IMG/VR virus record: IMGVR_UViG_3300027921_000016
Location: 33,849 to 97,848 of that record
Strand: one strand, 5' to 3'
Length of the DNA stretch: 64,000 nt
Origin: a virus
Shown: one piece after another, positions 1 through 64,000 of the stretch
Layout: every line of letters begins with the position of its first letter
Position numbering within the stretch: position 1 is the stretch's first letter
Position numbers and translations under genes: made by a program
The notes under the pieces: model-generated
What the model was told of the DNA's origin: nothing
The model's database searches: none
Seen by the model: only the letters and a program-made list of their open reading frames with translations

Positions 1-152
1 CTGAGGTCCTCGGACGTGACATGTCCTACCATGGACGCATGGACAAACTTCCTTGGGGTCTGCGCGATCTCACACACGCCATCCAGATCAGCAAGGAGAC
101 GCTGATGGATAACCGGGTCGAGTATCGAGAGCTTGGTAGAGGGATCGTTCAT
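1..152 (-). CDS. 5' part of a gene running off the window edge (possibly DnaC-like helicase loader)
   Basis: ATG at 152 overlaps the initiator stop (ATGA); reads MNDPSTKLSILDPVIHQRLLADL...; function inferred only from position. Confidence 0.5.
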   Translation of the reverse strand, partial: MNDPSTKLSILDPVIHQRLLADLDGVCEIAQTPRKFVHASMVGHVTSEDL

Positions 153-1123
153 TTGGCTTTCAACTGCTCAAGAAAGGCAGCAACCTTTTCAGGGTCATGT
201 ACAGCAGGAGTATCCTCTACTCCCGCCACTTTGACAACCACTGGTTCTGGTACTGCAATTGATTGCACGACCGTGGAACTCAGGTCCATGTTTGCTAGGG
301 TATCAACATGCAGTAGCAGGAATCCAGGCAACGGCCGCACAGGGGGGTTGGACACACCCTTCTCCGTGCTGACCTTCCAGGAAAATACTGCCCAATTTTG
401 CAGCACCCAATCCACTTTCTCCCTGGTGCTTTCCCCCAGGTGCTTGTACACGCCTTTTAACTGCGCCTTGTCCTTGATCGTGAGCGGCTTCTGATACCCT
501 CCGTACAGGGTCCCCATCCTCTTCATCCAAAGACCCTCCAAGGATATTGGAGTGCCTTTGTTCTTCAATACCGTAGCTGCATCCATGTCTGTGACTCCTA
601 TAGGGGCTGGCAAGGCGCCTGCGCTGGTTTTATTATCTGCTGTAGTCTCTGTAGTATTCTCTGTTGGGTAATGCACCTGTAGGTGCAATGGTTTGCCCTC
701 ACAGGTGCATTGGTTTGCCCCTACAGGTGCAAATGAAATTCTCTTGGATAGCGGCATGGCGTCAAGGAATGTGCAGAGAATGTGTCTAGTGGGCTTACTG
801 TTGGCCATAAAAATCTCTACCTGAATAAGTTTGCACCTCACAAGAATATCCATTGCCCTGTCCAGTTGGCGGCGGGTAAGACGTACCTCCTCCCACCATT
901 CAGTATGCGTCTTGTACAGCCAGGATCGAACCACCCCATACCGGTCTTTCCGGTGGTGAGACAGTCTCTCTTTACCTTTGACATCCGGACAATACCAGTA
1001 ATGAATCTGGGACATCACCAGTGCGGCATTTATATCCCCTGTCCAGTCCACATACCCTGGACGAAACCACACCCCACGTACCTCAGGCATACAGGCCCCT
1101 GCAATCAATTGCGAAACCGCCAA
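149..1123 (-). CDS. Phage replication initiator / replisome organiser (N-terminal wHTH)
   Basis: AALVMSQIHYW...WLYKTHTEWWEEVRLTRRQLDRAMDIL wHTH motif and PTENTTETT linker typical of phage O-like initiators. Confidence 0.7.
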   Translation of the reverse strand: MAVSQLIAGACMPEVRGVWFRPGYVDWTGDINAALVMSQIHYWYCPDVKGKERLSHHRKDRYGVVRSWLYKTHTEWWEEVRLTRRQLDRAMDILVRCKLIQVEIFMANSKPTRHILCTFLDAMPLSKRISFAPVGANQCTCEGKPLHLQVHYPTENTTETTADNKTSAGALPAPIGVTDMDAATVLKNKGTPISLEGLWMKRMGTLYGGYQKPLTIKDKAQLKGVYKHLGESTREKVDWVLQNWAVFSWKVSTEKGVSNPPVRPLPGFLLLHVDTLANMDLSSTVVQSIAVPEPVVVKVAGVEDTPAVHDPEKVAAFLEQLKAK

Positions 1124-1147
1124 AAGGGGAGTTTAACCCCTTTGGCA
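1119..1147 (-). terminator. Stem-loop upstream of the initiator gene (terminator-like)
   Basis: GCCAAAAGGGG-agtttaa-CCCCTTTGGC inverted repeat. Confidence 0.35.
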
Positions 1148-1160
1148 AAGTGGCAGTGGA

Positions 1161-1868
1161 TCAGCGTGGTTCAGGCGGTTTGATGTCCACGAACACCGCC
1201 CGGCCAGTGGGGTCTGTAAAGTTGGCATCAAAATTGCCGGCATCACCGCAGCCACTCAGTACCCTGTTGATGGTATCCACACTCAGGGCCTTGACCTCCT
1301 TACGGGTACCGAGGTCCCCGAGCAATGCGGCAAGGTTCTTGCGGTCAATGTACATGCGCTGGTACCCCCCATAGTACCCGTTGCCGACGGAGAAGCGGGT
1401 GGCAAAGTACACCGCACCGTACTTGTCGGCGAGACTGTCCGCACTGTACCCCCAGGCCTCTATGGAGGGGAAGAACTTGACCTTGACCTCGCTCCCGAAC
1501 TTCCTGACCATCACTGCCGTGAACACGTCGCTGGCCGCCAGGGTGGCTGCCACCAGATAGCTGTTGTAGGAGGTAATCCCGTTACGCCAGTGTGGCTGAG
1601 TAGTGGACACCGCACGGTACGTGCGGTGGGCCTGTGAGGGGTGGACGGCCTTGGTACGTGGGGTACGGGCAGGCGCCTTTGGTTTCGCAGTCGCAACAGG
1701 CTTGGGCCTGTCGTAGGTAGCATCCGTGGTCGAGAGCACGGACTTTATCTCACAGCCTGGATATTTTTTGAACACCCCCTGCTTGGCACCACGATCAGTG
1801 TTGGCAGCGACGACGATGACCTTGGCTTTACCCTTCAGGTCGGGGAAGAACACGATTTGGAAGTTCAT
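1161..1868 (-). CDS. Hypothetical protein
   Basis: 235-aa ORF, AAGGAG RBS, in operon. Confidence 0.75.
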   Translation of the reverse strand: MNFQIVFFPDLKGKAKVIVVAANTDRGAKQGVFKKYPGCEIKSVLSTTDATYDRPKPVATAKPKAPARTPRTKAVHPSQAHRTYRAVSTTQPHWRNGITSYNSYLVAATLAASDVFTAVMVRKFGSEVKVKFFPSIEAWGYSADSLADKYGAVYFATRFSVGNGYYGGYQRMYIDRKNLAALLGDLGTRKEVKALSVDTINRVLSGCGDAGNFDANFTDPTGRAVFVDIKPPEPR

Positions 1869-1870
1869 GA

Positions 1871-2275
1871 TTACTCCTTTAGAAGTTCGATGTTTCGCCG
1901 GGGTAGGCCTACCAGGTCCCAGGTTTCAGAGTCGAGAAAACACTTACATTTTGCCAGAGCCCGTTTGGCTTCAGCTCCCCCGAAGGCTCGGGCAAATCCT
2001 TCCTTGGTGACTACCGACCACGTACCCGTAGGGTACACCCGATCTTGCAACGGGGGCTGGTCGGGACTGGCTGGCGTAGGGTTGGCTTCGATACAGGTGA
2101 TACCCTGGGCCATGAGCTTCTGACACTCAACACATGGCTCGTAGCTGGTGACCATGTGCATCGGTGCTTCTTTCGGATAAGCGGCGCCCAAGAGTGCGAC
2201 TTCGCCCGTCTCCTTGCCGCACCAAAAGCAGGTAGACAGTGTGGGGTTAAGCCCGTACTTGGCAGAGAGTCTCAT
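1871..2275 (-). CDS. Hypothetical Zn-finger protein
   Basis: KYGLNPTLSTCFWCGKE...YEPCVEC; two CxxC pairs. Confidence 0.75.
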   Translation of the reverse strand: MRLSAKYGLNPTLSTCFWCGKETGEVALLGAAYPKEAPMHMVTSYEPCVECQKLMAQGITCIEANPTPASPDQPPLQDRVYPTGTWSVVTKEGFARAFGGAEAKRALAKCKCFLDSETWDLVGLPRRNIELLKE

Positions 2276-2535
2276 GTCATGGACCTCCCGAAAAACGAGC
2301 CATCACCACCCAAGGAGTACTCCTCCTTGGCTACCGTGTCTGGGTCAGTGATGCACCCAGAGCAGACCACCATGTACTGGCCCATGCAGTCCCCACTGTC
2401 GATCGTGTGATGAAGTTCCTTGAGGTTGTCAAACTTCAGGTGCCCAGGGCCATCCGAAAGTACGGTAACCATGATCGCGGTCTTGCGGACGCAATGGTCA
2501 CTCATCTCCGCCTCCAGTCTAGGGGTTGTGCTCAA
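2272..2535 (-). CDS. Hypothetical protein (start uncertain)
   Basis: ORF overlapping both neighbours. Confidence 0.6.
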   Translation of the reverse strand: MSTTPRLEAEMSDHCVRKTAIMVTVLSDGPGHLKFDNLKELHHTIDSGDCMGQYMVVCSGCITDPDTVAKEEYSLGGDGSFFGRSMT

Positions 2536-2995
2536 TGGCCAGCGGAGGGGTGAACACCACCACAGACTTGTCCAAGCCTAGGCTTGTACTGAAGAATGCC
2601 GCCAACTCGGTGTTGTCGCCCCACTCAGCGTCCATGCCGATCTCTTTCTGGATTTGGGTGATAGCCCACGCCAGAAGAACTTCAACTACCTTGTGTTCGA
2701 TGCAGGCGGCGGCGAACTGTTCTGCTGATGCCCTCATGTCGAGCACCGGAATTTCCACGAGATCGTAGTGCATGCCCGCAACGTGTGCACCGTCCATCTC
2801 GAACGGGGAGTTTTTGCGGAAATTGAGGTACTTGGGTGCCTTTTCAGGGTACCCTAGGGTGGCAAACCTGACCACCACATCCGAGTACTTTTCAGAAGGC
2901 GCCATCGACACCCCGAAGCAGACTGCCTGGGTACAGGACAGTACTGCATACTTATTGGAACTGCCAAAAAACACTTTCAATGTCATGATCTCCAC
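2519..2995 (-). CDS. Hypothetical early protein
   Basis: ORF directly downstream of promoter and CAATGGAGTG leader. Confidence 0.7.
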   Translation of the reverse strand: MEIMTLKVFFGSSNKYAVLSCTQAVCFGVSMAPSEKYSDVVVRFATLGYPEKAPKYLNFRKNSPFEMDGAHVAGMHYDLVEIPVLDMRASAEQFAAACIEHKVVEVLLAWAITQIQKEIGMDAEWGDNTELAAFFSTSLGLDKSVVVFTPPLAIEHNP

Positions 2996-3019
2996 TCCAT
3001 TGGGTTGAACTACAATCTT

Positions 3020-3047
3020 AGATTAACACAATCAAGCAATTTGTCAA
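3020..3047 (-). promoter_or_regulatory. Sigma70-type early promoter
   Basis: TTGACA-16-TAATCT; one of 8 similar promoters. Confidence 0.75.
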
Positions 3048-3050
3048 TAA

Positions 3051-4241
3051 TTATTTGCAATCAATTGCAGGTAGATAGTGGTGCTGCTTGATGGTCGCGT
3101 ACACGGTCTCCGCTACCTCCGAGTGACTGAACTCAACCTGTTGTTGGTCCTCAAGCGCCTGCCTGAGAGTCTGCTGTTGCTTCATGCTTGGGCTCTTACC
3201 CATCACACTTTGGAAGCACTTGACAGCAAATATCTTGGCATCGCCTGAGCTTAACTTCGGGATATGCAGCACCAGATCGAGGCGACCTGGGCGGTACAAT
3301 TCAACTGGCAAGACCTTCAGATCGTTGGTGGTCATGACCGTGATTACCCGGCTACGGTGGTCGGACAACCACCAAAGCAGTTGGCTCATTATCCTGGCGG
3401 TCACACCTGAATCGTCCTGGCCGCCAAAGATTTTCTCCGCTTCATCAATGAGCACCACACATGGGCTCTCGCGTTCCAACATGTTCAAGCTGCGTGCTAC
3501 TCGTGACTCCGATTCACCTATGTACTTATTTAGGGTAGTAGCGATGTCCAGACGGAACAGCGGTACCTGCCAGTGATTGGCGATGGCCTTGGCCGCCGTG
3601 CTCTTACCTACTCCTGGAGCACCTGCAAGCATCAAGCCCCTGGGCACCAGTTTGTCCGGCACCCCCTGGGTGAGAAAATACTGACCATTCAACTTGAGCC
3701 ACTGTTCCAGCTTCTCCGGGTACAGGTAGAAGTCCAGGTCGGTGTCCACCACCTGAAGGCCCTGGATGGCACCCCCAACCATGGTACGAGTTCGCCTGAT
3801 CTCCGGTAGAGCCAGACTCCCTACCCTGGCCATGGTCAGCTGCACGATCTCACTGGCGGCCTTCAGAGACAGCCCTCGCAGGGCCTGGACAATCGCAGGC
3901 ACATCCTCCGGGAGGGTGAACTCCTTGAGATAGTCCGAGACCATGCTCTGGGGCGTTGGCAACTCCCCGGCCATGAACATAAATGAACTCTTGTCCACGG
4001 GGTTGATGATCACCAACGTGGATTCGGCTTCGACCAGCTTCTTGTACACCTGGGCATCCAGGATATCCAGGTTCTCGCTCACGTACACGTAGGGTCCCAG
4101 GGTTGCACTAGACAGCTTACTGGCCGGCCAGGGAACCACCTTCTTTCCTGTGAGCAACTGCAAGGACGTAGTGTAGTTCAGCAGGTCATCCGTGTACACC
4201 CCGATCACCGGAATATGGGCGTTGTAGGCTAAATCAAAAAT
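3051..4241 (-). CDS. AAA+ ATPase (Ycf46/SpoVK-like), probable ATT start
   Basis: Walker A GAPGVGKS, Walker B VVLIDEAEK, TTN sensor, RPGRLD Arg finger; frame open to ATT at 4241, 8 nt after AAGGAG. Confidence 0.85.
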   Translation of the reverse strand: MFDLAYNAHIPVIGVYTDDLLNYTTSLQLLTGKKVVPWPASKLSSATLGPYVYVSENLDILDAQVYKKLVEAESTLVIINPVDKSSFMFMAGELPTPQSMVSDYLKEFTLPEDVPAIVQALRGLSLKAASEIVQLTMARVGSLALPEIRRTRTMVGGAIQGLQVVDTDLDFYLYPEKLEQWLKLNGQYFLTQGVPDKLVPRGLMLAGAPGVGKSTAAKAIANHWQVPLFRLDIATTLNKYIGESESRVARSLNMLERESPCVVLIDEAEKIFGGQDDSGVTARIMSQLLWWLSDHRSRVITVMTTNDLKVLPVELYRPGRLDLVLHIPKLSSGDAKIFAVKCFQSVMGKSPSMKQQQTLRQALEDQQQVEFSHSEVAETVYATIKQHHYLPAIDCK

Positions 4242-4819
4242 GGCAGCTTCTCCTTATTAGATCGGTAGTGGCTTACCAGGGTTCCCCTGGGTATACCGTT
4301 GGCCAACGCAACCTCCTCCTGAGTGCCTTTACCAGCTAACCACTCCCCTACCGCTTTATCTAAGGCAGCCTTGGTGTACTTCTTTGGGGTCTTCTGTAGA
4401 GGGGCTCTCCCTTTCTTACGCATGTCCTCCATATTATCCTGGTGTGTGCCAAGGAATAAATGCGACGGATTTATACAGCCAGGAGTGTCGCACTTATGGC
4501 AAACAGACAGTCCTTCTTCTATAGGACCTACACTAACCTCCCAGGTTACCCTATGAGCTAGGCACAGTTTGCCCAGGTAGTACAGAACCCCATACCCGGC
4601 ACTATTTGTAGCGCCTAACCACCTATAGCACCCCGTTTTCTGGTCCACCTCGTAATTACCCAGTCGGGTGGTGATGTCGGGGTACTTGCCTCTAGTGTGG
4701 TGGTTATGAAGGTACTTCAGGGGGGCACCTTTAACCTGCCCCAGCTTGGCGTTAGTTTTCTTAGCCAACGGAGCAGGGTTACCACACCCACAGGCGCACA
4801 AGACAAGTTCAAACATCAT
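4229..4819 (-). CDS. HNH homing endonuclease
   Basis: CACGCG N-terminus; LAHRV...VCHKCDTPGCINPSHLFLGTHQDNM HNH motif; AGGAGG RBS. Confidence 0.9.
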   Translation of the reverse strand: MMFELVLCACGCGNPAPLAKKTNAKLGQVKGAPLKYLHNHHTRGKYPDITTRLGNYEVDQKTGCYRWLGATNSAGYGVLYYLGKLCLAHRVTWEVSVGPIEEGLSVCHKCDTPGCINPSHLFLGTHQDNMEDMRKKGRAPLQKTPKKYTKAALDKAVGEWLAGKGTQEEVALANGIPRGTLVSHYRSNKEKLPFLI

Positions 4820-4968
4820 CAGCCTCCTGACCAAAGCCAACTCGGTCAGGTTGGTTGGGGGGATTGAGAGCGAGCTTCAAGGCCTTCAACTCTTCGGCGG
4901 TGAGGTCCATAACTGTTACCTCAACGGGAGTACCCTCATCCTGGCCATAGCACCAGTACCCCGCCATA

Positions 4969-5259
4969 TTAGTCCCCTCCTTTGGAGCTTGCCTGGTGGC
5001 ATAGGGCTGCTCGATCCCGCCACGCTGCCCACATCATGCGGGTACGCATGGCCAGAGGACAAACGTAGGTTGATCCTTGGAGCTCCCCTTGGCCAGTATA
5101 CGATTCCCCGTCCCAGTTTGCACCCAATACCCAGCAATGCCCCTGCACCCATGCCTCGAAGGCAAGGCGTTCAGCCTCAACAACTGGGCCGCCTACAGCT
5201 CCCATATCCCGCGCAGCCTCTACACTAGGCGGGTCAGAAAAACCGGCAGGGTTACTCAT
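4969..5259 (-). CDS. Hypothetical protein next to an attC half-site
   Basis: GGAGA RBS, MSNPAG...ERLAFEAW...MWAAWRDRAAL. Confidence 0.6.
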   Translation of the reverse strand: MSNPAGFSDPPSVEAARDMGAVGGPVVEAERLAFEAWVQGHCWVLGANWDGESYTGQGELQGSTYVCPLAMRTRMMWAAWRDRAALCHQASSKGGD

Positions 5260-5266
5260 TTCTCCA

Positions 5267-5293
5267 TGCCCAACAGACGCTTCAACGCGGACA
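5267..5293 (+). mobile_element. attC left-arm remnant
   Basis: TGCCAAC-agacgc-TTCAAC-GCGGAC resembles R''-L'' of attC; no right arm. Confidence 0.45.
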
Positions 5294-5410
5294 GAACAAC
5301 GTGGTACCCTGTATGGGTGATGGACTCCAGTACCCGAAGGTACTGGCCATTCCTGTTCAAAAATACGAATGGCATTTGTCACTCCTTGACGTGGTGATTT
5401 CCTATTTCTG

Positions 5411-5438
5411 AATATACCACAATCCCGGAGTTTGTCAA
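5411..5438 (-). promoter_or_regulatory. Sigma70-type early promoter
   Basis: TTGACA-16-TATATT with TG extension. Confidence 0.8.
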
Positions 5439-5796
5439 CCTTTAATGCAATTGATTGCAGGGCCGAAGCCCCTACGGGGCGGCCCCAAGTTTGCAACAAC
5501 TTACCCTGTGATACGCGTGTGATGGTACTTAGATGGCCGCAACGTGAGGCACAGCGCCAGAGAAAGGGCGTGGGGCAGACCGGCTACCAGAAAGAGCGGG
5601 GGCAACAGGCACTGGGGGTGCCGTCAACATAAGCGCATCGAGGCGTGGGTCAGGCACAAAAACCATTGGGATCACGCACACAGCCACGTAGGTTGCAGCA
5701 GGGCAAGGGCCTGGCAGGTACACGGCATACCCAGCATTGAAGCTTAAGAAGAACGAGATGATGAACGTCATGGCGCTTGCCTAGGTTAATCAGGTA

Positions 5797-6399
5797 CTAC
5801 AATGGCGGGGGTGCAATCGCACGAGTACGATCCCACTCAGCTTTGTTGGCTACATACCAGTCTTGCCATGCTCGGAGGAGCTTTCCTCGGGTGACGCATT
5901 CGATGTTGTTTTGGGCGTTTGTTCTTGCGAGATCAGAGAGCTTAACGGTTGAGGGGGAACTACCATCTGGTGGAGGACGGCGGGAAATTCCGGGAAGCTC
6001 CGCTGCGAGGGGCAGGTCGTGCACCCAGACAACACCATTGGTAATAGTACAAGCAGCATCATCTTTGACGGAGACATAGTAGGGTATCCTCTTGATCACA
6101 GTTACGGTTTCTTTCTGAACATCCCGATGGGCTACCAGACTCTTCTCCAGGTCCTTGAGCAAGGTCGTGTTGGCGTCCTGCATGTTCTTGATCTGGACTC
6201 CAACGATACGCTCCCGCTCCTTCACCTGAGTGGTGTAGGTCGTCAGCTTGTCCTCCCACGAACTGCTGCCTGTGTACCAACCCAAGGCGAACGCAAGTAC
6301 ATAGCCCAAGAGCAGCACCATAGCCAGCGCAACCGGGGCGAGAATTTTTGCGAGGGCGTTACTTGCGCCAAGCCGTACCATCAGAGAGGAGAGCATCAC
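5797..6399 (-). CDS. Rz: i-spanin (Rz-like)
   Basis: N-terminal TM helix, coiled coil, embedded lipoprotein gene. Confidence 0.75.
   Translation of the reverse strand: MMLSSLMVRLGASNALAKILAPVALAMVLLLGYVLAFALGWYTGSSSWEDKLTTYTTQVKERERIVGVQIKNMQDANTTLLKDLEKSLVAHRDVQKETVTVIKRIPYYVSVKDDAACTITNGVVWVHDLPLAAELPGISRRPPPDGSSPSTVKLSDLARTNAQNNIECVTRGKLLRAWQDWYVANKAEWDRTRAIAPPPL
5850..6062 (-). CDS. Rz1: o-spanin lipoprotein nested in Rz
   Basis: MMLLVLLPMVLSG-C lipobox, Pro-rich mature part, alternate frame within Rz. Confidence 0.75.
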   Translation of the reverse strand: MMLLVLLPMVLSGCTTCPSQRSFPEFPAVLHQMVVPPQPLSSLISQEQTPKTTSNASPEESSSEHGKTGM

Positions 6400-6680
6400 A
6401 TCCCCAAAAAAAGTCGTTGTTCAGCCATACGTGCATTCCACTGAGTGGCGCACACCTTACCGTTCACTCTACACCATTTTGGGAACTCTGCGGCTGCCAA
6501 TTGAAACTCCCTACGGTTGAGGTGGTACAGCAGCGCAGTTGACTCCAGGCCATCGTCCAGTCCCTCCACCCTACCGAGGAGGACAGCCCTACCCCAGGCC
6601 AACACGGCATCCTGCTGGTGGTCTAGCAAGGGTACTGCAATCAATTGCAGCACCTTGAGACTGGCCTCCGAGGGGGTCAT
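6396..6680 (-). CDS. Truncated GH24 lysozyme-like protein (C-lobe only)
   Basis: STALLYHLNRREFQLAAAEFPKWCRVNGKV...RMAEQRLFL resembles the C-terminus of phage lysozymes; no catalytic E-D-T region. Confidence 0.6.
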   Translation of the reverse strand: MTPSEASLKVLQLIAVPLLDHQQDAVLAWGRAVLLGRVEGLDDGLESTALLYHLNRREFQLAAAEFPKWCRVNGKVCATQWNARMAEQRLFLGM

Positions 6681-6946
6681 CCCGCCCCCGTAACTGATGC
6701 ACTCGGGAAAGAAAATTCACCAACGGAGTCCGAAACAACCCTGTTCAGGTCCAGTACGAACTCACGCCCCCGCTGGTACTCTTCCGCCTTCTCCGGCGAG
6801 CAAGTGATGCCGATCATCACCGCAGGAATTGGGCCTTCTGGGGAAATAGCTGTGCGCGTGGACTCGAAAAATACGCGGGTACTTCGGTTGCCGGTAGCCG
6901 CATCGTAGAAATTCACCGTAGACTTGTAATGGACCCTCACAGTCAC
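6677..6946 (-). CDS. Hypothetical protein
   Basis: GTG start after GGGG; lies between lysis genes. Confidence 0.55.
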   Translation of the reverse strand: MTVRVHYKSTVNFYDAATGNRSTRVFFESTRTAISPEGPIPAVMIGITCSPEKAEEYQRGREFVLDLNRVVSDSVGEFSFPSASVTGAG

Positions 6947-6950
6947 CCCC

Positions 6951-7616
6951 TTAAAAGAAATCCCGGTACTTACCCGGACGAACACGAAGCACGTTCTTAA
7001 CGTACTCCCGATTGATTGCAAAAAAACTCTTACCGTACCCAGGCATAGCTGTTTTCTTCTTGTTGCTCGTGTACTCAACATCCCCGAACCACCTACTAGG
7101 TACGCACCCAAGAGTGGCCTCGCACACCTTCCGATCAGAAATCACCCCACCCATCCCCCCATTGTATGCGGCATAGGTAAAGGCCAGTTTTTCCTCTCCA
7201 CCCGCCCCAATGACTTTATTGTATAGCTGTAGGTTTTTTAACACAAGAGCCCGGAGTTGCCGTACAGGATCGTACCGGTCTTCCCAGGCCCATCCTCTAA
7301 GACTTGGATCGAGTACCTGCACCTCTTCAAAGGTATTGAAGCTCTTGGTGACGGTGATCTGTCCGAGACCAAACCCGTACTCCCTGCTGGTCTTCAGCTC
7401 GGCCTTGGGGCTCCAGCATCGAGGGGACTTCAAACTTGAGCACGTTTCCTGTTCCACCTGCCCCGCAAGGGTGGCTGGCTGAGGGTGGTATCTCCAATGT
7501 ACCCGCTGCTCCTGTACCAACAGGGGTAGGTACTTGACCGCCAGTGGCGGAATTTGGGCGTGGGTAGTCCATGAGGGGCATAGCAGTACTCCAAGAAGGA
7601 TTGTTTTGAATACCAC
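6951..7616 (-). CDS. Endolysin, lytic transglycosylase (SLT) with signal peptide
   Basis: LAGQVEQET catalytic Glu, GLGQIT, AAYNGG motifs; hydrophobic N-terminus ending THA-Q. Confidence 0.85.
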   Translation of the reverse strand: MVFKTILLGVLLCPSWTTHAQIPPLAVKYLPLLVQEQRVHWRYHPQPATLAGQVEQETCSSLKSPRCWSPKAELKTSREYGFGLGQITVTKSFNTFEEVQVLDPSLRGWAWEDRYDPVRQLRALVLKNLQLYNKVIGAGGEEKLAFTYAAYNGGMGGVISDRKVCEATLGCVPSRWFGDVEYTSNKKKTAMPGYGKSFFAINREYVKNVLRVRPGKYRDFF

Positions 7617-7618
7617 GA

Positions 7619-7948
7619 TCAGGCCCGTACCATTGCCCCGAACATCAGGACATACGCAGCCAGTAGAAGACACACCCCGAGGAATACCAGACCCGCACCT
7701 GTTGGGTGTACACACGCCTTCTGTGCAATCAATTGCAGATCGAGACGATAAAACAGAAGGCGACGAATGACGTGAGAGAGCGCCACTATGTAGAAGGCTC
7801 CACCGGTAAACAGTCCCCAAGGAGCTAGTGCCGGTTCATGAAAGAACTCAGCTACTGGGACGCTGGTGGACACCAATACTGTCCCTATGAGAACGAGCAG
7901 GGCCAGTCGAAGTATGTCCGGCAGGAGTACTTTCAGAAATCGGATCAT
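7619..7948 (-). CDS. Putative holin
   Basis: 109 aa, 3 TM segments, directly upstream of endolysin. Confidence 0.65.
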   Translation of the reverse strand: MIRFLKVLLPDILRLALLVLIGTVLVSTSVPVAEFFHEPALAPWGLFTGGAFYIVALSHVIRRLLFYRLDLQLIAQKACVHPTGAGLVFLGVCLLLAAYVLMFGAMVRA

Positions 7949-8400
7949 GGTGCACCCCCTAAGCCCAAGGGCACCACCGTGAACTTAATAGAAGGGGCCT
8001 CCATCGAGTGGATGAACCCCGGCCAGTCGTACCACAGCACCTTGACCCTCATCACCCAAGAACCTGGGGTCAATGCCCTGGGTAGTACGATGACCTGTTC
8101 CTTGCCGGGGGCGGCACTTAGACTTATACCCCCTCCGGAGAGCTGCTCAACCCTGCCATCGTCACGTATCTTCTCGAAGGTACTAGTAGACACCAGAGTC
8201 GAACCCCGTAGTACCCAAAGGTCTCGTTTGATAGACACCACCTGCCCCGGCACCCCCGTTGATGGGATCATGGTTTGGGTGTTACCGTACCGCAAGGGAG
8301 GGTGGCCCGCCATTACAGCGAGACAAAGGAGGCCAATTAGGGGCAGTAGCACCACGGCCACTACAAGCTCGATTAGATAGGGGCGAGCCTTGCCGCTCAC
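7945..8400 (-). CDS. Membrane-anchored hypothetical protein
   Basis: N-terminal TM helix and beta-rich domain; GTG overlaps upstream stop. Confidence 0.55.
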   Translation of the reverse strand: MSGKARPYLIELVVAVVLLPLIGLLCLAVMAGHPPLRYGNTQTMIPSTGVPGQVVSIKRDLWVLRGSTLVSTSTFEKIRDDGRVEQLSGGGISLSAAPGKEQVIVLPRALTPGSWVMRVKVLWYDWPGFIHSMEAPSIKFTVVPLGLGGAP

Positions 8401-8603
8401 TCTACTACCCCCGTCCGCCAGGCCAGCATTCCCCAGTACACCAGCACGAATACCACGGCTACCGCCCCCAGAACCAGGTACCTTGCCACCGAGCGTTTCA
8501 AATCCCGCATGTCCTCTTGCCATTGCCGCCTCCTACCTATCTCTGTGGAGATAAAAATATGATGCTCTGTGTGCACTTTCTTATCCGGGTAGTCATCGTC
8601 CAT
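8397..8603 (-). CDS. Small membrane protein (holin/antiholin-like)
   Basis: Charged N-terminus, single C-terminal TM. Confidence 0.55.
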   Translation of the reverse strand: MDDDYPDKKVHTEHHIFISTEIGRRRQWQEDMRDLKRSVARYLVLGAVAVVFVLVYWGMLAWRTGVVE

Positions 8604-8627
8604 GACACCCCCCCAGGTAGACGAAAA

Positions 8628-8909
8628 TCACTTGAAAGCCCCAAACACCTTCAAATCCACTGTTTCCCCAAGACCACTCCATCCGGCTACCGTCACCTTG
8701 ACTTGAAGTTTCCAGGTGCCTGCCATGTCTAGATCACTGGCCACAGTCGCGTACTTGATCTTGGTCAGGCTAATCACCGTGCCGATCCAGGTAACGACGA
8801 CCCCATTGGGCTTCTTGGCAAGGATGTCGCTGACAGTGGCAGCCGAGATATCCTCCTTGCAGTCCAAGATGATCTCGGTACCGACATCACCAACGTAGAC
8901 CTTGCTCAT
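8628..8909 (-). CDS. BppU-N-like Ig-fold virion protein
   Basis: VGDVGTEI...KKPNG...DLDMAGTWKLQ pattern. Confidence 0.65.
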   Translation of the reverse strand: MSKVYVGDVGTEIILDCKEDISAATVSDILAKKPNGVVVTWIGTVISLTKIKYATVASDLDMAGTWKLQVKVTVAGWSGLGETVDLKVFGAFK

Positions 8910-9088
8910 GCTTCCTCCAACTCGATAAGAGAGGTGCCTGCTACGGACTTGGTGATCGCACTACCCTCGGCAATAGACATTGCCTTGACGGGGGAGTCCA
9001 CCAGTACCCCTTGGGTTAGCGCAGACTGGGCCAATACAGCCAAACTCACTGCACTGACGCCTTCTACCACTTCTACTTCGGAGGCCAT
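8906..9088 (-). CDS. Small hypothetical protein
   Basis: Coupled to neighbours. Confidence 0.5.
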   Translation of the reverse strand: MASEVEVVEGVSAVSLAVLAQSALTQGVLVDSPVKAMSIAEGSAITKSVAGTSLIELEEA

Positions 9089-9222
9089 ATTCGAGAATCT
9101 CCAAGTACTACCCGAGCTACAGCCGACACCCCACGAACTACCTTACGCCACGTCCGTGGTACAGCCTCTGCCAGCCACCCCCACCATTTTCCGTGAGTAT
9201 TACCGTGCCAGTTCCCAAACAT
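9073..9222 (-). CDS. Small Trp/Gly-rich protein not in ORF track
   Basis: MFGNWHGNTHGKWWGW..., ATG overlaps upstream TGA. Confidence 0.5.
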   Translation of the reverse strand: MFGNWHGNTHGKWWGWLAEAVPRTWRKVVRGVSAVARVVLGDSRIWPPK

Positions 9223-10436
9223 CACGTACCGTCCCTGGTGGTTACATCCCTAGTGCCAGTGGCGTAGGTACCGGCTACCCGTACTTTAACACCGTCCAAG
9301 CCTCTGAACACCGGGCTACCGTTCTCCAATCCAGTTGCATTGCCAGTGGCCACAGACACGAGCAACCGCAGAATATCATCATGGGTTGCCGTGCCCTCAA
9401 CCAACCGGGTGCCCACCTCCGCAGCGGTGGCCACTGGCACACCGGTCAGGTGGGCCTCGGCGCTCTGCGCACCGAGCATCTTGGCCCATACCCCCGTGAC
9501 GATGGCGTCAATGTCTGCCTGCGTAAGCGTGCGCGCGCTGGCTGGCCCGGCTGTGACCGTGCCGTACATCCCGACACTGCCATCCACCCCGGACAGCGCC
9601 ACCTTGGTCGAGGCCAAAGCCGCGTCTGTAGCGAGGTGCGCGGCGAGGTCGGCACTGGCGATCTTGGTAGCGGCCACCGATCCATCCGCGCCGAGCAGAA
9701 CAGCGATGGTTGTCGTGCCGATCCCGGATGGGGCGGCGGTTACCGATCCATCTACACCTAGCGCAGCCGCGATGGCGGCAATGGCGGCCTTGCTTGCGGT
9801 GTTCGCCGCGTCCGCGTCAAGGCTGGCAGCGAGGTCGGCACTGGTGATCTTGATGGCGGTGTTCGCCGCGTCCGCGTCAAGAGCAGCCGCTATGGTAGCG
9901 GCAGCGGTCTTGCTTGTGGTGTCTAAACCATCTGCACCAAGGGCGGCCGCGACTGTGGCGGAGACGGTCTTGCTTGTGGTAACTGAGCCCTCTACGCCCA
10001 GCGCCGCCTCGATAGTAGCAATGGCTGCCTTGCTTGCGGTGTTGGCGCTGTCAATGCCCAGCGCCGCCGCGATAGTGGTCGAGACAGCGCCTACGGGAGA
10101 CGCGGTGTTCGCGGCCTCCATGGCCAGAGCGGCGGCGATGGTGACCGCGCCCGACTTGGCTACCGTGCTGGCAATATCCGCAAGCAAAGCAGCATCGAGG
10201 GTGACGACGCCGATCTTGGCCGTGCTGGCGGTGGCATCTTGCCCGAGGATGGATGCGATGCTTATGGCGGCGGTCTTGGCTACCGTGTTGAGGCTGTCCG
10301 CACCAAGTACGGAGGCGATGGTGGTGGTTCCTACTGCGCCGCTCGTTGTTTCCTGCGCCCACCCTGTAGGTGTAGCGCGGCTATTAGTTCCAGTTTCCTC
10401 TAGCCAGCCATTTGGAGTAACACGGGATAGTGCCAT
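9222..10436 (-). CDS. Ala/Thr-rich virion fibre protein with ~20-aa tandem repeats
   Basis: Repeats like TIAAALGADGLDTTSKTAAA; near-identical DNA repeats around 9795-9885. Confidence 0.7.
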   Translation of the reverse strand: MALSRVTPNGWLEETGTNSRATPTGWAQETTSGAVGTTTIASVLGADSLNTVAKTAAISIASILGQDATASTAKIGVVTLDAALLADIASTVAKSGAVTIAAALAMEAANTASPVGAVSTTIAAALGIDSANTASKAAIATIEAALGVEGSVTTSKTVSATVAAALGADGLDTTSKTAAATIAAALDADAANTAIKITSADLAASLDADAANTASKAAIAAIAAALGVDGSVTAAPSGIGTTTIAVLLGADGSVAATKIASADLAAHLATDAALASTKVALSGVDGSVGMYGTVTAGPASARTLTQADIDAIVTGVWAKMLGAQSAEAHLTGVPVATAAEVGTRLVEGTATHDDILRLLVSVATGNATGLENGSPVFRGLDGVKVRVAGTYATGTRDVTTRDGT

Positions 10437-11762
10437 TTATACAGTTCCGCGAATAGTCGGATCAACGTAGACCGTATGTGCTCCGTAGACTTTTACACGC
10501 GCAGATAGATGCCCGATCTCGGCTGGGGTAATTGATGGAGAAACAAGTTTTCCACTCCACGCACTCCCAGATTCTCCGGTCCACCCAGAAAGGCCGCCGC
10601 CTGCGTCTTGGCTTGTTCCAGTAGACGCATCCCCGCCATAATCGCAGACGAATGTGGCAATTGGAAATCCTGAGGTTCCTTGGTAACTAAATTCGCCTGC
10701 CACTTGAATATCCGTATATGGCGTTGTGCTTCCGTCTCTTAGGATTTCAAGATATGGAGTGATTGCACTGGCCCCTGAGTGATACCGTGGTATCCACTCG
10801 GAGACATATGGATTACCACGTGTCGCATTTGTTCCGGTGACTATCCACGAATGCCTATTTGTTCCATTGTAAGTCGCACCATCGTTGGCATAGATAGCGG
10901 TGCTGATTACGGTATTTCCTTCGTAGGTATAGTGCGCGTAGCTGTAGTGGATATTGCTTGATGCAGAGTTGTATACATAGTAATTGGGGCCAGGGGCATT
11001 AAGCGTTGTAGTGATTGCACCAGAACCCAACTTGCAATTTATCAATTTACCGACAAAGGCGTATTGTTGCGCATTAAATACAACCCCAGTCATATCAGAC
11101 AGGTCTACACCTTCGAATATGCATTGCCCAGCTTTATAGCCAATAGCTCCGATAATCCCAGTCGGTTGTGTTCCAGCTCCAGTAACAGATATACTGCCCC
11201 CTTGCATATGTAATGAAGCATATAATGCTATATGCGTTGTTGTGGAGCCGATATATTCTATGTGGGTTTCGGTCAGTTTTAATTTGTAACGCCTGTTGAC
11301 GTTAGCCCCAAACGTTATGACCGAGCCAGAGACAGTTGAATTCATATAGAGCTTGCACGAATCTAAATTAATCGCTTGCTCTGCATCTGAGGTGCCTATG
11401 GCAATGTTTGCCGTCCCTGATCCAGATGCAAATTGCAATGCTTTGCAATGTACATTTGTACTGTTTATTGTTATATCTACCCCTGATGTGGCAGCCCCCG
11501 TAACGGTCGTGTATGTTCCAGCAGCATGAACTGAGGTTGGCGGATCGTTAGCGGGGTCTGATGTACCGAGTATTCGTACACCATTCGCTACGGTATACAC
11601 AGTATCTATAGTAATTACATCATCAGCCGTGCTGTATACCCAAATATCGTTATTAGCGGTTACGGTATCTGTTGCCTTCTTCAATGATTTCCATGGGAGC
11701 GCCCAGGTTCCGGTGCCCGTGGTATCATTACCAGAAAGTGGATTGACGTAATAGTTAGCCAT
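10437..11762 (-). CDS. Beta-helix tailspike / receptor-binding-like protein
   Basis: YYVNPLSGNDTTGTGTWALPWKSL (DUF1565-type start); lower GC than flanks. Confidence 0.7.
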   Translation of the reverse strand: MANYYVNPLSGNDTTGTGTWALPWKSLKKATDTVTANNDIWVYSTADDVITIDTVYTVANGVRILGTSDPANDPPTSVHAAGTYTTVTGAATSGVDITINSTNVHCKALQFASGSGTANIAIGTSDAEQAINLDSCKLYMNSTVSGSVITFGANVNRRYKLKLTETHIEYIGSTTTHIALYASLHMQGGSISVTGAGTQPTGIIGAIGYKAGQCIFEGVDLSDMTGVVFNAQQYAFVGKLINCKLGSGAITTTLNAPGPNYYVYNSASSNIHYSYAHYTYEGNTVISTAIYANDGATYNGTNRHSWIVTGTNATRGNPYVSEWIPRYHSGASAITPYLEILRDGSTTPYTDIQVAGEFSYQGTSGFPIATFVCDYGGDASTGTSQDAGGGLSGWTGESGSAWSGKLVSPSITPAEIGHLSARVKVYGAHTVYVDPTIRGTV

Positions 11763-11970
11763 TTATCAGTGCCTCTGCTTCTTGCTCTGCAAGCATATCC
11801 GCAATCGAGATTGCATTGGCCGCAAGCCGGGCATTATGGTCTACGGAGCTAACTGCTGTGTAGCAATTGGAGTAGACAATTCCCTGCGAATCGGTATGGC
11901 GCTCGTAGACATGCTTCAGCCCACTCGGCTGCTCAAGAACTTGATAGACTACACTGGATACAATTGCCAT
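11755..11970 (-). CDS. Hypothetical protein
   Basis: GGAGA RBS; overlaps downstream start. Confidence 0.6.
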   Translation of the reverse strand: MAIVSSVVYQVLEQPSGLKHVYERHTDSQGIVYSNCYTAVSSVDHNARLAANAISIADMLAEQEAEALING

Positions 11971-11971
11971 C

Positions 11972-12226
11972 TCATTCTCCCCTTGCACCCTGTATCGACT
12001 GCCATTGTGTTCGCAGGGGCGTGAACTTGGCTTTCAGCGTGGCCCACTGCGCTACAGTCAACCCAAAGGCTGTGCGTACTTGCAGCTCGGTCATGTCGCC
12101 GTTGTCGATATGGGTAAGGACCCAAGTGGCAATCCGTGCACAGTCTTCCTTGCTCGCCGAGCGGTAATGCTCTCTCAGGCGAGTGGCGAATTGGGCAACC
12201 GTTTGGTGCCTCAGGTTGAGGGGCAT
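11972..12226 (-). CDS. Hypothetical protein
   Basis: MPLNLRHQT...; in operon. Confidence 0.6.
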   Translation of the reverse strand: MPLNLRHQTVAQFATRLREHYRSASKEDCARIATWVLTHIDNGDMTELQVRTAFGLTVAQWATLKAKFTPLRTQWQSIQGARGE

Positions 12227-12233
12227 GACAGAC

Positions 12234-12839
12234 TTACAGAGCCACGGTGAGCGTGGAAACCCGGTGCGTGCCACCACTGCCATAGGTCTCGGGAACCAGC
12301 TTGGAGACCCGACACGTTGCCGCCGCCTCGCTGGTTAGGTCGATAGCCGCGCCGCCAAGAGTTGTTGAAACATTGAAATAGTCTGGAGTACCTGCCGTGA
12401 CGCCCACCACGAAATACTCCGTGCCGGCAGTAAGCCCGCCCGGTGCAGTCCCGTTGTGGAAGGTCACCTTGTCGTTATTGACAAGACCGTGGCCCTCGCA
12501 GTAGATGCGTTCGGCAGAGACGGTGGGGTCAATCTGGAACGACTTGTCGCTGCCCCCGTTGGGCCACATACCCAGGAACGTGGTGTCGGTGGTGGCGTCC
12601 CACATGCCAATCCAGCGCACCGTGGCGGCGGCGGGCACGTTCAGGATGTCCACGGCGGCGCTCAACGCACGGCTGCGCGCTAATGCCGCGGCGAGGGTGC
12701 CGACGGTCTTGGCGGTGCCGGTAACGATGCTGCCCCCCGTGGCGCTGTAGGCATCATGGACACTCAGCTTGATATTGCTCGCGCCTGAGGTGGGGGTTAC
12801 GGCGTCCAGGGCTGCGTTGAGACGGGTATCGGTCAACAT
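12234..12839 (-). CDS. Tail-fibre-associated structural protein
   Basis: AAGGAG RBS; HGLVNNDKVTF...GGLTAGTEYFVV beta-barrel motif seen in virion proteins. Confidence 0.7.
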   Translation of the reverse strand: MLTDTRLNAALDAVTPTSGASNIKLSVHDAYSATGGSIVTGTAKTVGTLAAALARSRALSAAVDILNVPAAATVRWIGMWDATTDTTFLGMWPNGGSDKSFQIDPTVSAERIYCEGHGLVNNDKVTFHNGTAPGGLTAGTEYFVVGVTAGTPDYFNVSTTLGGAAIDLTSEAAATCRVSKLVPETYGSGGTHRVSTLTVAL

Positions 12840-13108
12840 GGTATTACTCCTTGGTTAGGATGAATGGATCGCCGTCATAGTCGAGCGACAAGGCATTGTC
12901 GCTGGCGATAGCCTCGGCAAGCTGGAAATTTCCTATCAGCCCAGGCGCAGCGATCACGCCCTGGCGGATCATTTCCGGGTGGGAATATGGAGTCCTGTGG
13001 TCCCGCCTGGCTGACTCACGGCATCAGACAACCGCGCCAGCTTACTTTGTTTTACCGTGAGCCCCATCGTGGTTCTCCCTCTGGAGGTCTACTGCAATTG
13101 ATTGCAGA

Positions 13109-13816
13109 TTACGAATCGAAACTCGGGGCGTTCGCGTACACCTGCACTCGGGCCCCTGTACCCGTTAGTGCCGTACAATTCACACGCACAAACGGGTAGC
13201 TATCTACTTGTACGCCGATCACCGCTGCCCTTCCGGTACCCGTGGGGGACTGTGCGGCTTGCCCTGCGTGGGTGGAAAAATCCACCCCGTTGTTGGATAC
13301 CTGAATCTGGGTAGTAGCAGCCACGGAGACACTACCCGTGATCTCACTCACGACCGTCTGAAAGACCGCTTTCAGGTTGTTGAGGTGGAATACCGGGCCA
13401 TACCCTAGGCGCATGTACGAGTTGATAACCGTCGCCAGATTGGTGGCCGTGTCTGCGTCGGTGGCACCCACATTAAACTGTTGGCCGGTGGCACCGGAAG
13501 CCACACAAGTATAGATGAGACCGTTCACAACACAGGTGTCGGTGGCCACCACCCCTGCCAAGGTCAGGGTGTCGTACTGGGTTGCCAGCCAAGGGCCTTC
13601 GCCCATGGCAGCGTTGGCTGCGATCTGAGCGGCACTTACGGTGTTGGCCAGAGCATTCCGGTTAGCCGCAGAGATCAGGGCCGCAGTGATATGCGTACTC
13701 CCGGTGAGCACAATCTGAGGTACAGGCGTACCTTGAGGATTCTGCACGAACTGCACAACGGCGCCAACTGCCTGCGCAGTCCAGAGGGGGTTACCACTGT
13801 CGTAAATTTTCATCAT
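13109..13816 (-). CDS. Virion structural protein
   Basis: Shares TLTLA-x-VV-x-D-x-x-V-NG-x-YT...QQF motif with 29693-30901 protein. Confidence 0.65.
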   Translation of the reverse strand: MMKIYDSGNPLWTAQAVGAVVQFVQNPQGTPVPQIVLTGSTHITAALISAANRNALANTVSAAQIAANAAMGEGPWLATQYDTLTLAGVVATDTCVVNGLIYTCVASGATGQQFNVGATDADTATNLATVINSYMRLGYGPVFHLNNLKAVFQTVVSEITGSVSVAATTQIQVSNNGVDFSTHAGQAAQSPTGTGRAAVIGVQVDSYPFVRVNCTALTGTGARVQVYANAPSFDS

Positions 13817-13877
13817 CGACTCCTGACTGCAATTGATTACACTGGCCTATTGTACCCCTGCCTTGGCCTCCGAGTAA

Positions 13878-14102
13878 CTACACCTGTATCTCCGAGTACG
13901 GCAGGTCCGGTGCTGCGCCCTCCACCCAGCCCGAGCGTACAAACGCCTTGGAGTTCACGGCAACCGTTTGACCTCTGGCTAGTATCACCGGACCCCCTGG
14001 AAGCTGTACAGAACTACTGCCGTCAGCGTTATGGGACACGATAGTGCCAACCAGCAACGGGTCTTTCACCAATAGTGATAGGAACTTCTGGTAAGGGTTC
14101 AT
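13878..14102 (-). CDS. Small tail-tip protein
   Basis: MNPYQKFLSLL...GPVILARG, typical terminal gene of this tail module. Confidence 0.7.
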   Translation of the reverse strand: MNPYQKFLSLLVKDPLLVGTIVSHNADGSSSVQLPGGPVILARGQTVAVNSKAFVRSGWVEGAAPDLPYSEIQV

Positions 14103-15949
14103 GGTACGTACCTCACAACCGAAACAAGCTGCTTGACTTTCGGGAATGCCACGGACACGTCAACACCGGTTACATACCCCGTCCAGGTAACCGCCCCCTC
14201 CTGCCCCTCAAAAACCATGCCCGGACGCATCAACACCGCGCCAATGCTATCCTTGATAGGCAGCTCCAGGGACACGCTGACCTTTCTCCCCGCGTCCGCC
14301 AGGATCGTCCCCCCACGCTGACGAATGGCGGCGTCGGCAGTAAGCAGCTTGTGCGTCACCATTTGTTCGAGCACATCCCCTGCGGTCCCCGTGCGCTTCA
14401 CAAACCCGAGCCTGCCCTGACTCTCCCCGGTGCAATACACCCCGTTGTACGGGGGCCGGGTCACCCAGTCTTCGGACACCCTTGTCGCCATGTCCAACGG
14501 GATGGAAACATCAGGGAGGATGGTATTCAGTTCCCACGGGAGCACTTTGTACCTAGGGGAAAAGATAATGGTCTGATTCGATTGGTGACTCATAACCAGG
14601 CTTCCAACGGCCTCGCCAACGAACAACAGGGCTTCCATGGGCGTACAGTAGTTGGTCCACACCCCCCCTGGGACTAGCCAGTCCGTGATATTCCATTCAG
14701 TTGTCCACCCCACGGGTAGAACTGAATTGGCGATCTGCTGAGCGTTGATCGCCTGAACCGAGATAAACGCCTGCTTGATGGAATATGGGTCTGCCAAATA
14801 CGCAGATTTACTCCTACCACTCAAATCCCACGTGTCTTTCCCAAACACCCGAGACCGGGTGATGCCCTCGATTATGAACTCCCAGGTGTACCCGTTGATC
14901 ACCACCTGAACCGTTACCGGCCCGCTACCATCGGGCATCACCTTATCCACTTCACTGTTTGGGATGGTGGCCCGGAACATCCAAGCCCAAGTGCTGTTCA
15001 TGGCCAGGGACTGGATACTGATCCCCAGGATGTTCTCCAACCCAGGCAAACGCTTTACGGTACAGGAGTCGATCACGATGTACGTCCTTAAAACAGGTAC
15101 AAATCTACGGCAAGAAAAAACAAGGTTACGCCTGGATGCAAGTAATCGCACAAACAGGTCCAGGTGGGCCACTCCAATCTCGGGTTTGTAGCACCGCTCG
15201 TCAACCGGGGGCGGCTCTACGGGGCCTTCATACGGGTAAAACGGTCCCCAGCCAAACACGTCCAGGCCTTCAACAAATGGGAGACGGGTACTATTGAAGC
15301 GCGGCACCGCAGTCTGGAAATCCCCGTGCCATAATTTGGACACCCCTGGCAGCGCCACCTCCCATACAAGGGTATCAAATGGCCTGGCGTGCATCAGAAG
15401 CTGAATCCACGGGAAAGTGGAAGAAGGGGATTGGTATTCTCCAAGCTCCCACGAACTGGACACCTTGGGCCTTTCAGTGATTACCCCGGTCTCCCAAATA
15501 ACCTCGGTGGCCCATCCAATATCCCCTCCCTCCATCCAGCTAAAATACCTTGGGCTACGGTACTGTACCCCGTCTGCATGATTTACCTGTATTCCCGAGT
15601 CCATCTTCTGGGCTTGCTCATGCGGACACGCTCCGTACTGGTTTACCGGGGCACCGAGCTGATGGGCGTGGGCTACCAAGGCCACAGTTTCTACTGCCTC
15701 TTCCCATTTACCTCCAACCTCCCTTGAGGTTCCGCGCCACACAGCGTTATCCCAGGTGAGCGCGATCTTTCCAGTCAATGGAGTGACAGGAATTACACCA
15801 TTCATGGCTGCGGTATTGGCCGTCCTCAGAAATATCTCGCCAGTCAACTTAGGTAGTCGTACCGTGCAGGGGTCACCCAGGACCAGCAGCAAATCTGCAC
15901 GCGCCCCAACCGTAGCCTGAGAGCATAGATGGATGCTAGTACTAGCCAC
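14099..15949 (-). CDS. Tail hub / baseplate protein
   Basis: 616 aa; C-terminal hub-like region; position in tail operon. Confidence 0.7.
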   Translation of the reverse strand: MASTSIHLCSQATVGARADLLLVLGDPCTVRLPKLTGEIFLRTANTAAMNGVIPVTPLTGKIALTWDNAVWRGTSREVGGKWEEAVETVALVAHAHQLGAPVNQYGACPHEQAQKMDSGIQVNHADGVQYRSPRYFSWMEGGDIGWATEVIWETGVITERPKVSSSWELGEYQSPSSTFPWIQLLMHARPFDTLVWEVALPGVSKLWHGDFQTAVPRFNSTRLPFVEGLDVFGWGPFYPYEGPVEPPPVDERCYKPEIGVAHLDLFVRLLASRRNLVFSCRRFVPVLRTYIVIDSCTVKRLPGLENILGISIQSLAMNSTWAWMFRATIPNSEVDKVMPDGSGPVTVQVVINGYTWEFIIEGITRSRVFGKDTWDLSGRSKSAYLADPYSIKQAFISVQAINAQQIANSVLPVGWTTEWNITDWLVPGGVWTNYCTPMEALLFVGEAVGSLVMSHQSNQTIIFSPRYKVLPWELNTILPDVSIPLDMATRVSEDWVTRPPYNGVYCTGESQGRLGFVKRTGTAGDVLEQMVTHKLLTADAAIRQRGGTILADAGRKVSVSLELPIKDSIGAVLMRPGMVFEGQEGAVTWTGYVTGVDVSVAFPKVKQLVSVVRYVP

Positions 15950-15950
15950 A

Positions 15951-16352
15951 TCAAGCCCTAATTATGGCCGTGGTAGCGTAAATCAGCCCACCCGCAATCA
16001 CCGAGAAAGAGTTGATCTCTATGGCGTACCCAGAACCCACGAGCCCCGCATCCATATCTGCGGCGATACCCCCTGCTCTAGTGATAATCCTGCCAAAAGA
16101 GATCGTGCCGGTGGCCGCCACGTTTATCCACGCGGGCAAGGCAAGTGTTAATTCAGTCCCCACGATGGTCCCACACGGATTGGGGAGGTCATAGGACACC
16201 AAAACAACGCCCGTGTACGCGGCACCACGGGGTGGTCTGGGTGCCGAGATCAGCCTTAGCTGGGCAGTGCCTGCCCCTGTCTCGATGAAGGTCTTGAAAC
16301 CATTCAAGCGGGCGGATTCGGCCTCTATCGTAAGCTCGACTAGGTTACTCAT
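15951..16352 (-). CDS. Tail structural protein
   Basis: Coupled in tail operon. Confidence 0.7.
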   Translation of the reverse strand: MSNLVELTIEAESARLNGFKTFIETGAGTAQLRLISAPRPPRGAAYTGVVLVSYDLPNPCGTIVGTELTLALPAWINVAATGTISFGRIITRAGGIAADMDAGLVGSGYAIEINSFSVIAGGLIYATTAIIRA

Positions 16353-18697
16353 TCTGGCACCATGTGATCCGCTACCCCTGCATTGTACACCTGGTTGTAG
16401 TCATGCCCCGCTACCAGGAACTTACGAGTGGTATCGAGATTGGGGAACTCGTAATCCCCCGCACTGTTGGACCACACTTGGTGTACCAGGGCTCCTGTAA
16501 GTTTGTCGTACAGCCGCACATCCCTAGTGGCCAGTACCCCTCCAACCCGCACCGTTCCGTAGATTCGCCCCGACCCGCCACACAGCATGTTGCGTGTGTG
16601 GTGATCATCCAATGCAATCAATTGCACGTCGGCCGGAGGAGTGAAGGTCGGAACAACGATGTCCGTATCCAGTACGGAAGAGGCTAGGCATTGTCCTAAC
16701 GTGAGTATTTCCGGAGTTACTCCAAGGGCGTACAGAGAAAGGTCGTAAGGGCTATTCTTGATTATCTCAAGCTCGTCAATCTTACAGGGCGTGGTCGTTC
16801 CAACATTATAGTTTGCTCCTATGTACAAGGTGCCCACCGTCACGAAACTAAAATCCTCATGGTAGAAGCCCCCTATGATCACCCCATCCTGGATGAATAT
16901 ATTCAGCCCCCCTACCTTCTGCCATACAAAATAATGCCTATTCGTGTTATGCGAATAAACAAAATTACACACGTCAGACGAAATACTATTGATGCCCACC
17001 TTCACCTTAAAACCACCATCCCCCATCAGTAACTGCCAATAGTTAGCAGCATCCCCCATACACAGTAAAGCAGCAGAACTACCAGGAAGCGAATCCAGCT
17101 TATACCAGAAGCGTAGACAGAAGTTACCAGCCCCAAGCAAAAAATCGTTGGAAGTCGATACCAGCTTACCTGAGGAGGTGAACTTGGCAGCCGCCTCTCC
17201 AAACGCACTATCAGCACTGAATTCAGCGTCCCCCTGAGGCGTTACCGTATGCCCTTTAACATCGACAAAGGTAGTCACCCCCGAGGGGGCTGCCGTAGTC
17301 AAAGATAGTACAACCTTGTACCAGTGAGGATCGCCAACCACAGTCTCGGGAAAGGGTAGGCTAACCACATAATTCCCCGTGTACCTCCCCTCTCCAATCG
17401 TGAGGCGTACACAACTTACCTGGCCGTTAAGGTAATACAGGGAGGTGGCATTATAGACATTAGCGCCTATCTTCAAAGGCGTGCTCGTTGCCTGCACGCT
17501 CTTAGACGTTTCGGTACCTCCAGCATTTAACAGTCCCCCGTTAACAAAGACATACGTTCTTCCATTTTTCTTTGAAACCGCGAGGTCGTACCACACACCA
17601 AGACTGAACGTGTAGGCTCCTACCACGGTGTCGTAGACGACATTGGACCCAAAACTAGTAACCTGAAGAGAGGTCAGAGAAGAGGCCGTTCCTGTAACCG
17701 ATACCGTAAATTCCCTGGAGCCCTCTACGTCCTTACAGATAATAGTAAAAGCGTAAGTTCCTCCATTGTCTACAGGCCACCCGGTGAACCTAACGGACGC
17801 CTCTACCGTGTAATCCCTGTCCCCCAAGTATAAATCCGGGGCACTTATTGACGTTAGGTAATCCCCGTTACCATCGAACGTAAAACTGACTCCCCCAGGC
17901 AGACGGCTCTGGCCTGTAGTCACGGCTGCGTTCCCTACCCCTGTTACTACATGCTTTTTCAAATCACGGAATTGAATCTGACCATCCATGTGCATGGCCA
18001 GTACCGTGCTCGCCCAAAATCCCCCACTCTCGGGAAACGCAGCAATAGGCACTTCAAACACTTTATTAAGTGGAAACGAGCCCACGTACACCTGTAGGTC
18101 CTGCATGTAACACATAAGAGGCCCACCACTAGGGTTATAATTGACGGCCACGGCCATCCCACTGCTACTCAGGGATTCAGTACTCCTACCCACGCCAATC
18201 AACACCCTGTTAATCGCCAAGTACACTACACCCTCTACTCTGCCATAAGCCACCTCGAACCACGAGTTCAAAGGAGCAGCAGCTCCGTATGAAACGACAG
18301 TGCTTCCTGCCTTCAGAACAGCCAGTTTACCCAGCGAGTCCACTGCCAACCTGTGCCCGTCCAAATTGCTTGAGTCTTCGTTAGTGAAAGTCAGCAAGTG
18401 CTTTATGACGGAAGGAAATTCTGGGAGTTTTACCCATGCCCGCACCCAATAGCTCCCAGTACCTACAGAAAATCTTACGTTTGCGGCCACACTTAACCGG
18501 GTATCGGTAGTCCCATCAAAATACCCAACGGACCTACCATCCCTGGTCTCGGTCGTAACTATCTTGGCCGCCCCACGTACTGTAATTACGTTCTGCTGAA
18601 AACTCCTGTCCAGGATGGCCGTAGAGTTGTCTACCCCATCAAACGGTAGATGCAGTACGCAATTCGCGTACATGGGATCGACTGGAACCGTAGGCAT
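16349..18697 (-). CDS. Tail protein with three LamG/ConA-like lectin domains
   Basis: Three repeats (CVLHLPFDG / TVLAMHMDG / VVLSLTT...FVDVKG); DYTVEASVR, LRFWYK motifs. Confidence 0.8.
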   Translation of the reverse strand: MPTVPVDPMYANCVLHLPFDGVDNSTAILDRSFQQNVITVRGAAKIVTTETRDGRSVGYFDGTTDTRLSVAANVRFSVGTGSYWVRAWVKLPEFPSVIKHLLTFTNEDSSNLDGHRLAVDSLGKLAVLKAGSTVVSYGAAAPLNSWFEVAYGRVEGVVYLAINRVLIGVGRSTESLSSSGMAVAVNYNPSGGPLMCYMQDLQVYVGSFPLNKVFEVPIAAFPESGGFWASTVLAMHMDGQIQFRDLKKHVVTGVGNAAVTTGQSRLPGGVSFTFDGNGDYLTSISAPDLYLGDRDYTVEASVRFTGWPVDNGGTYAFTIICKDVEGSREFTVSVTGTASSLTSLQVTSFGSNVVYDTVVGAYTFSLGVWYDLAVSKKNGRTYVFVNGGLLNAGGTETSKSVQATSTPLKIGANVYNATSLYYLNGQVSCVRLTIGEGRYTGNYVVSLPFPETVVGDPHWYKVVLSLTTAAPSGVTTFVDVKGHTVTPQGDAEFSADSAFGEAAAKFTSSGKLVSTSNDFLLGAGNFCLRFWYKLDSLPGSSAALLCMGDAANYWQLLMGDGGFKVKVGINSISSDVCNFVYSHNTNRHYFVWQKVGGLNIFIQDGVIIGGFYHEDFSFVTVGTLYIGANYNVGTTTPCKIDELEIIKNSPYDLSLYALGVTPEILTLGQCLASSVLDTDIVVPTFTPPADVQLIALDDHHTRNMLCGGSGRIYGTVRVGGVLATRDVRLYDKLTGALVHQVWSNSAGDYEFPNLDTTRKFLVAGHDYNQVYNAGVADHMVPE

Positions 18698-18700
18698 CTG

Positions 18701-19909
18701 TTACTCCCAGGGTCCCGTTATATCTATAAAACCTACCGCCCAGTTACTGATGGCAGAATTGTACCCATAAGGTACGGCAGCAAAGGCCCTGTCAGGGTAC
18801 CCTGGCACCCCTTCGATCACCACTGGCGTCCGGGCATCCGGGCATACCCTCTGAATAAGGGTCTGCGGGGAAGAAAAAATCCCCAAGTATTTCCCGCGAA
18901 AACTTCCGGACGAACCCTCCAGAAGGTGTATGGGGGTCAGCACGAGTCCGTAATCAGGCCCATTTGGATAAGGTACGCTCCCATTCCCTGAATATAGGTA
19001 CCACGACGGCGCACCGGCAGGTGTGCCATAGAAGGCTGAGGCTCTATACGAACACGTACCCCCTACCCCCGTGAAATCACGGGCCAGTAGATGGTAGGTG
19101 TCTACGGACCCCCAGACAGGGCTGTACCCAAATATCGAGTAGTACTCGTAAGGTGTTGATGCGGCATTATTAGCATGGTGATTGTGGCGAAGGAACGACT
19201 TGTACGCATCAACAGCCTTACGACTTTTAAAATCCCCAAACCCCGCCGCTGCGGCGGCGTACAAAGATTGCGTGTAGTAAAAAACGAACAGGTACACCGT
19301 TGAATCCGAGGCCACTAGTACCCAAGGCCGGGCAGTACTATCAGCAACATTGGACTTGAACAGGTACCCCCCACCAGAAATCTGAGCATCGGTAGGGCTT
19401 TTGCCTACTCCAGTGTCGATGTCCGTCATGGACTCGTACATGTTAATCCGAGCAGCCGTGGTGTACGCATCGTCAACCCTGAAGTACAGCCTTGCAGAGG
19501 CCACATTAGGGGACCGGTACACGGCTTTGTTCTCCCCTGTGTATGCCTTCTCCCACCCAGCACTTGCAACCTTGGTAGTGATTGCACCCGTCGCGGTTTG
19601 ATCAGTAATACCTGTGGCATCGAATACCACAGTCGATGCCGTGGTGCTGATAACCCGCTTCTCCCCATTCAAACCCGAGGGGGTGGCTCCTGCCACCAGT
19701 GCAACTGCGTGCTGAACAAAACTGTGCCCAGAACTGATGGTCATGGTGGCAATGCCATTGAGTACCACCAGGGTGTCCACGCTCTTGAGTCCAAAGCCAT
19801 TAACCAGGCAGGCGTCGAGGAGAGAGGCCAATGCCCCGGCCTGCCCTGACAGCACGGGGGCACCTGGGAAATCGGATTTGAAGTACTTAACGGAAGCTGA
19901 GCGGGCCAT
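18701..19909 (-). CDS. Tail fibre/tip protein
   Basis: GAPVLSGQAGALASLLDACLVNGFG conserved N-terminus. Confidence 0.75.
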   Translation of the reverse strand: MARSASVKYFKSDFPGAPVLSGQAGALASLLDACLVNGFGLKSVDTLVVLNGIATMTISSGHSFVQHAVALVAGATPSGLNGEKRVISTTASTVVFDATGITDQTATGAITTKVASAGWEKAYTGENKAVYRSPNVASARLYFRVDDAYTTAARINMYESMTDIDTGVGKSPTDAQISGGGYLFKSNVADSTARPWVLVASDSTVYLFVFYYTQSLYAAAAAGFGDFKSRKAVDAYKSFLRHNHHANNAASTPYEYYSIFGYSPVWGSVDTYHLLARDFTGVGGTCSYRASAFYGTPAGAPSWYLYSGNGSVPYPNGPDYGLVLTPIHLLEGSSGSFRGKYLGIFSSPQTLIQRVCPDARTPVVIEGVPGYPDRAFAAVPYGYNSAISNWAVGFIDITGPWE

Positions 19910-19918
19910 GAGTGCACC

Positions 19919-21709
19919 TTAGACGTTTACGTCGCCGCGAATTTGGATCGTGAACACATCCGACTGCGCGGTTGCCGGACCCTGCTGAATAGTACGTACC
20001 ACCCCCACCGGGAAATTGGCGGCAACGGTATTGAACCGCAGGACATTACCAGCAGCCCATCCACCACCCCATCCCAGAGCAGCAAGAGTGAAATACGGCA
20101 CCGACTGACTCGGGTTGTTCGGGGCCAGATCGGTACTGGTATTGCCTGTGGCGATCAATCCCACGTTCTCACCGATCACATTGAAAGCCGTACTGTTCGT
20201 GAAGATGATCGCCCAACGCTCCTGGATTGCCCCCCGGTTGGTAACCACAATCGGGTACTGAACATCATTGTATTCGGCTAGGGTATTGGTACCGATCACC
20301 GTATCCGACCACACGCTAGTCCAGGTGGCTTGATCGAACACGTTTGTATACCGGGCGAACATGTCGCCGATCAGCAAGGCGCTGCTGACGGAACTCCCAG
20401 TCGGGTAGTCATGGGTAAGCGGGCGAGTGACCGTGAGCTGACCATTGATCTGAACATCAGACAGCAAGCCCGTGTCCTCGATCCGGTCCTCGATGGTCAG
20501 GGGTTGACTCAGGCCTGTGAGGTTGCCGAACGTGAGTATCCCGGTGTCCAGGTTTACCGTGTACTTGCCCGTGTTGATCTCCGCCCCCGTGCTATCCAAC
20601 ACCCGCACACGAGTGATACGGGTACGGCCGAGATTCACAACCTCATTGGAGATATACGTTCCAGAATGCAGGCCCGTATGGTGAACCACCACCACACCAC
20701 CAACATGAAACAGCGGAACCTTGCCATCCTGAGGCAAACGCACGGGGTTGATGCCCAGGATAGAGGCGTCCAGCGGGATGTACACGTAGGAAACCGCTGC
20801 GTACCTGATGGTGTCCCCAAGAACGTGCCGGGGGCTAAACACCTGCCCGTTCACCACATTCACAGGGTCGTACCAAGGCTCGGCCTCGTTACCTGCGGCG
20901 GTAACCCAGGTACCAAATCGCAGGCGAACAATGCCAGTTTGGACATCAACAGTTCCTATCACGCCCGTGGCAGAGATGGTCCCGTTGGTATTCGCAGTAA
21001 CAGTGGTTATACCCCCTCCAGTGGCTCGCGCGAATTGAATGACAAGGCTTCCTGGCCGAATAGGTGAGGCCGCTGTACGGAAGGTCACGGCGTCTATCAC
21101 GTTCCCTACCACGGAAGTCACCAACCCAGTCACCGTACCGCTATTGGCAGACCCAGAAATAACCGAAGTCAGGTTCACCAGGCCGGTACTATAATCCACG
21201 GTTCCTACCGCAGTCCCTGACCCATTACTGGGGTTCAAATCCCAGTACATCACACCCGTCCGGTCGTATAGGGCCTTGCCCATGTACGACAACCGTACCG
21301 ATCCTGGGACAACCTCCTCTGCGTGACCAGGGGTGAGATCAAGCGTGGGTGTCCAGGTGAACGCCTGAACGGGAAGAGCGGCCTGTGAGTCAGCAGACCC
21401 CCAATAACCCCCGACTGAACCACCCGTACCCCAGAGATAGGGTTTCAACTCCGGGTCATTGTTCAGGGTGAAAACTGACCTATTGTAGTCGCCGCCCGTA
21501 GCTTTGGTTTGCTGAGACAGCCGGGTCAAAATCGAGTAGGTATCCGGAACGTCAAAAGCACCAGTCGTGTAGTTGATAGTGCCTACAGTAACCGCCCCAT
21601 TCTTGAGGTTACCCAACCCGTCATCCCGCAACGACACATGGCCCGTGACCACCATACGAGGGTCTGCCACTGAATTTTGCATCACATACCCGATTGCGCC
21701 TGTAGACAT
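19919..21709 (-). CDS. Large tail protein, C-terminal half (in frame with upstream ORF)
   Basis: LGINPVRLPQDGKVP and GWAAGNVLRFNT motifs; separated from upstream ORF by one TGA plus one codon. Confidence 0.7.
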   Translation of the reverse strand: MSTGAIGYVMQNSVADPRMVVTGHVSLRDDGLGNLKNGAVTVGTINYTTGAFDVPDTYSILTRLSQQTKATGGDYNRSVFTLNNDPELKPYLWGTGGSVGGYWGSADSQAALPVQAFTWTPTLDLTPGHAEEVVPGSVRLSYMGKALYDRTGVMYWDLNPSNGSGTAVGTVDYSTGLVNLTSVISGSANSGTVTGLVTSVVGNVIDAVTFRTAASPIRPGSLVIQFARATGGGITTVTANTNGTISATGVIGTVDVQTGIVRLRFGTWVTAAGNEAEPWYDPVNVVNGQVFSPRHVLGDTIRYAAVSYVYIPLDASILGINPVRLPQDGKVPLFHVGGVVVVHHTGLHSGTYISNEVVNLGRTRITRVRVLDSTGAEINTGKYTVNLDTGILTFGNLTGLSQPLTIEDRIEDTGLLSDVQINGQLTVTRPLTHDYPTGSSVSSALLIGDMFARYTNVFDQATWTSVWSDTVIGTNTLAEYNDVQYPIVVTNRGAIQERWAIIFTNSTAFNVIGENVGLIATGNTSTDLAPNNPSQSVPYFTLAALGWGGGWAAGNVLRFNTVAANFPVGVVRTIQQGPATAQSDVFTIQIRGDVNV

Positions 21710-21712
21710 AGA

Positions 21713-23479
21713 TCACCACATCAAGAATGTTTGAGGGATTGAGAGATTCAGATATAAGGTCTTTGGTCTCACCGCTTCCCCGAGACTGCCAGTCAGCCTC
21801 CCGCCAGCCTGAGTTACCACAGGGAAGTAACTCCGGGCGGTAGAGGTCTCGCCCACGGTGATAGAGAACGTGGTGCCTGCTGCGGGTATGAGCGTGGGGA
21901 TCAACCTGATCGTCCTGTCTGCGTAGTTCACAGTACCAGTGGCGTCCCCCTGAAGATTGCCATTCCCGTCATCGGTAGCCACTTTGTCCACCCCCCAGGC
22001 AAGGGTTACCAACCCAGGCACTATTGCGTTAGTGCCAGCAAGCTGTATGTCCTGGAACAAGGCTACAGTCACTCCCGCCCTACTAGTGTCTGCGTAGGGT
22101 AGCCCGTAGGTAAAGATCACTGAGCTACCCACGTCAGGCAGCGCCCCGAGGGTGACACTAACCGACCCCGTGGTAAAACTCACGATCCCCACGCCATAGG
22201 AGGAGTCCACTCCGCGAATAGCCCCAGACCCATCATCACGAATCACGTACCAGTTACCCTGGGACATAAAATGCACAGCCAGGCTTCCGGGAGTGGGGAT
22301 GGGGTCAAGGTAGGTCACAACCGTCTGGGACCTGGACTCAGTGGTAACCGACCAGGAGGCAGTTTGCGTATTTCTGGTGGGGGCCGCCGCTGGCCGGTAC
22401 ACCACAGCCTTGGTGCCTCCGATAGAGGGGCCGCCTGAATTGATGGTGACAACCCCGTTCGAGTAGTCCACCAAGCCAATGGGGGTGGTCCCACTCATCA
22501 GCACCCCACCCTTATCCACCAGGGAATAGGGTGCGGCAGTGATGGTCAGGGTACCGGGCATTATACTCTGGCCCACATGGAGGCCGGTAGTCGGATCAAA
22601 CGTGTAAGTGGAGTTAAACGATATGGTTCCAGCCCCAGACGGCAGATATACAACTGAGTCCCCGTTTGGCTTCACATCCGTAATGGGGATTTCAGTCTGA
22701 GCACTGGGCACCAACACTCCGAAGATCGTGTCTGCGGTTATCGTGTAGTCCCCGACTGCTAGTGTCCCACTAACAGGGCGTATGCCATAGTACACAGCGG
22801 CGTCCGCCACCACCGTTGAATAGAGTTTGCAGGTGGTGGGTTGGCTATACACACAGGAAGGCGAGCCGCCCAAGGCGTCGAACGCCAGAGGGTCGGAGAT
22901 ATAGAGGGTCACCACATTGAAAGTCTTGCTTCCACACGGGCTCAGGCTAAACGTGCGGATCACACTGTCTACCCCAGTGACCCGTACAAACTGACTATCC
23001 TCGGTAGAAAGCCCTGGGTTCTTGACCACCACAATGGTGGTACCGGTGGTAACCAAGGGCTCGGACACCTCCATCAGCACCAGTAGAGCCTTCTGCCCTG
23101 CGATGTGCTGGTCAAACAAAATCCCAGGGAACAACGGGCCACGGGCTAGGTAACTTTCCATGCGATCAACGGCCTGACTTCTCGTAGCCGTCCAATCACG
23201 CATGGTAAACAGCGTGGCGTGTACCAGCGGATCAGCCGGTGCCTGGGAGATAATGACGTGTGCCCCCATGTAGCTATCGGTATCAGCGGTGGTAACTGCT
23301 GGGAACGCCTGACGCCAATTGAACCGCCCAAGAGTGCGGTCGAGTTCAGAGATATCGGGAAACAGATTGTTGCTCACACCCCCGACGATCACGGTCCCGG
23401 TCACAGGCCCACCACCATCCTCGGTGTCAGTCATTCGCTGACTGGCAAATAGCACGATGTTGTTTTGACTGATCGCCAT
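21713..23479 (-). CDS. Large tail protein, N-terminal half
   Basis: SQRMTDTEDGGG...NNLFPDISELDR conserved N-terminus. Confidence 0.75.
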   Translation of the reverse strand: MAISQNNIVLFASQRMTDTEDGGGPVTGTVIVGGVSNNLFPDISELDRTLGRFNWRQAFPAVTTADTDSYMGAHVIISQAPADPLVHATLFTMRDWTATRSQAVDRMESYLARGPLFPGILFDQHIAGQKALLVLMEVSEPLVTTGTTIVVVKNPGLSTEDSQFVRVTGVDSVIRTFSLSPCGSKTFNVVTLYISDPLAFDALGGSPSCVYSQPTTCKLYSTVVADAAVYYGIRPVSGTLAVGDYTITADTIFGVLVPSAQTEIPITDVKPNGDSVVYLPSGAGTISFNSTYTFDPTTGLHVGQSIMPGTLTITAAPYSLVDKGGVLMSGTTPIGLVDYSNGVVTINSGGPSIGGTKAVVYRPAAAPTRNTQTASWSVTTESRSQTVVTYLDPIPTPGSLAVHFMSQGNWYVIRDDGSGAIRGVDSSYGVGIVSFTTGSVSVTLGALPDVGSSVIFTYGLPYADTSRAGVTVALFQDIQLAGTNAIVPGLVTLAWGVDKVATDDGNGNLQGDATGTVNYADRTIRLIPTLIPAAGTTFSITVGETSTARSYFPVVTQAGGRLTGSLGEAVRPKTLYLNLSIPQTFLMW

Positions 23480-23486
23480 CTTGACC

Positions 23487-23894
23487 TCAAACGGTTAAAA
23501 ACTTCAGCTTCACGTTGTACCAGTCCGTAGAACCGTGGGCAGGGAACCCGGCTACAGGTGTTGCGTCCACGGGATTTTCTGAGGTTTTGAACACTACCGT
23601 GAACTCCCGTGTGTCTGTTGGGTATTCTAACACTAGCTTGTACTGCACGCCAGGGGCACTTGCCCATGCAATCAATTGCAGTACCGTGGACCTTGGCACC
23701 CACGCCATATCAGACTGAGGCGTCAAGGTGATGGGCCGCCCAGCCTGCTTGGTGCCAACATGGATAATCAACGCCCCGGTCACACCCCATTCTTCGGTAC
23801 TCACAACCGGTACCCAGGTGTTCTCGTCCACCCACAACAAATCATTGGGGAGGTCGAGTACCACCGGTACTGTATCGAGGGTCTGAAGTTTCAT
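23487..23894 (-). CDS. Distal-tail-like protein
   Basis: LPNDLLWVDE...QAGRPITL; directly after tape measure. Confidence 0.7.
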   Translation of the reverse strand: MKLQTLDTVPVVLDLPNDLLWVDENTWVPVVSTEEWGVTGALIIHVGTKQAGRPITLTPQSDMAWVPRSTVLQLIAWASAPGVQYKLVLEYPTDTREFTVVFKTSENPVDATPVAGFPAHGSTDWYNVKLKFLTV

Positions 23895-23901
23895 GCTCTA
23901 C

Positions 23902-26900
23902 TCACTGGTAACTGGCTTTCATGGCATTCAACATGGATAGTAGGTCTTGCTCCCCACCTGCGGGCACAAATACATTGCTGGTCTTCTTGCCAAAGGACAG
24001 CTCGATCTTCATCATCGCACCTGAGGTACCAGGTTTCAGATTGGAGGTATCGTACTCACCAGCAGCCTTGTTGATCTTGGCCGTGGCCTCGTATTCGGCT
24101 GCGTACTGTGCTGCTGTCTTCTTGGCTAGGGCCGCCTGGGCGTCTGTTTCCTGCGCCGCCACTACCTTGGCCGCCGACACCTTGTCCAGGAGTTGCAATG
24201 CCTGGGTCAAGGCGGCAATGGCCACGCTGTCCTTGGAGGCGGTAGCTACTGCGAGCTGGGATTCAATCTCGGCCTTACGAGCAGCGGCATGCCGTACCTC
24301 CATGGCTGAAGTCGTGTTATTGATCTGGTCCCATTCATCAAGGAGCGAGGCCAGGGTACTCTGGGCGGTCTCCCGTAGTTGCTGCATACGTGCCACGGCA
24401 TCGGCCAGAGCCTGCCTCAAGGGTAGGAGTTGCTGCTCCCCCAGAAGTCCGGAGAACGTGCCAGCCTCCCGAGCTTGATTCCCAAGTATTTCCCACCCTC
24501 TGGCAATATCCCAGACCGTAGCCCCATGAGACTTCAGGGACGCTACCAGGCCGGTAGACACCTCCTCCTGCTCCTTGAACCTGGCCGTCACAAATTCTGA
24601 AAACCGCCTGAGATCGTGCAGGTAGTTGCCGATGGACTGGCCAACGGCCCCGATACTGCCCAGGGATTTGGTGAAGAACTGATCCGCTGCGTCACTCATG
24701 GACCGAAACTGCTGGTGGTAGCCGTTGATGATACTGCCCATGGCGCCACCAAGGTCTCGCAGATTTGCATGGAAGCCATTGATAAAAGACTGCATGGACC
24801 CAAGCTCCCCGGCCGTAGCCTGTGCCGCCGCAGTAGCTTGACTCCTGGCAAGGGCTAGGGCTTCAGCGGCAGTGGCCCCCATCCTCAGGAATTCCTCACC
24901 GGTCTTCCCGATCTCCACCGTAAAGTTGTGCTGCGCCGCCTCAGCCCGCACTATATCCGGGATAATCCCGTTATTAGCCTCTATCGCTGCCTTTGCCCAC
25001 TTACCCCAGGCGGTATTCTGGGTATCCAGGGAGGCTCCACTGGCGTCGATCAACGTCAAGTTCTTACGAGCCTCGTCCGCTACTTGGATGAGAGCTTCCG
25101 TGGATTTCACCCCCAGCTTCTCATAGGCAGTAGTGACCCCTGGGATGGCGGACTCCAGCATACGCACACCAAGGGAAGCGTCCTTCATGGACTGCACGGT
25201 AGCCTGACCAACGGCATCTACCTCGATCTTGAACCCGTGCATACCTGCTTGGGCTCTCAGGGTGCTGTCGGCCACCCCATTATTGGCTTTGATGGCCGCC
25301 TCAGCATAGGTTTTCCAGGCGGCGTCCAGGGTGCTACCTGCTGCCCCAAACTTCTGTAGCACCTCCAGGTTCTTCTTGGCCGTGTCTGCAATCAATTGCA
25401 GAGCCGCAGAGGTCTTCAACCCGAGACCCTCATACGCTGCCGCTACCTTGGGAGTCAGGGCCGAGAAGGCGTCAACCTGGGCGTGCAAGGCTTTTACCGC
25501 CTCAGTCCCAAGATTTACCCTGGTGCCATACTCCTTCACGGCCTCATGAAGGCGGGTAAAATCTTCTACCGACTTCGCGGCCTTCAGTTGCGTGTCGAAT
25601 GCCTTGTCAAACTGCACGCCCATCAACTTGACTGCTTGAGTAGCCGCACCCATAAGAGCCGTTCCCTCACGCAGGTTACCAAGATCGAGCAGCTCCTGGG
25701 CTCTCTTCTTGATGGCATCAACCGCAGCACCCACGGCGTTCAGGTCCAACAAGGTCTTGGCCGTGTCCAGGCCTTTCTCAAAGGCATCAGTGAACTGCTG
25801 GGAGGTAGTCAGGGCCGACGAGGCCATGGCCGTGAGCGAGCCAGACAAATCGATCACGTTCTTGGTCACCCCGGTCTTCAACTCCTCGGTGGCGATGCCC
25901 ATGTTCTTTACCGATGTACCCCAATCCTCCTGTAGCTTGGTCACAACCCCATCCAAGGCGTTCATGGCCTTGGCCACTTCCTCGGGTGCTCCTCCGGCTT
26001 CCCCAAACTTGGTGATCGAGGCCGTGATCAAATCAACCGCCACCTTCTGCTCGGTGGAAGTCAAGGCATTGAGTCTCTGGGCTTCCGTGAGCTTACGTAT
26101 ATCCTCCTCGATGCCCTTGAACGAAGTAGCCTTACCCAGGGAGTCCAGAGAGACCCTGGCAGCCTCCAGTTGCTTCTTCAAAGTCTTGGCCGCCTCTGCC
26201 CCGGAGGTAAACCCCGCCGGTAGTTCCTGGCCAGCAGCGATAGCCGAGTCCACAAGCTGTAGAATCTGCTTATCCGTGAGCTTGCCCTGTTGGGCCAACT
26301 CTATCATGGACTTGACCGTGCGTGCCCCTGCCTCTTTCACATCGTCCAAAGAGATGGCTTGATCATCCGTAGCCTTGGAGAGCTTCTTGAATTCATCCTG
26401 CACCTGGGAAAAGCTCGTGGCCTTGCCAAAATCAGTGATCGCCAAGTGTACGGTCTTCACACCCTTCAGGAAATCCTGGGTGGCTGTTCGCCCATTGGCG
26501 AAATCCGTGACAATCTGGTCTGCCAGCTTCTCAGAAGCTTGACTGGTGTTGTACAGCGATTGCGCGGTTGCCTTCAGAACCGTGGACAAGCTTCCAAGTC
26601 CGGGTACCATTCCTGCAAGCGCAGCAAGGGCTTCCGCGATATTCCCAGCCACCCCGAGGAAGGCTGAGGCTACGATCAACACTCCCGCCCGCAAGAAAGA
26701 AAAGCCGTCCCTCAACCCCGCTACCACGAATCCAATACCCCATAACACAGCCTTAAGTGGGTCCCCTGCCTCTGACAGCCGAAAAAACGATGCAGCCAGT
26801 TGCACGATGTCCGTGATGATCCCCACCACGTTAGCCCCAATGGACTCCAGGATGTCCACATTCGCGGCGACAAAACTGGCTATGCCTTCCACCACGTAGC

Positions 26901-27867
26901 TGATGGTATCTGCCAATTGCCCAATCACTCCACCAAAGTGCTTGCTGGCCTCCCCCGAGGAGTCCATGCCCTTGGCAATTGACTCCAGGTGCTTAAGCAG
27001 TAGTGTAGCGGAGTCCACGATAGCGCCATACGCAGGAAGCAGGTGCTGGCCAATAGCCTGCGAGAGCTGCTCCTGGTATCTGGTCATGGACGATACTTTC
27101 TTGCCCACGGACTCCATCGAAAGCTCGTAGGCTCCTTGTAGCTTGGTGGCCTCCTCCAGTACCGCGTTATTGACCGCCTGAATCTTCTGCTGTTGTGTCA
27201 GGGCTGCCGTGGTCTTGTTGATGGACGTGGCAAACTTCTCCTGGGCTGCCTGGATATTGATGTTCAGGCCCATGAACCTCAGACCCATGGTATCCATTTG
27301 CTGGATGTTCGTGATCATCCGTTGGAACGTGTAACTACTGTTCTCACCGGTTACAACCGCCAAATCCTGGGCTGCGCGAGCAAGACGCTCGACGTTACTG
27401 GTTGCTCCCGCAGTCATGGGACCAAGGGGCAGACCTGCCTGGATCATAGCGGTCATGGACGTGCGAGCAGCTTGGGTGGTAATCCCCAGCTTCTCAAGGC
27501 CCTTCTCATACCCGGCTATCTGATCCTTGGAGTACCCAGCGTTCTTCGAGACCACCCCCAGGGTGATACCCAGGGTCTCCGATCTGGCTGCGTAATCCGC
27601 TAGTTCCTTGACCCCCTGCACGGCCAAAAAACCCACAAACGCGGCGGCCGCCGCCTTGATGTACCCCGTTAGCTTACTATACCCCTCCCCCATGGCCTCA
27701 AGCTGGGTCCCCAACTCCTTTCCTTTATGGGACATCACAGAGGCGCCATGGGCGGCATCCGTACTGGCCGAACCGACCCCCCTGATGTTGTCAACCACAG
27801 TACTCAGGTTGTTCATGCCGTCTATGAAAGCACGGATTCGTATGTCAAGGTTTGCAGTAGTGGTCAT
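23902..27867 (-). CDS. Tape measure protein
   Basis: 1321 aa, Ala-rich helical, hydrophobic central region, downstream of chaperones. Confidence 0.9.
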   Translation of the reverse strand: MTTTANLDIRIRAFIDGMNNLSTVVDNIRGVGSASTDAAHGASVMSHKGKELGTQLEAMGEGYSKLTGYIKAAAAAFVGFLAVQGVKELADYAARSETLGITLGVVSKNAGYSKDQIAGYEKGLEKLGITTQAARTSMTAMIQAGLPLGPMTAGATSNVERLARAAQDLAVVTGENSSYTFQRMITNIQQMDTMGLRFMGLNINIQAAQEKFATSINKTTAALTQQQKIQAVNNAVLEEATKLQGAYELSMESVGKKVSSMTRYQEQLSQAIGQHLLPAYGAIVDSATLLLKHLESIAKGMDSSGEASKHFGGVIGQLADTISYVVEGIASFVAANVDILESIGANVVGIITDIVQLAASFFRLSEAGDPLKAVLWGIGFVVAGLRDGFSFLRAGVLIVASAFLGVAGNIAEALAALAGMVPGLGSLSTVLKATAQSLYNTSQASEKLADQIVTDFANGRTATQDFLKGVKTVHLAITDFGKATSFSQVQDEFKKLSKATDDQAISLDDVKEAGARTVKSMIELAQQGKLTDKQILQLVDSAIAAGQELPAGFTSGAEAAKTLKKQLEAARVSLDSLGKATSFKGIEEDIRKLTEAQRLNALTSTEQKVAVDLITASITKFGEAGGAPEEVAKAMNALDGVVTKLQEDWGTSVKNMGIATEELKTGVTKNVIDLSGSLTAMASSALTTSQQFTDAFEKGLDTAKTLLDLNAVGAAVDAIKKRAQELLDLGNLREGTALMGAATQAVKLMGVQFDKAFDTQLKAAKSVEDFTRLHEAVKEYGTRVNLGTEAVKALHAQVDAFSALTPKVAAAYEGLGLKTSAALQLIADTAKKNLEVLQKFGAAGSTLDAAWKTYAEAAIKANNGVADSTLRAQAGMHGFKIEVDAVGQATVQSMKDASLGVRMLESAIPGVTTAYEKLGVKSTEALIQVADEARKNLTLIDASGASLDTQNTAWGKWAKAAIEANNGIIPDIVRAEAAQHNFTVEIGKTGEEFLRMGATAAEALALARSQATAAAQATAGELGSMQSFINGFHANLRDLGGAMGSIINGYHQQFRSMSDAADQFFTKSLGSIGAVGQSIGNYLHDLRRFSEFVTARFKEQEEVSTGLVASLKSHGATVWDIARGWEILGNQAREAGTFSGLLGEQQLLPLRQALADAVARMQQLRETAQSTLASLLDEWDQINNTTSAMEVRHAAARKAEIESQLAVATASKDSVAIAALTQALQLLDKVSAAKVVAAQETDAQAALAKKTAAQYAAEYEATAKINKAAGEYDTSNLKPGTSGAMMKIELSFGKKTSNVFVPAGGEQDLLSMLNAMKASYQ

Positions 27868-27872
27868 GAGCG

Positions 27873-28160
27873 TCAGTCGGTTAAACTCTTCAAAGCCGTA
27901 GCCATGCCTTCTTCAGTGCCCCTGGCAGCAACTGCCCCTAACCGCAACCCTATGGCCCTGTCCCGCTTGTCCTTACGGAAGGAAGCCTTGAGGAACGCCA
28001 GATACTGGGACCAAGTGTACTCCAGGATGTCCCCATACCGGTGCCCGCTGCTTATCAGGTCTTGGAAGGCATCGCTCCAGGAAGTTTGATTTTGCTTGCG
28101 ACCCCGAGCAGCCGCTCCAGAGCCTGTGATACGGAGGGGAACAACCTCTGGATAAAAAAA
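27873..28160 (-). CDS. Tail assembly chaperone GT extension (-1 frameshift product)
   Basis: -1 frame open from T TTT TTT (28154-28160) through WSDAFQDLISSGHRYGDILEYT to TGA 27873; no own start. Confidence 0.75.
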   Translation of the reverse strand, partial: FFYPEVVPLRITGSGAAARGRKQNQTSWSDAFQDLISSGHRYGDILEYTWSQYLAFLKASFRKDKRDRAIGLRLGAVAARGTEEGMATALKSLTD

Positions 28161-28462
28161 TCGAGGTTCACCTCGATGACCTTGGTGGTGACCGTGATAA
28201 GGTCGTCGGCCTTAAGTTCCATCACCCAGTCCACTTCCCGACCCAGCATCAGCGCCACCAACTGAACAATCTCGTCCGGGTACTGGAGCACGAGAGCCCC
28301 GACATCCACGGGCTTCTTCGGGTCCTTGAATTCTTGCAGAACCGGGGCCACTAACTTCACGATCTGCGTGAGTTGTTTCACCTTCAGTTCCGGGATTACG
28401 ATTTCTTCCCCGCCGATGAGTACGCTCTGAACCTCGGGGATCATGGTAGTAAGGTCACTCAT
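28055..28462 (-). CDS. Tail assembly chaperone G
   Basis: AGGAG RBS, MSDLTT...EVNLDFF; between major tail and tape measure. Confidence 0.8.
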   Translation of the reverse strand: MSDLTTMIPEVQSVLIGGEEIVIPELKVKQLTQIVKLVAPVLQEFKDPKKPVDVGALVLQYPDEIVQLVALMLGREVDWVMELKADDLITVTTKVIEVNLDFFIQRLFPSVSQALERLLGVASKIKLPGAMPSKT

Positions 28463-28480
28463 TGTCCTACTCCTAAGAAT

Positions 28481-28503
28481 AAGAGGGGCATGTAGCCCCT
28501 CTC
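28481..28503 (-). terminator. Hairpin after major tail gene
   Basis: AGAGGGGC-atgta-GCCCCTCT followed on minus strand by T-rich TATTCTT. Confidence 0.5.
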
Positions 28504-28533
28504 GTGGTTCCCTGCAATTGATTGCACCTGGGG

Positions 28534-29664
28534 TTAGTACATCTGCTTCACGTGGAAGTACTTGCTGCCGGTAGTCTTGGTGGAATCGGCCAGGATAGCG
28601 CCCTCGATGGTCATCTTGCCTATGGTGTCCGAGATCAGGTCCAACTCCTTCAGCGGATCGACCGAGAACTTGTAGACCTCGACCACCACGGGGTTGAAGC
28701 TGGTAACCGAGGTGCCACTCGGATCGGCGGTGTTCAGGCCCTCGAAGCGGAGGAACATCTCCTGTGGGGGCAGGGTCAGGGTATCCACCCGGTTCTGAGC
28801 GGCGTAGTTGTAGCCGATGGCCGTTAGCGTTACCGGGAAGGGCTGGCCGGTACTGGCCTTGGTGATGGGCACGACCAGGGTAGTGGTAGCCAGGACGACC
28901 GCGCCTGCCGAACCAGGGATCGTGACCGTCAAGGTGGTAGCAGAGATCGCGGTAATCGTACCTGCGATACCATTCACCGAGGCTGCGCCCGCACCGGTAA
29001 CGCCCCACAGAGACACCGTGTCATTCACTGCCAACGGGGAATTACTGGCGGCGTACCCTGGCCAGGCCGTGAGACCGGTGATCGCCAAACTAGAGGCGGT
29101 GATCGTGCCGACCGGGGTGCCAGTCAGGGCTATGCTCAGCTTGACCGGGGCCACGGTTTCGGTACCGCTGTTCAGCTTGTACGAGCCAGCGTCGGCATTC
29201 CACTTGTAGTCCCAGGCGGTGGCATCATCCACGTACTCGGTCAGCACCCCCGAGGTCCAACCGGGGGTGCCGTTGGTCATCACCAGGGAAGTCACGCTCA
29301 TGTGCGCGAGGTTGCCAACGGCACCCATGTACCCGGTGTCCGTACCTGCGGACACCACCCCTGCCGGGATGATGGTGAACGCCCCGCGCGTGGCGATGGC
29401 CAGATTTCGGGCGATCAGGTTCTCCAAGTCAAAGGAGATCGTACCCTTGATCTCCGTAACCAGCCGCTTGTCCATGGCACGGACGCCATCCTGGGCGTTC
29501 TTGTGGTCGGTGGTGGATGCGGCCATGCCGATCTTGAGGGCAGTGCAGTTGCCGAGGGGGAACAGGGCACCAGCATTGCCCTGGGCATCACGCTGACCGA
29601 TCATCACCACGCCCTGACCGCTGTAGTAGTGGTTGCCCACATCATTGTGTACGTTAACACTCAT
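28534..29664 (-). CDS. Major tail tube protein
   Basis: YYSGQGVVMIG...LGNC...LRFEGLNTA motifs. Confidence 0.85.
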   Translation of the reverse strand: MSVNVHNDVGNHYYSGQGVVMIGQRDAQGNAGALFPLGNCTALKIGMAASTTDHKNAQDGVRAMDKRLVTEIKGTISFDLENLIARNLAIATRGAFTIIPAGVVSAGTDTGYMGAVGNLAHMSVTSLVMTNGTPGWTSGVLTEYVDDATAWDYKWNADAGSYKLNSGTETVAPVKLSIALTGTPVGTITASSLAITGLTAWPGYAASNSPLAVNDTVSLWGVTGAGAASVNGIAGTITAISATTLTVTIPGSAGAVVLATTTLVVPITKASTGQPFPVTLTAIGYNYAAQNRVDTLTLPPQEMFLRFEGLNTADPSGTSVTSFNPVVVEVYKFSVDPLKELDLISDTIGKMTIEGAILADSTKTTGSKYFHVKQMY

Positions 29665-29692
29665 TTCGTGCTCCTAGTTAGGGGTTGGGCGA

Positions 29693-30901
29693 TTAGGCTT
29701 GGCCGATCACGCGGGATTTCTTGAACCAGACCACCAACAGGTGCTTGGTAGCGGCGCTGGCCGAGTTCTTCCAGCCCCTGGCAGCGGCGGTTAGGGTCGC
29801 GGCGGAAACCGCGAGGGGGGTGCCAGAGCTACTGGTCAGGGTGACGGCAGCGCCATCGGCACCGTCGCTCTTGGCCACGAGGTTCACAACCGCAGCATCC
29901 GCTGAGGCGGTAACCACACTGCCATTATTGGCATTGACCTTGAACGCCAGGATGTACGCCATGGCATTGTTTGCCACCACCGTGCTTGCAGCCGTCAAGA
30001 TTGCCTGAGCTTGTCCCTGGGTCAGGCCTATGGCCATCAACTGAGTCTGAGCAGCGCAGGCACCCCCGACCGTGATGTCCCCCAAGGCCAGAGCCGGGAA
30101 CTGATTTGGTCCGCACACCAGGGTATTGGCAATCGCCGTATACCGAACACCCCCGATAGTCACGAAGTCAGCGGCAACCGCAGCAGCCAAGGTGACAGTG
30201 CCATAGGCCTTGCCAGCAGCGCCACCGGTAATCGTGGCGGCACCGCGCGTCAGGTTGGTACCCGAGGTCATGGCATAACTGCCAACGGCCTCTACATCGC
30301 CGTAGATCGTGACAACCCCAGAGGCCAGGGTAGCCGAGGCCGTGAGCACCAGACCGTCAGCGGCATGGATCGCCTGAGCCAGGGACCATGCAGCGATGTA
30401 CTCTTCCTTGTTGGCGGTAGTCAGCACCGTATCGGCGTCGGCGTTGGTCATGCCAGCGGCGAGCAAGTGTTGCTTGGTCAGGACCGCACCGTTTGCGGCT
30501 TCGCCGGTTTGCAGGCCCGAGTAGAACTGCTGCGGGCCGATGCCACGATTGGACTGAGAGGGGGTAACCGTGACCGCCGTGTAGGTCTTGCCGTTGACAT
30601 TGCAGGTGTTGCCGCCTTCAATGGCGGCACCCACGGTCATGGTGCCGGTAGGCCGGGTGTCCACGATCAACTGGGTTGCGGTCACGTCCGCCAGAACCCC
30701 ACTGGTGTCGTCCTGAGTGAACGCCGCAACCATGGTGTCCACACCGAACAACGGGCCTTTGGAGTCCACATGAGAGGCGTTTGCGGCAGCACCGGCCAAG
30801 AAACTGATGGTCAGTCCTTGCAGCTCGGTGAGAATCTTGGGCAGCTTGTCGTTCAGGAAACCACCACCATGACCCAGACTTTTAACTTGTTCGAGAGGCA
30901 T
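29693..30901 (-). CDS. Virion decoration-type protein with duplicated internal domain
   Basis: Two internal repeats; Ala/Thr/Gly rich; strong RBS. Confidence 0.65.
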   Translation of the reverse strand: MPLEQVKSLGHGGGFLNDKLPKILTELQGLTISFLAGAAANASHVDSKGPLFGVDTMVAAFTQDDTSGVLADVTATQLIVDTRPTGTMTVGAAIEGGNTCNVNGKTYTAVTVTPSQSNRGIGPQQFYSGLQTGEAANGAVLTKQHLLAAGMTNADADTVLTTANKEEYIAAWSLAQAIHAADGLVLTASATLASGVVTIYGDVEAVGSYAMTSGTNLTRGAATITGGAAGKAYGTVTLAAAVAADFVTIGGVRYTAIANTLVCGPNQFPALALGDITVGGACAAQTQLMAIGLTQGQAQAILTAASTVVANNAMAYILAFKVNANNGSVVTASADAAVVNLVAKSDGADGAAVTLTSSSGTPLAVSAATLTAAARGWKNSASAATKHLLVVWFKKSRVIGQA

Positions 30902-30986
30902 TTCAACTCCTAGTTGGCTAATCAGGGGGAACCACTGGTTTAAGCACCTTCACTTTACCTTGGTGAGGGCTACCTAACAACTACTA

Positions 30987-31436
30987 CTACTGGTGAGTGA
31001 GTTGGATGGGGGTACTCCACCTACTCACCCAGAATACCGTGCCGTTACGCACTGACGTTGCGGCTTCGACCACAAACTTCCAGTAGTGCCCGGTGGGGCT
31101 GCGGGTAACCAGCAGTGTTTGCCGTATCTGGTCAAGAAGATTCAACGTAACGGTCTTGGTATCGGCCTTGGACAATACTTCCGGCCGGTTGATCACCGCC
31201 AGGGAGAACACCAACTCACAGGAGATGCCTACCTTGGCCGTGCCCTGCTCAGGCATTGATCGCATGCCCTCGTAGACGATACCAACGGCTGGCAGGGTGA
31301 CACCCTTGATCTTGTCCAGGAGGTCATCCTCACTGAAGACAAACAGAGCCTTGCCATTCAGGTCTGCAATTGATTGCAGACGGGTCAGCAAGTCATGGGC
31401 ACACTCACTGACAGGCTGGTTAGACACTATGGGCAT
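30987..31436 (-). CDS. Tail terminator (Mu gp37-like)
   Basis: LPAVGIVYEG motif; position. Confidence 0.65.
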   Translation of the reverse strand: MPIVSNQPVSECAHDLLTRLQSIADLNGKALFVFSEDDLLDKIKGVTLPAVGIVYEGMRSMPEQGTAKVGISCELVFSLAVINRPEVLSKADTKTVTLNLLDQIRQTLLVTRSPTGHYWKFVVEAATSVRNGTVFWVSRWSTPIQLTHQ

Positions 31437-31860
31437 TCATGGCCTCCATTACTCGGCGTTCGATGATTTCTTGAACCGTCTGTACGTCCTCACCAGAGAA
31501 TCCAAGGAAGGTTCTCCTGGGCATGCCCTCAAGGCCGAGGTTATGCTTGATCCCATAGGGTACGTCCGTCCCTATCCCACGCTCGTTCTCCCCATGCTGA
31601 AACAACTGTATGGAATGAAAGAGCTTTCCGGTGTCGTACAAAGTACCCCCACCCCTACCACTGGCTGCCCTGGACATCGCGGCCTTGGATACCGGCCACT
31701 CCGTCCCATCAGGGTCTATGCCACGGAGAAACCGGTCACGGATATGGTTAAGCAGAACAGCCGAACTCTCATCCAGAAGGTCGCGCGGGGCAAGTTTGGT
31801 GGTCAAGGCCGACAACACGGCCTCGATCCTGGGGATGCCCGATACCTTGATCTCGATCAT
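31420..31860 (-). CDS. Virion morphogenesis / tail completion protein (Mu gpG-like)
   Basis: RF..GIDPDGTEW...LYDTGKL...GTDVPYG..HN.G..MPRRTFLG. Confidence 0.85.
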   Translation of the reverse strand: MIEIKVSGIPRIEAVLSALTTKLAPRDLLDESSAVLLNHIRDRFLRGIDPDGTEWPVSKAAMSRAASGRGGGTLYDTGKLFHSIQLFQHGENERGIGTDVPYGIKHNLGLEGMPRRTFLGFSGEDVQTVQEIIERRVMEAMNAHSV

Positions 31861-32504
31861 CAGGAGGTCACAATCGGGCGGGCGGCGAATCCAGTATTCC
31901 GGTTGTACCGGGCCAGCATGGTCTCCGCGTGTGTGGCCAGTACCTTGTACTGCGAAGTGGCCTCGGCATTGCGGTTAGTGGTCTGGCTGGAGTCGAAAGT
32001 GATAGGGACAAACGCCAGTATAGCCTCGGTAAGCCACTCGGGCAGTACATCCGCAGGTACAACCGGATCGGATAGCAAGTCCCCCGCCTCAAACCCAGTA
32101 TCGCACCGGATACGCACGTATTTTCCCTTGAACTGGGCGGCATCCACGTACAGGAATCCTCGTACACGGTCCCACCGGTAGTACTGGGCATCGGCAGTGG
32201 CCTCTCCTCCCATACCCCAAGAGGTGTCGTCCACGGTTACTACTGGAACAGGGGCGGTACGGACAAACCCACTTGGCAACACCAGCTTGAAGACCCCGCC
32301 CACTTGGATACCTGAGTAGGCCTCGCCATCGAGGTGAAACACACAGTCCCACGACCGCACAGACAGACCGGAATCCAAGATAGACTCAACATGCAACTGT
32401 GCACCAGTTATGGCGCTGGCGATGGCGTCCCGTACCCCGTCAAGGTCTCCATTGATCTGCATCCGAAGTAGCACAGCGTCGATATCAAGGTACAGGTCGC
32501 TCAT
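31860..32504 (-). CDS. Head-tail adaptor
   Basis: Position; CDTGF...LPEWLTEA motif. Confidence 0.65.
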   Translation of the reverse strand: MSDLYLDIDAVLLRMQINGDLDGVRDAIASAITGAQLHVESILDSGLSVRSWDCVFHLDGEAYSGIQVGGVFKLVLPSGFVRTAPVPVVTVDDTSWGMGGEATADAQYYRWDRVRGFLYVDAAQFKGKYVRIRCDTGFEAGDLLSDPVVPADVLPEWLTEAILAFVPITFDSSQTTNRNAEATSQYKVLATHAETMLARYNRNTGFAARPIVTS

Positions 32505-32512
32505 GTCAGTCC

Positions 32513-32890
32513 TCAGATTTCAACGGCTTCCACGTCTTTGAGGATGTCCGCGATCTCTTCATCCGAACCAACGTCGATACGACCCTGACGTTCCTCGGAA
32601 ACAGCGAGAGCCTTCACATCATCGGACACCGCGTTGATAGTGGGTTTTGTTCCGGCGATCTGAGCCTGGGCCTGGACCATCGCCTGGGTCTTGGGCTTGT
32701 ACCTGCGCCAGATGGGGCGCTGGGTCTGCTCGTCGATCTCTTCCAGGAGTATTTCCGCCTGTTCCAAGGTAAACGAGTACGCATTGTCATCCGTGTACAG
32801 ATGGCCACCCCGGTGGTAGCGCTTATACGCCACCAATTCCAGCAGCTCCATCTTCCGCTCCACGGGCTTCGTTTCAGTTTGCAGCGCCAT
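32513..32890 (-). CDS. Hypothetical protein
   Basis: AAGGAG RBS, after capsid gene. Confidence 0.7.
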   Translation of the reverse strand: MALQTETKPVERKMELLELVAYKRYHRGGHLYTDDNAYSFTLEQAEILLEEIDEQTQRPIWRRYKPKTQAMVQAQAQIAGTKPTINAVSDDVKALAVSEERQGRIDVGSDEEIADILKDVEAVEI

Positions 32891-32950
32891 GAATCACTCC
32901 TTGAAGGTTATGGAGTACCCATTGTACGGTCACCTGCAATTGATTGCAAC

Positions 32951-32981
32951 AAAAAAAGGGGCGACCTAAGCCGCCCTTTTT
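32951..32981. terminator. Bidirectional rho-independent terminator after major capsid
   Basis: AAAAAAAGGGGCG-acctaagc-CGCCCTTTTT. Confidence 0.8.
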
Positions 32982-33001
32982 CAAGTTCTACCGCTGGCCG
33001 A

Positions 33002-33955
33002 TTAGCGGCTGCCGATCAGTCCGGTGTACTTGGTGATGGCGTTGATTTCTTCCAGGGCGAAGGCAACCCGCGCCGTGAGCACGATCACGAACACACGAGC
33101 GGAGATGTCCTTGGTGTACTCGATCTGGATGTTCCGCTGGATGCCGAAGATCATGTTCATGGGATCGGTGAACAGACCTTGATCACCTGGCATCAGCGCG
33201 ACCGGGGTCACCCTGGAGCCGAAGGTGAAAATCGGCAGGGTGCCTTCCGCGTGCTTGTCGCCCATGGCGGTCTGGCGACTGGCGTACAGGTCACGAAACT
33301 CGGTCTCGTTGTCCACGGACACGAAGTGCTGGAGGGCCGCACGGTTACGCAGATAGCGCGTGGGCATGGTCTTCAACGCGGCCTTGGAGGCATTCTTGTC
33401 GAAGGCACCGCCGACGTTCACGACGTTTGCGGTGGCCAGCTTCAGATAGCCGTTGGACATCGCCAAGAAGGTGTCGGCAGAACTCGTATCGCCACGGATT
33501 GCCAGCTCTTCCAGGTCCAGGGCCGCACGCTCAGAGATCAGGTCCACGATGGTCTGGTGGATACCACCGGCACCAGTTTGCAGAGGCACGTTGGTGTTAC
33601 CGCCCTCCACGTTGTCCTCGATGACATCGTAGGGAATACGGACCTCGGCGATCACCTCACTGGTATTCAGTGTGACCTGACCCAGATCAGGTTTGCTGCG
33701 GTTGCCGGCAGCCAGGCCGGTACCGACCGGGGCATCAGCAGCGGCGGAGCGCAGAATGCGGGAACCAAAGCCGATCTTGTTGATCTTCATCTGGGGGCTC
33801 TTCATGGCCACGGTACGGCATACCGCGAGCACAGTCGGCTGGTCGATGAGGGTACGAATGAAACGGTCGGTCTGTTCGGGGTTCAGGCGTCCAGCGGTGG
33901 CCAGATCGGCAAGAGCCATGTCGGCTTTCCGGATGATTTCCTGGTTGGTGGGCAT
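33002..33955 (-). CDS. Major capsid protein (HK97 fold)
   Basis: LATAGRLNPEQTDRFI...EDNVEG...ALDLEELAIRGD; AAGGA RBS. Confidence 0.9.
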   Translation of the reverse strand: MPTNQEIIRKADMALADLATAGRLNPEQTDRFIRTLIDQPTVLAVCRTVAMKSPQMKINKIGFGSRILRSAAADAPVGTGLAAGNRSKPDLGQVTLNTSEVIAEVRIPYDVIEDNVEGGNTNVPLQTGAGGIHQTIVDLISERAALDLEELAIRGDTSSADTFLAMSNGYLKLATANVVNVGGAFDKNASKAALKTMPTRYLRNRAALQHFVSVDNETEFRDLYASRQTAMGDKHAEGTLPIFTFGSRVTPVALMPGDQGLFTDPMNMIFGIQRNIQIEYTKDISARVFVIVLTARVAFALEEINAITKYTGLIGSR

Positions 33956-33998
33956 GATGCAGTTCCTTATTGAGAGTTGAGGGTACCCGGTTTGACGA

Positions 33999-35177
33999 TT
34001 AACGCTTGCCGCGCTTGATGAACGCCGTATCGAAACAGCCGGTACGGGGATCGTCAGGCTCTTGCTTCTTGGCGGTGTGGGTCGCTGCCGGGGTATCGGG
34101 GTTGCCCGAGGGTGCCAGCACCAGACTCTTGACCGCCTGAGCAGCAGTCTCGGACTTCCGAGCAGATTCGTCAACCTGAGTTGCCAGACTTTCTTGCGCG
34201 GTAGCCAGAGTATCGACCTTCACAGTCAGGGCGGTAACCATGTCCGTGAGCGGGGCCAGAACCGCCGTGAAGTCAACGGCCGGGGCTTCGGACTTCGTGG
34301 CCTTGGCCTTGGCTTTCTCCTCGGGGGTCAACTTCGCCCAGTCTTCGGGCTTGGTACCTGCGGGGCATTCGTCGCCGTCAGCGTCCTTCTTCTTGGTGTA
34401 CGAAGCCAGTAGCCACTTGATCTTGCCCACGGTAGACATCGCGGACCACTCGGTGCCATCGGAACCCAGGGGGGCAGCCTTCACCAGGGCCTCGATGTCG
34501 AGGAGGGTGTTATTGCCCCCTTTCTGAACCTGGACATCGGCCAGAGCTGCGAGAGCGGCGTCAGCCTTGAATGCCGAAGGGTTGAGGTTGGCAACCAGCG
34601 CCGACATGTAGTTGTTGAACTGCGTCAGGACCTCGGAAACCCCTGCCACGTCCTCGCTCTTGGTAGCCATGGTCATGCCACCAACAACCTTCGAATGCAG
34701 CCCGGCCACCGCATCCTGGATACCGGGAAGGGCTTCCATGTCAGGAGCAAAACCCAGGTTATCCTTGAGCATGGGCATGATCTCGTCGAAGCCCTTGACC
34801 ACTACCAGCATGTTCTCGGACATACGGAACACCTCGGAGGCCTCCAGGGGGTTCTTCTCCTGGGCAAACAGGTAGGTGCCGTCATCGTTCTTGATCACGG
34901 TATCCACGAGGAAGCCTGCTTCAACCAGGGCCTTGGAAGTGGCAGCCAGACCAGCGGCGTCGGTGTCGGGGGTGATCAGTGCCGTGATACGGGGGATGGG
35001 GGTGCTTTCGCCTTTCAGGGCACTGAGCAGGCGGCGTGCAGACAGGTCGATCATGTGGGGCTCCTTATCAGCCTTGGTTACCCGAAAGGGTATGCGAGTG
35101 GCCGCACGATCCACAAGCGAAATATACGAAACAGTTGCGTTCCGCAGTTCTTTCAACTTGATTCTCGTCCGAGCCAT
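33999..35177 (-). CDS. XkdF-type scaffold / protease C-part
   Basis: LRNATVSYISLVDRAA N-terminus; coiled-coil C-terminus; upstream of capsid. Confidence 0.7.
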   Translation of the reverse strand: MARTRIKLKELRNATVSYISLVDRAATRIPFRVTKADKEPHMIDLSARRLLSALKGESTPIPRITALITPDTDAAGLAATSKALVEAGFLVDTVIKNDDGTYLFAQEKNPLEASEVFRMSENMLVVVKGFDEIMPMLKDNLGFAPDMEALPGIQDAVAGLHSKVVGGMTMATKSEDVAGVSEVLTQFNNYMSALVANLNPSAFKADAALAALADVQVQKGGNNTLLDIEALVKAAPLGSDGTEWSAMSTVGKIKWLLASYTKKKDADGDECPAGTKPEDWAKLTPEEKAKAKATKSEAPAVDFTAVLAPLTDMVTALTVKVDTLATAQESLATQVDESARKSETAAQAVKSLVLAPSGNPDTPAATHTAKKQEPDDPRTGCFDTAFIKRGKR

Positions 35178-35245
35178 GGTTACTCCAGTAGTTCAAGAAA
35201 GTGTAATCTCGTAGGTACTACCTAACAACTTGCAATTGATTGCAC

Positions 35246-35839
35246 CTACTCGATTTTCAGTGAGTCAACAGAACTGAAGCGATGGCTGTGGCCTGACGCT
35301 ACTTCCGTGTGAGTACCGGCTTTAATCGCGTGCTGGTGACCCTTGACGCTATCCGTGGTCCCGCCCTTGAACTGCCCATGGGCATCGTAGGAAACAAAAA
35401 ACTCGTGCTCGTGGTCATCGGACTTACTGGTCTTGCCAGTGACAACCGGGGGGATATCGACTTCGAGTTCCTGCTCATGGCGCGATACAAGAGCTTCCAT
35501 GCTGAATCCATTGATTCCTCCCTTTTTCACACGATCCCAGAGGTCACCCTCCGGGAACTGCATGGCGATCACCCAGGAGCCTGGAATAAAATCGGGATCA
35601 CCATCACGGGCGATGAACGACTCGACCACGTGGCAGGGCACGAGCTGGTTGTCGTGCATGACATCCACTTGGTCAATCTTCTTGCTCATCACAAACTCAT
35701 GCGCCATCTTGCGAATCTCGTCCGCACGCATGAACTCCCCCTGTGCATCAGGGCGGTCAGGAGAATACACCTCCCCCAGGACTATCCGTTGGTCCGGGGC
35801 ATCTGCTTTACTAACGATCATCGGCATGATCAACCTCAA
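35246..35839 (-). CDS. XkdF-like prohead serine protease
   Basis: GEVYSPDRPDAQGEF...MH...VESFI...GSW...INGFSME; His-rich C-terminus. Confidence 0.85.
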   Translation of the reverse strand: MRLIMPMIVSKADAPDQRIVLGEVYSPDRPDAQGEFMRADEIRKMAHEFVMSKKIDQVDVMHDNQLVPCHVVESFIARDGDPDFIPGSWVIAMQFPEGDLWDRVKKGGINGFSMEALVSRHEQELEVDIPPVVTGKTSKSDDHEHEFFVSYDAHGQFKGGTTDSVKGHQHAIKAGTHTEVASGHSHRFSSVDSLKIE

Positions 35840-36237
35840 CTTAAGTTTTTGAGCTTGTACGCCGTGGAACCCAGCAAGGCCGAAATCTCATCCAGCATAT
35901 TCTGGAGTTCCGAGTCCTGGGGGGTACTGCCGCGAGCGTTCTTCAGGTACCCGATGCAGGAATCCAAAAAATGCGAGGCCGACTGCACCTGGAATGCAGC
36001 AGGGATGTTCGGGTACTGGGTGATTCGACCGTACACTCCTTGATATGCTTCCACCCAGGGGTCCACCAGATCAGGCAGCCCCTCATAGAGATCGCCCAAA
36101 GCGATATGCTGGGCGTAGCTGGTGGAACTCAGGTGCAGCAGGTGTGCAAACGTCCGGATGTGCATGAGGTTCACTACCACCGCTGCCATGTCCTCTTCGG
36201 ACTGGGTTACGGGCTTGAGTGCTTTTGCGAAGTCCAT
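35836..36237 (-). CDS. Ferritin/Dps-like four-helix protein (DUF5856-like)
   Basis: AHLLHL...SYAQHIALGDLYE...EAYQG...YKL. Confidence 0.7.
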   Translation of the reverse strand: MDFAKALKPVTQSEEDMAAVVVNLMHIRTFAHLLHLSSTSYAQHIALGDLYEGLPDLVDPWVEAYQGVYGRITQYPNIPAAFQVQSASHFLDSCIGYLKNARGSTPQDSELQNMLDEISALLGSTAYKLKNLS

Positions 36238-36364
36238 GATTACTCCTTGCAATTGATTGCAGTAGTTTACGGCAACCAGGTCTAGCTAACAACCGGGGAC
36301 GAGGGTTGTTGGGGTACGGGCACCAGGGGCTTGGTGCTGCCCTTGTACGTGGGGGGTAGTAACC

Positions 36365-39300
36365 TCATGCTTGTCCTCCAATGCGTTTCACCAAGTCCTT
36401 GTCCAGCAGGTCCAGGTAGAAATCTCCTTCATACCCCTGGAGAATCCACTCGCCAACCGTTTTGTTCCGGTAGATGAAGGGCAGGGCCATCAAGTCCGTG
36501 AGTGCATGCTCGTTCTCGTTCGAGAGCAGGTTCATCACCGTTTTCTTCTGGTCATCATCCAGCGCCAGGTACACCTTGTTTAGACTCCCGTCCTGAAAAT
36601 CATCCATGGCCTCCAACCGTAGGGCCTGCCAATCACTGGCTTTGGGTACAAACCCCAGATGCGCGAACTCAACAGCAGCATCCCCGGTGGCAACCACAAT
36701 CGTGGTGGCTCCCAGTGTGTCCTTGGCCTCGACCATCCCATGGAGAACTCGGGTGAAGTACGCTCTGGCAGCTTTCTCCCCGTTCACAGCCGCAAACTGC
36801 GCCTCAGACAGGTAGAGAGTGCCCGTGTACGGGTCTAGGACCTGCCTGATGGTGGCAGCCGGGGTAGACAACGCGAGTACGATGTTCCCGCTCTTGTCGA
36901 ACGTCACCACCCCACCCTTGAGCGCGTCCTCAACGGTAGTGCCAAACAACATCTTGATCACCTTGATCGGGTCTTTCCCGATGTAATCATTCCACTGCTG
37001 AAGATTATCGACCGTGATCTCCGGGGATACCACCGTGAATGCCTGTGCCGGTACCTTTTCCTCCAATACCCCAGCAGGGGCTTTCAGTCTCGGGGCTTTC
37101 ACTCCCAGGTCCTTCTCACCCTCAACAGCAGTGCACAAGGTCCTGCAATTAGACCCCCAGGACACCCTCCCTTCTAACTGAACCAACAACGTGTGTGTGT
37201 GTTCCAACTCCACGTCGTACACTGTGCCTTCATACGGTACTACCTCTACACGAGTCGCGGCTCTTGCTTTGCTGGTAAGCCAAGACACCCTCCACTGATC
37301 GTAGTTTTGCGTGTACACCCCATTACCATGGACTTGTTGAGTTCCGGCACTAGATACTCTCCTAAAAGAGGCGGACCCCCCTGCTCTTATCATCAACTCC
37401 ACCAACCCGTCACGCATACGGACAGAACTGGTAGTAATAGTCCTCTCTTCCGAATGAAACCCAAAGAACTTGGACCCTTTTTCCCTACGAGACCCATCCC
37501 CCAAGATGTACGCATCCAGAAATACACGGATAAGATCAGGGGATAAAGAAAACACCCACTCAGGCACGTACTTACTGTGAGATTTTCCAAAGACGGCACA
37601 AGCCGCCCCCAAAACAGCATCAGACACCGCAAGTTTGTGCCCGGATATATGCTCATGCTTTCTGACCCCAGGACACAGCCTGGATATATCAGAGAACATT
37701 TTGTTGGCGTACTTAGTTTGTGCTATTACCGGGTAACAATACCTGCCATCAGAATGGTATTGCACACTCCCCTCTGATAAGTAATACCCCAAGAATTTCA
37801 ATAGAGGCTTTGTTGGCCACATCCTGCCGGCAAACATAAGGGTAGCAGGTGAGGTTCCCTTATGCCCACTACTGCAATACACCTTAGCCTCCTTACGATT
37901 AGAGGACAAGAACTCACCTACAGTACCAAACACCATTTTACGAGAGCGTCCTCCTTTACCAGAATCAACCCTACGTTCCCACAGCATAGTGTGGTCAGGA
38001 GTTACCATTTGTAACAACGAACCCTGGTTATTTGAAAAACGGAGTACCTCTCCGGAATACTGGTACTCCATCTTTTTAATGGCACTAACCCACTTCAAAG
38101 ACCGATCTTCTGTGTCCAAAGACAAGAACAAATCGGAAGAAATGTCCACGTCACTAAAATCTACAAAACCTCTACGGGTATACACCTGCGTTCCAGCTAC
38201 ATAGCACATCGGATGAAATGGCGGAATCCCCAAGCCAGCAGCCTGCAACTGTGCATCCGACATCTCAGTGTACTTGGCCATGGACTCCCTATCCTGCTTG
38301 GGCCATGGCTGGAGGGTCTTCACGTCCTCCGGGTCTTTGGCGGTCAAGACCTTGGTAACCAACGAACGGGCTGAGGCAACATCAAACTGCCTGCCATTGA
38401 TCATTCGGCAGAAGTCACTGGTACGGCCATCGAGAACGGCTGTCAACTGGTAGCGAGTACGCCCAAGGTGCAGAGATTCAGTAGTGAACCCCCAAGTGCT
38501 CAGGCGGCTGGTGTTCAAACTGGCCGCAATCTGAAGCTCCCCAATCCCAGGGTCAACAAAGGGCTGGAATGGCTGTACAAACCTACCACCAGCATCCGCC
38601 TTCTCCACTACCGAATCTTTCCAGTCAGTATCCAGGGCCTCGAACACTTCACCATAGAACTCCAGAGGGCCTGTGTAGGACTTGATCTTGGTCAAGTCCA
38701 GACCCTCATCCACGTCGTAGGTGATCGTGATATGCGGGTGATAGCCTTGGTAGTCCCAGGAGGCACCGGCTACTCGGAGTTCCTCCCAGGCCTCCTGCAA
38801 TTGATTGCAGTCGAAGTGCAGAACCACCGCACCCTCACTACCGAGAGGCTCAACCGTGCGACTGCCTCCGGCACATACAAGAGGTTCGTGATCCACCCAG
38901 GATTGATCCCAAGCCAGGGACTCCCGGCTATAGGCGATGGTCACATGTAGGTCATCGGCGTTCACGACCTTGGAGAACCCCTGAGACTTTGCCCAGGCAA
39001 TGAACGCCTCTGGGTTCTTCAGCCTTCGACTAACGTAAAGAGGTTGCGGGCCTCCAGAGAGCTGCGAGTTCTTGGCCCCTGCCACCTGGAGATCAGCAGC
39101 CTGTATGTCCTCCTTACGGGAGGGCATGGAGAGGCTGAGGTCGTCCCATCCGAATCTGCCAACCCCAGACACCACTTTGTACGCGGCCTCGGACTTCACA
39201 TGTACAATCTCCGCATCGTAAACAATGCCTTTCACCGGCCTCTTAAACCTAGGCGTGATTACTACTTCTGTTGGGGGTGGTCTCAACCGGATAGTCTGCC

Positions 39301-40870
39301 CCCTCCCTAACAAAAACTCCGCCTCCCCCCCATAACTTACACCCTCTACCACGGATATATACGCCCCGATGGTGCCCTTTGGTACTTTTATCCGCAACAG
39401 ATTAACTGAGTTATGCCCACCTACATAGGTATTAACACTAAACTTAGCGGCGGTTATGGGCTTTATCGAGGTAGACAAGTACCCGTCGTCCGTGATTACC
39501 CCTCCCGCCAGCAACCGGGCCGTTACTTTCGCACTAAGCCCACGGTATACCGTCAGGTCTTCTTCGGTCTTCCCGGCGGCCTCTAGTGCACTGTCTAGCT
39601 CCGAAATAGTATCCATATACACGGACCCCAACCCTGTACGGAGCCCCCTGTTTATATCCTCGTAGGCTGCTCCCATGTAGGTCTCCACAGCCTGCACTTG
39701 ACTTCCCGTGAGCCCATCCAACCAAGGCTTGTATGCCTCGTACATCACCGTATGTAGTCGTCTCTCAACCTGTATACTTTCGCTGCCCCCCAACAGAGCA
39801 TCTATAGGTGCCTCTCTCACGCTTCTAAAAGCTGACCCCCTGCCTCCAGGGGCAAAAGTGAACAACCCTTGTTCATCGTGATAGGGGTTGTACTTCTGCG
39901 CTATTTTTTGGGGTACAGACTCCACAACTATATGCCCTTGCCTTTCCACACCGAAGATAGTACCCCTGCTAGTAGCAGGCTTAACCTCAATCACCCTAAA
40001 TACGGTCCCAGCAGGGAGCACTACCTCAGAACCACCACCTTCATGTACCCCTCCGATATCCTTCCCTACCGTGTCGGGTTGAAGGCGGACCTCTATAATC
40101 ATCTTGTCTCCAGGCCCATTACGCATATAGAAGTCCGCAACCGATGGGTCTGTGTCCGTAGACACAAATCTGGCATCCCCTCCAAAAGTATCCCCCACCG
40201 ACAGCCGTAGGAGCTTCTCAGCGTAACTACCCCGCACACCCCTATAAGTAGTCACTCGTCTACCCCCTGTAGACGACAACAACCCCTGCTGAAACTCTTG
40301 AGCAGAAGAACTGTAGTTCATTCCGTCCACACCAGACATCTGATCTTCAGGGTGCCTGAAATGTCCTGTTCTATAGTTTGACACCGCAACAGAATGCTTA
40401 GCCCTACTCCTATCAGTACACCTACCTAGTTCATCATGGTAAGGATTGGATTTCTGTACTGACCCAAGGGCCTGGGTCTTATCCTCGGTCTCAGCTACTG
40501 CAATCAATTGCAAAACACGAGCCCTGAGCATATCCGTACCCCGGTACTTCAGGTGCCGAAGCATGTTCTCCACCGCCTGGTCGATTACCGGGTCATGGTC
40601 AGGAGAAGCCGCGTACAAGGCTCCTCGTTTGTTGGCCATCTTGGCTCCGAAAAGCGCCGAGGCCAGGAGCATGCGCCGGATGTACTCACGATTGTCCTCC
40701 CCTACTTCTTCGAGACTCAGAAGATGCACCTTAGATACAGCCTCTCGGTACTCTCCGGCTTCAACGGCATTTTGAATGTCTCGGTAGACTGCCTGCGAAC
40801 GCACAGTCCAGTCCCTCACCAGCCTACGGGTGAGACCGACCTCAATGGCTAGGTAACTACGGACGTCCAT
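36365..40870 (-). CDS. MuF-type minor head polyprotein: 2 ADP-ribosyltransferases, Acb1-like 2H phosphoesterase, LAGLIDADG intein
   Basis: AVLDGRTSDFCR...PPFHP(intein)CRT MuF motif; YRG...ST...E ART motifs twice; two HxT motifs. Confidence 0.85.
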   Translation of the reverse strand: MDVRSYLAIEVGLTRRLVRDWTVRSQAVYRDIQNAVEAGEYREAVSKVHLLSLEEVGEDNREYIRRMLLASALFGAKMANKRGALYAASPDHDPVIDQAVENMLRHLKYRGTDMLRARVLQLIAVAETEDKTQALGSVQKSNPYHDELGRCTDRSRAKHSVAVSNYRTGHFRHPEDQMSGVDGMNYSSSAQEFQQGLLSSTGGRRVTTYRGVRGSYAEKLLRLSVGDTFGGDARFVSTDTDPSVADFYMRNGPGDKMIIEVRLQPDTVGKDIGGVHEGGGSEVVLPAGTVFRVIEVKPATSRGTIFGVERQGHIVVESVPQKIAQKYNPYHDEQGLFTFAPGGRGSAFRSVREAPIDALLGGSESIQVERRLHTVMYEAYKPWLDGLTGSQVQAVETYMGAAYEDINRGLRTGLGSVYMDTISELDSALEAAGKTEEDLTVYRGLSAKVTARLLAGGVITDDGYLSTSIKPITAAKFSVNTYVGGHNSVNLLRIKVPKGTIGAYISVVEGVSYGGEAEFLLGRGQTIRLRPPPTEVVITPRFKRPVKGIVYDAEIVHVKSEAAYKVVSGVGRFGWDDLSLSMPSRKEDIQAADLQVAGAKNSQLSGGPQPLYVSRRLKNPEAFIAWAKSQGFSKVVNADDLHVTIAYSRESLAWDQSWVDHEPLVCAGGSRTVEPLGSEGAVVLHFDCNQLQEAWEELRVAGASWDYQGYHPHITITYDVDEGLDLTKIKSYTGPLEFYGEVFEALDTDWKDSVVEKADAGGRFVQPFQPFVDPGIGELQIAASLNTSRLSTWGFTTESLHLGRTRYQLTAVLDGRTSDFCRMINGRQFDVASARSLVTKVLTAKDPEDVKTLQPWPKQDRESMAKYTEMSDAQLQAAGLGIPPFHPMCYVAGTQVYTRRGFVDFSDVDISSDLFLSLDTEDRSLKWVSAIKKMEYQYSGEVLRFSNNQGSLLQMVTPDHTMLWERRVDSGKGGRSRKMVFGTVGEFLSSNRKEAKVYCSSGHKGTSPATLMFAGRMWPTKPLLKFLGYYLSEGSVQYHSDGRYCYPVIAQTKYANKMFSDISRLCPGVRKHEHISGHKLAVSDAVLGAACAVFGKSHSKYVPEWVFSLSPDLIRVFLDAYILGDGSRREKGSKFFGFHSEERTITTSSVRMRDGLVELMIRAGGSASFRRVSSAGTQQVHGNGVYTQNYDQWRVSWLTSKARAATRVEVVPYEGTVYDVELEHTHTLLVQLEGRVSWGSNCRTLCTAVEGEKDLGVKAPRLKAPAGVLEEKVPAQAFTVVSPEITVDNLQQWNDYIGKDPIKVIKMLFGTTVEDALKGGVVTFDKSGNIVLALSTPAATIRQVLDPYTGTLYLSEAQFAAVNGEKAARAYFTRVLHGMVEAKDTLGATTIVVATGDAAVEFAHLGFVPKASDWQALRLEAMDDFQDGSLNKVYLALDDDQKKTVMNLLSNENEHALTDLMALPFIYRNKTVGEWILQGYEGDFYLDLLDKDLVKRIGGQA
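37148..38206 (-). mobile_element. Intein (353 aa) with LAGLIDADG endonuclease in MuF
   Basis: CYVAGTQV...VSWGSN/C; LGYYLSEG and LDAYILGDG. Confidence 0.9.
38610..39050 (-). other. acb1: Acb1-like (anti-CBASS, T4 57B family) 2H phosphoesterase domain; boundaries approximate
   Basis: LYVSRR...DLHVTIAYSR...GASWDYQGYHPHITITY. Confidence 0.75.
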
Positions 40871-40878
40871 ACCAACCC

Positions 40879-43629
40879 CTAGTGCCGGTGCACGTGGCCG
40901 GCCAATTCCACTAGGTCGGGATCATTGGACCCGAACAGGTAGCTGGCCATCAGGGAATCCAGCAAGCGGGAGTCCTCTCGGGAGAGCCCCTGTACTTGGT
41001 CGAGCACCTCTTGCTTGCGGGCATCCGGGATGTCCTGTTTCCTGGCAATACCCTTGATCACTGCATAATCCTCAGCCAAGCGTACCAGCTCGCTGGCGGT
41101 CTTCGCTTTCGGGGAGGGGGTAGGGGTAGGAGGTACTACCTTTAATGGCGTGGCGGGCTTTGTAGCAGGCTGACCAGGAACTGCCGGTACTCCGGGGGGT
41201 ACTACCGGTTCCTCCGAGACCTCCAACTCCATACCGGTCACGGTGTTCATTTCCTTGATCCAGGTGTCCTTGCTGGCCACATCCTTAGCCTGGGTAAGGG
41301 CTGCAATTTGATCGGTGGCACTGGTGAGCGTCACGGGCTTGCTTTTCATCTTCAAGGATTTCAGCCCAAGGCCGCGAATAATGGTGTTGGTGATCCGTTC
41401 ATCGAACTCCTTACGCTCTGGTTGAAAGACTTGCTCTTCGGCCACCATGTACGCAGTTTGTGCGGTCGAAAAGTTGTAATCAGCGGCCTTCCCCAAGAAC
41501 AACGGTGGCAGACGAAAGCCGATACGCACATGCTCCTCCGTGGCCTTGTCGTAGTTGCCGAACATCGAGTCCATCATGCGTTCGGAGTTTCCGGTTATAC
41601 ACACCTTACCGTTTCTGCGAGTAACAAACACTCCGGTGGGCATAGTGAAACACCACACCTTGCCGGTGTAGTACTCCATACCCCACTCAGGGCATTTCTC
41701 TTTGGTTACATGTGCAAAGGTTTTTGGGGTGATCGACACGCACCACTCCTCCCTGCCCTTAACCTGTGACACTACCGAACGATACCCTGCGTGCAGGCAC
41801 AACCTTTGTACGTCATCTGCCAACCTGGGACTTACCGTGGTGTACGTCCAGCCGTCCTTCCCTTGGTCATCATTACGATGCCCGTCCCCATGCAACAAAG
41901 CCTGTAGCAACCTTTCGCTCTGTACACAGTTTAGTGCTAAAGCCATAGGAGGTATGCGTTTGGAACCGGCACCAACCCCAACCTCCGACCTCAACCATTC
42001 TCGTAAGCCGGGAGCGTACAGGTGGTACGCAGTGAAACCCCCAGCACACTCATAGGCCTTTAATTCCGACCCCGCGCTTGCTGCAACTGATTGCAGGCAC
42101 CCAGAGTTCAAAAAGTCCTTCTTCCTCTGCTTTTTAACCGATAAGTTAATAGCGCACGCGTTAGAGGGGTGATCTGTAGTTGACCCGTCAGCTATAAACA
42201 TGCCCAGGAAGTCAAGAAAGTTCCCTGCGTCATAATCCGCACCTGCTACCAAAAAGGTAGCCAACATCTCAGAGGTGTGCCCTTCCGTTGGGGCTACAGG
42301 CACCCTCACATTACTACGTGCCAGTGTCTTTATAGCCGGCTCAAAAAACCGTAGTCCTTTGCGCTCATACCACACTCTATGATTGGGGGTTACCATGAAC
42401 TCAGTGGCATGACCCTCGATCTTAACCATATACCCTTGGTAATCATACGAATGAAAGGCCAAAGGCTGGTCATACACCAGACCCTCACTCTTTAGGGATG
42501 CCACTGCCTGCCCAGACCAATCTTTGATAGGCAACCAACCTTCTTGGGTGAGCACCTCCGTGTCACTGTCAACACACCCGAATCGCTCTACTTTCACCTG
42601 CACGGTGGCTGTGCTTTCAAGAGACCCACTATTGGACTGCACGTCCACCACCACCGCCCGGTACTTGTTCTTGTTCAAGCCACTCAGGTATGCCTTGAGC
42701 TGGTTACTGGCGTCCTTTGCCAAGGTGCCACCCTGGAGAAAGATCATGGCCGGGGGCATGCCGCCAGAATCCAAGTACTCCAGATTGAGTTCCTCCGCTT
42801 TTCTGGAGCCCACCACCGAAGGCATCTGGTTCACCCAGCGAGGTACGAAATACGGGGTCTGGATATCCGGGTGGATGCCGAACATCAAAAGCTCGGTCCC
42901 TCGCTCCTCTGGTTTCACCTCGTGCACGAGATTGCCGGTAGAGCCGTCATCCTCCCACCGCCCGTCATTCCGATTGACGTGCCTGGTTGACCCGAACTCC
43001 CGGTAGTAGACCAATTGCTTGAGTGCTACCCTCTGGGCGAAGCGCCTTTCGCGCTCCCACATCGTCAACTCCACTTCCTTACCTTGACGAGTTACGGTCT
43101 TGGTTACCATCACCGGAGCATCGAGCTTCACCATACGCACGTTGTGTGTGAAGATATTTCGTAACCCCACTACCTCATCAGCAGGGTTTCGCAGGACCTC
43201 CAGGTAGGCGTACCCCACGGTCTCCAACTCCCGGCGCAAGGCTCTACGGATGCTGATAAAAGACTGACCAGGAGTGGGCTCGTTAAAAAACGCCTCAGCA
43301 GCCTCTACTTCCGCCTTGTCCGGCTCTTGGCCTTCGGCAAGCCCAACAAATTCATAGCCAGTGCCATCAATGTTGACCTCCATGGCCTCCACGCACTGAT
43401 TCAGTACGTTGTTGGTCAAGCACAGGTTCTTCAACTCCGCAGGGACGAACGGCGGCTGAAGGAATACGTTTGACTGATTCTGAGTAGTGTAATACAGCGA
43501 GGAGTATTCGTCCTCAAGCTGCACGGCACTCTGTGCCATCACCATCCACGTATCGTTGCCAATAACCTTTTGAACGAAGGTCAGAGGGTTGTCGGATGGC
43601 GCGGTCTTGGTGGTCAACGAGAGTGACAT
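40879..43629 (-). CDS. Portal protein (PBSX family) with intein
   Basis: CVEAMEVNIDGTG, GYAYLEVLRN, FRLPPLFLG..DYNFSTA motifs. Confidence 0.9.
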   Translation of the reverse strand: MSLSLTTKTAPSDNPLTFVQKVIGNDTWMVMAQSAVQLEDEYSSLYYTTQNQSNVFLQPPFVPAELKNLCLTNNVLNQCVEAMEVNIDGTGYEFVGLAEGQEPDKAEVEAAEAFFNEPTPGQSFISIRRALRRELETVGYAYLEVLRNPADEVVGLRNIFTHNVRMVKLDAPVMVTKTVTRQGKEVELTMWERERRFAQRVALKQLVYYREFGSTRHVNRNDGRWEDDGSTGNLVHEVKPEERGTELLMFGIHPDIQTPYFVPRWVNQMPSVVGSRKAEELNLEYLDSGGMPPAMIFLQGGTLAKDASNQLKAYLSGLNKNKYRAVVVDVQSNSGSLESTATVQVKVERFGCVDSDTEVLTQEGWLPIKDWSGQAVASLKSEGLVYDQPLAFHSYDYQGYMVKIEGHATEFMVTPNHRVWYERKGLRFFEPAIKTLARSNVRVPVAPTEGHTSEMLATFLVAGADYDAGNFLDFLGMFIADGSTTDHPSNACAINLSVKKQRKKDFLNSGCLQSVAASAGSELKAYECAGGFTAYHLYAPGLREWLRSEVGVGAGSKRIPPMALALNCVQSERLLQALLHGDGHRNDDQGKDGWTYTTVSPRLADDVQRLCLHAGYRSVVSQVKGREEWCVSITPKTFAHVTKEKCPEWGMEYYTGKVWCFTMPTGVFVTRRNGKVCITGNSERMMDSMFGNYDKATEEHVRIGFRLPPLFLGKAADYNFSTAQTAYMVAEEQVFQPERKEFDERITNTIIRGLGLKSLKMKSKPVTLTSATDQIAALTQAKDVASKDTWIKEMNTVTGMELEVSEEPVVPPGVPAVPGQPATKPATPLKVVPPTPTPSPKAKTASELVRLAEDYAVIKGIARKQDIPDARKQEVLDQVQGLSREDSRLLDSLMASYLFGSNDPDLVELAGHVHRH
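41587..42576 (-). mobile_element. Intein (330 aa) with LAGLIDADG endonuclease in portal
   Basis: CVDSDTEVLT...VTPNHR...LGMFIADG...LLHGDG...ITGN/S. Confidence 0.9.
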
Positions 43630-43796
43630 ACGAACTCCTTGTGCTAGTGGAGTTCATTGTACCCTACCTACGCCCGGCTGTACAAATTAAGGCTCTGCAA
43701 TTGATTGCAGACATACCAATGGCAAAGAATACTGCTCAACTCGCTCAAAAGGAAACAACGGAAGCTGCCCCCATTCAGGGCCATCTCTCCACCCCC

Positions 43797-43820
43797 CGCC
43801 GGTTAAGCTAGACGTTAGCC
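43797..43820 (+). mobile_element. attC right-arm remnant
   Basis: CGCCGGTTAAgctagacGTTAGCC. Confidence 0.6.
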
Positions 43821-43857
43821 AGCATGAACCGCTTGGTGCCCATGCTGGCCAATGTCT

Positions 43858-44028
43858 TTACTTCACCACTTCCTGCACGCTGATTTCGCGGCCGTCATAG
43901 ACGTAGCGCTCGGCCTTCTCGCCGTCCTGAAGCGCGAATTCCTCGACGGGGCTGCCGTTGTTGATGATCTTCACGCGCACTTCCTTTTCGGTCGAGAGGT
44001 GGGCGGCAATGGTTACGGTGGTCGTCAT
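43858..44028 (-). CDS. Cassette ORF, 56-aa hypothetical
   Basis: GGAGA RBS; bounded by GTTAGCC and GGCTAAC. Confidence 0.65.
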   Translation of the reverse strand: MTTTVTIAAHLSTEKEVRVKIINNGSPVEEFALQDGEKAERYVYDGREISVQEVVK

Positions 44029-44070
44029 TGGTAGTTCTCCAGTTTTTGCCGAGCTTTGCGACAGGTAGCC

Positions 44071-44139
44071 GGCTAACCTGTCCTTCAAGCTGGACTTCGC
44101 GCATAAAGCCGCGCTCAGCCCCTTAATTCTACGTTCGGC
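44071..44139 (+). mobile_element. Integron attC site (69 bp)
   Basis: GGCTAAC-ctgtcc-TTCAAG...CTTAA-ttctac-GTTCGGC imperfect inverted repeat. Confidence 0.85.
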
Positions 44140-44140
44140 G

Positions 44141-44452
44141 TCATAACATTGATGTGTCCCGCCGCACTCTCCAATGAGCCAAACGCCGTACCGCCGTTGC
44201 GCTCCACCATCTGCGCAACCGCCAAGAGAGACTTCCATTGCCCCTCCGTGAACCTCTCGTCGCCGTCGTCTCGCAGCCTGACGAATACGGTTCGCGCCGC
44301 TTGTCCACAAACATCGCCCGCTCGTCCTGCTTGTCAAACCAAAACATTCGGCTCCCGCAGCAGGCGTCCAAGACTGGCGGCAGGTCGCCCAACACAGCGG
44401 TCAAGGCAGACCGGCCATCAGCGGCTTCGTTTTTGTGTTGCTGGTCCTCCAT
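44141..44452 (-). pseudogene. Chimeric cassette ORF: 5' of SAM methyltransferase fused out of frame to 3' of another gene
   Basis: VLDACCGSRMFWFDK then loss of similarity; other frame reads TVFVRLRDDGDERFTEGQWKSL...TPNVELRG*. Confidence 0.65.
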
Positions 44453-44508
44453 TGTTCTCGTCCCTCGTTTGGTTCGTTATGGCCGGCTGCTTACCTTGGA
44501 CGTTGGGC
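44387..44508 (+). mobile_element. Integron attC site (122 bp)
   Basis: GCCCAAC...GTTGGGC; arms GTCAAG-GCAGACCGGCCAT / ATGGCCGGCTGC-TTAC with extrahelical bases. Confidence 0.85.
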
Positions 44509-44834
44509 GTCACACCCGCAGCCATAAGCAGTGCCTCACATTCCGCCCATTGGTCCTCATCAAGTAGTTCGGCAAGGCGTGCGCCGAGTTTTTGTAAGTT
44601 CTTGTCTCCCGACTGAAGTACATGCTCAAGCATTTCTTGGGCCTGGGTTGCGGTCAGTAGGTTCGTACCTGTCGGCCAGAGCGGAGAGCCTGCAATCGTG
44701 TGACCGGGCGCAAACGAGATACCTGCGTCTGGGTAAAAATCTGCCGGCAGCTTCCAGCACAGAAACCGATCAACCATCTCTTTTGTTACGTTCATTCTCA
44801 TAACCCCTTGTTTTTTACTTGCCATAGTTTCCAT
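44418..44834 (-). CDS. Cassette ORF, hypothetical (start uncertain)
   Basis: MVDRFLCWKLPADFYPDAGISF...PTGTNLL; reads through attC as TPNVQG. Confidence 0.65.
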   Translation of the reverse strand: METMASKKQGVMRMNVTKEMVDRFLCWKLPADFYPDAGISFAPGHTIAGSPLWPTGTNLLTATQAQEMLEHVLQSGDKNLQKLGARLAELLDEDQWAECEALLMAAGVTPNVQGKQPAITNQTRDENNGGPATQKRSR

Positions 44835-44837
44835 GCG

Positions 44838-44918
44838 GCCCAACAACCCAATCAAGCGGGACGCTCGAACACGCGACTTTAACTTTTGCTGGCGTGGTCA
44901 CTCGCGCCCCTTACTTTC
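44838..44918 (+). mobile_element. attC site with broken R' box
   Basis: GCCCAAC-aaccca-ATCAAGCGGGACGC ... GCGCCCCTTAC; terminal GTT absent. Confidence 0.65.
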
Positions 44919-45275
44919 CTTACGGAACGGGGTCTTGTGCCTGCCCTCTTTCACGCACTGCTTGATGTTCTGCTTCTGGGTTCCACCTGCTAGGTGATCG
45001 GGGTTTACGCACAACCGATTGTTGCACAGGTGCCGCGCCACCATCCTCGGGGTCATACGCAGGTTCTTGAAAGCCACTATGGACATGCGGTGCGCACCCA
45101 CAGTGTAGTGCTTCCCTTTCCTGGGGCCTTTCTTATACCGCATGGACATCATGGGGTACCCTGCTGAGGTGCGGCCAACCCACAACCAGCAGGCAGTACC
45201 GTTGTACCAGTCCTCACTGTACGGGGAAACGACGCTATTGGCCAGTATCCTCTCTGCCAGTGAAGCGTATTTCAT
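44898..45275 (-). CDS. HNH endonuclease
   Basis: CWLWVG...AHRMS...RHLCNNRLCVNPDHL. Confidence 0.85.
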   Translation of the reverse strand: MKYASLAERILANSVVSPYSEDWYNGTACWLWVGRTSAGYPMMSMRYKKGPRKGKHYTVGAHRMSIVAFKNLRMTPRMVARHLCNNRLCVNPDHLAGGTQKQNIKQCVKEGRHKTPFRKESKGRE

Positions 45276-45697
45276 AGAACCTCCGTCAGAGGACCGCCAA
45301 CATCGGTACTCGGCTGACTAGCTAGTCTTTCAGCCCCCACACGCTCTTCCTCCCGTATGAGCAGCTCCAGGCGTGCAAGGGCATTCCAGGCTGAATGGGC
45401 CGCGTGCATGAGGCCGGACTCCAGGTCATAGGTCTCCCCTCTAGCCTCTGACAATAGGTGCCTGTACATGGCGTCTGTGTATCGCTCTTGCGCGCGGTCT
45501 ACTCTCAACCAGTTACCAGGAGCGTATTTCTGTGCTCCGAAGGTGGTCACCATAGCCACAGCGGTCAGTGCTCGTGCGAAGTCTTGCATCCTCAAGCCTA
45601 CCCTGGGCTTGCCCTGGTCGTACTTACGGCCGTGATCCAGTGCACCTACATCTTGTGGTGCGGTACACTGGGCAGAGGGGTGAATGGTATTAGACAC
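45272..45697 (-). CDS. dATP/dGTP diphosphohydrolase (DUF5664-like)
   Basis: GRKYDQGKP...FGAQKYAPGNW...AMYRH...DLESGLMHAAHSAWNAL. Confidence 0.85.
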   Translation of the reverse strand: MSNTIHPSAQCTAPQDVGALDHGRKYDQGKPRVGLRMQDFARALTAVAMVTTFGAQKYAPGNWLRVDRAQERYTDAMYRHLLSEARGETYDLESGLMHAAHSAWNALARLELLIREEERVGAERLASQPSTDVGGPLTEVL

Positions 45698-48600
45698 GTT
45701 CGTAGCCCTTTAGGTACGCCATATCCAATCCAATCTTGGCATCGGCGGTAAACTTCAATTGAGGATTCCATCCCACCAAATGGAAAGGCAGGTTCTCCAT
45801 TATCTCCAATTGCTTGGGCAAGATGATGTCTACCTGATCCTCAGGGATATAGTTGTAGGCCGCGTCGTGAATTGCCCCAAAACAGGGGGAGACCTTGGAC
45901 AACCCCTGCTTGTGCTCTAGGGCGATAGTCCATATCAGCATGTCACTGAGAGTGCCTTGGATGGGAGAGTTGATAGCCTGCCGCTCGGCCCCACTTGCAA
46001 CCTCCCTATTGGGGGAAGTGATCAACGGCAGGTGGCGGATACGGCCAAGGGGGGACCGTACTTGGCCCTCTTTCTTGGCCATAGCCTTGTAAGAACTGTG
46101 GTACGTGAGCAGCCTTGGGTACGTGGCAAAAAACGCAGCATGAAAGGCCGTGGCTTCTTCCATAGTGAAGTACACCCCGTAGTTCTTAAAGGCGTAAATC
46201 TGGAAGCCCTCAGCCCCCATCCCGTACAGCAGACCAAAATTTCCGGGCTTGCCCTGCTGGCGGTACTTGGCGAACAACTCCGGGTCTGATACCTTGAGGG
46301 CCATCATCTCCTCGTATGTGAGGCCCGCAGCCTTGCCCCCGGTAATCACGTGCAGGTCCTTGCCGTCCTTATACGCCTGGAGCATCACCTGCTCATTGGC
46401 TACACAGGCAACGACCTTCAACTCCCCCTGGGAGTAGTCGCGCTCCACCACCAGATGCCCATCAGGGGCAATGTAGCAACGACGGATGCGCTTGGCCCAT
46501 TTCGTATGCTTGGGCACGGTGTTGTGCACCACCACCCCGTTAGCCACAAATGAGTGGCTGCCTTCGATGGTCAGGTCGAAGGTTTCACACTCCCCAGCAG
46601 GCACTACCGCTACTACTTTAATCTCTTGGAAGACATCCCGGTCCCAAGGGTCTCTTTCATCAAGGCTTGCTCCATCGGCATCCCCACGGATAACCGATAG
46701 TGCAACCGTCCCCGACTGATCCCGGCTTCTGACGCCCACTCGGCTTCGGTCTTGGTCTGCCCATTCCACGCGATCTTCTTGGAGTTCGTCTTGTTGCTCC
46801 CCTGTTGCTTGGGCGTAGCCCAAACACAGTTTCCCGGTTCGTAGTTGCTGTTCACGTCCAACCGCTCCACCGACATACCCTTGCAAGGCTTCTCCCCCAT
46901 GTCTTCCAGGAACTTGGAGAACTCCACCCACCGGGGGCACAACGTGATGCCACGACCCCCGTACCTCGGCCAATCCTTGCTGGTTGGACTGGTGCAACGA
47001 CTCTTCATGGCCACCCATGAGTGGTACGTTGGACTGGTGTACCCCTGCGTCCGATGTTGAACCCCTGTCCCTTTTAGCGGCATAACAAATATCCCCCGGT
47101 AAGAGTTGATCAGTACGAACCCACCCGCGAGAGGTCAGGTAGGGATGGTTCTCGGTACTGCCTACGATTATACCCGTTTCAAACGAAACGTCAAACACAG
47201 GTTGAACCCCATTGCGGTACACCCCAACAACCTCACGCCATGCTCCGGTATGCGTCAGTACCCTGTATGACTTGCCGCCCTCATACCCCATAACAATGGA
47301 CTCTATAGAAACGGCACCAGTATCGGTAAGCACCAAACTGCTGCCTCTCAAACACTGGAAGGTGGGCGCGTGGCAGGAGAGCCTACCGGTGTTGTGAGTT
47401 ACGATCCCACCAGTGACATGACTCTCATCAACCTCGACGGTAAGGCCATAAGTACGCACAGGAGTGGTGTCAAGTACAACCCGTACAACCTCAGACAAGG
47501 AGAATTTTGCCTCTTTCCCCCCGTAGTCTCTAGCCTCCCCTCGCTGTCCTGCCCGCACCGCGCGAATGAGCCTTTCACACACCCCAAACCTTTCAGACAA
47601 AGCCTTATTAGCCCACCCATGGTGGCGAGTAGCCACGGGCTGTGCCCGAATAAAATCAACAGCAGCTTGGCACAGTTTAGCCTGGGCACCGGTCCTACGA
47701 TTCATGGTCCCGTGGTTCACAGCGTCCTGCCGGTTACCCTTTGAAGTACCCCACCGTAGGTTACCCAACGTGTCATCCCAAGCAATGCCATTAAGATGGC
47801 GAATCTCGTCTCCTTTTCCTGGGACGTGGAACACCCTGGCCATAAGGCCGTGCACAGAGAAATCTTTTCGATCTTCCCCCCGAGATTGAGCGCCATTCCT
47901 GTACAAACAAACCTTCAAGTGCCCCCATTTTTCTTTAGGGTTCTGGGTAAGGAACTTACCCGTCTTGGTGTTGAATACCCGCCCCCAAGTACTCACCCTA
48001 AAGTCCTCCCAGTCGGGTACTACCTTCCACTCTTCTTTTCCACTGTGCACTACGATTGGGTCCCCAGGTTCAAGGTCTATAGCCTGCACCCAACAAACAC
48101 CACCTCCTACGAGGTACTTATGGTTCGGGGTTGTTCTTAGCTCCAACCCATTCGCTAAAGTGACGGTGACAATGGGCTGTACCCCGTTATCAACCGTAGC
48201 GGTAACCCGTCGAATCCTTCCGGTATGGGAAATAACTTGGTCGCCTACCTGAACACTCTCAACCGGTAGATACCCTCGATCAGTTAGCACCAACTCCCCG
48301 GCGGGCATACAGTTGGTTCCCCCTTCTCCTTCATCCTTGTTCCCGGCAAAGAACCAGTAACTTGGGTGCATGCGCCCATCCGAGCGTATGTGCTTCATGA
48401 ACCCCACCACGTAAGTACTCAGGGTCTTCGTGGCACTAGCATAGTCCTTGATCACGTTAATGAAGGCCTTGGCCTCCGGCACGTCCTCGAACTGTAGCAG
48501 GTGGTCCAAGCCTGTACTAGGGGCCTTGGTCCTCTCCGTAAACACCTTTGGTTTCAAGTTCAACCCCATGGGGCTGAACATGTAGTCGGTGATCATGCTG

Positions 48601-50552
48601 GCTTTGGTGAGGTTCAACCCGCCTAATTTGTCCGGGTCATAGTGCTTGGCCACCACCCGCCCACCGAGTACCCCCTTGGCCTGTGCAATCAATTGCAGGA
48701 TTTCAGTATTGAGATCGGCCTCCAACTCCAAAAGCCGTTCCCTGGAAACTAGGACTCCACCTTGCTCTACGGACTCAAACGCTCTGGCAGCCGGGTGCAT
48801 GATGTTCACGTAGAAACTGGTGAGCTGCCTGTCCTTGAGCAACTCCTGTTTCATTACATCCGCCACCTGCAAGGTAGCGTCGGAGTCCCCTCCCGCGTAG
48901 GACAGCAGCTTCTCAGGGGGGACGAGATCAATCCGTGACTTGTCTACTGTACGGTCAAATTCATCGCTGTTATGGCTGGCTAAGCCTTCGGCAATAAAAG
49001 TTGACGTGGAAGTTTTAATACTGACCACCTCCTGCACCCCAACAGGGGTTGCAGACACTACAAAATCATGAGTGTACTCCTGTGGGAGTGTGCACCCCCA
49101 CCAGTCCCCGTGATCAAGTAATCTGATAGGCCGGTACTTCTGGAGCACTAGCAAACCGCCGTAAGAACCCCTACAGGTTACATTATGACAACTCTTTCCG
49201 GCAGTTATATGCAAGGTAAAATCGTTTCCGGCTATAGACAGCGCCCTGTCCAAGACTAACCCCGGCTTCTGTGCAAATCCTAACCTGAATGAGTTTGAAT
49301 GGGCCGCCTTAGTGGTCCACCCCTCCCCGTCCAGCACCCCACTAAACCACCCGGAATCAAAATCGTCACCAGGAGGTATAACCTCGGTGACTCTTTTTAT
49401 TCTCTTACCCACCAACAACGGGTCCTCTGTCCTCATCCACCGAAGATTGCCTCCCTTCTCCCCCATGTTGACTAACCACATGTGATTGGCACTAACCCGC
49501 ATTTTAGTACCAGAAGACATCACTATGTCGTAACAAAGCAAGTTCAGTCTCTGCACTGACAATACCGCAGATTTCTTAATTACCCTCCTGCCTGTACTAG
49601 GGGAATGCTCATCAAAACCAACCAGGGTATCTCCCACCTTAACGCCGCTGGCCTTAGACCAGGATAGGTCCCCCATCCACAATCTTGTGTCGGGGGCCAC
49701 ACAGTAGCCCGCTAAGGAAGGTACATACACCTTGGCGTGCACGTCCAGGCCATTACTCCGGTTCTCGTCAAGAAGGGAACCCACCAACGTGGTGTCGAAC
49801 ACAAAGTTCGTACACACCAATCCCCCACGCACCCACAGCCAGTGAAGATCGTACTTCAGGTTGGCGCCCTTCATCTTCACCTTGGGGGTGGTGAGTATCC
49901 AGGCCAAATCAGCTACATGAAGGAGAGAAGAAAACCACGCCTCTTCTCTACCCCGGTTCTGAAACCGCAAAACTGCGGACTCCCCTTTTACAACCGACAT
50001 CTGAATGCTCACGACATAGGCTCCAGGATGGGTCAGGGTTGGTTTGAGGTACGGGTCGAGCCCTACGGTCTCTAAGTCCAGGGCCACATCAACCTGGGTT
50101 TGAGTGCCCTCGTACTGATCCTCGATGAACTTCCGTAGGGTATCGAACGAGTGCACATACTCGTACTTCCCATACACCGGGGCCATACTTCCTGTTTCGT
50201 GATACCTGAGGGCCATGCTAGTGTCGCACTGCAAATCCACATAATGTGCGTAGTCCACCACCTGAACGCCGGGGCTGTAGCTCACCAAGGCCCTCATCTT
50301 GGTCAGAGGCAGGGAGATTGGTTGATTGCGCAACCCCGTTACCTTCCTGCCTTTTGGAACGAGCTTCTCCTGCGCCAGCGCCTCCAGGGGCTCCTGCCCT
50401 AGACAAAACAAAACCCCTTCCAGCCCTTGCAGGCTTGGGAAGGAGCTGAAATCGTTGAGTACCTTTATCGGTATGTGCGGGTAGGCCTTAAATTGCACCC
50501 CCAGAGACTTCTGGAGTTTTGGTTGATCCATCTTTGTCCAGATCAGAAACAT
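45690..50552 (-). CDS. polA: Family A DNA polymerase (UDG-like N-terminus, 3'-5' exonuclease) with three inteins
   Basis: LDLET exo I, NLKYD, TGRLS, DYSQGEL motif A, K..NFGLLYG motif B, IHDA motif C. Confidence 0.95.
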   Translation of the reverse strand: MFLIWTKMDQPKLQKSLGVQFKAYPHIPIKVLNDFSSFPSLQGLEGVLFCLGQEPLEALAQEKLVPKGRKVTGLRNQPISLPLTKMRALVSYSPGVQVVDYAHYVDLQCDTSMALRYHETGSMAPVYGKYEYVHSFDTLRKFIEDQYEGTQTQVDVALDLETVGLDPYLKPTLTHPGAYVVSIQMSVVKGESAVLRFQNRGREEAWFSSLLHVADLAWILTTPKVKMKGANLKYDLHWLWVRGGLVCTNFVFDTTLVGSLLDENRSNGLDVHAKVYVPSLAGYCVAPDTRLWMGDLSWSKASGVKVGDTLVGFDEHSPSTGRRVIKKSAVLSVQRLNLLCYDIVMSSGTKMRVSANHMWLVNMGEKGGNLRWMRTEDPLLVGKRIKRVTEVIPPGDDFDSGWFSGVLDGEGWTTKAAHSNSFRLGFAQKPGLVLDRALSIAGNDFTLHITAGKSCHNVTCRGSYGGLLVLQKYRPIRLLDHGDWWGCTLPQEYTHDFVVSATPVGVQEVVSIKTSTSTFIAEGLASHNSDEFDRTVDKSRIDLVPPEKLLSYAGGDSDATLQVADVMKQELLKDRQLTSFYVNIMHPAARAFESVEQGGVLVSRERLLELEADLNTEILQLIAQAKGVLGGRVVAKHYDPDKLGGLNLTKASMITDYMFSPMGLNLKPKVFTERTKAPSTGLDHLLQFEDVPEAKAFINVIKDYASATKTLSTYVVGFMKHIRSDGRMHPSYWFFAGNKDEGEGGTNCMPAGELVLTDRGYLPVESVQVGDQVISHTGRIRRVTATVDNGVQPIVTVTLANGLELRTTPNHKYLVGGGVCWVQAIDLEPGDPIVVHSGKEEWKVVPDWEDFRVSTWGRVFNTKTGKFLTQNPKEKWGHLKVCLYRNGAQSRGEDRKDFSVHGLMARVFHVPGKGDEIRHLNGIAWDDTLGNLRWGTSKGNRQDAVNHGTMNRRTGAQAKLCQAAVDFIRAQPVATRHHGWANKALSERFGVCERLIRAVRAGQRGEARDYGGKEAKFSLSEVVRVVLDTTPVRTYGLTVEVDESHVTGGIVTHNTGRLSCHAPTFQCLRGSSLVLTDTGAVSIESIVMGYEGGKSYRVLTHTGAWREVVGVYRNGVQPVFDVSFETGIIVGSTENHPYLTSRGWVRTDQLLPGDICYAAKRDRGSTSDAGVHQSNVPLMGGHEESLHQSNQQGLAEVRGSWHHVVPPVGGVLQVPGRHGGEALQGYVGGAVGREQQLRTGKLCLGYAQATGEQQDELQEDRVEWADQDRSRVGVRSRDQSGTVALSVIRGDADGASLDERDPWDRDVFQEIKVVAVVPAGECETFDLTIEGSHSFVANGVVVHNTVPKHTKWAKRIRRCYIAPDGHLVVERDYSQGELKVVACVANEQVMLQAYKDGKDLHVITGGKAAGLTYEEMMALKVSDPELFAKYRQQGKPGNFGLLYGMGAEGFQIYAFKNYGVYFTMEEATAFHAAFFATYPRLLTYHSSYKAMAKKEGQVRSPLGRIRHLPLITSPNREVASGAERQAINSPIQGTLSDMLIWTIALEHKQGLSKVSPCFGAIHDAAYNYIPEDQVDIILPKQLEIMENLPFHLVGWNPQLKFTADAKIGLDMAYLKGYERV
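46521..47354 (-). mobile_element. Polymerase intein 3 (278 aa)
   Basis: CLRGSSLV...TENHP...FDLTIEGSHSFVANGVVVHN/T. Confidence 0.9.
46613..47083 (-). CDS. HNH-type endonuclease nested out-of-frame in intein 3
   Basis: YHSWVAMKSRC...YGGRGI...ERLDVNSNYEPGNCVWAT. Confidence 0.8.
   Translation of the reverse strand: MPLKGTGVQHRTQGYTSPTYHSWVAMKSRCTSPTSKDWPRYGGRGITLCPRWVEFSKFLEDMGEKPCKGMSVERLDVNSNYEPGNCVWATPKQQGSNKTNSKKIAWNGQTKTEAEWASEAGISRGRLHYRLSVGMPMEQALMKETLGTGMSSKRLK
47391..48311 (-). mobile_element. Polymerase intein 2 (307 aa) with NUMOD4/HNH endonuclease
   Basis: CMPAGELV...EEWKVVP...VSTWGRV...HLNG...NLRWGT...VTHN/T. Confidence 0.9.
48969..49703 (-). mobile_element. Polymerase intein 1 (245 aa) with single LAGLIDADG motif
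   Basis: CVAPDTRL...FSGVLDGEG...FIAEGLASHN/S. Confidence 0.9.
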
Positions 50553-50937
50553 TTACGGCTCTCCAGGTTTTGCCCTCGTACAGGTACGCACTTACGGTAA
50601 CTGGGCGAATGCGTTTGATGAAATCCTCGGCCTTGCCAGTGCCAACGGTCGCCACATCCTGGGCACGGAGCCCGAGCTTGGAGCCGTCAAACACGTACAT
50701 CAGCATACCTTTCTGACTGGAAGTCAGGTACAGCCAGATGCCGCCCTTCACGCGAACCACGAACGTGGCCACGGTAGGGGACAGAACATCTGAGCACACA
50801 ACCACCTCGGCGTTGATCTTCCAGGGACCCAACTTGAGGTTTTTGGTGGCGGCACCCCTCCAGCGATTGTCCACCAAATTCAGAGGGAGGCCAAGGGTGT
50901 CGGCGACATAACAGATAAGACTGTCAGGGGAACTCAT
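50488..50937 (-). CDS. Hypothetical protein
   Basis: GGAGG RBS, coupled. Confidence 0.7.
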   Translation of the reverse strand: MSSPDSLICYVADTLGLPLNLVDNRWRGAATKNLKLGPWKINAEVVVCSDVLSPTVATFVVRVKGGIWLYLTSSQKGMLMYVFDGSKLGLRAQDVATVGTGKAEDFIKRIRPVTVSAYLYEGKTWRAVNVSDLDKDGSTKTPEVSGGAI

Positions 50938-51182
50938 AGGGCCTCCAAAATCAGGGAATCCCCGTGTACTTCGGCCACCACAGACCCAAAGGGGATTTCA
51001 TACCAGAACAGGTCGAATTGCCAGAACCGATCATCTTCACGCTCAGAGCAGCGGGCAATGGTTTCGCCAGACAACGTGGGGATGGGCGAGGGCAGCAGGC
51101 CCTCGATGACCTGCCCGATCTTCACGTCCTTGAAGAGCGTGAGCAGGCGCTTCGCCTCATTGGATGTCAGCTTGTAGCTCAT
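50934..51182 (-). CDS. Hypothetical protein
   Basis: GGAGG RBS, ATGA overlap. Confidence 0.7.
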   Translation of the reverse strand: MSYKLTSNEAKRLLTLFKDVKIGQVIEGLLPSPIPTLSGETIARCSEREDDRFWQFDLFWYEIPFGSVVAEVHGDSLILEAL

Positions 51183-51799
51183 ACCGGTACCTCCGTAAGA
51201 ATCCCCCATGCCCGCTCAATCAAAAAATCCAAGTACAGCTTCTTCCCCTTACTAGCGTTACAGGGCCTGCAAAGGACTTGCATGTTCCAGTCGTGATGCA
51301 CCCCTCCCAAAGCCAAGGGCAATATGTGATCCAACTCCCCTGGAAAAACATCACAACCACAACACTTACACTCCCCACCTTGGGCAAGCAGTACCTTGAC
51401 CTTCAATCCAGGGCTTAGGCCCACCCCTACTACCTGCTCCCTACCGCTTCGCACCACTCGGTAGGTCTGTATCTTTTCGGGGTTAGATTGCCTCCATCCC
51501 TCTATGGCCTCTTTTACCTTATCAGGGTTAGCCCTCTTCCATTCAAGATTAGCCGCTCTAGTACGCTCAGGATTATTGCCTTTGTACTTTTTAGTTTTAT
51601 TACGAAAGTGCTCTGGATTCTCACTATACACCCCCCTGGCATTCTCCCGTATAGCCGCCTTATTGCACTGTGCGTACTCTGCCTGTACGTCTGCAACCCT
51701 CTCGGAGTTTTTTATCCTCCACAACATCATGTAGTGCTTCTTACAGACGGGGCACTGGCGTAAAGAGAAAGTACTCCCGCACTTTTTACATACTGTCAT
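51179..51799 (-). CDS. HNH homing endonuclease
   Basis: CKCCG...ELDHILPLALGG.H...NMQVLCRPCNASKG; flanked by 16-bp direct repeat. Confidence 0.9.
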   Translation of the reverse strand: MTVCKKCGSTFSLRQCPVCKKHYMMLWRIKNSERVADVQAEYAQCNKAAIRENARGVYSENPEHFRNKTKKYKGNNPERTRAANLEWKRANPDKVKEAIEGWRQSNPEKIQTYRVVRSGREQVVGVGLSPGLKVKVLLAQGGECKCCGCDVFPGELDHILPLALGGVHHDWNMQVLCRPCNASKGKKLYLDFLIERAWGILTEVPV

Positions 51800-52620
51800 A
51801 CCGGTACCTCCTCGCCAACCGGGAGAACCCGGTCGAACTTAATACCCATGCCGTAGATGAAGGCCCCGAGAACCCTGCGCGGCGGGATGCTCTGGGTGTC
51901 CATGTGAATGCTACCGTACCCACTCGGGCCGTGCCAGGCCATCCCACTGGCCTTGATCGCAGCCACCTCGCTAGGGGTTGGGCCTTTGACCTCCACCCGA
52001 AGGGAAAGATTGCTGCCTTGCAGGCGACTGGCCAACTTAACCCTGTCGTTCAAGGCCACTGCCACGTACACGCTACCGGAGCTGGTTCCGTGCACTTTCT
52101 GTCCAACGGCTTCTGCATCAACCAGACCAATGACCTCAGGCTTGATCTTCGGAGCCGGGGTGCCAGTGGCCGACACTGCCTCGCTATCGTCAAGACTAAC
52201 CCCCCCCGGAGCCTTGATGGCATCCTTAAGGCCCTGCTTGAAGGACTTCTTGGGGGGCTTCTTCAACTCAGGCTCATACCCCACAACAGGTTCTTTTTCC
52301 GTAACGGTAGTGGGGGGCGTGGCAGAGTTACCCCCAAGGAGCACCAACAGCTTAGCAAGGAAGCCTTTGATCATGGACAGGGCCATGTCACTTTGGCTAG
52401 AGGCCACACCCTTCATCAGGGTAGTAGTTCCGATAGGCAGGCTCAGCTTCCATTCCGAGCCTTTCGACACAGTTGCAAAAAGCGTGTACGGGGCTACATC
52501 AAAAACAACCCCCAAGCCTTCCAACTGCGATACCACCGCCAGCATTTCGACATTGCCAGCGTACAGAGTCTCAAAGAATCCAAGGTCTTTCGCATCCTTG
52601 GTACTGAACGTAACACCCAT
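51796..52620 (-). CDS. Hypothetical early protein
   Basis: Own promoter and CAATGGAGTG leader. Confidence 0.75.
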   Translation of the reverse strand: MGVTFSTKDAKDLGFFETLYAGNVEMLAVVSQLEGLGVVFDVAPYTLFATVSKGSEWKLSLPIGTTTLMKGVASSQSDMALSMIKGFLAKLLVLLGGNSATPPTTVTEKEPVVGYEPELKKPPKKSFKQGLKDAIKAPGGVSLDDSEAVSATGTPAPKIKPEVIGLVDAEAVGQKVHGTSSGSVYVAVALNDRVKLASRLQGSNLSLRVEVKGPTPSEVAAIKASGMAWHGPSGYGSIHMDTQSIPPRRVLGAFIYGMGIKFDRVLPVGEEVPV

Positions 52621-52654
52621 GTTTCACTCCATTGAGTAGGGGGATGGCAGCCTT

Positions 52655-52682
52655 ACTTTATCACAATCGGGCAGTTTGTCAA
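52655..52682 (-). promoter_or_regulatory. Sigma70-type early promoter
   Basis: TTGACA-16-TAAAGT. Confidence 0.75.
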
Positions 52683-52689
52683 GAGTTTT

Positions 52690-53403
52690 CTACCAGATAC
52701 ACCGGCTACTCGCTACCGGGGCGATGGTCCTCTTGCTCGTGGCAAACCGGAGTGGGTCTCCGGGGGACGCCTTATTGCTTCCCTCATAAAAAGGCGGGAT
52801 CTTCTGTCCGCCACCTTGGCGCTTGTAGGAGTAGTCGCCGATAAACGAGAGATTCCGGCCCTCTTTGTACCCTTGCACTTCAACAATCCCGAAATGCTTG
52901 GCCAGGAACCGCACCTGGGTCTCGGACTCCACAACCCGGTCACAGTAGTGCTTCCGCACGTAACTGATGGCGTCCAGGTTCCCAGTGAACTGGGCGGTCA
53001 CTGCCGCCAAGAAGGTGCCGGTTCTCCCATGGCCGCCAATGCACCCTGCATGAATCTTCTTGCCTTCCTGCAATTGATTGCAGACCCAGGTGATCATGTT
53101 CTTGAAGTCCTGGACATCGTGCGGGGCGCTCATGTCCGTGATAGCAAAAAGGAACTCGATCACCTTAGGCTCAGACTGATCCCAGGGGTATGCAGAATGG
53201 TGGAAGTGCATACTATGCCGGTCGAAACCAATATAGATGTCAGCGTCCTTGACTACAGGGGTACTGCAACTCCCGCCGTAGAGGAAGTACTCTTTGGGAC
53301 CCCGCACCAGTTTCAGAGGGGGATGGGTGTGATAGCAGGACTTCTCCTTACTCCCCATGTGCCAAGGTGCACCCAGATGATCGTTGTCGAATTCGCGTGC
53401 CAT
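52690..53403 (-). CDS. Cys-based protein/dual-specificity phosphatase
   Basis: ITDMSAP general acid; HAGCIGGHGRTG CX5R loop; ESETQ Q-loop. Confidence 0.85.
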   Translation of the reverse strand: MAREFDNDHLGAPWHMGSKEKSCYHTHPPLKLVRGPKEYFLYGGSCSTPVVKDADIYIGFDRHSMHFHHSAYPWDQSEPKVIEFLFAITDMSAPHDVQDFKNMITWVCNQLQEGKKIHAGCIGGHGRTGTFLAAVTAQFTGNLDAISYVRKHYCDRVVESETQVRFLAKHFGIVEVQGYKEGRNLSFIGDYSYKRQGGGQKIPPFYEGSNKASPGDPLRFATSKRTIAPVASSRCIW

Positions 53404-53411
53404 AAGGCCTC

Positions 53412-54428
53412 CTACGCCACTTTCCGTTGATAAACAGGAACTGCTATTCCTGGCATTACCGTGAAGTCCCCCACAGTCGTAGCGGGCTTGCCCATGTAGA
53501 CCACGGACTTGGGTACCTTCTTCTTCTTCTGCTCTTCGATCTCATAATAGTAATTGCCGAGAGCCCCAAGACTCTGTACCTTGACCCAATCCACGTACTC
53601 CCCGAACACGCTAGGAAGGGCCTTCTGGGTTTCCACGATGACCGCCCTAACCATATCCGACACGTACTCGCTAGGGATGGCTCCGTACAAAATCCCCTCG
53701 GGGACCTGCCCTCCTCGTTGTAGGTCAAGAATCTTCTTGAAGTTTGACGAGTAGTTGTCATACATCATGCCCTTGTTAAACATCGGGCCGTTGTTGTGGG
53801 CCAACGTGTATGCGGTGTCCACCAGCATTTCCAAGGACGTGTGGCCTTGCACGAAAGACAGCAGTGTCTCCGCTATCTGCCCCCAGGGCTTCCCACCGTA
53901 CCCCCCACTCCACTTGCCTTCGTTGAATACTAGGGCGAGGACACCAACGTACTGCCCGATAGACACCTCAGGGGGGGTGTTCATATAGAACTCCACCGCC
54001 TTACCCTCGCTGAGGCCGCGCAGAGTATCCACACACTCTACCATCTTGGCACCCCCCAGATTGGTGATCTTGTGGGACAGCGCACTGGAAATGGCGTGCG
54101 AATGACGAAACTCTCTGGTGGTAATCGACACGATGTAATGGGTCAACCTCACCGCCTGCTGCTCTAGTGTATGGATGTACTCGGACACCACATTTTCTGC
54201 CCAGAGGGGCAGGGGTTCGTTGTCTGTGAACCGTTCCCGCACCAGAGACAAGCAATGGTTGAGGGCATAGAAGGATAATGCCTCCCTGTCCGGGTGGGCC
54301 AGACCGCAATACATACGGAAGGCCTTGGTACTACCCGCCATGACGGGGAGTGGAAGGTGGTCCACCTTGAACTTCTGCGTAGCACTTATGGCCTTGTAGG
54401 CCGCTACGGTGTTTTTAGGCAGGTACAT
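53412..54428 (-). CDS. Phage hypothetical protein
   Basis: 338 aa; GYGGKPW and AHNNGPMFNKG look like conserved motifs; own promoter. Confidence 0.75.
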   Translation of the reverse strand: MYLPKNTVAAYKAISATQKFKVDHLPLPVMAGSTKAFRMYCGLAHPDREALSFYALNHCLSLVRERFTDNEPLPLWAENVVSEYIHTLEQQAVRLTHYIVSITTREFRHSHAISSALSHKITNLGGAKMVECVDTLRGLSEGKAVEFYMNTPPEVSIGQYVGVLALVFNEGKWSGGYGGKPWGQIAETLLSFVQGHTSLEMLVDTAYTLAHNNGPMFNKGMMYDNYSSNFKKILDLQRGGQVPEGILYGAIPSEYVSDMVRAVIVETQKALPSVFGEYVDWVKVQSLGALGNYYYEIEEQKKKKVPKSVVYMGKPATTVGDFTVMPGIAVPVYQRKVA

Positions 54429-54459
54429 GTGTCACTCCATTGACCGAATCCATATCTTG

Positions 54460-54487
54460 ACTTTACCACAATCGAGCAGTTTGTCAA
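54460..54487 (-). promoter_or_regulatory. Sigma70-type early promoter
   Basis: TTGACA-16-TAAAGT. Confidence 0.75.
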
Positions 54488-54972
54488 GAGTTTTTCGTGA
54501 GCTTCTTGTGCATCCTCAGGATAGACAGGAGCTTCGCCATACACACCATCTGGGTGGCCCGGTGCGAGGGCTTGAACTTCGTAACGTACTCTTGCTGCTG
54601 CCGGGTTTCCACAGCATGCGGGAGGTAGTTCTTGCGGACGTAAGCCACAGGGTCCTTCACTCCAAAGGCCTTGACCAGGATAGCCAGGAATAGCCCTGTA
54701 CGCCCAATCCCACCCATGCAGCCCACATACACGGGAGAGTCGTCCATCAGATGCTCAATGGCATCCTCCAGCCCATTGTGGAGGTCCGTCAGCATCGGAA
54801 CGTCGAAGTCCCGTGTGGGGATGCCAACAGCAGACTCCAGATGGGCCAGCTCCTTGGCCATGTTGACACCCACCATGTGCTGCGGGCGGTTACGGTACGG
54901 ACCACCGTACACCTCGTAGTACTTGCCGAACAACAAAGGGATTTTGATACTTCCGTTCATCATGAACTCCAT
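54484..54972 (-). CDS. Second Cys-based phosphatase
   Basis: TRDFDVP; VGCMGGIGRTG; AVETRQQ. Confidence 0.85.
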   Translation of the reverse strand: MEFMMNGSIKIPLLFGKYYEVYGGPYRNRPQHMVGVNMAKELAHLESAVGIPTRDFDVPMLTDLHNGLEDAIEHLMDDSPVYVGCMGGIGRTGLFLAILVKAFGVKDPVAYVRKNYLPHAVETRQQQEYVTKFKPSHRATQMVCMAKLLSILRMHKKLTKNS

Positions 54973-54991
54973 TTCACGTTAGACAACTCTT

Positions 54992-55019
54992 ACTTTACCA
55001 CAAGTGAGCAGTTTGTCAA
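54992..55019 (-). promoter_or_regulatory. Sigma70-type early promoter
   Basis: TTGACA-16-TAAAGT. Confidence 0.75.
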
Positions 55020-55042
55020 GGATTTCCTGCAATTGATTGCAA

Positions 55043-55339
55043 CTACAACCAACGTAGTACCGTACCCCGATACCCACACTCATGGCACCCAAGGCCATCA
55101 CACCTTTCATGATCTTCCATCTGGAAGCCTTTGCCACTGTCTTTGCCTACGGTCAGGGCCTCCTGAGTGAACATGCGATTAACCTTTCCTTGTATGGAAT
55201 CAAACAACCAGTGGTGGTACCTGCGGTTGTGGCCCTCCCCTGTACACATGGCTGAGGACTCGACCATAATCTGGAGTTCATCAGGGGATATACCCTCGGC
55301 CTCTATGAGTCTCCCGACCTGTGAAGTGTAGTTAAGCAC
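55043..55339 (-). CDS. Hypothetical protein with C-terminal Cys cluster
   Basis: HERCDGLGCHECGYRG; GTG start overlapping upstream gene. Confidence 0.6.
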   Translation of the reverse strand: MLNYTSQVGRLIEAEGISPDELQIMVESSAMCTGEGHNRRYHHWLFDSIQGKVNRMFTQEALTVGKDSGKGFQMEDHERCDGLGCHECGYRGTVLRWL

Positions 55340-55604
55340 TTGCCTCACCCGGTATACGGTTGATCGAAATCTCTCGCGGGGCCTCGAACGCCAAGCGGTG
55401 CATGCCATGCGACTGCCCGTTATGCCCACCCACGAACACAAACACAGAGGGGAGCACCTCAGTGCGCTCCAGGTCTGTGAGGAGAAACTCCGGGCCTTTG
55501 CCCACCCTTGCGGTAATCGTACCGTGCCGGGTATCCACCACACTCAGGACACTAGCCCCGATTTGTATGCGGCTTCCAGGGGACACTCCAATAGAAAGGG
55601 TCAT
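55332..55604 (-). CDS. CsrA-like RNA-binding protein with insertion
   Basis: PGSRIQIG...RLAFEAPREISINR resembles CsrA termini. Confidence 0.6.
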   Translation of the reverse strand: MTLSIGVSPGSRIQIGASVLSVVDTRHGTITARVGKGPEFLLTDLERTEVLPSVFVFVGGHNGQSHGMHRLAFEAPREISINRIPGEASA

Positions 55605-55617
55605 CTTTCACTCCTTG

Positions 55618-56028
55618 TCAAATGCCTAGTAAAGCTGTTGCCGTGTCTGTAAGCCTCCAGGTGCTTCCACCCGCTACCCCTCTCCCGAGGTGTACAACCT
55701 CTACCAACCCCTTGGTTCGCAGAATAGTCAAGTAGCTGGCCACATCTGAAACCGTAAACTCCTCACCCAGCTCCTTTAGCCTAGTGGTTATCTCAGCACT
55801 TGATGGCTCCTCCAACACCGAGACAACCATCAAGGTCTTACGAAGAAACGTCCCCTCCTTGGGAAGGTGGATATTCTTTTCCGTGTCCGCGTGCAGTATT
55901 TCCATAGTACCGATGGTGGAAAACACCACTTTCAAGTACCCGCACAAGCACTTGACGGCCAGATCGTGCTTACTTACCTTCGTGTACCTCGCACTGGGAC
56001 TCCCACACTTGGGACAAACTGTATTCAT
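55618..56028 (-). CDS. Zn-ribbon plus winged-HTH DNA-binding protein
   Basis: CPKCG...CLCG; SSAEITTRL...VASYLTILRTKGLV...WRLT. Confidence 0.7.
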   Translation of the reverse strand: MNTVCPKCGSPSARYTKVSKHDLAVKCLCGYLKVVFSTIGTMEILHADTEKNIHLPKEGTFLRKTLMVVSVLEEPSSAEITTRLKELGEEFTVSDVASYLTILRTKGLVEVVHLGRGVAGGSTWRLTDTATALLGI

Positions 56029-56060
56029 CGGACCCCCTTACTCGTAAGGGGATTATACGC

Positions 56061-57992
56061 TCATTTGTGGCCGCCCTTCAACTGCACTGCGTACTCAGGG
56101 GAGATAAAAGACAAGGCCCCATCCACCTTGGAGCCCAAGGCCATACCCTGTACCCCCTCCTGCGCTTTCCATGCGAACACTTTCTTCTGCGCAGCCGAGA
56201 GCGTACCTTCCACCCCCACCACCAACCCCCCCTCAGCAAGGATCATGCTCTCCAGGTCCGTGGAGGTGCCTACAGTACCCACTCCAACCACTGAGACGCC
56301 TATCAACGTCAACTTTTTACGATCCGCTACCGAAAGCTCGTTGATCAGCCCAAGCAACTCCAGGGGCTCCCCAAATATCAGGCTCATAGGGTCACCTTTA
56401 CCCGAGACATCCACATACAACCGGGACACCAGTGGCAGAGCCTCAGTAATCAAGTCGAATGCTTCCTTGGCGTTGAAAGCCTTACTACGCAGATCGAGCA
56501 ACTGGACCTCTACGCCAGGAAGTACCCGCGTAACCGCAGGAGCCACCCCCTCACCAGAAACGGCCAGTATCCGATACTCCTGGGCGTACTTACCCCCGCC
56601 ACCCGCGATAACCGGGACTGCCTGGGTCCACACCCCACCGGTACCACCGTCAATACTGACAGTCTGGCACTTCTTGAGCAAGTCCAAAGTATTCTCACCT
56701 CCGAGACCCACCACACACGGCTTGTTCATACCCCTGGCAACAACAGCCGCATGGGAAGTAGCTCCACCAGTAATGGTCAATACCCCCACTGCTGCGTCCA
56801 TGCCCTGGATGTCTTCAGGAGTGGTTTCATACGTGACCAGGATGCAGGACTCCTTGCAATTGATTGCATCTGCGCTGGAGAACACAGGCTTACCCGACAC
56901 CACGCCTGAACACGCCGGGATTCCCTGCATCTCCGGCTTTACCGTGAACTTCGGGTCGATCACCGCGACCTGCGCAAGGTCGTAATCCCGCAGAGACACC
57001 CGCTGGAAGACCTCCTGTGGCGCAAGCATGCCTTCCTCGTACATGTCGAGCGCGATCTTGAGTGCAGCCTTGGCGCTACGCTTGGCATTTCTGGTCTGGA
57101 GGATGAACAGTTCACCGTCTTGGATGGTGAACTCCACGTCCTGCACGTCGCGCTTGAGGTCTTCCAGGGTCACTACGGTATCCGCCAACTGAGTGGCCAC
57201 CGGGGCATTCCAGGAGTTCATGGCGGCCAATGGGATGGGGGTGCGAATACCGGCAACCACATCCTCACCCTGGGCGTTTACCAGGAACTCGCCAGTGATC
57301 TTCTTCTCTCCCGTGTCAGGGTTGCGGGTAAACAGCACCCCGGTGCCCGACTGCTCATTCAGGTTGCCGAAGACCATCGCCTGGATGACAACCGCCGTGC
57401 CCCAGTCGTCAGGAATCTTGTGCATCTTCCGGTAGAACTGGGCGCGGTCATTGTTCCAGCTCTCGAACACCGCGATGATCGAGTTGAACAACTGGGCGTC
57501 AGCGGCAGGGAAGCCCTCGCCGGTTTTCCGTATGTAGTACTCGACTCCACCGGCTTCCAGCTCCTGGCGATTCAGACCCTTCACCACCGACCCGTACATG
57601 GTGACCAGACGATCACGACTGTCGTCATAGCATTTACCACCCAAGCGGTCATGCCAGTAGGCCATGGAATCGGTATCCAAGCCTACATTCAGTATTGTGT
57701 CCATCATGCCGGGCATGCTCACACGCGCCCCCGAGCGGACAGACATCAGAGGCATATAACCGAAGGCCTTGTACAGTTCGGCCTTGATTGCTGGGAGGGC
57801 GTTCTTGACTTCCAGCATAGCGGACACCGGGTCCTTCATGAAGTCCCGGCAAACATGAGTGGGGATAATCACGAACGGAGGAACATTCACCCCGTTGGAT
57901 GCCATCCAATGGAGACCCCATCCTTTTCCCCCGAGAAACTCGGAAGAATCTTCTGCTGCTGTTAGCGTGGACTGCTTGGTAACCAGTTTCAT
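56061..57992 (-). CDS. ppdK: PPDK-like kinase (ATP-grasp plus phospho-His domain, no pyruvate barrel)
   Basis: LGGKG, SVRSGARVSMPGMMDTILN, GEDVVAG, LQTR, GGATSHAAVVAR; 643 aa with unrelated C-terminal ~180 aa. Confidence 0.85.
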   Translation of the reverse strand: MKLVTKQSTLTAAEDSSEFLGGKGWGLHWMASNGVNVPPFVIIPTHVCRDFMKDPVSAMLEVKNALPAIKAELYKAFGYMPLMSVRSGARVSMPGMMDTILNVGLDTDSMAYWHDRLGGKCYDDSRDRLVTMYGSVVKGLNRQELEAGGVEYYIRKTGEGFPAADAQLFNSIIAVFESWNNDRAQFYRKMHKIPDDWGTAVVIQAMVFGNLNEQSGTGVLFTRNPDTGEKKITGEFLVNAQGEDVVAGIRTPIPLAAMNSWNAPVATQLADTVVTLEDLKRDVQDVEFTIQDGELFILQTRNAKRSAKAALKIALDMYEEGMLAPQEVFQRVSLRDYDLAQVAVIDPKFTVKPEMQGIPACSGVVSGKPVFSSADAINCKESCILVTYETTPEDIQGMDAAVGVLTITGGATSHAAVVARGMNKPCVVGLGGENTLDLLKKCQTVSIDGGTGGVWTQAVPVIAGGGGKYAQEYRILAVSGEGVAPAVTRVLPGVEVQLLDLRSKAFNAKEAFDLITEALPLVSRLYVDVSGKGDPMSLIFGEPLELLGLINELSVADRKKLTLIGVSVVGVGTVGTSTDLESMILAEGGLVVGVEGTLSAAQKKVFAWKAQEGVQGMALGSKVDGALSFISPEYAVQLKGGHK

Positions 57993-58029
57993 CTGTCACT
58001 CCATTGACTGAGTAGAGAAGTACCATCTA

Positions 58030-58057
58030 ACTATACCACGATTGCAGGAGTTGTCAA
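58030..58057 (-). promoter_or_regulatory. Sigma70-type early promoter
   Basis: TTGACA-16-TATAGT. Confidence 0.8.
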
Positions 58058-58341
58058 TAGGCCTCGTAAGTGGCTCCCTGGAATAAACCGTGCCAATTTC
58101 CATGCCAAATATCATGCCAGAAAAGATTTAAGATACCGAGGTCTTGAATGTACGTAAACTGTTGCTTTTATTATGATATTTGGCGAGGGGGGTTGATATA
58201 GAGGTATAGCTTAACTCTAAAATGCAGTAGCGCCCTTTATACACCTTTTGCGAGGGGGTTCAAAAAGACTCAAAAAACGTCTTAAAAACATCTTAAACCC
58301 AGGTATTTTCTGCCCTCAAAAACCGTGCCAATGCACCTAGT

Positions 58342-58611
58342 TTATTTTACTTCTGCGTCCGGTAGGGTAGTCAAGTCCAGGAGCACTACCTTTCGCAATT
58401 CAACCACCACCTCCTTCCCGTCAACATCCTTGGCAAGGATTGCCTCGGTCCTCGGGGCGACGTGGATGTCCTGGTTTGGGAATGTCCACTGGCTATCCTC
58501 CCCACACCCCAGGCGATAAAGGTCTTCGTATACGAATTCGTCTATGCCACAGCCATCGACAATCACGAGGTCCGCAGCGTTCAGTGCGTCATACAGTTTT
58601 ACGGTTTTCAT
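58342..58611 (-). CDS. Hypothetical acidic protein
   Basis: GGAG RBS, after ligase. Confidence 0.65.
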   Translation of the reverse strand: MKTVKLYDALNAADLVIVDGCGIDEFVYEDLYRLGCGEDSQWTFPNQDIHVAPRTEAILAKDVDGKEVVVELRKVVLLDLTTLPDAEVK

Positions 58612-58620
58612 TTCTACTCC

Positions 58621-59517
58621 TTAGAAATCCAACGGGGAACGGAAGGCTTTGAAGCCTGGGTATCTGGGCTTGACCACACACCCTGACTTCTGAAACTTGT
58701 AGGTGATCACTCGGCCAGGCAACTTCTCACGAGCACCCCACATGATCTTCAGATCGGCCTCGGTTAGAGGCCCGGTTGCACAGTTGAACTCCACACCAGA
58801 ATACGCGTCCTTGCAGTGGAACGATCCAACGGTGTCCTTGAGCACCTTTCCTGCCTTATGAGTACTACGTTTGGCGTGTCCGAGTTCATCCTTGGTCAGG
58901 GGATTGGTATTCTCCGTCCCTTGGTTCACGTCCAAGATGATGGCCTCAGAGTCCGCCCACTCTTTCCACTTCAGCAGTGTCCCCTCAAGAACGCTACTCC
59001 TACCATTCTTGTACAGGTGACGAGGGTGCTTCAGGATAAGGCCTTCGTACCCTTGGGCAAGCGCCCGATTGTACATGGCCCGAAGGTCCTCAAGGGTATT
59101 GACTACTCTCTGCTCCAACAGATGGACCCGTGGGATGGGTTGAAACGCAAACTGAGCGGCCAACTCCGCATACCTGTCCATAGCGTGGCCGGGGTGATCC
59201 CACTTCTCAAACACGTAGAACCTGAAGTCCGGTTCACCTGTTTCGGACATCAATCCGCTGGTACTACGCTGGAACACCCCTTCTCCTCCAGGTAGCCCAA
59301 CTATTCCTTCGCCATCCAGTCCGTGCAATTGATTGCAGTACTCCTTCGCCCACTCCTGGTAAAACCGGTTAGGGATCGGCAACATCTTCCGGCTCATGGC
59401 CGTCCCATTCACCATCGGACTACGAATACCATCCAACTTGATGGACGCCATACACGGAAGTTGTATCTGCGAGTCCTCGGGTATCGTCGAGGCTGCAAGC
59501 ATTACTTTCAATGCCAT
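58621..59517 (-). CDS. lig: ATP-dependent DNA ligase
   Basis: KLDGIR, LDGE, YEGLILK, LLKWK, PRYP motifs. Confidence 0.92.
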   Translation of the reverse strand: MALKVMLAASTIPEDSQIQLPCMASIKLDGIRSPMVNGTAMSRKMLPIPNRFYQEWAKEYCNQLHGLDGEGIVGLPGGEGVFQRSTSGLMSETGEPDFRFYVFEKWDHPGHAMDRYAELAAQFAFQPIPRVHLLEQRVVNTLEDLRAMYNRALAQGYEGLILKHPRHLYKNGRSSVLEGTLLKWKEWADSEAIILDVNQGTENTNPLTKDELGHAKRSTHKAGKVLKDTVGSFHCKDAYSGVEFNCATGPLTEADLKIMWGAREKLPGRVITYKFQKSGCVVKPRYPGFKAFRSPLDF

Positions 59518-59549
59518 TCTGTCACTCCATTGACCTGTTGATATACCGC

Positions 59550-59577
59550 ACTATACCACAAGCATCGTATTTGTCAA
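59550..59577 (-). promoter_or_regulatory. Sigma70-type early promoter
   Basis: TTGACA-16-TATAGT. Confidence 0.8.
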
Positions 59578-59593
59578 TCTTTTATGGCAACCA

Positions 59594-59812
59594 TCAAACC
59601 CCAGGGGGACTGGCTGGTACCCCGGCTACCAAGCCGATGCTCTCGTTGTACAGTTCGAGCTGCGTCTTCTTGCGCTTGGGCTTGAGAATGGACTGGTACT
59701 CGACCTTGGCCGTGGAGTTGATGGCCTTGATGTCCGCCAGTATCTCTTGCTCGGAGAACGGGCCATCCCCGATGGATTCGTACAAGACTTGCAGTTCTTG
59801 GTTGTACATCAT
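59594..59812 (-). CDS. Hypothetical protein
   Basis: GGAG RBS, TAATG overlap. Confidence 0.6.
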   Translation of the reverse strand: MMYNQELQVLYESIGDGPFSEQEILADIKAINSTAKVEYQSILKPKRKKTQLELYNESIGLVAGVPASPPGV

Positions 59813-60240
59813 TACACTCCCAGTTTGGCCCGGCCTGCTTGGAACACCTTGTAGGTGACGGACTCCAAGGCGATTACACGATCTTTGGTAAGGCCCCAGG
59901 GCTTACTCGCGCCTTTTGGACGTGGCTCACCCTTGATCATCTGCCGAATACGAGACTGCACGTACTCGCGTTCTCCCTGGTTACGGAGGTTCGCAGAGTA
60001 CCCCGTCATGTACTTCATCATCTCCACCTGCTTCTCCTTCGGGGTGTCCCTCGGAAGTTGCCCTCTCGGAGAGGGTGGCGTCAGGTGTCTGGTGGCCACG
60101 GACGTGGCCTGTACTGCGGGCAACCCGATGGCGGTCAGGAGCTTGGCATGGGCCGAGGTCGGTCCACCAGGACCCGAAGAGAACCGCCCCTTCGTATCGT
60201 GGTATGGGTTTGCCTTGAGCGTCAGTCCATAATCCATCAT
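59812..60240 (-). CDS. Basic protein with N-terminal LKANPYHDTKGRF tag (putative internal head cargo)
   Basis: Same motif occurs twice in the MuF polyprotein. Confidence 0.7.
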   Translation of the reverse strand: MMDYGLTLKANPYHDTKGRFSSGPGGPTSAHAKLLTAIGLPAVQATSVATRHLTPPSPRGQLPRDTPKEKQVEMMKYMTGYSANLRNQGEREYVQSRIRQMIKGEPRPKGASKPWGLTKDRVIALESVTYKVFQAGRAKLGV

Positions 60241-60407
60241 GTGCACCTCTCTGCAATTGATTGCAGGTCCTCGACCTCAGAATAAAGTACCCGTTGACCG
60301 GACTCGTACAGGTATTCGCCGTCCTCTACCGCCCGGCGTTCACTGAAGTTGAGGTACGCCCACTGCTCTCTCAAGAGCGTGAGCACCATAAGAAGTTCGG
60401 ATCGCAT
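60237..60407 (-). CDS. 56-aa hypothetical protein not in ORF track
   Basis: MRSELLMVL...LQSIAERCT*, ATGA overlap with next gene. Confidence 0.45.
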   Translation of the reverse strand: MRSELLMVLTLLREQWAYLNFSERRAVEDGEYLYESGQRVLYSEVEDLQSIAERCT

Positions 60408-60504
60408 CCTCGTAGTATACCCGATGGCCGCCTCAGAGCAACAAAAAGTGCCGGCACCATGCCCACAGGCCGAAGTACTACAGCAAAGCCCGCTCTGCGC
60501 TTAA

Positions 60505-61014
60505 TTACAAGGGCCGGTACACTACTTCCTTGACACGGGCCAACAGCGTGGGATCGCCAGTTGACAGTACCGGGTGCAGTAGGTCCATCTCCTGTATATA
60601 GGTCTTGGCAAACCCTTGGTCGTGCTGCAAGATCGAGGTGCTGTTGTCCAGCAGGTCGGCCAGCTTGATGGTCTTGGCCTCGGGCGGTGCATGGCGTAGG
60701 TGCTCTCGATCAATGGCCTTCCGTGCAGCCCGGTTCCCATCTGAGGGCTTACTCACGTCCGTCAACCAGTACACCAGGTGGGTTACCTCCAAGCCAAACA
60801 AATTGCACAGGGTCTCTCCAGACACCGGGGGGTCTTCCAGGACATCATGCAGGTATGCAGCACACACCATGGCTTTGGTATGGGGTACAGACCTCACCAT
60901 AGTGGCCACCGCCACAGGGTGCACGATGTACGGGCCTCCTGTGTACTTGCGGAATTGCCCTTCATGGGCAAACCGTGCAAACTGGTACGCTCGCAGTTCA
61001 AGATCGTTTTCCAT
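60505..61014 (-). CDS. HD-domain small alarmone hydrolase-like protein (SpoT/Mesh1 family)
   Basis: AHEGQFRK...PYIVHP...AAYLHDVLED...IKLADLLDN. Confidence 0.85.
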   Translation of the reverse strand: MENDLELRAYQFARFAHEGQFRKYTGGPYIVHPVAVATMVRSVPHTKAMVCAAYLHDVLEDPPVSGETLCNLFGLEVTHLVYWLTDVSKPSDGNRAARKAIDREHLRHAPPEAKTIKLADLLDNSTSILQHDQGFAKTYIQEMDLLHPVLSTGDPTLLARVKEVVYRPL

Positions 61015-61028
61015 TTTCTACCCCTTAT

Positions 61029-61298
61029 TTAGACAACCACAGAGGAAAACCACAACGAAAAGCCCGAGCCGTACCCAAATGCAATCTTGCAAGCCCCAAC
61101 CCCCCTTTTTTGACGAGCCCTTGCAGCCGCATTCAACCTGTCCACCGCATAGATATGGTACTTGATAGAAGCTGCTCTGGCTGCAAGCCTGGCAGGCCAC
61201 CTAACGGCAGCCCATCCGAGGTCTTTACGGGTTATCCGCCCACGACGTAGTGCACGTTGAATAGCTGAGTTCACCATCCAAGTAAGAGAACGGGTCAT
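61029..61298 (-). CDS. Hypothetical protein
   Basis: ATGA overlap with upstream gene. Confidence 0.4.
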   Translation of the reverse strand: MTRSLTWMVNSAIQRALRRGRITRKDLGWAAVRWPARLAARAASIKYHIYAVDRLNAAARARQKRGVGACKIAFGYGSGFSLWFSSVVV

Positions 61299-61957
61299 GA
61301 TCCCACCTTATCAAATACTGACACAGCAGCCTTCCAAGAGGAGTGCAAACCGTAGTGCTTACTACAGGTTTCACCATACCCAACGGCAGTACTGCGAGGG
61401 TCGGTCAATGGCAGGTTGCAAAAGCAACACCTACCCGTCAACAGACTGTACTTCTTGGCAACCCCTGCGGGATCAACCGCAAACGTCTGCAATAGCCTAC
61501 GCACGGGCTTGAGTTCTGCCTCGGAGAACTTCTGGTTCTGCGTCCAGGTGCCAGCGGCATCCACCCGGCCAAACCACTTGTTGTACCCATAAGGCTGGGC
61601 ATCGGTTACATTCACAGTGTTCGGACACTTACTAGCGGCCCCCGCCATAGAAAGTTCAATCTCCTGGGTATCCACCTGCAACTTGATCTTCGGGTACTTC
61701 AGATGCTTCTTGGCCTCCGTAAACATCGCGTACACCCCTGAGAAAACCCCCACGTTCTCAACCTTGGGAGCCGCAGGCTTGTCAAAACCCATAGCCCTCT
61801 CCGAGAGCTTGTTCACCCACCACAACTGCTTTTCCGAAAGCCGGTGGTACGTACCCCAGGAGGCAATCAAGGACATTGCGAAGCCTTGATCCTGCGGGAG
61901 CAGGTTAGGCACTTGCGCCTTGAGGGTCTCGACTGCTAACGTGAGAGTGTCGTTCAT
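61295..61957 (-). CDS. DUF6011-like Zn-finger protein
   Basis: GRCCFCNLPLTDPRSTAVGYGETC. Confidence 0.75.
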   Translation of the reverse strand: MNDTLTLAVETLKAQVPNLLPQDQGFAMSLIASWGTYHRLSEKQLWWVNKLSERAMGFDKPAAPKVENVGVFSGVYAMFTEAKKHLKYPKIKLQVDTQEIELSMAGAASKCPNTVNVTDAQPYGYNKWFGRVDAAGTWTQNQKFSEAELKPVRRLLQTFAVDPAGVAKKYSLLTGRCCFCNLPLTDPRSTAVGYGETCSKHYGLHSSWKAAVSVFDKVGS

Positions 61958-62126
61958 TTCTGACCCCCAACTGGGCGGCTCTTCGCAACGTAAGCGAAGT
62001 GCTTGTGGTGGTGGGAGTGCTTGGCGGCTCGTACTACGTGGGCAACTTCTGCCCAGTAAAGGACTGCTACACTGACGGTTTTCATTTGCCCACTCCATTG
62101 GTCCGTTGAAATCTTTTCCTACAATC

Positions 62127-62156
62127 GTATTATCGCACAATCAGAAAGTTTGTCAA
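62127..62156 (-). promoter_or_regulatory. Sigma70-type early promoter
   Basis: TTGACAAA...ATTGTGCGATAAT. Confidence 0.65.
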
Positions 62157-62178
62157 ATATAGTTGCAATCAATTGCAG

Positions 62179-62388
62179 CTAGAGCTGCATCCTAGTGACT
62201 ACCCTGCTGCCTTTCATGATAGAGCAGAGGCCTCGTTCATCCATGACTGCGAATTCTGAGGGGCCAGGAACGCAGATAGTATGGTGCTCCACCTGCTTCT
62301 GGTGGGCACGTTCCTGAAACTGCATCCCCAGGTAGAATACCCCCAGGCCGTACACAAACAACCCTACGCCTTTCAGTATCAGATTCAT
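62179..62388 (-). CDS. Small membrane protein
   Basis: N-terminal TM helix; ATGA overlap. Confidence 0.55.
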   Translation of the reverse strand: MNLILKGVGLFVYGLGVFYLGMQFQERAHQKQVEHHTICVPGPSEFAVMDERGLCSIMKGSRVVTRMQL

Positions 62389-62984
62389 GCGGTGGTACTC
62401 CTCACGTAGCTGGAGTGTCTCCATTGGCGGGGTGGGGGAGCAGGGTCAGCCCGGTAATGGTAGTCTCCCACCACTCCCGCCATGACATTGAACATCAGAA
62501 TACGTGACCGTGCTATTTTGTAGCCTGCCCACAGTTCTTTCCGTTTGGAAGCCAGGACCTCCAACAGTACCCGATCCCCATCCGTGTCCAGGCGCTTACG
62601 AACTTGCGTCAATTTCCTCCGTTTAACCTGCATGAAGGTCCGATCCCGTTTCATCTGCATGAGATTACCCTGGATGGCGTCCGACACCACTTTGATCAAG
62701 TCCTGGGTCTCAGGTACTTGGTCGAGGACCTGGATGAACAACTGAGCAAGACCTTGCAGAGCCTGCGCTCTGATGTCCTCGGTCTGTCTGTCCGCCCCAA
62801 ACTGGTCGTAGTGTTTTCTCCTGAAGGGGTCGCTCAGCACCTCATACGCCTTTTGAACCCGGACGAAGTTGTTATGCTCGCCCCCCTTGTCCGGATGATG
62901 TTCTTTTGCCAATCTGCGGTGCGCCGCCTTTATCTCCTTAGCTGTAGCTGTTGGAGCTACCTGTAGATCGTCGTAGAGACTCAT
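62385..62984 (-). CDS. DnaJ J-domain protein
   Basis: LYDDL...EIKAAHRRLAKEHHPDK...AYEVLSDP..R..YDQFG. Confidence 0.9.
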   Translation of the reverse strand: MSLYDDLQVAPTATAKEIKAAHRRLAKEHHPDKGGEHNNFVRVQKAYEVLSDPFRRKHYDQFGADRQTEDIRAQALQGLAQLFIQVLDQVPETQDLIKVVSDAIQGNLMQMKRDRTFMQVKRRKLTQVRKRLDTDGDRVLLEVLASKRKELWAGYKIARSRILMFNVMAGVVGDYHYRADPAPPPRQWRHSSYVRSTTA

Positions 62985-63208
62985 ACTGCTCTCCCGGTGA
63001 ACCAGCCAGCATCCAGCCAGAAGAACAAGCCACTCTGGACTCTGACCCTCAGCAGCACGCCAGTCTGACTGGTAACGTACTTGACCTCCAGGACCTTGAC
63101 CCGATCTGGAAGGTACTTGAACGGTCTCTCAGAGGCGTTCCATGCTGGATCAGGGGTGAGTTCTTCCCCTACTTTGAGTGTTTCTGCCCAGGCTTTCATC
63201 ACGTTCAT
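62981..63208 (-). CDS. Hypothetical protein
   Basis: GAGGAG RBS, coupled. Confidence 0.65.
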   Translation of the reverse strand: MNVMKAWAETLKVGEELTPDPAWNASERPFKYLPDRVKVLEVKYVTSQTGVLLRVRVQSGLFFWLDAGWFTGRAV

Positions 63209-63498
63209 TTACTCCTCACAATCGTTGCTCCGGTTATGGCCGCGATTTCCTCTGCCACGGCACCACTACGATGCACACCATACAGACAGCCCACCCATAG
63301 GGTGTCGTGGTCCTCCAGCATCTGGACCCCGTGATTCACCAAGGTCAGAAACAGCGGGTGCGTCCTGACCCTGGCCCGGTAAGTGGCTTCCGGCAAAGTA
63401 GCACCCTTCTTGTACGGGTTGGGGATAACTCTGCAATCAATTGCAGGCCCCTCCGGATGCTTGTTAATGTACCCGAACTGAATTATGGTCTTACTCAT
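63205..63498 (-). CDS. RapZ C-terminal-like protein
   Basis: IDCRVIPNPY...VGCLYGVHRSGAVAEEIA. Confidence 0.7.
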   Translation of the reverse strand: MSKTIIQFGYINKHPEGPAIDCRVIPNPYKKGATLPEATYRARVRTHPLFLTLVNHGVQMLEDHDTLWVGCLYGVHRSGAVAEEIAAITGATIVRSK

Positions 63499-63506
63499 GT
63501 CAACTC

Positions 63507-63719
63507 CTACCCAGTAATAGCCTTGCTCTGATGCAACAGCGCATCGTGCAGCGTGGTCAAAATGAAAAAATCATCATCGTCATACTGCACTGGGATGGAC
63601 ATTCGCATACCGCGTCCTTCGCTACACATCGAACCAATCCGGCACGCGCATTCCTTTATTCGGTCGGCCAGGGTGCCGGATGCCCGCACTTTGTTTTCCA
63701 GTTCTTCCAGCGTTGTCAT
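63507..63719 (-). CDS. Hypothetical protein
   Basis: AAGGA RBS directly after tRNA CCA. Confidence 0.6.
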   Translation of the reverse strand: MTTLEELENKVRASGTLADRIKECACRIGSMCSEGRGMRMSIPVQYDDDDFFILTTLHDALLHQSKAITG

Positions 63720-63729
63720 TTCAATCCTT

Positions 63730-63806
63730 TGGCCCACTTGGAGGGAATCGAACCCCCGACCGTCGAGGTAGAATCTCGTTGCTCTAATCCACTGAGCTAC
63801 AAGCGG
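63730..63806 (-). tRNA. trnR: tRNA-Arg(TCT)
   Basis: Cloverleaf: CCGCTTG/CAAGTGG acceptor, GCTC/GAGC D-stem, loop ATTCTAC, TTCGA T-loop, encoded CCA. Confidence 0.9.
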
Positions 63807-63878
63807 CAAAAACATTTACGTCAACACGGACGCTACGCCGATGAGGACGGATTCGCGCCGGTTACGCCAGCGTTAGGC
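63807..63878 (+). mobile_element. Integron attC site abutting tRNA
   Basis: AAC-atttac-GTCAACACGGACGC...GCGCCGGTTAC-gccagc-GTTAGGC. Confidence 0.75.
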
Positions 63879-64000
63879 GTCCACGGGTTTTCCTCATTTT
63901 CTGCTGCCATGACGTGTATCAAATCGCGCAATGCTTCTCTCACACGCGGGCTGCGACCGCCGCCACGAGCCGTGCAAAACTCAACCGATACAACAGCCGG
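63833..64000 (-). CDS. 3' end of cassette ORF (partial)
   Basis: SVEFCTARGGGRSPRVREAL...WTPNAGVTG*, reading through attC. Confidence 0.6.
   Translation of the reverse strand, partial: PAVVSVEFCTARGGGRSPRVREALRDLIHVMAAENEENPWTPNAGVTGANPSSSA

Follow-up and report, generated by a model that had tools for sequence, protein, structure and literature searches.

A dispersed 14-bp near-palindrome in a phage genome as the putative operator of a ParB/KorB-like protein

The near-palindrome TGCAATCAATTGCA is present in 25 exact and three one-mismatch copies, from position 254 to position 63445, in the 64-kb window, i.e., the whole stretch of DNA analyzed here. We propose, at a probability slightly better than even (roughly 0.55), that this 14-mer is the dispersed operator of a phage-encoded homodimeric DNA-binding protein, with p277, encoded outside the window, as the likeliest candidate. 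An earlier sequence-only reading had suggested a site for a dimeric protein acting genome-wide; conservation across the clade, recurrence at orthologous codons, coupling to promoters and the finding that the motif is no general word of host genomes all speak for such a site, whereas its binding by p277, repression through that binding and the role of the in-gene copies are what we infer.

Abundance, spacing and conservation of the motif

A recount gave the same copies at the same positions as the earlier reading, while 100 dinucleotide-preserving shuffles of the window gave a mean of 0.02 copies and a maximum of 1. The full-genome scan proposed by that reading found 39 exact copies in the 97,848-bp virus record and none of the reversed, non-complemented control word. 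The average density is one copy per ~2.5 kb of phage genome, the centre is a CA or TG dinucleotide in every copy, and the 14-mer widens to a 16-bp palindrome whose outer bases differ by lineage. The copies are spaced more evenly than random, with a coefficient of variation (CV) of 0.53 vs. 0.96–0.98 and none of 5000 simulations as even, and this persists when the null model keeps the coding/non-coding split; with these classes held, spacing is significantly even in five of six genomes. The largest gap in the genome, 7 kb, follows the copy at window position 16613. Among non-coding copies the sense orientation is favoured (61:26), and nearly all copies share one strand in G003 (29:1), in Rhodobacter phage RcZahn and in G009. 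A symmetric dimer does not explain this orientation bias.

Relatives with proteins just 30–65% identical carry 22–50 copies of the identical 14-mer, as a scan suggested beforehand established. These relatives, among which Summit, DLP5 and DLP3 are cultured Stenotrophomonas phages, share the word over a genomic GC range of 47–62%. RcZahn and two Vibrio phages have variants centred on TA. The in-gene copies of G000 recur at orthologous codons at 4 of 9 testable sites in G001, 2 of 10 in G003, 7 of 13 in G005 and 6 of 9 in Summit, against a chance level of about 3%. The centre switches between CA and TG at orthologous sites, and orthologues that lack the site have other residues there. Many in-gene copies thus occupy exactly orthologous codons in different genomes, so selection works on the DNA itself, as claimed earlier. 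In bacterial genomes, a search of which had also been proposed, the word exceeds chance in just two, Paraburkholderia elongata and Comamonas testosteroni, each with a dense array in a single chromosomal island; no p277 homologue is detectable in either genome.

Copies within genes, at gene borders and at promoters

The majority of copies are intragenic, and they use all reading frames but one, namely that in which the antisense orientation gives TGA; the peptides listed earlier (LQSIA, QLIA, AINC, AIDC and CNQL) agree with this usage. The genes named by the sequence-only reading do carry copies. Exact copies lie in the 1321-aa tape-measure-like ORF 23902-27867(-) at 25387..25400 (+), in the extein segment of the DNA polymerase ORF (aa 621) at 48684..48697 (+), and at 59324..59337 (-) in the 298-aa ORF 58621-59517(-), which is ligase-like by its position relative to Summit. 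The MuF-like 1501-aa ORF contains two, at 38796..38809 (-) in its Acb1 (anti-CBASS) cargo domain (aa 690) and at 40499..40512 (+) in a segment common to relatives (aa 122). The copy at 53069..53082 (-) in the phosphatase-like ORF 52690-53403(-) reads CNQLQ, and the orthologous codon carries a copy in G003 and Summit too. The PPDK copy at 56855..56868 (-), reading AINC, has counterparts at the orthologous position in G001, G005 and Summit, two of them TG-centred (AIDC); the same three genomes share the copy at 31365..31378 (-), which reads LQSIA in ORF 30987-31436(-). Further exact copies are found at 254..267 (-) in ORF 149-1123(-) (aa 288), 6636..6649 (+) in ORF 6396-6680(-), 7724..7737 (+) in ORF 6951-7820(-), 16613..16626 (+) in the 782-aa tail-region ORF 16349-18697(-), 23667..23680 (+) in ORF 23487-23894(-) and 63432..63445 (+) in ORF 63205-63498(-). 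One-mismatch copies occur at 1100..1113 (+) in ORF 149-1123(-) (aa 6) and at 42082..42095 (-) in the portal ORF (aa 514), within an intein insert spanning aa 376-671. The statement that inteins contain no exact copy holds within the window; genome-wide it does not, since the helicase intein has one in its LAGLIDADG part (genome 26355) and the DnaB intein another (genome 32633), both outside the window.

Gene borders are enriched in copies, with 11 of 39 in G000 vs. 11.8% expected (p=0.0045) and 28 of 50 in G001 (p=1e-11). Exact intergenic copies lie at 13093..13106, 28513..28526, 35231..35244 and 43696..43709, and a one-mismatch copy at 13828..13841, all on the minus strand. Also on that strand are the intergenic copy at 32935..32948, which is immediately preceded by a terminator-like hairpin and T run and has a start codon 51 nt further on, the intergenic copy at 36248..36261, which touches the following gene's ribosome-binding site (AGGAG) and ATG, and the gene-border copy at 60252..60265, 12 nt before a start codon; all three are exact.

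The motif is coupled to strong, sigma70-like promoters: 5 of 16, 7 of 26 and 7 of 16 sense-strand promoter-like sites have a copy 4–14 nt (mode 7–8) upstream of the -35 box, whereas none on the antisense strand does in the same promoter scan. Within the window, promoter-like site 5438->5411 (TTGACA, 16 nt, TG-TATATT) has the exact intergenic copy at 5446..5459 (-), just after a GC-rich hairpin, 7 nt before its -35. The exact copy at 55028..55041 (-) precedes the -35 of 55019->54992 (TTGACA, 16 nt, TG-TAAAGT) by 8 nt, and the exact intergenic copy at 62164..62177 (+) that of 62156->62129 (TTGACA, 16 nt, TG-GATAAT) by 7 nt. Another exact copy, at 3056..3069 (+) in the final codons of the AAA-ATPase ORF 3051-4208(-), has a TTGACA box 8 nt downstream on the gene strand. 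The strong promoters at 59577 and 58057 in the window are without a copy.

The candidate reader p277 and its closest analogue

p277 (275 aa; genome 18339-19172, minus strand; L258:18339-19172:-, P0001) is encoded 14.7 kb before the window start. It is found in all nine genomes compared, and more than 660 homologues of about 60% identity lie on 95–120-kb contigs, with the RKAxYL helix and LGWTK nearly invariant. Its N-terminus is basic and disordered and is followed by a helix-turn-helix domain of the ParB/KorB type and a C-terminal part made of helices; the N-terminal CTPase domain of ParB is absent, and p277 has no Pfam match. Residues 53-177 of the predicted model resemble the ParB DNA-binding domain (DBD)–parS complex (Z 7.8), Spo0J (Z 7.1, rmsd 3.6 over 105), the KorB DBD–operator complex 1r71 (Z 6.9, rmsd 3.6 over 106/114), KorB 8qa8 (Z 6.2) and SopB-DNA (Z 4.7), matches of middling strength for a protein made of helices (Foldseek E 0.6–2.7); the top VIA row for the model is Raf1 (Z 9.2). 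A homodimer is predicted with an ipSAE of 0.71 vs. 0.00 for the best control, the ipSAE mark being reached by 20 of 30 same-chain-pair structures and by 1 of 23 single-chain structures; contact agreement between the dimer runs is at least 89% and partner pLDDT at least 80.

Changes in the predicted recognition helix go together with changes in the outer base of the half-site, albeit over few independent lineages: RKA[R/K/A/H/T]YL pairs with TGCAAT, RKA[D/E]YL with C/T-GCAAT, RTIRYM with GGCAAT, RKAFYL with TGCACT and RRAMYF with TGAACT. In one subgroup the helix is standard and the sites are just sparse and degenerate, and the helix is unchanged in L306 (CG centre) and L308 (TGCAAC half-site). 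In seven of nine genomes, p277's own promoter has the motif 7–9 nt upstream of its -35, which suggests autoregulation. p277 would be expressed from a strong sigma70-type promoter with a copy just upstream of the -35, would bind five to seven further strong promoters per genome that are arranged likewise, much as KorB binds promoter-proximal OB sites, and would sit at some 30 additional sites, evenly spaced and mostly intragenic. In a 95-kb genome with one-direction transcription, these additional sites would most plausibly serve as roadblocks or as silencing or insulating points, one setting being the plasmid prophage that DLP5 is known to form.

The comparisons with stoperators and with parS/SBS/matS drawn earlier are reasonable; the nearest match, however, appears to be KorB with its OB operators on the IncP plasmid RK2. 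In both systems a mobile replicon of 60–100 kb carries scattered copies of a palindromic operator, similar in length; some of these precede the -35 of strong promoters by a few bp (4–10 bp for OB-proximal sites (PMC11790492); 4–14, mostly 7–8, in the phage) and others are distant from promoters or intragenic, and p277 is predicted to share the ParB/KorB-like fold and to dimerize. In contrast to KorB, p277 lacks the CTPase domain, so that a sliding clamp is not expected, and it has no sequence-level family membership; no KorA-like partner was identified, and the phage copies are about twice as dense, evenly spaced, mostly intragenic and kept at orthologous codons. The stoperators of Cluster A mycobacteriophages (L5 gp71-type repressors) are asymmetric, monomer-bound sites in short intergenic spaces with one working orientation, and are thought to silence the prophage by blocking initiation and elongation (PMC9283540). 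More than 20 copies of one 13–14-bp site across a phage genome, at promoters and elsewhere, are common to both systems, whereas the present site is near-palindromic, mostly intragenic and in both orientations in most genomes, and p277 is unrelated to the stoperator repressors. The plasmid prophage P1 (about 94 kb) likewise has well over a dozen scattered C1 operators that control many promoters around its genome. However, these are asymmetric 17-mers at promoters, read by a monomeric repressor, and are not known to be evenly spaced or intragenic.

Alternative readings

RacA-ram, Noc-NBS, SlmA-SBS, MatP-matS and ParB-parS are systems of 12–16-bp palindromes, dimer-bound at tens of dispersed positions, that organise or mark DNA rather than regulate single genes. 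By analogy with them (parS/ParB, RacA-ram, Noc-NBS, MatP-matS), p277 might be the reader but act chiefly as an architectural protein, with the even lattice bridging, compacting, segregating or marking the phage chromosome or plasmid prophage and promoter effects being secondary. We consider this unlikely. The class-preserving evenness in five of six genomes, the mostly intragenic copies kept at orthologous codons and the ParB-like fold favour it, as do the persistence of DLP5 as a phagemid (PMC5834331) and the temperate lifestyle of DLP3 (PMC7326821); however, a ParA-type partner is absent from the Summit annotation, p277 is without the CTPase domain, and the gene-border enrichment is clear and the distance to the -35 boxes fixed. 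The bacterial arrays are far sparser and restricted to a chromosomal domain. Their sites are not known to occur in coding sequence at conserved codons, and none of these arrays is a phage-wide lattice.

It is quite unlikely that the reader is instead a MerR-type winged-helix protein, whose gene (genome 24584-25000, minus strand) is flanked by those for the helicase and RecA and which would act like RacA on its scattered 14-bp ram sites. This protein matches Pfam MerR_1 and a PHROG 'transcriptional regulator' family, is present in eight of nine genomes with a well-conserved helix (...TVWxLREWRxK.YFPEP), and its helix differs in L306 and L308, where that of p277 does not. Nevertheless, it is missing from RcZahn and L315, in which the neighbouring genes are present and the arrays kept, its match in G004 is weak (E 1e-5), and its helix is standard in L305 although the outer base changed there.

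That the copies are enzyme targets, e.g., T5-like site-specific nicks, sites of sequence-specific DNA modification or recombination sites for cassette shuffling, seems very unlikely. The replication module is T5-like, with a ligase, the copies are almost one-stranded in the three genomes noted above, cassette borders in the two bacterial islands carry copies, and DLP3 DNA resists 15 restriction enzymes and is thus modified (PMC7326821). However, orientation is mixed in most genomes and flips at orthologous sites, the fixed 7–8-nt distance to the -35 and the copy at the p277 promoter better suit an operator, and no motif-linked nuclease or transferase was identified.

The local candidate of the sequence-only reading, a 136-aa protein at 55618..56028 (-), does have the predicted zinc ribbon followed by a winged helix (pLDDT 82), and its best Foldseek rows are PadR, Fur and ArsR-type regulators (E about 2e-3, prob 1.0), several matches being structures with operator DNA; as the reader of the motif, however, it is highly doubtful. 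It is encoded in G000, G001, G003, G005, Summit, G009 and G011, all with the exact CA-centred motif, but no homologue is detectable, even with filters off, in G004, RcZahn, KarBoss and PJ32, all of which keep their motif arrays (G004, a complete genome, has 22 exact copies). Its gene travels with the PPDK/phosphatase module, which G004 lacks, and p277, present in nine of nine genomes, is the better candidate. Finally, reading by a conserved host factor or a role as an RNA hairpin is extremely improbable: the same sequence does span phages of alpha-, gamma- and probably beta-proteobacterial hosts and a 5–6-bp stem is possible in the transcript, but the word does not exceed chance in bacterial genomes outside the two islands, the outer bases and half-sites vary with phage lineage rather than host, and copies upstream of promoters and in either orientation speak against an RNA role.

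A conserved 14-bp motif in this phage and its relatives

The phage genome, G000, is represented by a complete IMG/VR record of 97,848 bp with terminal repeats, of which the window covers bases 33849–97848, and contains 39 exact copies of the 14-bp near-palindrome TGCAATCAATTGCA, i.e., TGCAAT/ATTGCA arms around a central dinucleotide. The 25 exact and 3 one-mismatch copies that the sequence-only reading had counted in the window were all recovered, and none extra, when both strands were searched with up to one mismatch allowed. Dinucleotide-preserving shuffles of the window contain a mean of 0.02 copies, and the reversed motif, used as a control, has 0 exact copies genome-wide. The central dinucleotide is CA or TG in every copy, and a search for other dinucleotides between perfect TGCAAT/ATTGCA arms found none; the flanking base pair is mostly C...G, which extends the palindrome to 16 bp. 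The copies are evenly spaced, the inter-copy gaps showing a CV of 0.53 vs. 0.96 under random placement, with a shortest gap of 782 bp. Equally even spacing occurred in 0 of 5000–20000 simulations, and the evenness persists under a null that keeps the observed split between coding and non-coding copies. All genes of the phage lie on a single strand; the copies are split 16:23 between the two orientations. Among the listed matches, the motif-bearing stretch was found solely in assembled Logan contigs of one 2024 biofilm metagenome, with no RNA data sets.

Intein-like inserts (Hint/LAGLIDADG) are found in the portal (window 40879–43629), the DNA polymerase (window 45690–50552, two to three inserts), the SF2 helicase (genome 25002–27353) and DnaB (genome 31175–33448, locus L259), and are not present in the relatives; the helicase and DnaB inteins carry one exact motif copy apiece. 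Separately, the 1501-aa MuF-like head protein (window 36365–40870, minus strand) carries both an ADP-ribosyltransferase (aa 378–529) and an Acb1 anti-CBASS phosphodiesterase domain (aa 610–752) as inserted cargo.

By DNA polymerase, the nearest cultured relatives are the Stenotrophomonas phages Summit, DLP5 and DLP3 (genus Delepquintavirus), followed by the Rhodobacter phage RcZahn and then by a group of Vibrio siphophages. The motif is shared across the family: the scan of the full genome and its relatives that the sequence-only reading had proposed finds the array in IMG/VR genomes and cultured phages alike. Four IMG/VR genomes of 93–98 kb hold 50 (G001), 30 (G003), 22 (G004) and 47 (G005) exact copies, Summit holds 26, and DLP5 and DLP3 hold about 25 each plus near copies. 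RcZahn uses the variant TGCA[AG]T[CT]AA[TC]TGCA in 18–24 copies, and in the Vibrio phages KarBoss and PJ32 the form is TGCAATTAA-N-TGCA, centred on TA. The outer palindromic base depends on the lineage (C..G, T..A or G..C). GC content in the motif-bearing genomes spans 47 to 62%, and their proteins share just 30–65% identity with those of this phage.

A host-wide iterated word, similar to DUS/USS or HIP1, can be rejected, since high density across a host chromosome was not seen. In a scan of one genome per species from 185,579 prokaryote species, nearly all matches are single and scattered, and in the two bacterial genomes with multiple matches the word is confined to one island each, the rest being essentially free of it (2 copies outside the island in 11.1 Mb, and 0 in 4.9 Mb). 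Resemblances to the sites of sigma54, IHF, Fis and LacI-type repressors were set aside as well, since these sites probably differ from the motif in spacing or sequence. A literature search did not find the 14-mer in either orientation, and the DLP3 and RcZahn papers do not mention a repeat of this kind; the "DLP3" of a 2026 NAR paper is an Acinetobacter phage that shares the name, and the paper is irrelevant here.

Copies within genes, at gene borders and at promoters

In this genome, 28 of the 39 copies lie wholly within ORFs. All reading frames are used except one, in which the antisense orientation would give TGA; from avoidance of TGA alone, about 60% of the copies in coding DNA should be in the sense orientation, compared with the observed 67%. 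The sequence-only reading had made conservation at orthologous positions a test of its claim, and such conservation was found in G001, G003, G005 and Summit. Counting testable cases only, for which about 3% is expected by chance, the orthologue has a copy within 0–2 bp of the homologous codon in 4/9 (G001), 2/10 (G003), 7/13 (G005) and 6/9 (Summit) of the in-gene copies. In the orthologue alignments, the 14 bases are preserved while neighbouring residues diverge, the motif orientation flips, and the centre switches between CA and TG, e.g., AINC vs. AIDC in PPDK and LQSIA vs. LQLIA in RuvC; orthologues without a copy have unrelated residues at that place. The alignments thus indicate that selection is acting on the DNA at the in-gene copies.

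Non-coding DNA and gene borders hold more copies than expected. Non-coding or gene-edge copies make up 11/39 in this genome vs. 11.8% expected (p = 0.0045), 28/50 in G001 (p = 1e-11), 17/47 in G005, 12/22 in G004 and 11/18 in RcZahn, and the 100 nt that precede start codons likewise hold an excess of copies (28–52% vs. 12–15%). Certain copies adjoin a ribosome-binding site and others follow terminator-like hairpins, while a further subset lies directly upstream of near-consensus sigma70-type promoters (TTGACA, 16 nt, TG-extended -10). A copy precedes 5/16, 7/26 and 7/16 of the sense-strand promoter-like sites of G000, G001 and G005, respectively, at 4–14 nt (mostly 7–8) from the -35 box, and no antisense promoter-like site with a copy was found in the same three genomes. 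Three of these coupled promoters in the window (5438→5411, 55019→54992 and 62156→62129) were independently called by a consensus scanner. Two equally strong minus-strand promoters, also near-consensus with an extended -10 (window 58030–58057 and 59550–59577), have no upstream copy, so the coupled set excludes some strong promoters.

Non-coding copies favour the sense orientation by 61:26 (p = 2e-4). Orientation relative to transcription is almost wholly one-sided in G003 (29:1, loci L241–L245), RcZahn (L265–L270) and the fragment G009 (L325–L330), and mixed in G000, G001, G005, G004 and Summit. A symmetric dimer does not predict this bias.

Candidate readers of the motif

The comparison covered nine genomes, each searched in all six frames with iterative profiles. 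Just one small protein of unknown function occurs in 9/9 genomes and is unusually conserved, namely p277, which is 275 aa long (genome 18339–19172, minus strand). It has no Pfam match and belongs to PHROG 17202 (function unknown). Its homologues, at about 60% identity, number more than 660, and many of them lie on 95–120-kb contigs. Its AlphaFold model is confident over residues 40–175, with residues 1–35 disordered. When residues 53–177 of the model were compared with 48,161 representative chains, the top match was Raf1 (Z 9.2), and further matches were the ParB DNA-binding domain on parS (6s6h, Z 7.8), Spo0J (1vz0, Z 7.1), the KorB DNA-binding domain on its operator (1r71, Z 6.9, rmsd 3.6 over 106 of 114 residues), KorB (8qa8, Z 6.2) and SopB on DNA (Z 4.7). 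A ParB/KorB-type HTH fold is thus probable but not certain, because Z values of this size are moderate for a helical protein; a language-model atlas, taken as a lead only, places DUF3102 and ParB-HTH clusters near p277. The model also supports, but does not prove, a symmetric dimer. The two-copy complex prediction passes with an ipSAE of 0.71 (best control 0.00), a mark reached by 20/30 proteins solved as pairs of one chain and 1/23 solved as single chains, although these benchmark counts hold only roughly because a custom alignment was used for p277. Contacts agree at ≥89% between runs, and the partner pLDDT is ≥80. No ParB_N (CTPase) match was found in p277.

Two further observations tie p277 to the motif. 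First, a motif copy lies 7–9 nt upstream of the -35 box of the p277 promoter in 7/9 genomes, and in Summit and RcZahn this copy is the perfectly palindromic TA-centred form. Second, in a survey of 41 p277-anchored loci from IMG/VR, the predicted recognition helix varies, at the position following RKA, together with the outermost base of the half-site: R/K/A/H/T go with T, whereas D/E go with a C/T mix (L299, L304, L305 and L316). A helix reading RTIRYM goes with G (L309/310), RKAFYL with the half-site TGCACT (L312) and RRAMYF with TGAACT (L315). On these data p277 is the most likely reader of the motif, an assignment kept as a prediction because the co-variation rests on few independent events and because the helix of a MerR-like protein is also altered in two variant lineages. 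The motif-rich fragments G009 and G011, in which p277 was not found, are uninformative on this point, because both lack the entire replication/recombination module where p277 resides.

This MerR-type winged-helix protein (genome 24584–25000, minus strand), encoded beside the helicase in 8/9 genomes, is the closest competitor. A MerR/RacA-type reader with ram-like sites would be expected wherever the array exists; the protein is missing in RcZahn and in the lineage L315, both of which retain arrays, and it is the less likely reader. The sequence-only reading had put forward a Zn-ribbon/winged-helix protein (window 55618–56028, minus strand). The fold holds up, as a zinc ribbon plus a PadR/Fur-like winged helix, and the protein is present in G000, G001, G003, G005, Summit and the fragments G009 and G011; however, profile searches found no homologue in G004, RcZahn, KarBoss or PJ32, even with filters off. 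A 286-aa ParB_N protein beside the terminase was set aside, as its full architecture occurs in 5/9 genomes only; it has GGHHR in place of the CTP-binding motif and no evident HTH. In G003 there are three short ParB_N genes, and in G001 and G004 (G001:3599–5407 and G004:52368–53948; L236 and L253) ParB_N is joined to a C-terminal part that resembles a methyltransferase and has a SAM-binding-like GxGxG motif, these fusions occupying the place that the 286-aa protein has in other family members. The candidate p254 (genome 27529–28293) is probably a gp32-like single-strand-binding protein (lead only), and no solved relative of p121 was found.

Relation to known systems, proposed working and bacterial islands

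The layout in this phage most closely resembles that of KorB on RK2, nearer than any other described system. KorB has its operator, OB, either 4–10 bp upstream of a target promoter or farther off, at distances that can exceed 1 kb (PMC11790492). Here, likewise, a palindromic site is repeated round the replicon (39 copies), with 5–7 copies per genome 4–14 nt upstream of a -35 box; p277 differs from KorB in having no CTPase domain. Cluster A mycobacteriophages have stoperators, asymmetric 13-mers in more than twenty copies, which are monomer-bound and orientation-dependent (PMC9283540). In contrast, the phage site is a near-palindrome with mixed orientation in G000 (16:23), only G003 and RcZahn being one-sided, and rather than occupying short intergenic regions most G000 copies are intragenic, although borders are nonetheless enriched. 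As for ParABS, ParA is not annotated in Summit, and the ParB_N proteins of the family are atypical. Since dispersed operators are already known from KorB/OB, the stoperators and the P1 C1 operators, the kind is not new. What differs is the combination of a palindrome, mostly intragenic copies, many of them at orthologous codons, even spacing, a sequence invariant over very deep divergence, and a candidate reader that would be a ParB-type HTH protein without a CTPase.

Based on the likeness to KorB, our proposal is that p277 acts as a dimer to repress a group of strong promoters, its own among them, from a site next to the -35 region, and that it additionally occupies about thirty other regularly spaced sites. 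With transcription of the 95-kb genome running one way, occupancy of the latter would stop read-through or insulate modules, which is plausible in the plasmid-prophage state reported for DLP5 (PMC5834331) and the lysogeny of DLP3 (PMC7326821). Sliding is not expected because p277 lacks a CTPase domain, and this may be the reason that one site per 2.5 kb is required. The main functional rival is a lattice that serves architecture or segregation, and it is compatible with promoter control.

If p277 binds the sites, a family of ~100-kb siphophages would run a genome-wide system of control or organisation, with a DNA code that stayed fixed while proteins diverged to 30% identity. Essential-protein sequences would be constrained by the motif (through peptides such as LQSIA and AINC), so that a signal in the DNA would prevail, with unusual clarity, over the freedom of the protein. 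The family is large and mostly uncultured (more than 660 homologue-bearing contigs), its cultured members infecting Stenotrophomonas, Rhodobacter and Vibrio, and direct tests are feasible, Summit, DLP3, DLP5 and RcZahn all being in culture. The motif bears on how a 95-kb one-direction genome able to persist as a plasmid prophage is silenced or ordered, and would be a practical marker for family members and prophage-derived islands.

Two bacterial chromosomal islands carry the word at roughly one copy per kb. The island of Paraburkholderia elongata 5N (G007:C163:47286–64718, i.e., L322:11286 to L323:8705; duplicated on C293) has 10 + 8 (exact + near) copies, and that of Comamonas testosteroni SWCO2 (L324:13004–19468, at the end of scaffold 10) has 4 + 5. 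The copies lie at the borders of cargo- or defence-like genes, i.e., those for a transposase, an ADP-ribosylglycohydrolase, DUF4145, a NOV_C protein and Sel1 repeats. Homologues of p277, the MerR-like protein, ParB_N and the wHTH protein were not found in either island, whose ORFs show no similarity to the p277 profile, nor was a p277 homologue found in either whole genome. These reader-less arrays speak against p277 as the reader. In a joint reading, which we consider unlikely, an evenly spaced, chromosome-wide protein lattice within coding sequence would mark or insulate the phage genome and be read by a ParB-type HTH protein that shed its CTPase, and the Burkholderiales islands would be satellites or defence/cargo islands plugging into the lattice protein of an infecting phage. 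Separately, one ORF of the Comamonas island (L324:15563–16270, minus strand) shares a 56-aa stretch, at 52–66% identity, with the N-terminal part of the 392-aa head-region protein of the phage (window 33999–35177, minus strand) and its orthologues, which could represent a common capsid-targeting segment.

Follow-up and report, generated by a model that had tools for sequence, protein, structure and literature searches.

A MuF-family polyvalent head protein carrying two predicted ADP-ribosyltransferases and an Acb1-type enzyme in an uncultured siphophage

In phage T4, internal cargo proteins bear a capsid-targeting sequence and the gp21 prohead protease trims at a short word common to scaffold and capsid proteins, the cleavage sites being I/L-x-E and each cargo being a separate protein. 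T4 Alt, an ADP-ribosyltransferase (ART), is carried in the phage head and enters the host together with the DNA (PMC5512222). Polyvalent head-packaged proteins were described by Iyer, Burroughs, Anand, de Souza and Aravind (2017, J Bacteriol; PMC5512222), including fusions of 2H domains to MuF or portal proteins, for which degradation of defence nucleotides was proposed; the concept of such proteins and the 2H-MuF/portal fusions are thereby already published.

We explored a window of 64,000 nucleotides, the whole stretch of DNA analysed (positions 33,849 to 97,848 of IMG/VR record IMGVR_UViG_3300027921_000016), from the complete genome (97.8 kb, ~98 kb) of an uncultured phage known from a metagenomic record. 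The phage is an apparently virulent siphophage related to Stenotrophomonas Delepquintavirus phages. Its head genes run in the order portal-MuF-protease-scaffold-capsid, and the ORF under study, P0001, lies between the portal and head-protease genes and starts 8 nt past the portal stop codon, a close coupling of these two late-block genes. The capsid protein has the probable start MPTNQEIIRK↓ADMALADL (arrows mark candidate cut points and, in the MuF motif, the split made by the intein).

Table 1. Positions in the window of P0001, its modules and the related genes.
Feature	Positions	Strand	Remarks
Whole ORF, P0001, 1,501 aa	36365..40870	(-)	MuF-family polyvalent minor head protein
N-terminal family domain, aa 1-141	40448..40870	(-)	ends in SVQK↓S
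ART-1 module, aa 142-325	39896..40447	(-)	divergent R-S-E ADP-ribosyltransferase (predicted)
ART-2 module, aa 326-559	39194..39895	(-)	VIP2/C3-like ART (predicted); opens with K↓YNPYHDEQG tag
Acb1 module, aa 560-757	38600..39193	(-)	starts after HVK↓SE; Acb1-type 2H phosphoesterase (predicted)
MuF core N-extein, aa 758-888	38207..38599	(-)	VEK↓AD before; PPFHPM at end
Intein, 353 aa, aa 889-1241	37148..38206	(-)	LAGLIDADG type; splits MuF HPxC↓RTLC motif
MuF core C-extein, CRTLCTAV, aa 1242-1249	37124..37147	(-)	DLP_3 gp2 / P0002 comparison
C-terminal family domain, aa 1250-1501	36368..37123	(-)	conserved in homologous polyproteins
Portal gene, 916 aa	40879..43629	(-)	phrog_12 and TIGR01540 portal matches
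Head maturation protease, S78_2 (XkdF) type	35246..35839	(-)	PF14550 E=2e-24; phrog_15223, phrog_3017
Scaffold-like protein, 392 aa	33999..35177	(-)	head-block position; N-terminal phrog_3017 match
Major capsid protein	33002..33955	(-)	phrog_1623 E=6e-92
Separate gene, 144 aa, N-terminal tag …GLTLK↓ANPYHDTKGRFS	59812..60246	(-)	six-frame motif scan

Architecture of the head protein and its family

An earlier note, made from the sequence alone, had read this ORF as a MuF head protein with two ARTs and an Acb1-like domain inserted in it. Membership of the MuF family was supported by 52% identity to gp2 of Stenotrophomonas phage DLP_3, by PHROG matches and by the head gene context. The proposed polyprotein architecture stood as regards the two ARTs, Acb1 and MuF, and had overlooked a 353-aa intein and the C-domain (1250-1501). 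The modules follow one another as N-domain (1-141), ART-1 (~190-320), ART-2 (378-529), Acb1 (610-752), MuF core (754-888 plus 1242-1249) and C-domain. The three cargo modules sit at the junction of the N-domain and the MuF core, so the note's "inserted in MuF" holds in the sense of a position that is free of inserts in the DLP_3 homologue.

The framework around the cargo is shared by the family. The N-domain, which had no Pfam match, was 31% identical to DLP_3 gp2 residues 1-140 and 34% to the homologue P0002, while the MuF N-extein was 52% identical to DLP_3 gp2 residues 136-271; the MuF region gave PHROG minor-head and head-morphogenesis matches, and relatives free of the intein (45-63% identical) match PF04233. 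The C-domain, with no Pfam or atlas assignment, showed 27-44% identity across 10 homologous polyproteins and was modelled with an AF2 pLDDT of 85.5; its best Foldseek and VIA matches were GNAT acetyltransferases, but weak ones (E>=6.6e-3, Z<=6.0), and we tentatively regard the predicted fold as GNAT-like. The family framework would then comprise N-domain, MuF core and this tentatively GNAT-like C-domain.

About a quarter of the ORF is intein, recognizable by Cys1, a TPDH block B, a block F VYDVELEHTH, an end in ...WGSN followed by Cys+1, and two LAGLIDADG motifs (LGYYLSEGS, LDAYILGDGS). Profile matches to LAGLIDADG_3 and Intein_splicing were both weak; the element also matched the PI-PkoII intein (E=1.4e-4) and the part of the archaeal PolII model that contains an intein. 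In DLP_3 gp2 and P0002 the motif is uninterrupted (HPGCRTLC and HPGCRTMC, respectively), with no intein at this site. The intein must be spliced out for P0001 to have a MuF core, and its anatomy suggests that splicing would restore the HPxCRTLC motif; since it ends in Ser-Asn and not His-Asn, splicing efficiency is uncertain. The portal gene probably carries an intein with a LAGLIDADG domain as well, as suggested by a LAGLIDADG_3 match and a weak, sub-cut-off intein_Nterm match.

All three predicted cargo enzymes have intact catalytic motifs. ART-2 retains R443, S466-T467-S468 and E516-x-E518 within the motifs named by the note (YRGL 442-445, YLSTS 464-468, EAEFLL 516-521), matched PF03496 over residues 378-529 (E=2e-22), and aligned with VIP2 structures (E ~1e-9) across R, STS and ExE. 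ART-1 opens with a K↓SNPYHDELG tag and a ~45-aa low-confidence linker ahead of the ART domain, in which YRG (209-211), FVSTD (235-239) and GGSEVVL (279-285) were likewise found, the catalytic residues being R210, S237-T238 and E282, with GSE in place of ExE or QxE. Its phmmer matches fall within PF03496 domains, R, ST and E are invariant in alignment A1, the Foldseek top matches of the predicted fold were all C3/VIP2-type ARTs (best E=3e-9), and the protein-atlas score against ART clusters was 0.96; transitive homology and predicted fold together identify it as a predicted ADP-ribosyltransferase. ART-1 has neither the Q/E-x-E pair nor a direct Pfam match of its own. In the third module, a ~50-aa spacer containing GVGRFG precedes a 2H phosphoesterase domain that is Acb1-like, as the note had it: residues 610-752 matched PF23474 (E=2.7e-35, 121.6 bits), and the intact HVT (642-644) and HIT (713-715) were both paired with HxT motifs in alignments to T4 Acb1 (7t26, E=4.7e-10) and the Pam3 portal C-terminus (8hds, E=2.2e-11).

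At least 33 relatives can be arranged by cargo content, from cargo-less proteins of ~530 aa, through forms of 591-714 aa with Acb1/2H as sole cargo, to forms of 846-1,503 aa in which Acb1/2H is joined by ART-PolyVal, InPase and others. In every relative with a locatable junction, the cargo occupied the same N-domain/MuF position.

Lysine linkers and the head protease

The lysine-containing linkers that the note had listed (VQKSN 138-142, AQKYN 324-328, HVKSE 557-561, SRKED 584-588, VEKAD 755-759) were all present, as were VSKAD, which lies at the N-terminus of the protease, and VTKAD, which occupies scaffold residues 32-36. Consistently with their supposed role in delimiting domains, P0001 has just four K[ASY][DNE] words in its 1,501 aa, each of them at a module border. 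Head-module proteins contain the word K[AS][DE] 3.9 times per 1,000 aa, against 0.48 times in the other 69 ORFs (~8-fold). Relative to shuffles, a control for composition alone in proteins with many K, A, E and D residues, the word was over-represented in the scaffolds of this phage (5 sites, 0.93 expected, p ~0.001) and of DLP_3 (7 sites, 1.6 expected, p ~0.0005). P0001 alone was not enriched (2 sites, 1.4 expected); enrichment was measured for the strict form K↓[AS][DE], which leaves out two of the four P0001 linkers (K↓SN, K↓YN). In the protease, K↓AD stands at the N-terminus and TSK↓SD follows the protease domain, and the K↓AD of the capsid N-terminus is conserved in DLP_3 (IKK↓ADLALADL). 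Before the MuF core, 10 of the 11 large homologues have K, 9 of them as x-K↓A-D; 2 smaller cargo-bearing forms show x-K↓A-D as well, and a K↓A/S junction is likewise present in cargo-less relatives. The literature searched gave no specificity for proteases of the S78_2 type.

Because the word is enriched in head-module proteins, exceeds shuffles in scaffolds and is conserved at the capsid N-terminus, cutting of P0001 by the S78_2 head protease is plausible, probably after the Lys of module-bordering [V/A/I]-x-K↓[A/S/Y]-[D/N/E] linkers. The tag that opens ART-1 and ART-2 has only three copies in the whole genome (six-frame motif scan), and in the separate 144-aa protein it follows a 10-residue leader with a terminal Lys; this gene product is possibly a free-standing cargo protein.

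Alternatively, P0001 might stay one chain, packaged or not, with its enzymes acting while tethered to MuF, and the Lys words might be features of flexible linkers or recombination joints. Some polyvalent proteins are transferred full-length (Iyer et al., PMC5512222), K[AS][DE] in P0001 itself does not rise above shuffles, and K-A-D-x-x-G-R-Y-V is conserved en bloc with the MuF core. The conserved K-A-D ahead of the MuF core, like that of the protease N-terminus, could have a structural role and not mark a cut site. However, the same word is over-represented in the scaffolds of two phages and stands at the capsid N-terminus, where no domain linker is needed, all four P0001 sites coincide with borders, and the tag heads a free-standing protein behind a leader ending in Lys; we consider the uncut chain unlikely.

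Proposed packaging and alternative roles

We favour, as a reasonably probable whole, a reading in which a minor head protein of the MuF family has grown into a polyvalent carrier of cargo, P0001, matured by intein splicing and S78_2 cutting, the pieces being ejected. By homology and gene order, the framework would bring P0001 into the procapsid beside the portal, like MuF/SPP1 gp7 proteins. Following the precedent of T4 Alt, MuF and polyvalent proteins, the cargo pieces would exit with the DNA upon infection, whereupon the ARTs, like T4 Alt, may modify proteins of the host and Acb1 may hydrolyse CBASS-type cyclic oligonucleotides from the first moment, as their family functions suggest. Against this reading, folded 15-25-kDa enzymes would need to traverse the tail, and MuF proteins are low-copy.

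The cargo might instead act in the producing cell, fusion to a late head gene timing Acb1/ART synthesis to a CBASS-like defence triggered by head proteins, with packaging irrelevant or incidental and no action after injection. A late-block gene so closely coupled to that of the portal would fit this, as would the reported link between virion-assembly proteins and Type I CBASS escape (bioRxiv 10.1101/2023.05.21.541620). Acb1-type domains elsewhere, however, lie on the portal C-terminus (Pam3, phiPSA1, Rhizobium phages), the cargo here occupies a fixed internal MuF junction, and T4 Alt is a packaged ART (PMC5512222). Since both positions guarantee encapsidation, timing alone would not require them, and we judge this role quite improbable.

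The combination of MuF and ART domains, and the location of MuF toxins in packaging modules (PMC5576092), also recall the MuF polymorphic toxins of Jamet et al. (2017), that is, an anti-competitor weapon or lysogeny modulator with an immunity gene. According to PMC5576092, such toxins are confined to temperate phages and prophages and have their toxin domains at the C-terminus, whereas the complete phage genome gave no tyrosine integrase match, the P0001 cargo is internal, the C-domain is conserved across the family and not polymorphic, and no immunity candidate was identified; a polymorphic toxin therefore seems highly improbable.

Comparison with known systems

DLP_3 gp2 (annotated "ParB-like nuclease domain protein") shares the N-domain, the MuF core and the head gene order with the present phage; unlike P0001, it lacks both an intein and an insert at VVQK↓A, and its C-terminus is ParB-like, against a tentatively GNAT-like domain here. 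T4 Acb1 (anti-CBASS 1; PF23474; PDB 7T26/7T27) belongs to the same Pfam family, with both HxT motifs aligned and ~30% of aligned residues identical, but is a free-standing protein of ~150 aa, whereas in P0001 the predicted Acb1-type enzyme is one module of a head protein. Portal-Acb1 fusions (cyanophage Pam3 gp3, PDB 8HDS; Pseudomonas phage phiPSA1; Rhizobium RHEph phages) place this domain on a necessarily intracapsid protein, as a single C-terminal module of the portal, against several modules on a MuF carrier here; the Acb1-type portal domain goes unmentioned in the paper on the Pam3 structure. Compared with T4 internal cargo, the candidate word ends in Lys, the modules are strung on MuF and the protease is of the S78_2 family.

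Polyvalent proteins (PMC5512222) resemble P0001 in uniting enzymes of unrelated chemistry on one polypeptide in a portal/terminase head context and in combining ART and 2H domains with MuF; the ART-PolyVal and InPase domains of P0001 relatives were defined in that work, which also predicts packaging, injection and defence-nucleotide degradation. Their processing was proposed to occur mainly through built-in zincin (MPTase) peptidases, of which P0001 has none, its candidate processor being the phage's own S78_2 head protease at Lys sites. The P0001 ARTs are of the R-S-E (VIP2/Alt) type and not of the ART-PolyVal clade, its cargo lies at one fixed internal junction, and an intein splits its MuF core. 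P0001 is thus a rich new example of polyvalent head-packaged effector proteins, a concept already published.

Framework and genomic context of the polyprotein

The record is a complete 97,848-bp IMG/VR virus with direct terminal repeats, and the window is its right-hand 64 kb. The 1,501-aa polyprotein gene starts 8 nt past the stop of the 916-aa portal gene, and is followed downstream by genes for a DUF5856 protein, a head protease of the S78_2 (XkdF) type, a scaffold-like protein of 392 aa and the major capsid protein. The order portal, gp2, protease, scaffold, capsid recurs in Stenotrophomonas phage DLP_3 (Delepquintavirus, 96.9 kb), which lacks a gene at the position of the DUF5856 gene. 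Megablast of the polyprotein gene against 50,697 phage records gave no match. An assembly chimera or a pseudogene was considered and rejected, since the frame is open over 1,518 codons and the architecture is common to relatives on independent contigs.

Using as reference the 445-aa DLP_3 gp2, which carries neither enzyme cargo nor intein, we aligned polyprotein residues 1-141 with gp2 1-140 (31% identity) and residues 754-889 with gp2 136-271 (52% identity), while CRTLC at residue 1242 matched gp2 271. Thus, the polyprotein holds two stretches extra to this framework, 612 residues at 142-753 and 353 residues at 889-1241. Its core keeps the MuF motifs DGRT (814-817) and HPxCRxxC (886-889 joined to 1242-1246), and the gene stands at the MuF-type place in the head module, right behind the portal gene, with PHROG minor-head matches. 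The unspliced protein has no match to PF04233 (Phage_Mu_F) because the domain is split by an intein. Among relatives 45-63% identical over the MuF core, P0030 reached 30.3 bits (cut-off 29.6) and the others fell slightly under the cut-off; such matches in intein-free members support the assignment of the core as MuF.

Ten homologous polyproteins share the C-terminal 252 residues, with identities of 27-44%. The predicted fold of this stretch is confident (pLDDT 85.5), and GNAT acetyltransferases came out on top, weakly, in both fold searches (Foldseek E>=6.6e-3; VIA Z<=6.0), so that we tentatively describe this domain as GNAT-like. No clear acetyl-CoA-binding Q/R-x-x-G-x-G/A motif was found in its alignment, nor any Pfam match; a protein-atlas search returned unnamed clusters only, scoring <0.9, and a search of viral contigs gave no confirmed relative. 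Direct Pfam, NCBIfam and PDB-sequence searches with the N- and C-domains yielded nothing usable.

Features of the polyprotein and of other genes in the window
Feature	Window position	Strand	Polyprotein residues	Remark
DUF5856 / phrog_858 gene	35836-36252	-		138 aa; between MuF gene and head protease; annotated 'starvation-inducible transcriptional regulator'
Intergenic stretch	36253-36364			About 110 nt, 3' of polyprotein stop; contains runs rich in C and in G (ccccaacaaccctcgtccccggttgttagc); possible hairpin or terminator
MuF-family polyprotein gene	36365-40870	-	1-1501	
N-domain			1-141	
ART-1			142-325	
ART-2 (PF03496 match)			378-529	
Pre-Acb1 spacer	39041-39193		560-610	
Acb1-type domain (PF23474 match)			610-752	
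MuF core start	38573-38602		757-766	
Intein			889-1241	Inside MuF core
C-domain			1250-1501	
Portal gene	40879-43629	-		
Family-A DNA polymerase gene	45690-50552	-		1,620 aa
Gene with N-terminal tag	59812-60246	-		144 aa, basic

Predicted enzyme modules and the MuF-core intein

The first insert comprises three modules, ART-1, ART-2 and Acb1, in agreement with the earlier note, which had described a MuF head protein carrying two ADP-ribosyltransferases (ARTs) and an Acb1-like anti-CBASS domain. The Acb1-type 2H domain matched PF23474 at 121.6 bits (cut-off 27, E=2.7e-35) and was found again on the genome at 127 bits; its motifs HVT (642-644) and HIT (713-715) align with HTT and HIT of T4 Acb1 (7t26), and both also align with the C-terminal part of the portal of cyanophage Pam3 (8hds). 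ART-2 matched PF03496 at 80 bits (cut-off 23.4, E=2e-22), and its YRG, YLSTS and EAEFLL motifs align with VIP2 over the Y-R, the S-T-S region and the E-x-E.

ART-1, with its domain at residues ~190-320, had no Pfam match at E<=1 over residues 142-325 and no PDB sequence match, and a direct NCBIfam search yielded nothing usable. When 1.8 billion representatives were scanned in full with phmmer, 21 matches were obtained, and in the ten smaller matched proteins, which were scanned, the matched stretches lay mostly inside PF03496 domains. Across the alignment of ART-1 with its relatives, R210, S237-T238 and E282 do not vary. Moreover, a moderate AF2 model (core pLDDT 70-84) retrieved only C3/VIP2-type ARTs as top Foldseek matches (best E=3e-9), and a protein-atlas score of 0.96 agrees with the ART assignment. 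The module lacks the Q/E-x-E pair of the ARTT loop, having G-S-E in its place (A/G-S-E in the nearest relatives), and retains the single catalytic Glu. On homology through intermediates, the conserved R/S-T/E residues and the modelled fold, we assign ART-1 as a predicted R-S-E ADP-ribosyltransferase.

The second insert, overlooked in the earlier note, is an intein. It starts at Cys889 within PPFHPM/C, contains a TPDH block B, two LAGLIDADG motifs and the block F VYDVELEHTH, and ends in WGSN followed by the Cys+1. A match to the PI-PkoII intein was obtained (E=1.4e-4), together with weak ones to intein stretches of NCBIfam models; Pfam matches are also weak. Excision in silico restores HPM-CRTLC, and homologues read HPGCRTLC and HPGCRTMC at the same point with no insert. 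The penultimate residue of block G is Ser, not His (W-G-S-N); inteins usually end in His-Asn, and a deviation is not disqualifying. An intein at this place adds a splicing step ahead of the formation of a structural protein.

Other inteins are indicated in the family and in the genome. A 1,493-aa metagenomic homologue (P0002; module order Acb1-InPase-ART-PolyVal) has its own intein at another conserved MuF motif, after DGRT; thus, the MuF core of this family has been invaded at two separate conserved sites. In the portal (916 aa, 602 aa in DLP_3), residues 574-636 match LAGLIDADG_3, and residues 352-419 match an intein N-terminal region weakly, below the cut-off; the portal therefore probably bears an intein too. 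Intein N- and C-terminal region matches, together with HNH endonuclease matches, indicate several inteins in the DNA polymerase. With polymerase, portal and MuF protein, the genome is unusually intein-rich.

Lysine linkers, candidate protease sites and the NPYHD tag

The earlier note had also claimed that Lys-containing linkers delimit the domains. With module borders set independently from Pfam envelopes and the DLP_3 alignment, this was borne out: K[ASY][DNE] occurs four times in the polyprotein, at 140, 326, 559 and 757, every time at such a border. The single DLP_3 junction VVQK/A (the slash marks a putative cut after Lys) aligns with both the left border SVQK/S and the right border VVEK/AD, which argues that the cassette was placed in, and duplicated, a pre-existing junction. 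An x-K/A-D word stands ahead of the MuF core in nine of 11 large homologues (Lys precedes the core in ten of the 11) and in two smaller cargo-bearing forms; Lys followed by Ala or Ser occurs in cargo-less forms too.

The frequency of K[AS][DE] was 3.9 per 1,000 aa in five head-module proteins vs 0.48 in the remaining 69 ORFs. The scaffold contains five such words where shuffles predict 0.9 (p about 0.001), and in DLP_3, the one other phage in which the word was compared, the scaffold has seven against 1.6 expected (p about 0.0005). Several sites lie at the same position in both phages, e.g. the capsid N-terminus (IIRK/ADMALADL vs IKK/ADLALADL in DLP_3). Some K-A-D words may be structural rather than cut sites; the polyprotein by itself is not enriched in K[AS][DE], and two of its sites read K/SN and K/YN. 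The statistics and conservation of the Lys word are consistent with a head-protease site, which is a fit and not a proof. A literature search on where S78_2-type head proteases cut found nothing relevant.

Two of the linkers, at the starts of ART-1 and ART-2, run on as NPYHDE-x-G. A recent DNA duplication of these QK-x-NPYHDE-x-G linkers was rejected, as only 24 of 33 bases are identical and the differences are synonymous; thus, it is the peptide that is conserved and under selection. The only other copy of the tag in the 97.8-kb genome, GLTLK/ANPYHDTKGRF, forms the N-terminus of the 144-aa protein, whose start, MHMMDYGLTLK/ANPYHDTKGRFSS, has the same Lys-plus-tag header as the two ART modules; this protein may be a head cargo that stands on its own. 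In DLP_3, a 56-aa gene located between those for protease and scaffold begins with MSDPTKVEK/ANPYRGAGGKF. In relatives, the strings after Lys are NP(N/Y)HD..GKF or GHEFHGNQW. A literature search on tag strings including NPYHD and FHGNQ found no paper.

The pre-Acb1 spacer reads K/SEAAYKVVSGVGRFGW, with G-R-F/Y shortly after Lys, and the MuF core starts K/ADAGGRFV (K/AD..GRYV in relatives). Since G-R-F/Y follows Lys at both places, module headers may imitate the N-terminus of the MuF core. We tentatively propose, with doubt somewhat outweighing confidence, a portable grammar, in which a [hydrophobic]-x-Lys site cut by the S78_2 protease would be followed by a header (NPYHD..G-R/K-F or a degenerate ..GRF..) resembling the MuF start. 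Cassettes would be inserted at, and duplicate, an already existing cleavage junction between N-domain and MuF, so that any enzyme could be plugged in, loaded, freed and injected; free-standing proteins, e.g. the 144-aa protein, would be loaded by the same header.

Relatives and comparison with known systems

With the whole protein and the MuF core as queries, we found at least 33 relatives; their contigs reach ~120 kb. About 15-18 are cargo-less (about 490-560 aa), four carry Acb1/2H only (591-714 aa) and ten are large (846-1,503 aa), combining Acb1/2H with ART-PolyVal, InPase, PFIN-like, ParB-like and other modules. In those relatives in which a pattern could place the beginning of the MuF core, cargo lay upstream of the conserved RYV..FV.F block. 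This gradation at one junction, from cargo-less forms through Acb1 alone to several modules, offers a clean natural system for testing the capsid loading of counter-defence enzymes and a possible second role of the head protease in cargo release.

The earlier note had interpreted the architecture as a cocktail that is pre-packaged, released by the prohead protease and injected with the DNA. Architecture and cut-site statistics fit this reading; that the protein is packaged, cut, ejected and active is still inferred. The observation itself we have extended by an intein, a C-domain and a series of relatives. If the modules were packaged and released, a predicted anti-CBASS nuclease and two predicted host-modifying ARTs would enter the cell with the DNA, before any phage gene expression.

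MuF toxins belong to temperate phages or prophages and have a variable C-terminal toxin domain (Jamet et al. 2017, PMC5576092). A MuF polymorphic toxin was rejected here, as no tyrosine integrase match was found in the complete genome, the C-domain is kept across relatives and the cargo is internal. Polyvalent proteins are defined by the combination, in a single polypeptide from a phage packaging or virion setting, of at least two domains of disparate biochemical activity, and the domains listed include ART, InPase and 2H (Iyer et al. 2017, PMC5512222). The polyprotein has this composition, with two ARTs, a 2H phosphoesterase, MuF and a GNAT-like domain, adjoining portal and protease. The same study describes 2H domains fused to MuF or portal and proposes the degradation of defence nucleotides. 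A literature search on Acb1 together with MuF found only unrelated papers. The Acb1-type domain sits on the portal in Pam3, whose structure paper does not comment on it, and likewise in phiPSA1 and Rhizobium phages, whereas here it sits on the MuF protein. The known concept is thus unchanged, and the contribution is a well-dissected example of it together with a concrete, testable cut-site prediction.

Follow-up and report, generated by a model that had tools for sequence, protein, structure and literature searches.

Integrons are regarded as bacterial devices for gene capture, and the presence of attC sites in phages has been shown only recently. The integrase IntI cleaves the R' box of an attC site between G and TT, so that the final six bases of the box move with the following cassette, whose own R'' box they match (the circle rule). 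Inverted cassettes are encountered in chromosomal integrons, where they are mostly toxin–antitoxin cassettes equipped with promoters of their own.

Among the closest systems described so far are the 17 clusters of attC sites lacking an integrase (CALINs) found in phages, virulent ones among them (Qi et al. 2023, PMC9892861). IntI1 recombined five of the six phage attC sites that were tested, and methyltransferases were noted among the cargo of these clusters (Qi et al. 2023). The cassettes of TJE1 and PH101 are arranged like those of bacterial arrays, and the paper makes no mention of genes antisense to attC (Qi et al. 2023). Phage CALINs are thus already published, and the locus described below is less new than was assumed in a preliminary description of this DNA. 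What the present analysis adds is a systematic reverse polarity of the viral cassettes and the occurrence of common cassettes in unrelated viral contigs; full-text searches of open-access papers and preprints did not retrieve a description of a reverse-polarity phage cassette pool.

The phage is represented by the IMG/VR record IMGVR_UViG_3300027921_000016 (97,848 bp), a self-closing sequence with a 55-bp terminal overlap that is rated complete, and this 98-kb phage is probably virulent. The window, that is, the whole stretch of DNA analysed, comprises 64,000 nucleotides (bases 33849-97848 of the record); coordinates given below are those of the window unless they are marked as genome positions.

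attC sites between the polymerase and portal genes

Near the array, all convincing genes of the window are on the minus strand. In the direction of phage transcription, the array is preceded by the genes for a DNA polymerase with intein-like inserts (45690-50552, minus strand), a dATP/dGTP diphosphohydrolase-like protein (45272-45697, minus strand) and an HNH homing-type endonuclease (44898-45275, minus strand; Pfam PF05551 and PF13392, and PHROG endonuclease families), and it is followed by the portal gene, which also contains an intein-like insert (40879-43629, minus strand). The polymerase and portal ORFs are 1620 and 916 residues long, respectively, versus 1130 and ~608 residues in relatives, and the polymerase of one relative (L001) likewise carries one insert. 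The last ~9 codons and the stop codon of the HNH gene come from the L' arm of the adjacent attC site, and this gene is the boundary of the array.

All four attC elements named in the preliminary description were recovered, displaced by a base or two at most from the positions given there, and in all of them the top strand of attC is the plus strand of the window. The downstream end of the array, with respect to phage transcription, is a truncated site consisting of a right arm only (43797-43821, plus strand), with an L'-like TTAAGC, a spacer and the R' box GTTAGCC at 43815-43821. This stump is similar to the right arm in the consensus of the bacterial sites, CCCCTTAAnTCAAACGTTAGCC, and a left arm was not found for it; the earlier identification as a lone right arm stands, and only its end, previously set at 43820, has to be moved by one base to take in the whole R' box. 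The site of cassette 1 is complete and 69 nt long (44071-44139, plus strand; R'' GGCTAAC, R' GTTCGGC at 44133), as is the 122-nt site of cassette 2 (44387-44508, plus strand; R'' GCCCAAC, R' GTTGGGC at 44502), which has a central part of 64 nt and R boxes complementary at 7/7 positions. The site of cassette 3, at the upstream end of the array (44838 to ~44925, plus strand), runs into the end of the HNH gene; it has R'' (GCCCAAC), L'', the loop and L' and, as first described, lacks R'. A break of this site precisely at the crossover G was considered and rejected, since the spacer is too variable for placement at the level of single bases.

The two complete sites have core boxes of the attC type (R'' RYYYAAC and R' GTTRRRY, with conserved AAC and GTT), namely GCCCAAC/GTTGGGC at 44387 and GGCTAAC/GTTCGGC at 44071, and bacterial arrays (L013, L015) contain both variants as well. 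The motif of the left arm, G[GC]C[CT]AAC-N4-7-NTCAAG[GC], occurs four times in the 97.8-kb genome, always on the plus strand, compared with a mean of 0.17 occurrences in shuffled sequences. As expected from attC polarity, the unpaired bases (the C in TCAAG, the next C/G and the A before the inner stem) are confined to the 5' arm. With three scoring sites and the stump within 1.1 kb, the segment has the composition of a CALIN rather than that of a complete integron: there is no intI in the genome, and the absence of an integrase that had been noted for the window extends to the entire 97.8-kb genome, in which no tyrosine recombinase of any kind was found, although the search used recovers Xer-type recombinases in 14/14 control genomes. 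None of 50,697 phage records matched the 1.7-kb region in a nucleotide search.

A fifth site, complete and also on the plus strand, lies outside the window at genome positions 196-285, and its first 20 bases (196-215) are identical at 19/20 positions to the segment from R'' through L'' of the R'-less site (44838-44857). Together with a weak, possibly degenerate attC (63805-63878, plus strand; 14.8 bits and E 0.15 with the covariance model R2 described below), this strong site flanks a further reversed cassette across the circular junction, with a 95-codon ORF on the minus strand. The weak attC-like site is directly abutted by a gene for tRNA-Arg (anticodon TCT; 63730-63806, minus strand).

Between the array and the portal gene, a consensus scan points to a terminator-like hairpin (43775-43757, minus strand) and a promoter-like site (43684-43656, minus strand). 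Because of this arrangement, the cassettes may form the 3' end of the transcription unit on the polymerase side, and the simplest reading is that the cassette genes would be expressed by read-through from that side. The interval between the attC stump and the promoter-like site also contains a 14-bp palindrome, TGCAATCAATTGCA (43696-43709), which scores as a terminator-like hairpin too.

The bacterial site family and the circle rule

One genome per prokaryote species was scanned for GCCCAAC-N6-ATCAAGCGGGAC, which returned 60 loci, mostly from Methylophilaceae (Methylotenera, Methylophilus) and other Nitrosomonadales and Burkholderiales. Most of these loci contain an element of ~60 nt with the classical layout of attC, which consists of an R'' box, a spacer, TCAAGCGGGAC, a short stem-loop, CCCCTTA, a second spacer and GTTRRRY. 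The bacterial elements are organized in co-oriented arrays with a spacing of 0.3-1.5 kb, and their R' box differs from site to site. An integron integrase scoring above the curated cut-off (413-490 bits versus 265) was detected in 5/5 array-bearing genomes and in 0/14 controls, which identifies the bacterial arrays as true integron arrays.

Model R2 was built from an alignment of 88 distinct bacterial attC sites with an explicit structure of 21 base pairs and with no phage sequence included; the covariation in this structure exceeds that in all 500 column shuffles and in all slid controls. Run unfiltered on the whole phage genome, R2, which is the covariance model of this analysis and not the attC model of IntegronFinder, gave its four best matches genome-wide at 44071-44139 (36.2 bits, E 6.5e-8, full length, model positions 1-60), at genome positions 196-285 (34.1 bits, E 2.7e-7, full length), at 44392-44503 (20.2 bits, E 0.0038, model positions 6-55) and at 44850-44916 (17.9 bits, E 0.017, model positions 13-48), the remaining matches having E of 0.027 or worse. 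In the cmsearch alignments, the consensus bulges of the 5' arm are preserved, which bears out the earlier remark on extrahelical bases in the arms, and the matches are on one strand only. In related phage DNA (97 kb and 46 kb), R2 found nothing better than E 0.15. By the combined evidence of sequence and predicted structure, the phage sites belong to the attC family found in chromosomal integrons of Methylophilaceae and their betaproteobacterial relatives.

Several other approaches proved uninformative. Model R1, with an automatic RNAalifold structure, was discarded, having only three base pairs; simple regular expressions missed most of the viral sites, for which a covariance model was needed; and an Rfam search returned chance-level matches only, Rfam having no attC family. 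Folding, which the preliminary description had proposed as a check, did not discriminate: minimum free energy folding of single sites as single-stranded DNA gave z values of 0.60, -1.83, 0.17 and -0.32. Folding energy was therefore dropped as support for the sites, two of three being no better than shuffles (z 0.60 and 0.17, as against -1.83 for 44387-44508).

The circle rule, which had been claimed for the cassette ends, applies in the window: the three junctions pair with the R'' box of the next site at 7/7, 6/7 and 7/7 positions. The R' box of the stump pairs with the R'' box of the site at 44071 at 7/7 positions, whereas the R' box of the latter site pairs with its own R'' box at only 5/7. 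Across the viral arrays introduced below, R' and R'' of neighbouring sites form perfect pairs in 19 of 30 cases, as opposed to one of 29 for pairs within the same site, and of the 24 cases that are informative, 19 point to the next site and one to the same site. This is the pattern expected from crossover at G|TT, and judging from it, the phage cassettes appear to have been recombined by IntI at that position. A plain G|TT target was not found at the array junctions of this phage, where both array ends are truncated sites.

Cassette genes and their recurrence in viral contigs

Cassette 1 carries ORF A (43858-44028, minus strand), which encodes 56 residues and has a GGAG ribosome-binding site and its own stop codon. 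This protein has 41 homologues, up to 89% identical, and AlphaFold2 predicts for it, with a pLDDT of 96, a fold of five beta strands. It has a structural counterpart in Pseudomonas phage EL (TM 0.96), and this and the other near-identical structures, from Caulobacter and Xylella phages, all belong to uncharacterised proteins. A search of 301 Methylophilaceae genomes did not detect ORF A. This result and the fact that the fold twins are phage proteins point to a phage origin of the cargo. Directly past the ORF A stop codon, positions 43810-43857 form an inverted repeat with 17-nt arms that are 88% complementary and a loop of 14 nt, which takes in the stump R' box GTTAGCC and has in its second arm GGCCAAT, a near-R'' sequence.

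The ORF of cassette 2 (44141-44452, minus strand) is a remnant of a SAM-dependent methyltransferase gene, with a start codon inside the loop of the next attC. The remnant covers only the first ~50 residues of an enzyme of ~175 residues: the PHROG DNA methyltransferase families match its residues 23-56 only, and tblastn with full-length methyltransferase homologues recovered residues ~3-50 only, the rest being absent in every frame. A metagenome protein of 73 residues (P0147) is 77% identical to the remnant (window 44282-44452), and the match takes in the first ~22 residues, whose codons lie in the loop and left arm of attC. The shared attC-encoded N-terminus implies that the truncated methyltransferase cassette exists, with its attC, elsewhere.

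ORF C of cassette 3 (44418-44795, minus strand; 125 residues from the ATG at 44795) has a conserved N-terminal domain of ~60 residues and 105 homologues, the closest of which (P0001) is 93% identical. Its tail runs through the R' box, as TPNV, into the adjoining attC. In the family alignment, the N-terminal core is invariant, and the tails of many members pass TPN, with R' in frame, and then diverge completely, which is to be expected if the same gene sits beside different neighbours. The two ORFs that were reported to read through attC were found again, as frames crossing R' in the form V(M/T)TPNV, one of them being only a 36-codon frame in the decayed cassette. The T-P-N frame is used by the R'-crossing minus-strand ORFs at 44118-44225 and 44418-44510 and at genome positions 97681-175, and it recurs in contigs L071 and L074 and in the proteins P0001-P0007 and P0064; past the box, the adjacent attC supplies tails that are unrelated to one another. 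In the consensus of the bacterial sites, a stop codon follows TPNV immediately in this frame. The constant frame may be a by-product rather than a functional peptide, because one frame of the extended box TGACGCCCAAC contains a stop codon and the frame is an inherited one in the ORF C family.

In all three window cassettes, the gene is on the bottom strand of attC. They depart in this respect from the canonical cassette, in which a promoterless top-strand gene is followed by attC; the window ORFs are all on the minus strand, antisense to cassette polarity as the preliminary description had it, and the reversed genes run in the direction of phage transcription. The same arrangement prevails elsewhere. 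With polarity called from the longest ORF of each cassette, a call that partly depends on ORF length in G+C-rich arrays, the ORF is antisense to attC in 27/31 viral cassettes, and codon-position GC agrees with the call in 23/31. The bacterial cassettes show the opposite picture, with the longest ORF sense in 53/55 and antisense in 2/55. Reversed polarity is general for the viral arrays analysed.

A motif scan of viral contigs yielded ten loci, nine of which carry a phage variant 88-90 nt in length, comparable to the site at genome positions 196-285. With R2, the loci resolve into arrays of up to eight co-oriented sites, which adjoin genes for lysis, tape-measure, tail-fibre or portal proteins or a Mu-type transposase, and phage hallmark genes are present in the array-bearing contigs. 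Homologues of ORF A are located inside the attC arrays of L081, L082, L086 and L088, always on the strand opposite to the sites, and a homologue of ORF C is inside the array of L071. Furthermore, the window, L081 and L082 have in common the R box GGCTAAC/GTTAGCC and the leader of the ORF A cassette from R'' to the start codon. Cassettes are thus shared between viral contigs, and this recurrence of the ORF A and ORF C families lends support to the phage-side cassette pool that had been suggested from the window sequence alone. The array of L086 (3441-5936) has at least ten co-oriented attC sites, with a spacing of 170-470 bp and very small antisense ORFs of 36-155 codons, and the contig carries a gene for a Sak-like annealing protein.

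Full-length IntI genes were detected in the IMG/VR contigs L081 (37 kb; 7027-8046) and L082 (31 kb; 751-1761), with scores of 473 and 470 bits (cut-off 265). As in bacterial integrons, they diverge from the polarity of attC; the array genes have the same direction as intI and lie on the strand opposite to the sites. No hallmark virion or structural genes were found in the parts of L081 and L082 examined, and the two contigs could be bacterial DNA filed as viral. At the head of the attC array of L071 is an N-terminal IntI fragment of ~100 residues (3024-3464); this contig also has holin- and spanin-like genes.

Origin of the array and comparison with known systems

Relatives with 55-70% identity in the portal protein, by which they were retrieved from viral and metagenome collections, lack attC in the interval from the polymerase to the portal gene and carry other small genes there; the comparison of cassette order among relatives that had been proposed therefore yielded no case of cassette gain or loss within the lineage. 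The array in this phage is a recent and already eroding acquisition, as evidenced by the lack of a recombinase, the stump at one end, the loss of R' at the other, the pseudogene cassette and the relatives devoid of attC. With two of its four sites truncated and one cassette reduced to a pseudogene, the array may no longer be active. The second, smaller cluster at the circular junction argues for more than one acquisition event.

We consider it probable, with odds of about three in four, that segment 43797-44925 is a partly eroded CALIN with three reversed cassettes that come from a pool circulating among phages and are moved by IntI in trans. The segment is a cluster of attC sites devoid of an integrase and holding three gene cassettes, each with its gene on the bottom strand of attC, so that attC is upstream and not downstream of the gene. 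Under this scenario, cassettes would be drawn from the phage pool, and the cutting and joining at G|TT of R' would be carried out in trans by IntI from either a chromosomal integron of the host or an integron-bearing co-infecting phage. The cassette genes would probably be expressed by read-through from the operon on the polymerase side. A more ambitious proposition, which we advance only tentatively, is that phages keep a mirror-image cassette pool, with IntI encoded by some phages and borrowed from the host by others, this one among them, and that the reversal functionally separates the phage and bacterial pools. If so, a phage cassette captured by a bacterial attI would point away from Pc, and a bacterial one that entered a phage array would be oriented against phage transcription.

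The signs of erosion could also mean that a fragment of an array was captured just once, by illegitimate recombination in the variable region that separates the polymerase and portal genes, and has been decaying ever since with no exchange. Such a relic would fit the attC stump at the left end, the right end without R', the truncated methyltransferase in the middle cassette, the genome without a recombinase and the relatives without sites. It is nevertheless an unlikely explanation, given that two sites are complete and score well, that ORF A and ORF C are undamaged and belong to conserved families, and that a second site or pair of sites, 34 kb away at the genome junction, points to more than one event.

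Two other explanations were considered. The sites could be hairpin repeats peculiar to the phage, serving as terminators, in RNA processing or as recombination hot spots, which came to resemble attC by convergence and are no substrate of IntI, as might be thought from their position between genes and, on the mRNA strand, ahead of each gene, and from the existence of a phage-specific variant of 88-90 nt. Convergence, however, would hardly produce an E value of 6.5e-8 against a model made from bacterial sites only, with the bulged bases kept; R' pairs with R'' of the next site and not with that of its own, a feature for which a terminator has no need; and sites of this family are found next to IntI genes both in bacteria and in two viral contigs. 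This possibility is accordingly very improbable. Still less credible is a chimera in which host integron DNA was misjoined into the phage contig: although the record is a metagenome assembly, the array has phage genes on both flanks within one self-closing contig, its cargo is phage-type, ORF A not having been found in 301 Methylophilaceae genomes, the strand of the cassette genes matches that of the phage, and the same architecture is repeated in many independent viral contigs.

An eroded CALIN supplied from a circulating pool, the reading that we favour, suggests that phages swap small accessory genes of their own by the recombination chemistry of integrons, and that virulent phages lacking a recombinase can draw on the reverse-polarity pool. 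It would account, by a concrete mechanism, for some of the mosaicism seen in the accessory regions of phages. The match of the attC family to integrons of the Methylophilaceae type also provides a clue to the host, and ORF A and ORF C, as small and widely shared phage proteins, are candidates for roles in counter-defence or host take-over.

With regard to known systems, the insertion of cassettes by IntI at secondary genomic sites, as far as it is outlined in a preprint (bioRxiv 10.1101/2022.09.11.507474), could provide an entry route for a first attC where there is no attI. Compared with that outline, the phage junctions differ in showing no plain G|TT, both array ends being truncated sites. 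The array resembles the phage CALINs of Qi et al. (2023) in having two or more attC sites, no IntI and a small accessory cargo that includes methyltransferases. It is unlike them in that every gene is on the bottom strand, and the comparison is extended here by cassettes that recur in unrelated viral contigs and by a site family that can be traced to one bacterial group. With the sedentary integrons of Methylophilaceae, Nitrosomonadales and Burkholderiales, the phage sites share R'' GCCYAAC, the L'' box TCAAGCGGGAC, L' CCCCTTA and R' GTTRRRY, as well as bulged bases at the same places and the same circle rule. However, those bacterial sites are mostly 58-60 nt long and come after a sense gene (53/55), whereas the phage sites are 69-122 nt long and come before an antisense gene, and, unlike these bacteria, the phage has no intI. 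Finally, the cassettes are similar to the inverted ones of chromosomal integrons (compare, in part, PMC13108822) in that the gene strand is opposite to the polarity of attC. The reversed viral genes encode small phage proteins, whereas the inverted bacterial cassettes are mostly toxin–antitoxin pairs and constitute a minority within sense arrays; in the viral arrays, reversal is the rule.

Follow-up and report, generated by a model that had tools for sequence, protein, structure and literature searches.

A family-A DNA polymerase gene with three inteins

The window analyzed here, a stretch of 64,000 nucleotides, is a portion of the complete 97.8-kb genome of an uncultured phage. It contains a family-A DNA polymerase gene with three inteins inside (Table 1). 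The exteins total 790 aa, approximately the size of intein-free polymerase homologs (790–807 aa), and a blastn search of the region against GenBank phages gave no match. Intein 2 of this polymerase is canonical, with an in-frame endonuclease carrying an HNH_3 domain. Intein 3 is inserted between the Gln and Thr of the conserved motif DPAFQ-T(I/V)PKHTKW, which is unbroken (as DPAFQ-TIPKHTKW) in about 20 intein-free homologs.

Table 1. Features of the polymerase gene and of intein 3, in window coordinates.
Feature	Position	Strand	Evidence and remarks
Family-A DNA polymerase precursor, 1620 aa	45690..50552	-	Pfam DNA_pol_A (E=2.6e-46), DNA_pol_A_exo1, Intein_splicing
Intein 3, class-1 type, 278 aa, precursor residues 1067-1344	46521..47354	-	Junction sequence FQ-CLRGSS...VVHN-TVPKH
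N-terminal splicing (HINT) domain, intein residues 1-96	47067..47354	-	AF2 pLDDT 93-97, beta-rich; conserved in homologs
Intein-frame spacer, residues 97-233	46656..47066	-	AF2 pLDDT about 26-34; dN/dS 1.6-2.5; no stops
C-terminal splicing domain, residues 234-278, blocks F and G, ends VVHN	46521..46655	-	pLDDT 93-97; D260, H267, H277, N278 invariant
Endonuclease-like ORF P0002, 156 codons + TAG	47083..46613	-	+1 frame relative to intein; spans intein codons 91-248
Putative endonuclease start: GGGGGA, 8 nt, ATG	47081..47097	-	Sequence; SD-like element
Sigma-70-like promoter match: TTGACG, 16 nt, TATAAT	47167..47194	-	11/12 positions; 83 nt upstream of endonuclease ATG

Residues expected to catalyze splicing are conserved at both ends of intein 3. 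Cys1, the block B motif T67-x-N69-H70, the block F Asp (D260), H267, H277, N278, and the +1 Thr are invariant in 6 homologs, and the Pfam Intein_splicing model (PF14890) is matched at E=9.6e-10, above the cut-off. In the AF2 model of the intein-frame product the splicing domains form a HINT fold predicted with confidence (pLDDT above 93), whereas residues 97–233 are predicted to be disordered (pLDDT about 28), and profile searches of this middle region found no family match. An earlier sequence-only reading of this DNA had described normal splicing blocks around a center that did not resemble a domain; both descriptions hold, as do the coordinates that it assigned to intein 3 and to a shifted ORF within it. 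Because its catalytic residues are intact and the polymerase is essential, intein 3 is probably capable of protein splicing. The spacer would be part of the translated precursor while having neither predicted structure nor constraint at the protein level.

An endonuclease-like gene in the +1 frame of the spacer

The DNA of the spacer also encodes, on the same strand, the ORF P0002, and both frames are open across the entire 471-nt overlap, which bears out the initial estimate of approximately 470 bp. P0002 matches phrog_3377 with E=3.3e-47 as well as 4 more PHROG families labeled “HNH endonuclease,” and 2,756 homologs of similar length were found; the shifted frame is real coding sequence. Its AF2 model has a mean pLDDT of 89.9, with strands at residues 71–74 and 86–89 followed by a helix at 91–96; the protein consists of a beta-beta-alpha core with 3 conserved Cys and, after it, a C-terminal helix-turn-helix. 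Matches to the family occur in 947 phage records, and a free-standing context was confirmed in one of them, Ralstonia phage Cimandef, where the gene lies beside terL. The normal state of the family is overwhelmingly free-standing. A copy suspected of being overprinted within Ralstonia phage terL proved to be an ordinary neighboring gene.

P0002 would be translated separately from the polymerase, most likely from its own ATG behind the SD-like element listed in Table 1. An ATG with a GGxGA/GGAG-like element 6–10 nt upstream is found in all 7 of the 7 loci that include this region. The ATG overlies the invariant Tyr91 codon (TAT) and the following G, and the SD-like element overlies conserved Gly-Asp codons; because of this overlap with conserved intein codons, conservation of the 2 elements is not independent proof of the start. 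The sigma-70-like match farther upstream would be a possible, weak lead for an internal promoter of the endonuclease gene. A −10 hexamer at equal distance occurs in L033 only and is absent in L075, L088, and L093, and a promoter at 47194-47167 was rejected because the match is not conserved across relatives.

The same two-frame layout in related phages

In eight polymerase loci (the window, L075, L033, L088, L002, L093, L086, and L109) the polymerase frame continues without a stop across the intein, and the +1 frame contains an endonuclease ORF that begins with ATG. These loci were assembled independently and share the insertion site and the +1 phase, with endonuclease identities of 40–81% among them, and the +1 ORF is closed by a stop codon in each. 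The same polymerase site holds a mini-intein in L084 and a canonical LAGLIDADG intein in L087. Endonucleases of two distinct lineages are found in this intein slot, and the L093 endonuclease is sister (SH-aLRT 98) to a copy in L052 that overprints, again in the +1 frame, an unrelated intein of an SNF2 helicase.

Selection on the two frames

At 42 sites in the window a T in the third codon position of the endonuclease frame would create a stop in the intein frame. T was observed at 0 of these 42 at-risk positions, compared to 8.7 expected, a codon-level signature of selection purely for openness. Conditioned on the endonuclease amino acids and the codon usage of the phage, the probability that the intein frame is open is 2.6e-5 in the window, and 8e-6, 4e-2, 4e-6, 6e-8, 4e-10, 4e-3, and 1.7e-18 in the seven relatives. 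In homologs that lie outside inteins, the corresponding frame contains about 5 stops per 100 codons and is open in 3/46 viral loci (two duplicates; all with a GC of 0.64 or higher) and in 0/73 metagenome loci. The openness of the intein frame is not due to chance.

A frame-specific comparison of substitution rates, which the sequence-only reading had proposed as a check, yielded dN/dS values of 0.09–0.21 for the endonuclease frame versus 1.6–2.5 for the intein frame over the overlap, with differences falling mostly at endonuclease third codon positions (e.g., 36/27/75). Only the endonuclease frame is under purifying selection; the intein frame is merely held free of stops. The dual coding proposed in that reading is supported: it is found in eight loci, with an openness that is nonrandom. 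In this phase, the stops that could arise in the polymerase frame all read T-AA, T-AG, or T-GA, and a silent change of the T, which is an endonuclease third position, to C eliminates any of them. The essential polymerase frame can therefore stay open without altering the endonuclease protein.

Probable mobility and proposed origin of the element

Intein-bearing alleles are scattered among intein-free polymerases. In the extein tree the window groups with 3 intein-free alleles (99/97) and L075 with 1 (97/98). In several pairs the identity of intein and endonuclease exceeds that of the exteins; between the window and L002, for example, it is 79% for the endonuclease, 76% for the C-terminal intein domain, and 62% for the exteins. 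Repeated loss could also have caused the scattered distribution. A search for signs of immunity or co-conversion found no systematic difference between intein-bearing and intein-free alleles in the nucleotides flanking the insertion site.

The order of events suggested by these observations is that a free-standing homing endonuclease gene (HEG) invaded a mini-intein. This is supported by the overwhelmingly free-standing state of the family, by the mini-intein (L084) and the LAGLIDADG intein (L087) at the same site, by the 2 endonuclease lineages in one intein slot, and by the occurrence of one of these lineages in the unrelated SNF2-helicase intein (L052).

Is the overprinted protein an HNH nuclease?

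Canonical HNH nucleases have a general-base His where strand 1 ends, together with an Asn and a metal-binding Asn/His. In the P0002 family the general-base His position is held by an invariant Arg, R74, and E73, D76, N85, and N97 are conserved. P0002 had no match in Pfam up to E 10, in NCBIfam, or among solved structures in a PDB sequence search, and the Pfam HNH models matched none of 91 family members. Foldseek against the PDB returned nothing significant (none at E below 0.5), and the best fold match of P0002 (VIA) was the HNH enzyme PacI, with a Z of 6.3 (rmsd 4.0, 84 residues) that is below the level excluding chance resemblance. The C-terminal helix-turn-helix resembles the DNA-binding domain of I-TevI. 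In the ESM Atlas P0002 retrieved unnamed viral clusters only, with NUMOD-type families as distant leads, and an hhalign comparison of the family profile with the HNH_3 domain of intein 2 paired E-R with R-H, not significantly. The sequence-only reading had seen an intact-looking HNH-family protein in the shifted frame; the ORF is intact and matches PHROG “HNH endonuclease” families, but Pfam does not recognize an HNH domain and the position of the catalytic His holds an Arg, so the “HNH-family” assignment depends on the PHROG labels and on a fold match that is weak.

Among the few long relatives, P0229 has an extra, canonical HNH domain (PF01844) and P0124 has 3 tandem family domains, on which grounds the P0002 core might serve for DNA binding and not for catalysis. 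P0002 itself may well be an active nuclease. A more far-reaching possibility, which we put forward as speculative and rather doubtful, is that phrog_3377-type proteins constitute a new His-less kind of beta-beta-alpha-metal homing endonuclease that uses the invariant Arg, and that the overprinted gene is a cassette hopping between unrelated inteins (family-A polymerase, SNF2 helicase), always in the +1 frame since only there could all stops be silently removed by T-to-C changes. If this were true, +1 landing would be a general rule for free-standing HEGs that colonize mini-inteins. The protein belongs to a very large phage family, usually labeled HNH, that lacks the HNH histidine, and no characterized member of it was found.

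A probable composite mobile element and its alternatives

We consider it probable that intein 3 is a composite mobile element with 2 genes on the same DNA, in which an endonuclease-family protein homes together with a mini-intein. The polymerase frame would encode a functional mini-intein made up of two HINT halves, N-terminal (about 96 aa) and C-terminal (45 aa), with a structureless spacer of about 137 aa between them, and splicing would restore the polymerase motif DPAFQ-TVPKH. From the +1 frame of the spacer DNA a separate 156-aa protein would be made, a member of a phage family whose annotation is HNH homing endonuclease. If the analogy with the homing of inteins and introns holds, it would cut or nick the intein-free polymerase alleles of co-infecting relatives, and recombinational repair would then copy the intein and the endonuclease gene together.

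The overprinted protein could be real and under selection without being a nuclease, acting instead as a sequence-specific DNA-binding, degenerate HNH protein (His to Arg), for example as a regulator or a nuclease-recruiting helper. The invariant Arg, the 0/91 Pfam HNH matches, and the weak fold matches point in this direction, as do the joining of the domain to PF01844 in P0229 and its 3 tandem copies in P0124, an arrangement often seen in DNA-binding modules. We nevertheless judge this unlikely: more than 2,700 relatives lack any other nuclease domain, yet are scattered over unrelated phages in the manner of mobile free-standing genes, 2 unrelated inteins carry the gene precisely where an endonuclease is expected, and the intein-bearing alleles are interspersed with intein-free ones. 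The beta-beta-alpha topology, the conserved Glu/Asp/Asn, and the 3 Cys would moreover fit a zinc-stabilized nuclease of the beta-beta-alpha-metal type.

Two other explanations would do away with a separate gene. Programmed frameshifting, in which ribosomes would enter the +1 frame and later leave it and so produce the endonuclease within the intein, is suggested by the shared strand of the ORFs and by an overlap that begins right where the N-terminal splicing domain ends. It is highly improbable, as it would require 2 precise shifts, the +1 ORF has its own stop in every locus and an ATG with an SD-like element wherever that region is included, its relatives are free-standing genes, and selection for an open intein frame would be pointless if ribosomes left that frame. 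The genome is a metagenome assembly, and the sequence-only reading had itself raised the prospect that 2 compensating indel errors conceal an endonuclease that is really an in-frame intein domain. Such errors, or an open frame arising by chance, are scarcely credible when 8 independent assemblies of such divergence share one phase and avoid stops with P values of 4e-2 to 2e-18 per locus; the only apparent in-frame form among 160 longer homologs, P0128, is differently built and has no N-terminal splicing domain.

Comparison with known systems

Preprints of 2025-26 by the Gogarten group reported inteins with an out-of-frame endonuclease, and the present element is a further member, well supported and widely conserved, of this recently recognized class, in which the homing endonuclease is a separate overlapping gene. 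The intein with an Endo VII-like homing endonuclease reported by that group in 2025 resembles intein 3 in having, between the splicing blocks, a same-strand endonuclease ORF in another frame while the host frame stays open, in an in-frame middle without recognizable structure, and in an endonuclease related to free-standing phage HEGs; its authors likewise propose that a free-standing HEG invaded an intein. The endonuclease there belongs to IPR004211 and lies in frame 3, whereas the one described here is of another family, outside Pfam, and lies in the +1 frame. The host gene here encodes a family-A polymerase and comes from uncultured phages about 100 kb in size, and stop avoidance and frame-specific selection are quantified. 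[quoted passage not shown]

In the ShiLan-type hidden HNH insertions in phage DNA methylase genes (Arsenault, Gosselin and Gogarten 2025, Genes 16:178, PMC11855218), an out-of-frame endonuclease ORF also lies in an insertion through which the host frame is open, and translation from an internal start was proposed. Those insertions have no splicing domains and are kept in the mature protein, whereas the spacer of intein 3 would leave with a bona fide intein. Fractured genes (Dassa et al. 2009, as cited in later work) share a free-standing-type HEG in the endonuclease position of an intein but have a host ORF split in two and trans splicing, unlike the continuous host ORF under selection described here. 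A split intein or fractured gene was rejected for intein 3 because the polymerase is a single 1,620-codon ORF whose continuity is maintained by selection.

Gene callers give the polymerase only at this locus, so that the endonuclease escapes annotation and the element resembles a mini-intein or an intein in decay. The occurrence at one site of a mini-intein, a LAGLIDADG intein, and 2 overprinted lineages, one of them also in a helicase intein, supports a view of inteins and endonucleases as separable modules that associate repeatedly. The canonical in-frame inteins, intein 2 and that of L087, lie in the same host gene, the latter also at the same site and with both splicing domain and endonuclease, but their endonuclease forms one domain within the intein polypeptide, whereas that of intein 3 has its own gene in a different frame.

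Polymerase inteins and the overprinted gene

The window covers bases 33849-97848 of a complete phage genome from IMG/VR (97,848 bp, with direct terminal repeats), which encodes a family-A DNA polymerase whose ORF matches DNA_pol_A (E = 2.6e-46), a 3'-5' exonuclease domain, and intein splicing domains in Pfam. The ORF contains 3 inteins, and its summed exteins amount to 790 aa, equal to the length of intein-free homologues. Intein 1 gave no match in a Pfam search; it contains a GVLDGEG stretch that is LAGLIDADG-like by eye. The extein between inteins 2 and 3 is only 12 residues long (TGRLSCHAPTFQ), and this single polymerase gene, whose inteins span 46521-49703 (minus strand), has an endonuclease in frame in intein 2 and another out of frame in intein 3.

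Features of the polymerase gene in the window and of the helicase locus L052 (slashes mark splice junctions)
Feature	Position	Strand	Details
Family-A DNA polymerase ORF	45690..50552	minus	1620 codons
Intein 1	48969-49703	minus	residues 284-528; 245 aa
Intein 2	47391-48311	minus	residues 748-1054; NUMOD4 + HNH_3 in frame
Intein 3	46521-47354	minus	residues 1067-1344; junctions FQ/CLRGSS...VVHN/TVPKH
Endonuclease ORF (P0002)	47083..46613	minus	156 codons + TAG; +1 frame relative to intein 3
L052 host ORF, SNF2-family helicase	L052:1368-4022		PF00176 + Helicase_C
L052 endonuclease	L052:2740-3435		232 aa; +1 frame; overprints intein middle

The sequence-only reading had placed an endonuclease ORF out of frame within intein 3, and this observation is confirmed: the coordinates of both elements are correct, and about 470 nt are open in both frames. 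The product of the shifted ORF, P0002, matches phrog_3377 “HNH endonuclease” (E = 3.3e-47) and 4 more PHROG families with the same label, with no match in a Pfam search. Its 2756 homologues range from 85 to 273 aa, and matches occur in 947 GenBank phage records, annotated, among the matches listed, as HNH endonuclease or hypothetical. These PHROG matches, homologues, and phage records show the shifted frame to be real coding sequence. In Ralstonia phage Cimandef, the one region inspected, the homologue is a free-standing gene adjoining terL.

The two-frame layout is neither error nor chance. Independent assemblies yielded 7 further loci (L075, L033, L088, L093, L109, and the partial L002 and L086) in which this intein occupies the identical polymerase site, the endonuclease ORF keeps its +1 phase, and the polymerase frame runs on unbroken. 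A stop in the intein frame in this phase requires a T in the third position of an endonuclease codon followed by a codon beginning AA, AG, or GA. Of 42 such at-risk sites in the window none has T, against 8.7 expected from phage codon usage (P = 2.6e-5); T occupies 19 of the 113 remaining third positions. The corresponding P values are 8e-6, 4e-2, 4e-6, 6e-8, 4e-10, and 4e-3 in 6 relatives, 1.7e-18 in L109, and 7e-3 in L052, where the intein lies in a helicase gene. Where homologues lie outside inteins, stops interrupt the corresponding frame at a rate of about 5.2 per 100 codons. Open frames number 4 among 47 viral loci (the L052 intein and 3 others with GC of at least 0.64, 2 of these duplicates) and 1 among 74 metagenome loci; the latter is L109, which is another polymerase intein. 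Since NNT and NNC encode the same amino acid throughout the standard code, a silent endonuclease change could eliminate any stop of the host frame in the +1 phase, which may be a reason why this phase is tolerated. The constancy of the phase is not statistically meaningful, since independent captures number only 2 or 3.

Selection and predicted structure in the two frames

Pairwise Nei-Gojobori comparisons among 5 loci put dN/dS at 0.09-0.21 for the endonuclease frame and, across the shared nucleotides, at 1.6-2.5 for the intein frame; these figures are indicative only, as dS nears saturation in some pairs and the method is blind to overlap, but the contrast between frames is clear. Nucleotide differences gather at the third positions of endonuclease codons (36/27/75, for instance). 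AlphaFold2 confidence agrees with this contrast. The endonuclease frame has a mean pLDDT of 89.9, and the intein-frame product is confident beta structure at residues 1-96 and 234-278 (pLDDT >93) and falls to about 28 at residues 97-233, bearing out the suspicion of normal splicing blocks around a middle unlike any domain. The catalytic residues of intein 3 (C1, T-x-N-H, D260, H267, H277, N278, and the +1 Thr) are invariant. From the dN/dS contrast, the structural pattern, and these residues together, we conclude that the intein frame encodes a mini-intein plus a spacer that is merely held open.

Translation start of the endonuclease

An ATG behind a Shine-Dalgarno-like element is found in 7/7 loci that cover the start region (GGGGGA, 8 nt, ATG in the window). 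The element coincides with conserved Gly-Asp codons of the intein, and the ATG is formed by the invariant Tyr91 codon TAT and the next G, TAT then G being present in all 7. Separate initiation is plausible on these signals, short of proof because both overlie conserved intein codons. A near-consensus sigma-70-like match (TTGACG, 16 nt, TATAAT; 47167-47194, minus strand) precedes the endonuclease ATG by 83 nt and falls within the sequence that encodes the intein N-terminal domain; its -10 hexamer is common to the window and L033 only.

Mobility and capture

Intein-bearing alleles are scattered in a tree of C-terminal exteins, where the window groups with 3 intein-free alleles (99/97) and L075 with one (97/98), and in several pairs the endonuclease and intein identities exceed those of the exteins. 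At the same insertion site, polymerase locus L084 carries a mini-intein that lacks an endonuclease, and L087 a canonical in-frame LAGLIDADG intein (LAGLIDADG_3) ending SN instead of HN. The endonucleases of the window, L075, L002, L033, and L088 form one clade with P0003-P0009 (SH-aLRT 99). That of L093 is longer, with a Cys-rich N-terminal region, and is sister (98) to the endonuclease overprinted in L052. The scattered alleles, identity pattern, same-site variants, and this sister pair fit a history in which mini-inteins repeatedly captured or exchanged free-standing endonuclease genes, the direction of events being one that we infer.

The L052 intein (CIAYNT...IVHN/C) is unrelated to the polymerase intein, although the protein overprinted in it belongs to the P0002 endonuclease family. 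L087:1236-5867 is a related polymerase with 3 inteins, including a 142-aa mini-intein 12 residues upstream of site 3 whose splicing domains are 41-51% identical to those of window intein 3. A further family member, 43% identical over residues 3-98, lies at L074:5816-6094 and begins right at the terminus of a polymerase gene that has no intein (ORF 3453-5822); it has the look of a free-standing copy beside the gene invaded in relatives.

Out-of-frame endonucleases in inteins are already known, and the window case adds another example. Gosselin, Arsenault and Gogarten (bioRxiv 10.1101/2025.01.02.630785) described inteins of actinophages in which a different frame encodes an Endo VII-like endonuclease, as well as antisense LAGLIDADG and Vsr-like endonucleases, and proposed invasion by free-standing homing endonuclease genes. 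Phillips, DeSimone and Gogarten (10.64898/2026.09.14.751524) presented the cyanobacterial dnaX intein with an out-of-frame endonuclease, and Arsenault et al. (PMC11855218) reported hidden out-of-frame HNH genes within non-splicing insertions. Intein 3 differs from these cases in host gene, insertion site, endonuclease family, and strength of statistical support, but not in kind.

The endonuclease protein

The P0002 model has a helical N-terminal part, strands at 71-74 and 86-89, a helix at 91-96, and a small helix-turn-helix. The HNH restriction enzyme PacI matches it best in structure (Z 6.3, rmsd 4.0 over 84 aligned residues), and its C-terminal domain resembles small helix-turn-helix domains that bind DNA, among them the one in I-TevI (37 residues at 30% identity). 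A Foldseek search with the model returned nothing significant, the weak rows including I-HmuI, Gme HNH, and PacI. Conserved residues are R74 (invariant), D76, N85, Q94, N97, and 3 cysteines (C30, C49, and C86). R74 takes the position of the HNH general-base His, and hhalign of the family against HNH_3 of intein 2 paired E-R with R-H without significance. Given this replacement, the weak fold matches, and the non-significant pairing, we call P0002 HNH-like by annotation and topology and stop short of placing it in the HNH family. The proposal of a separately translated, dual-coding composite element is supported with two caveats: the HNH label is provisional, and separate translation is what we infer from sequence.

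Two long homologues complicate the picture and bear on whether catalysis resides in the family core domain: P0229 carries a canonical HNH (PF01844) C-terminal to the family domain, and P0124 has the whole module in 3 tandem copies. A JGI gene call of 274 aa, P0128, reads in a single frame through the N-extein (...SCKAPAFQ), TIWWQEMCV, an entire endonuclease (64% identity with P0002), and the beginning of the C-terminal domain of the intein; its N-terminal splicing domain is absent, and it may represent an allele that has degenerated or been rearranged.
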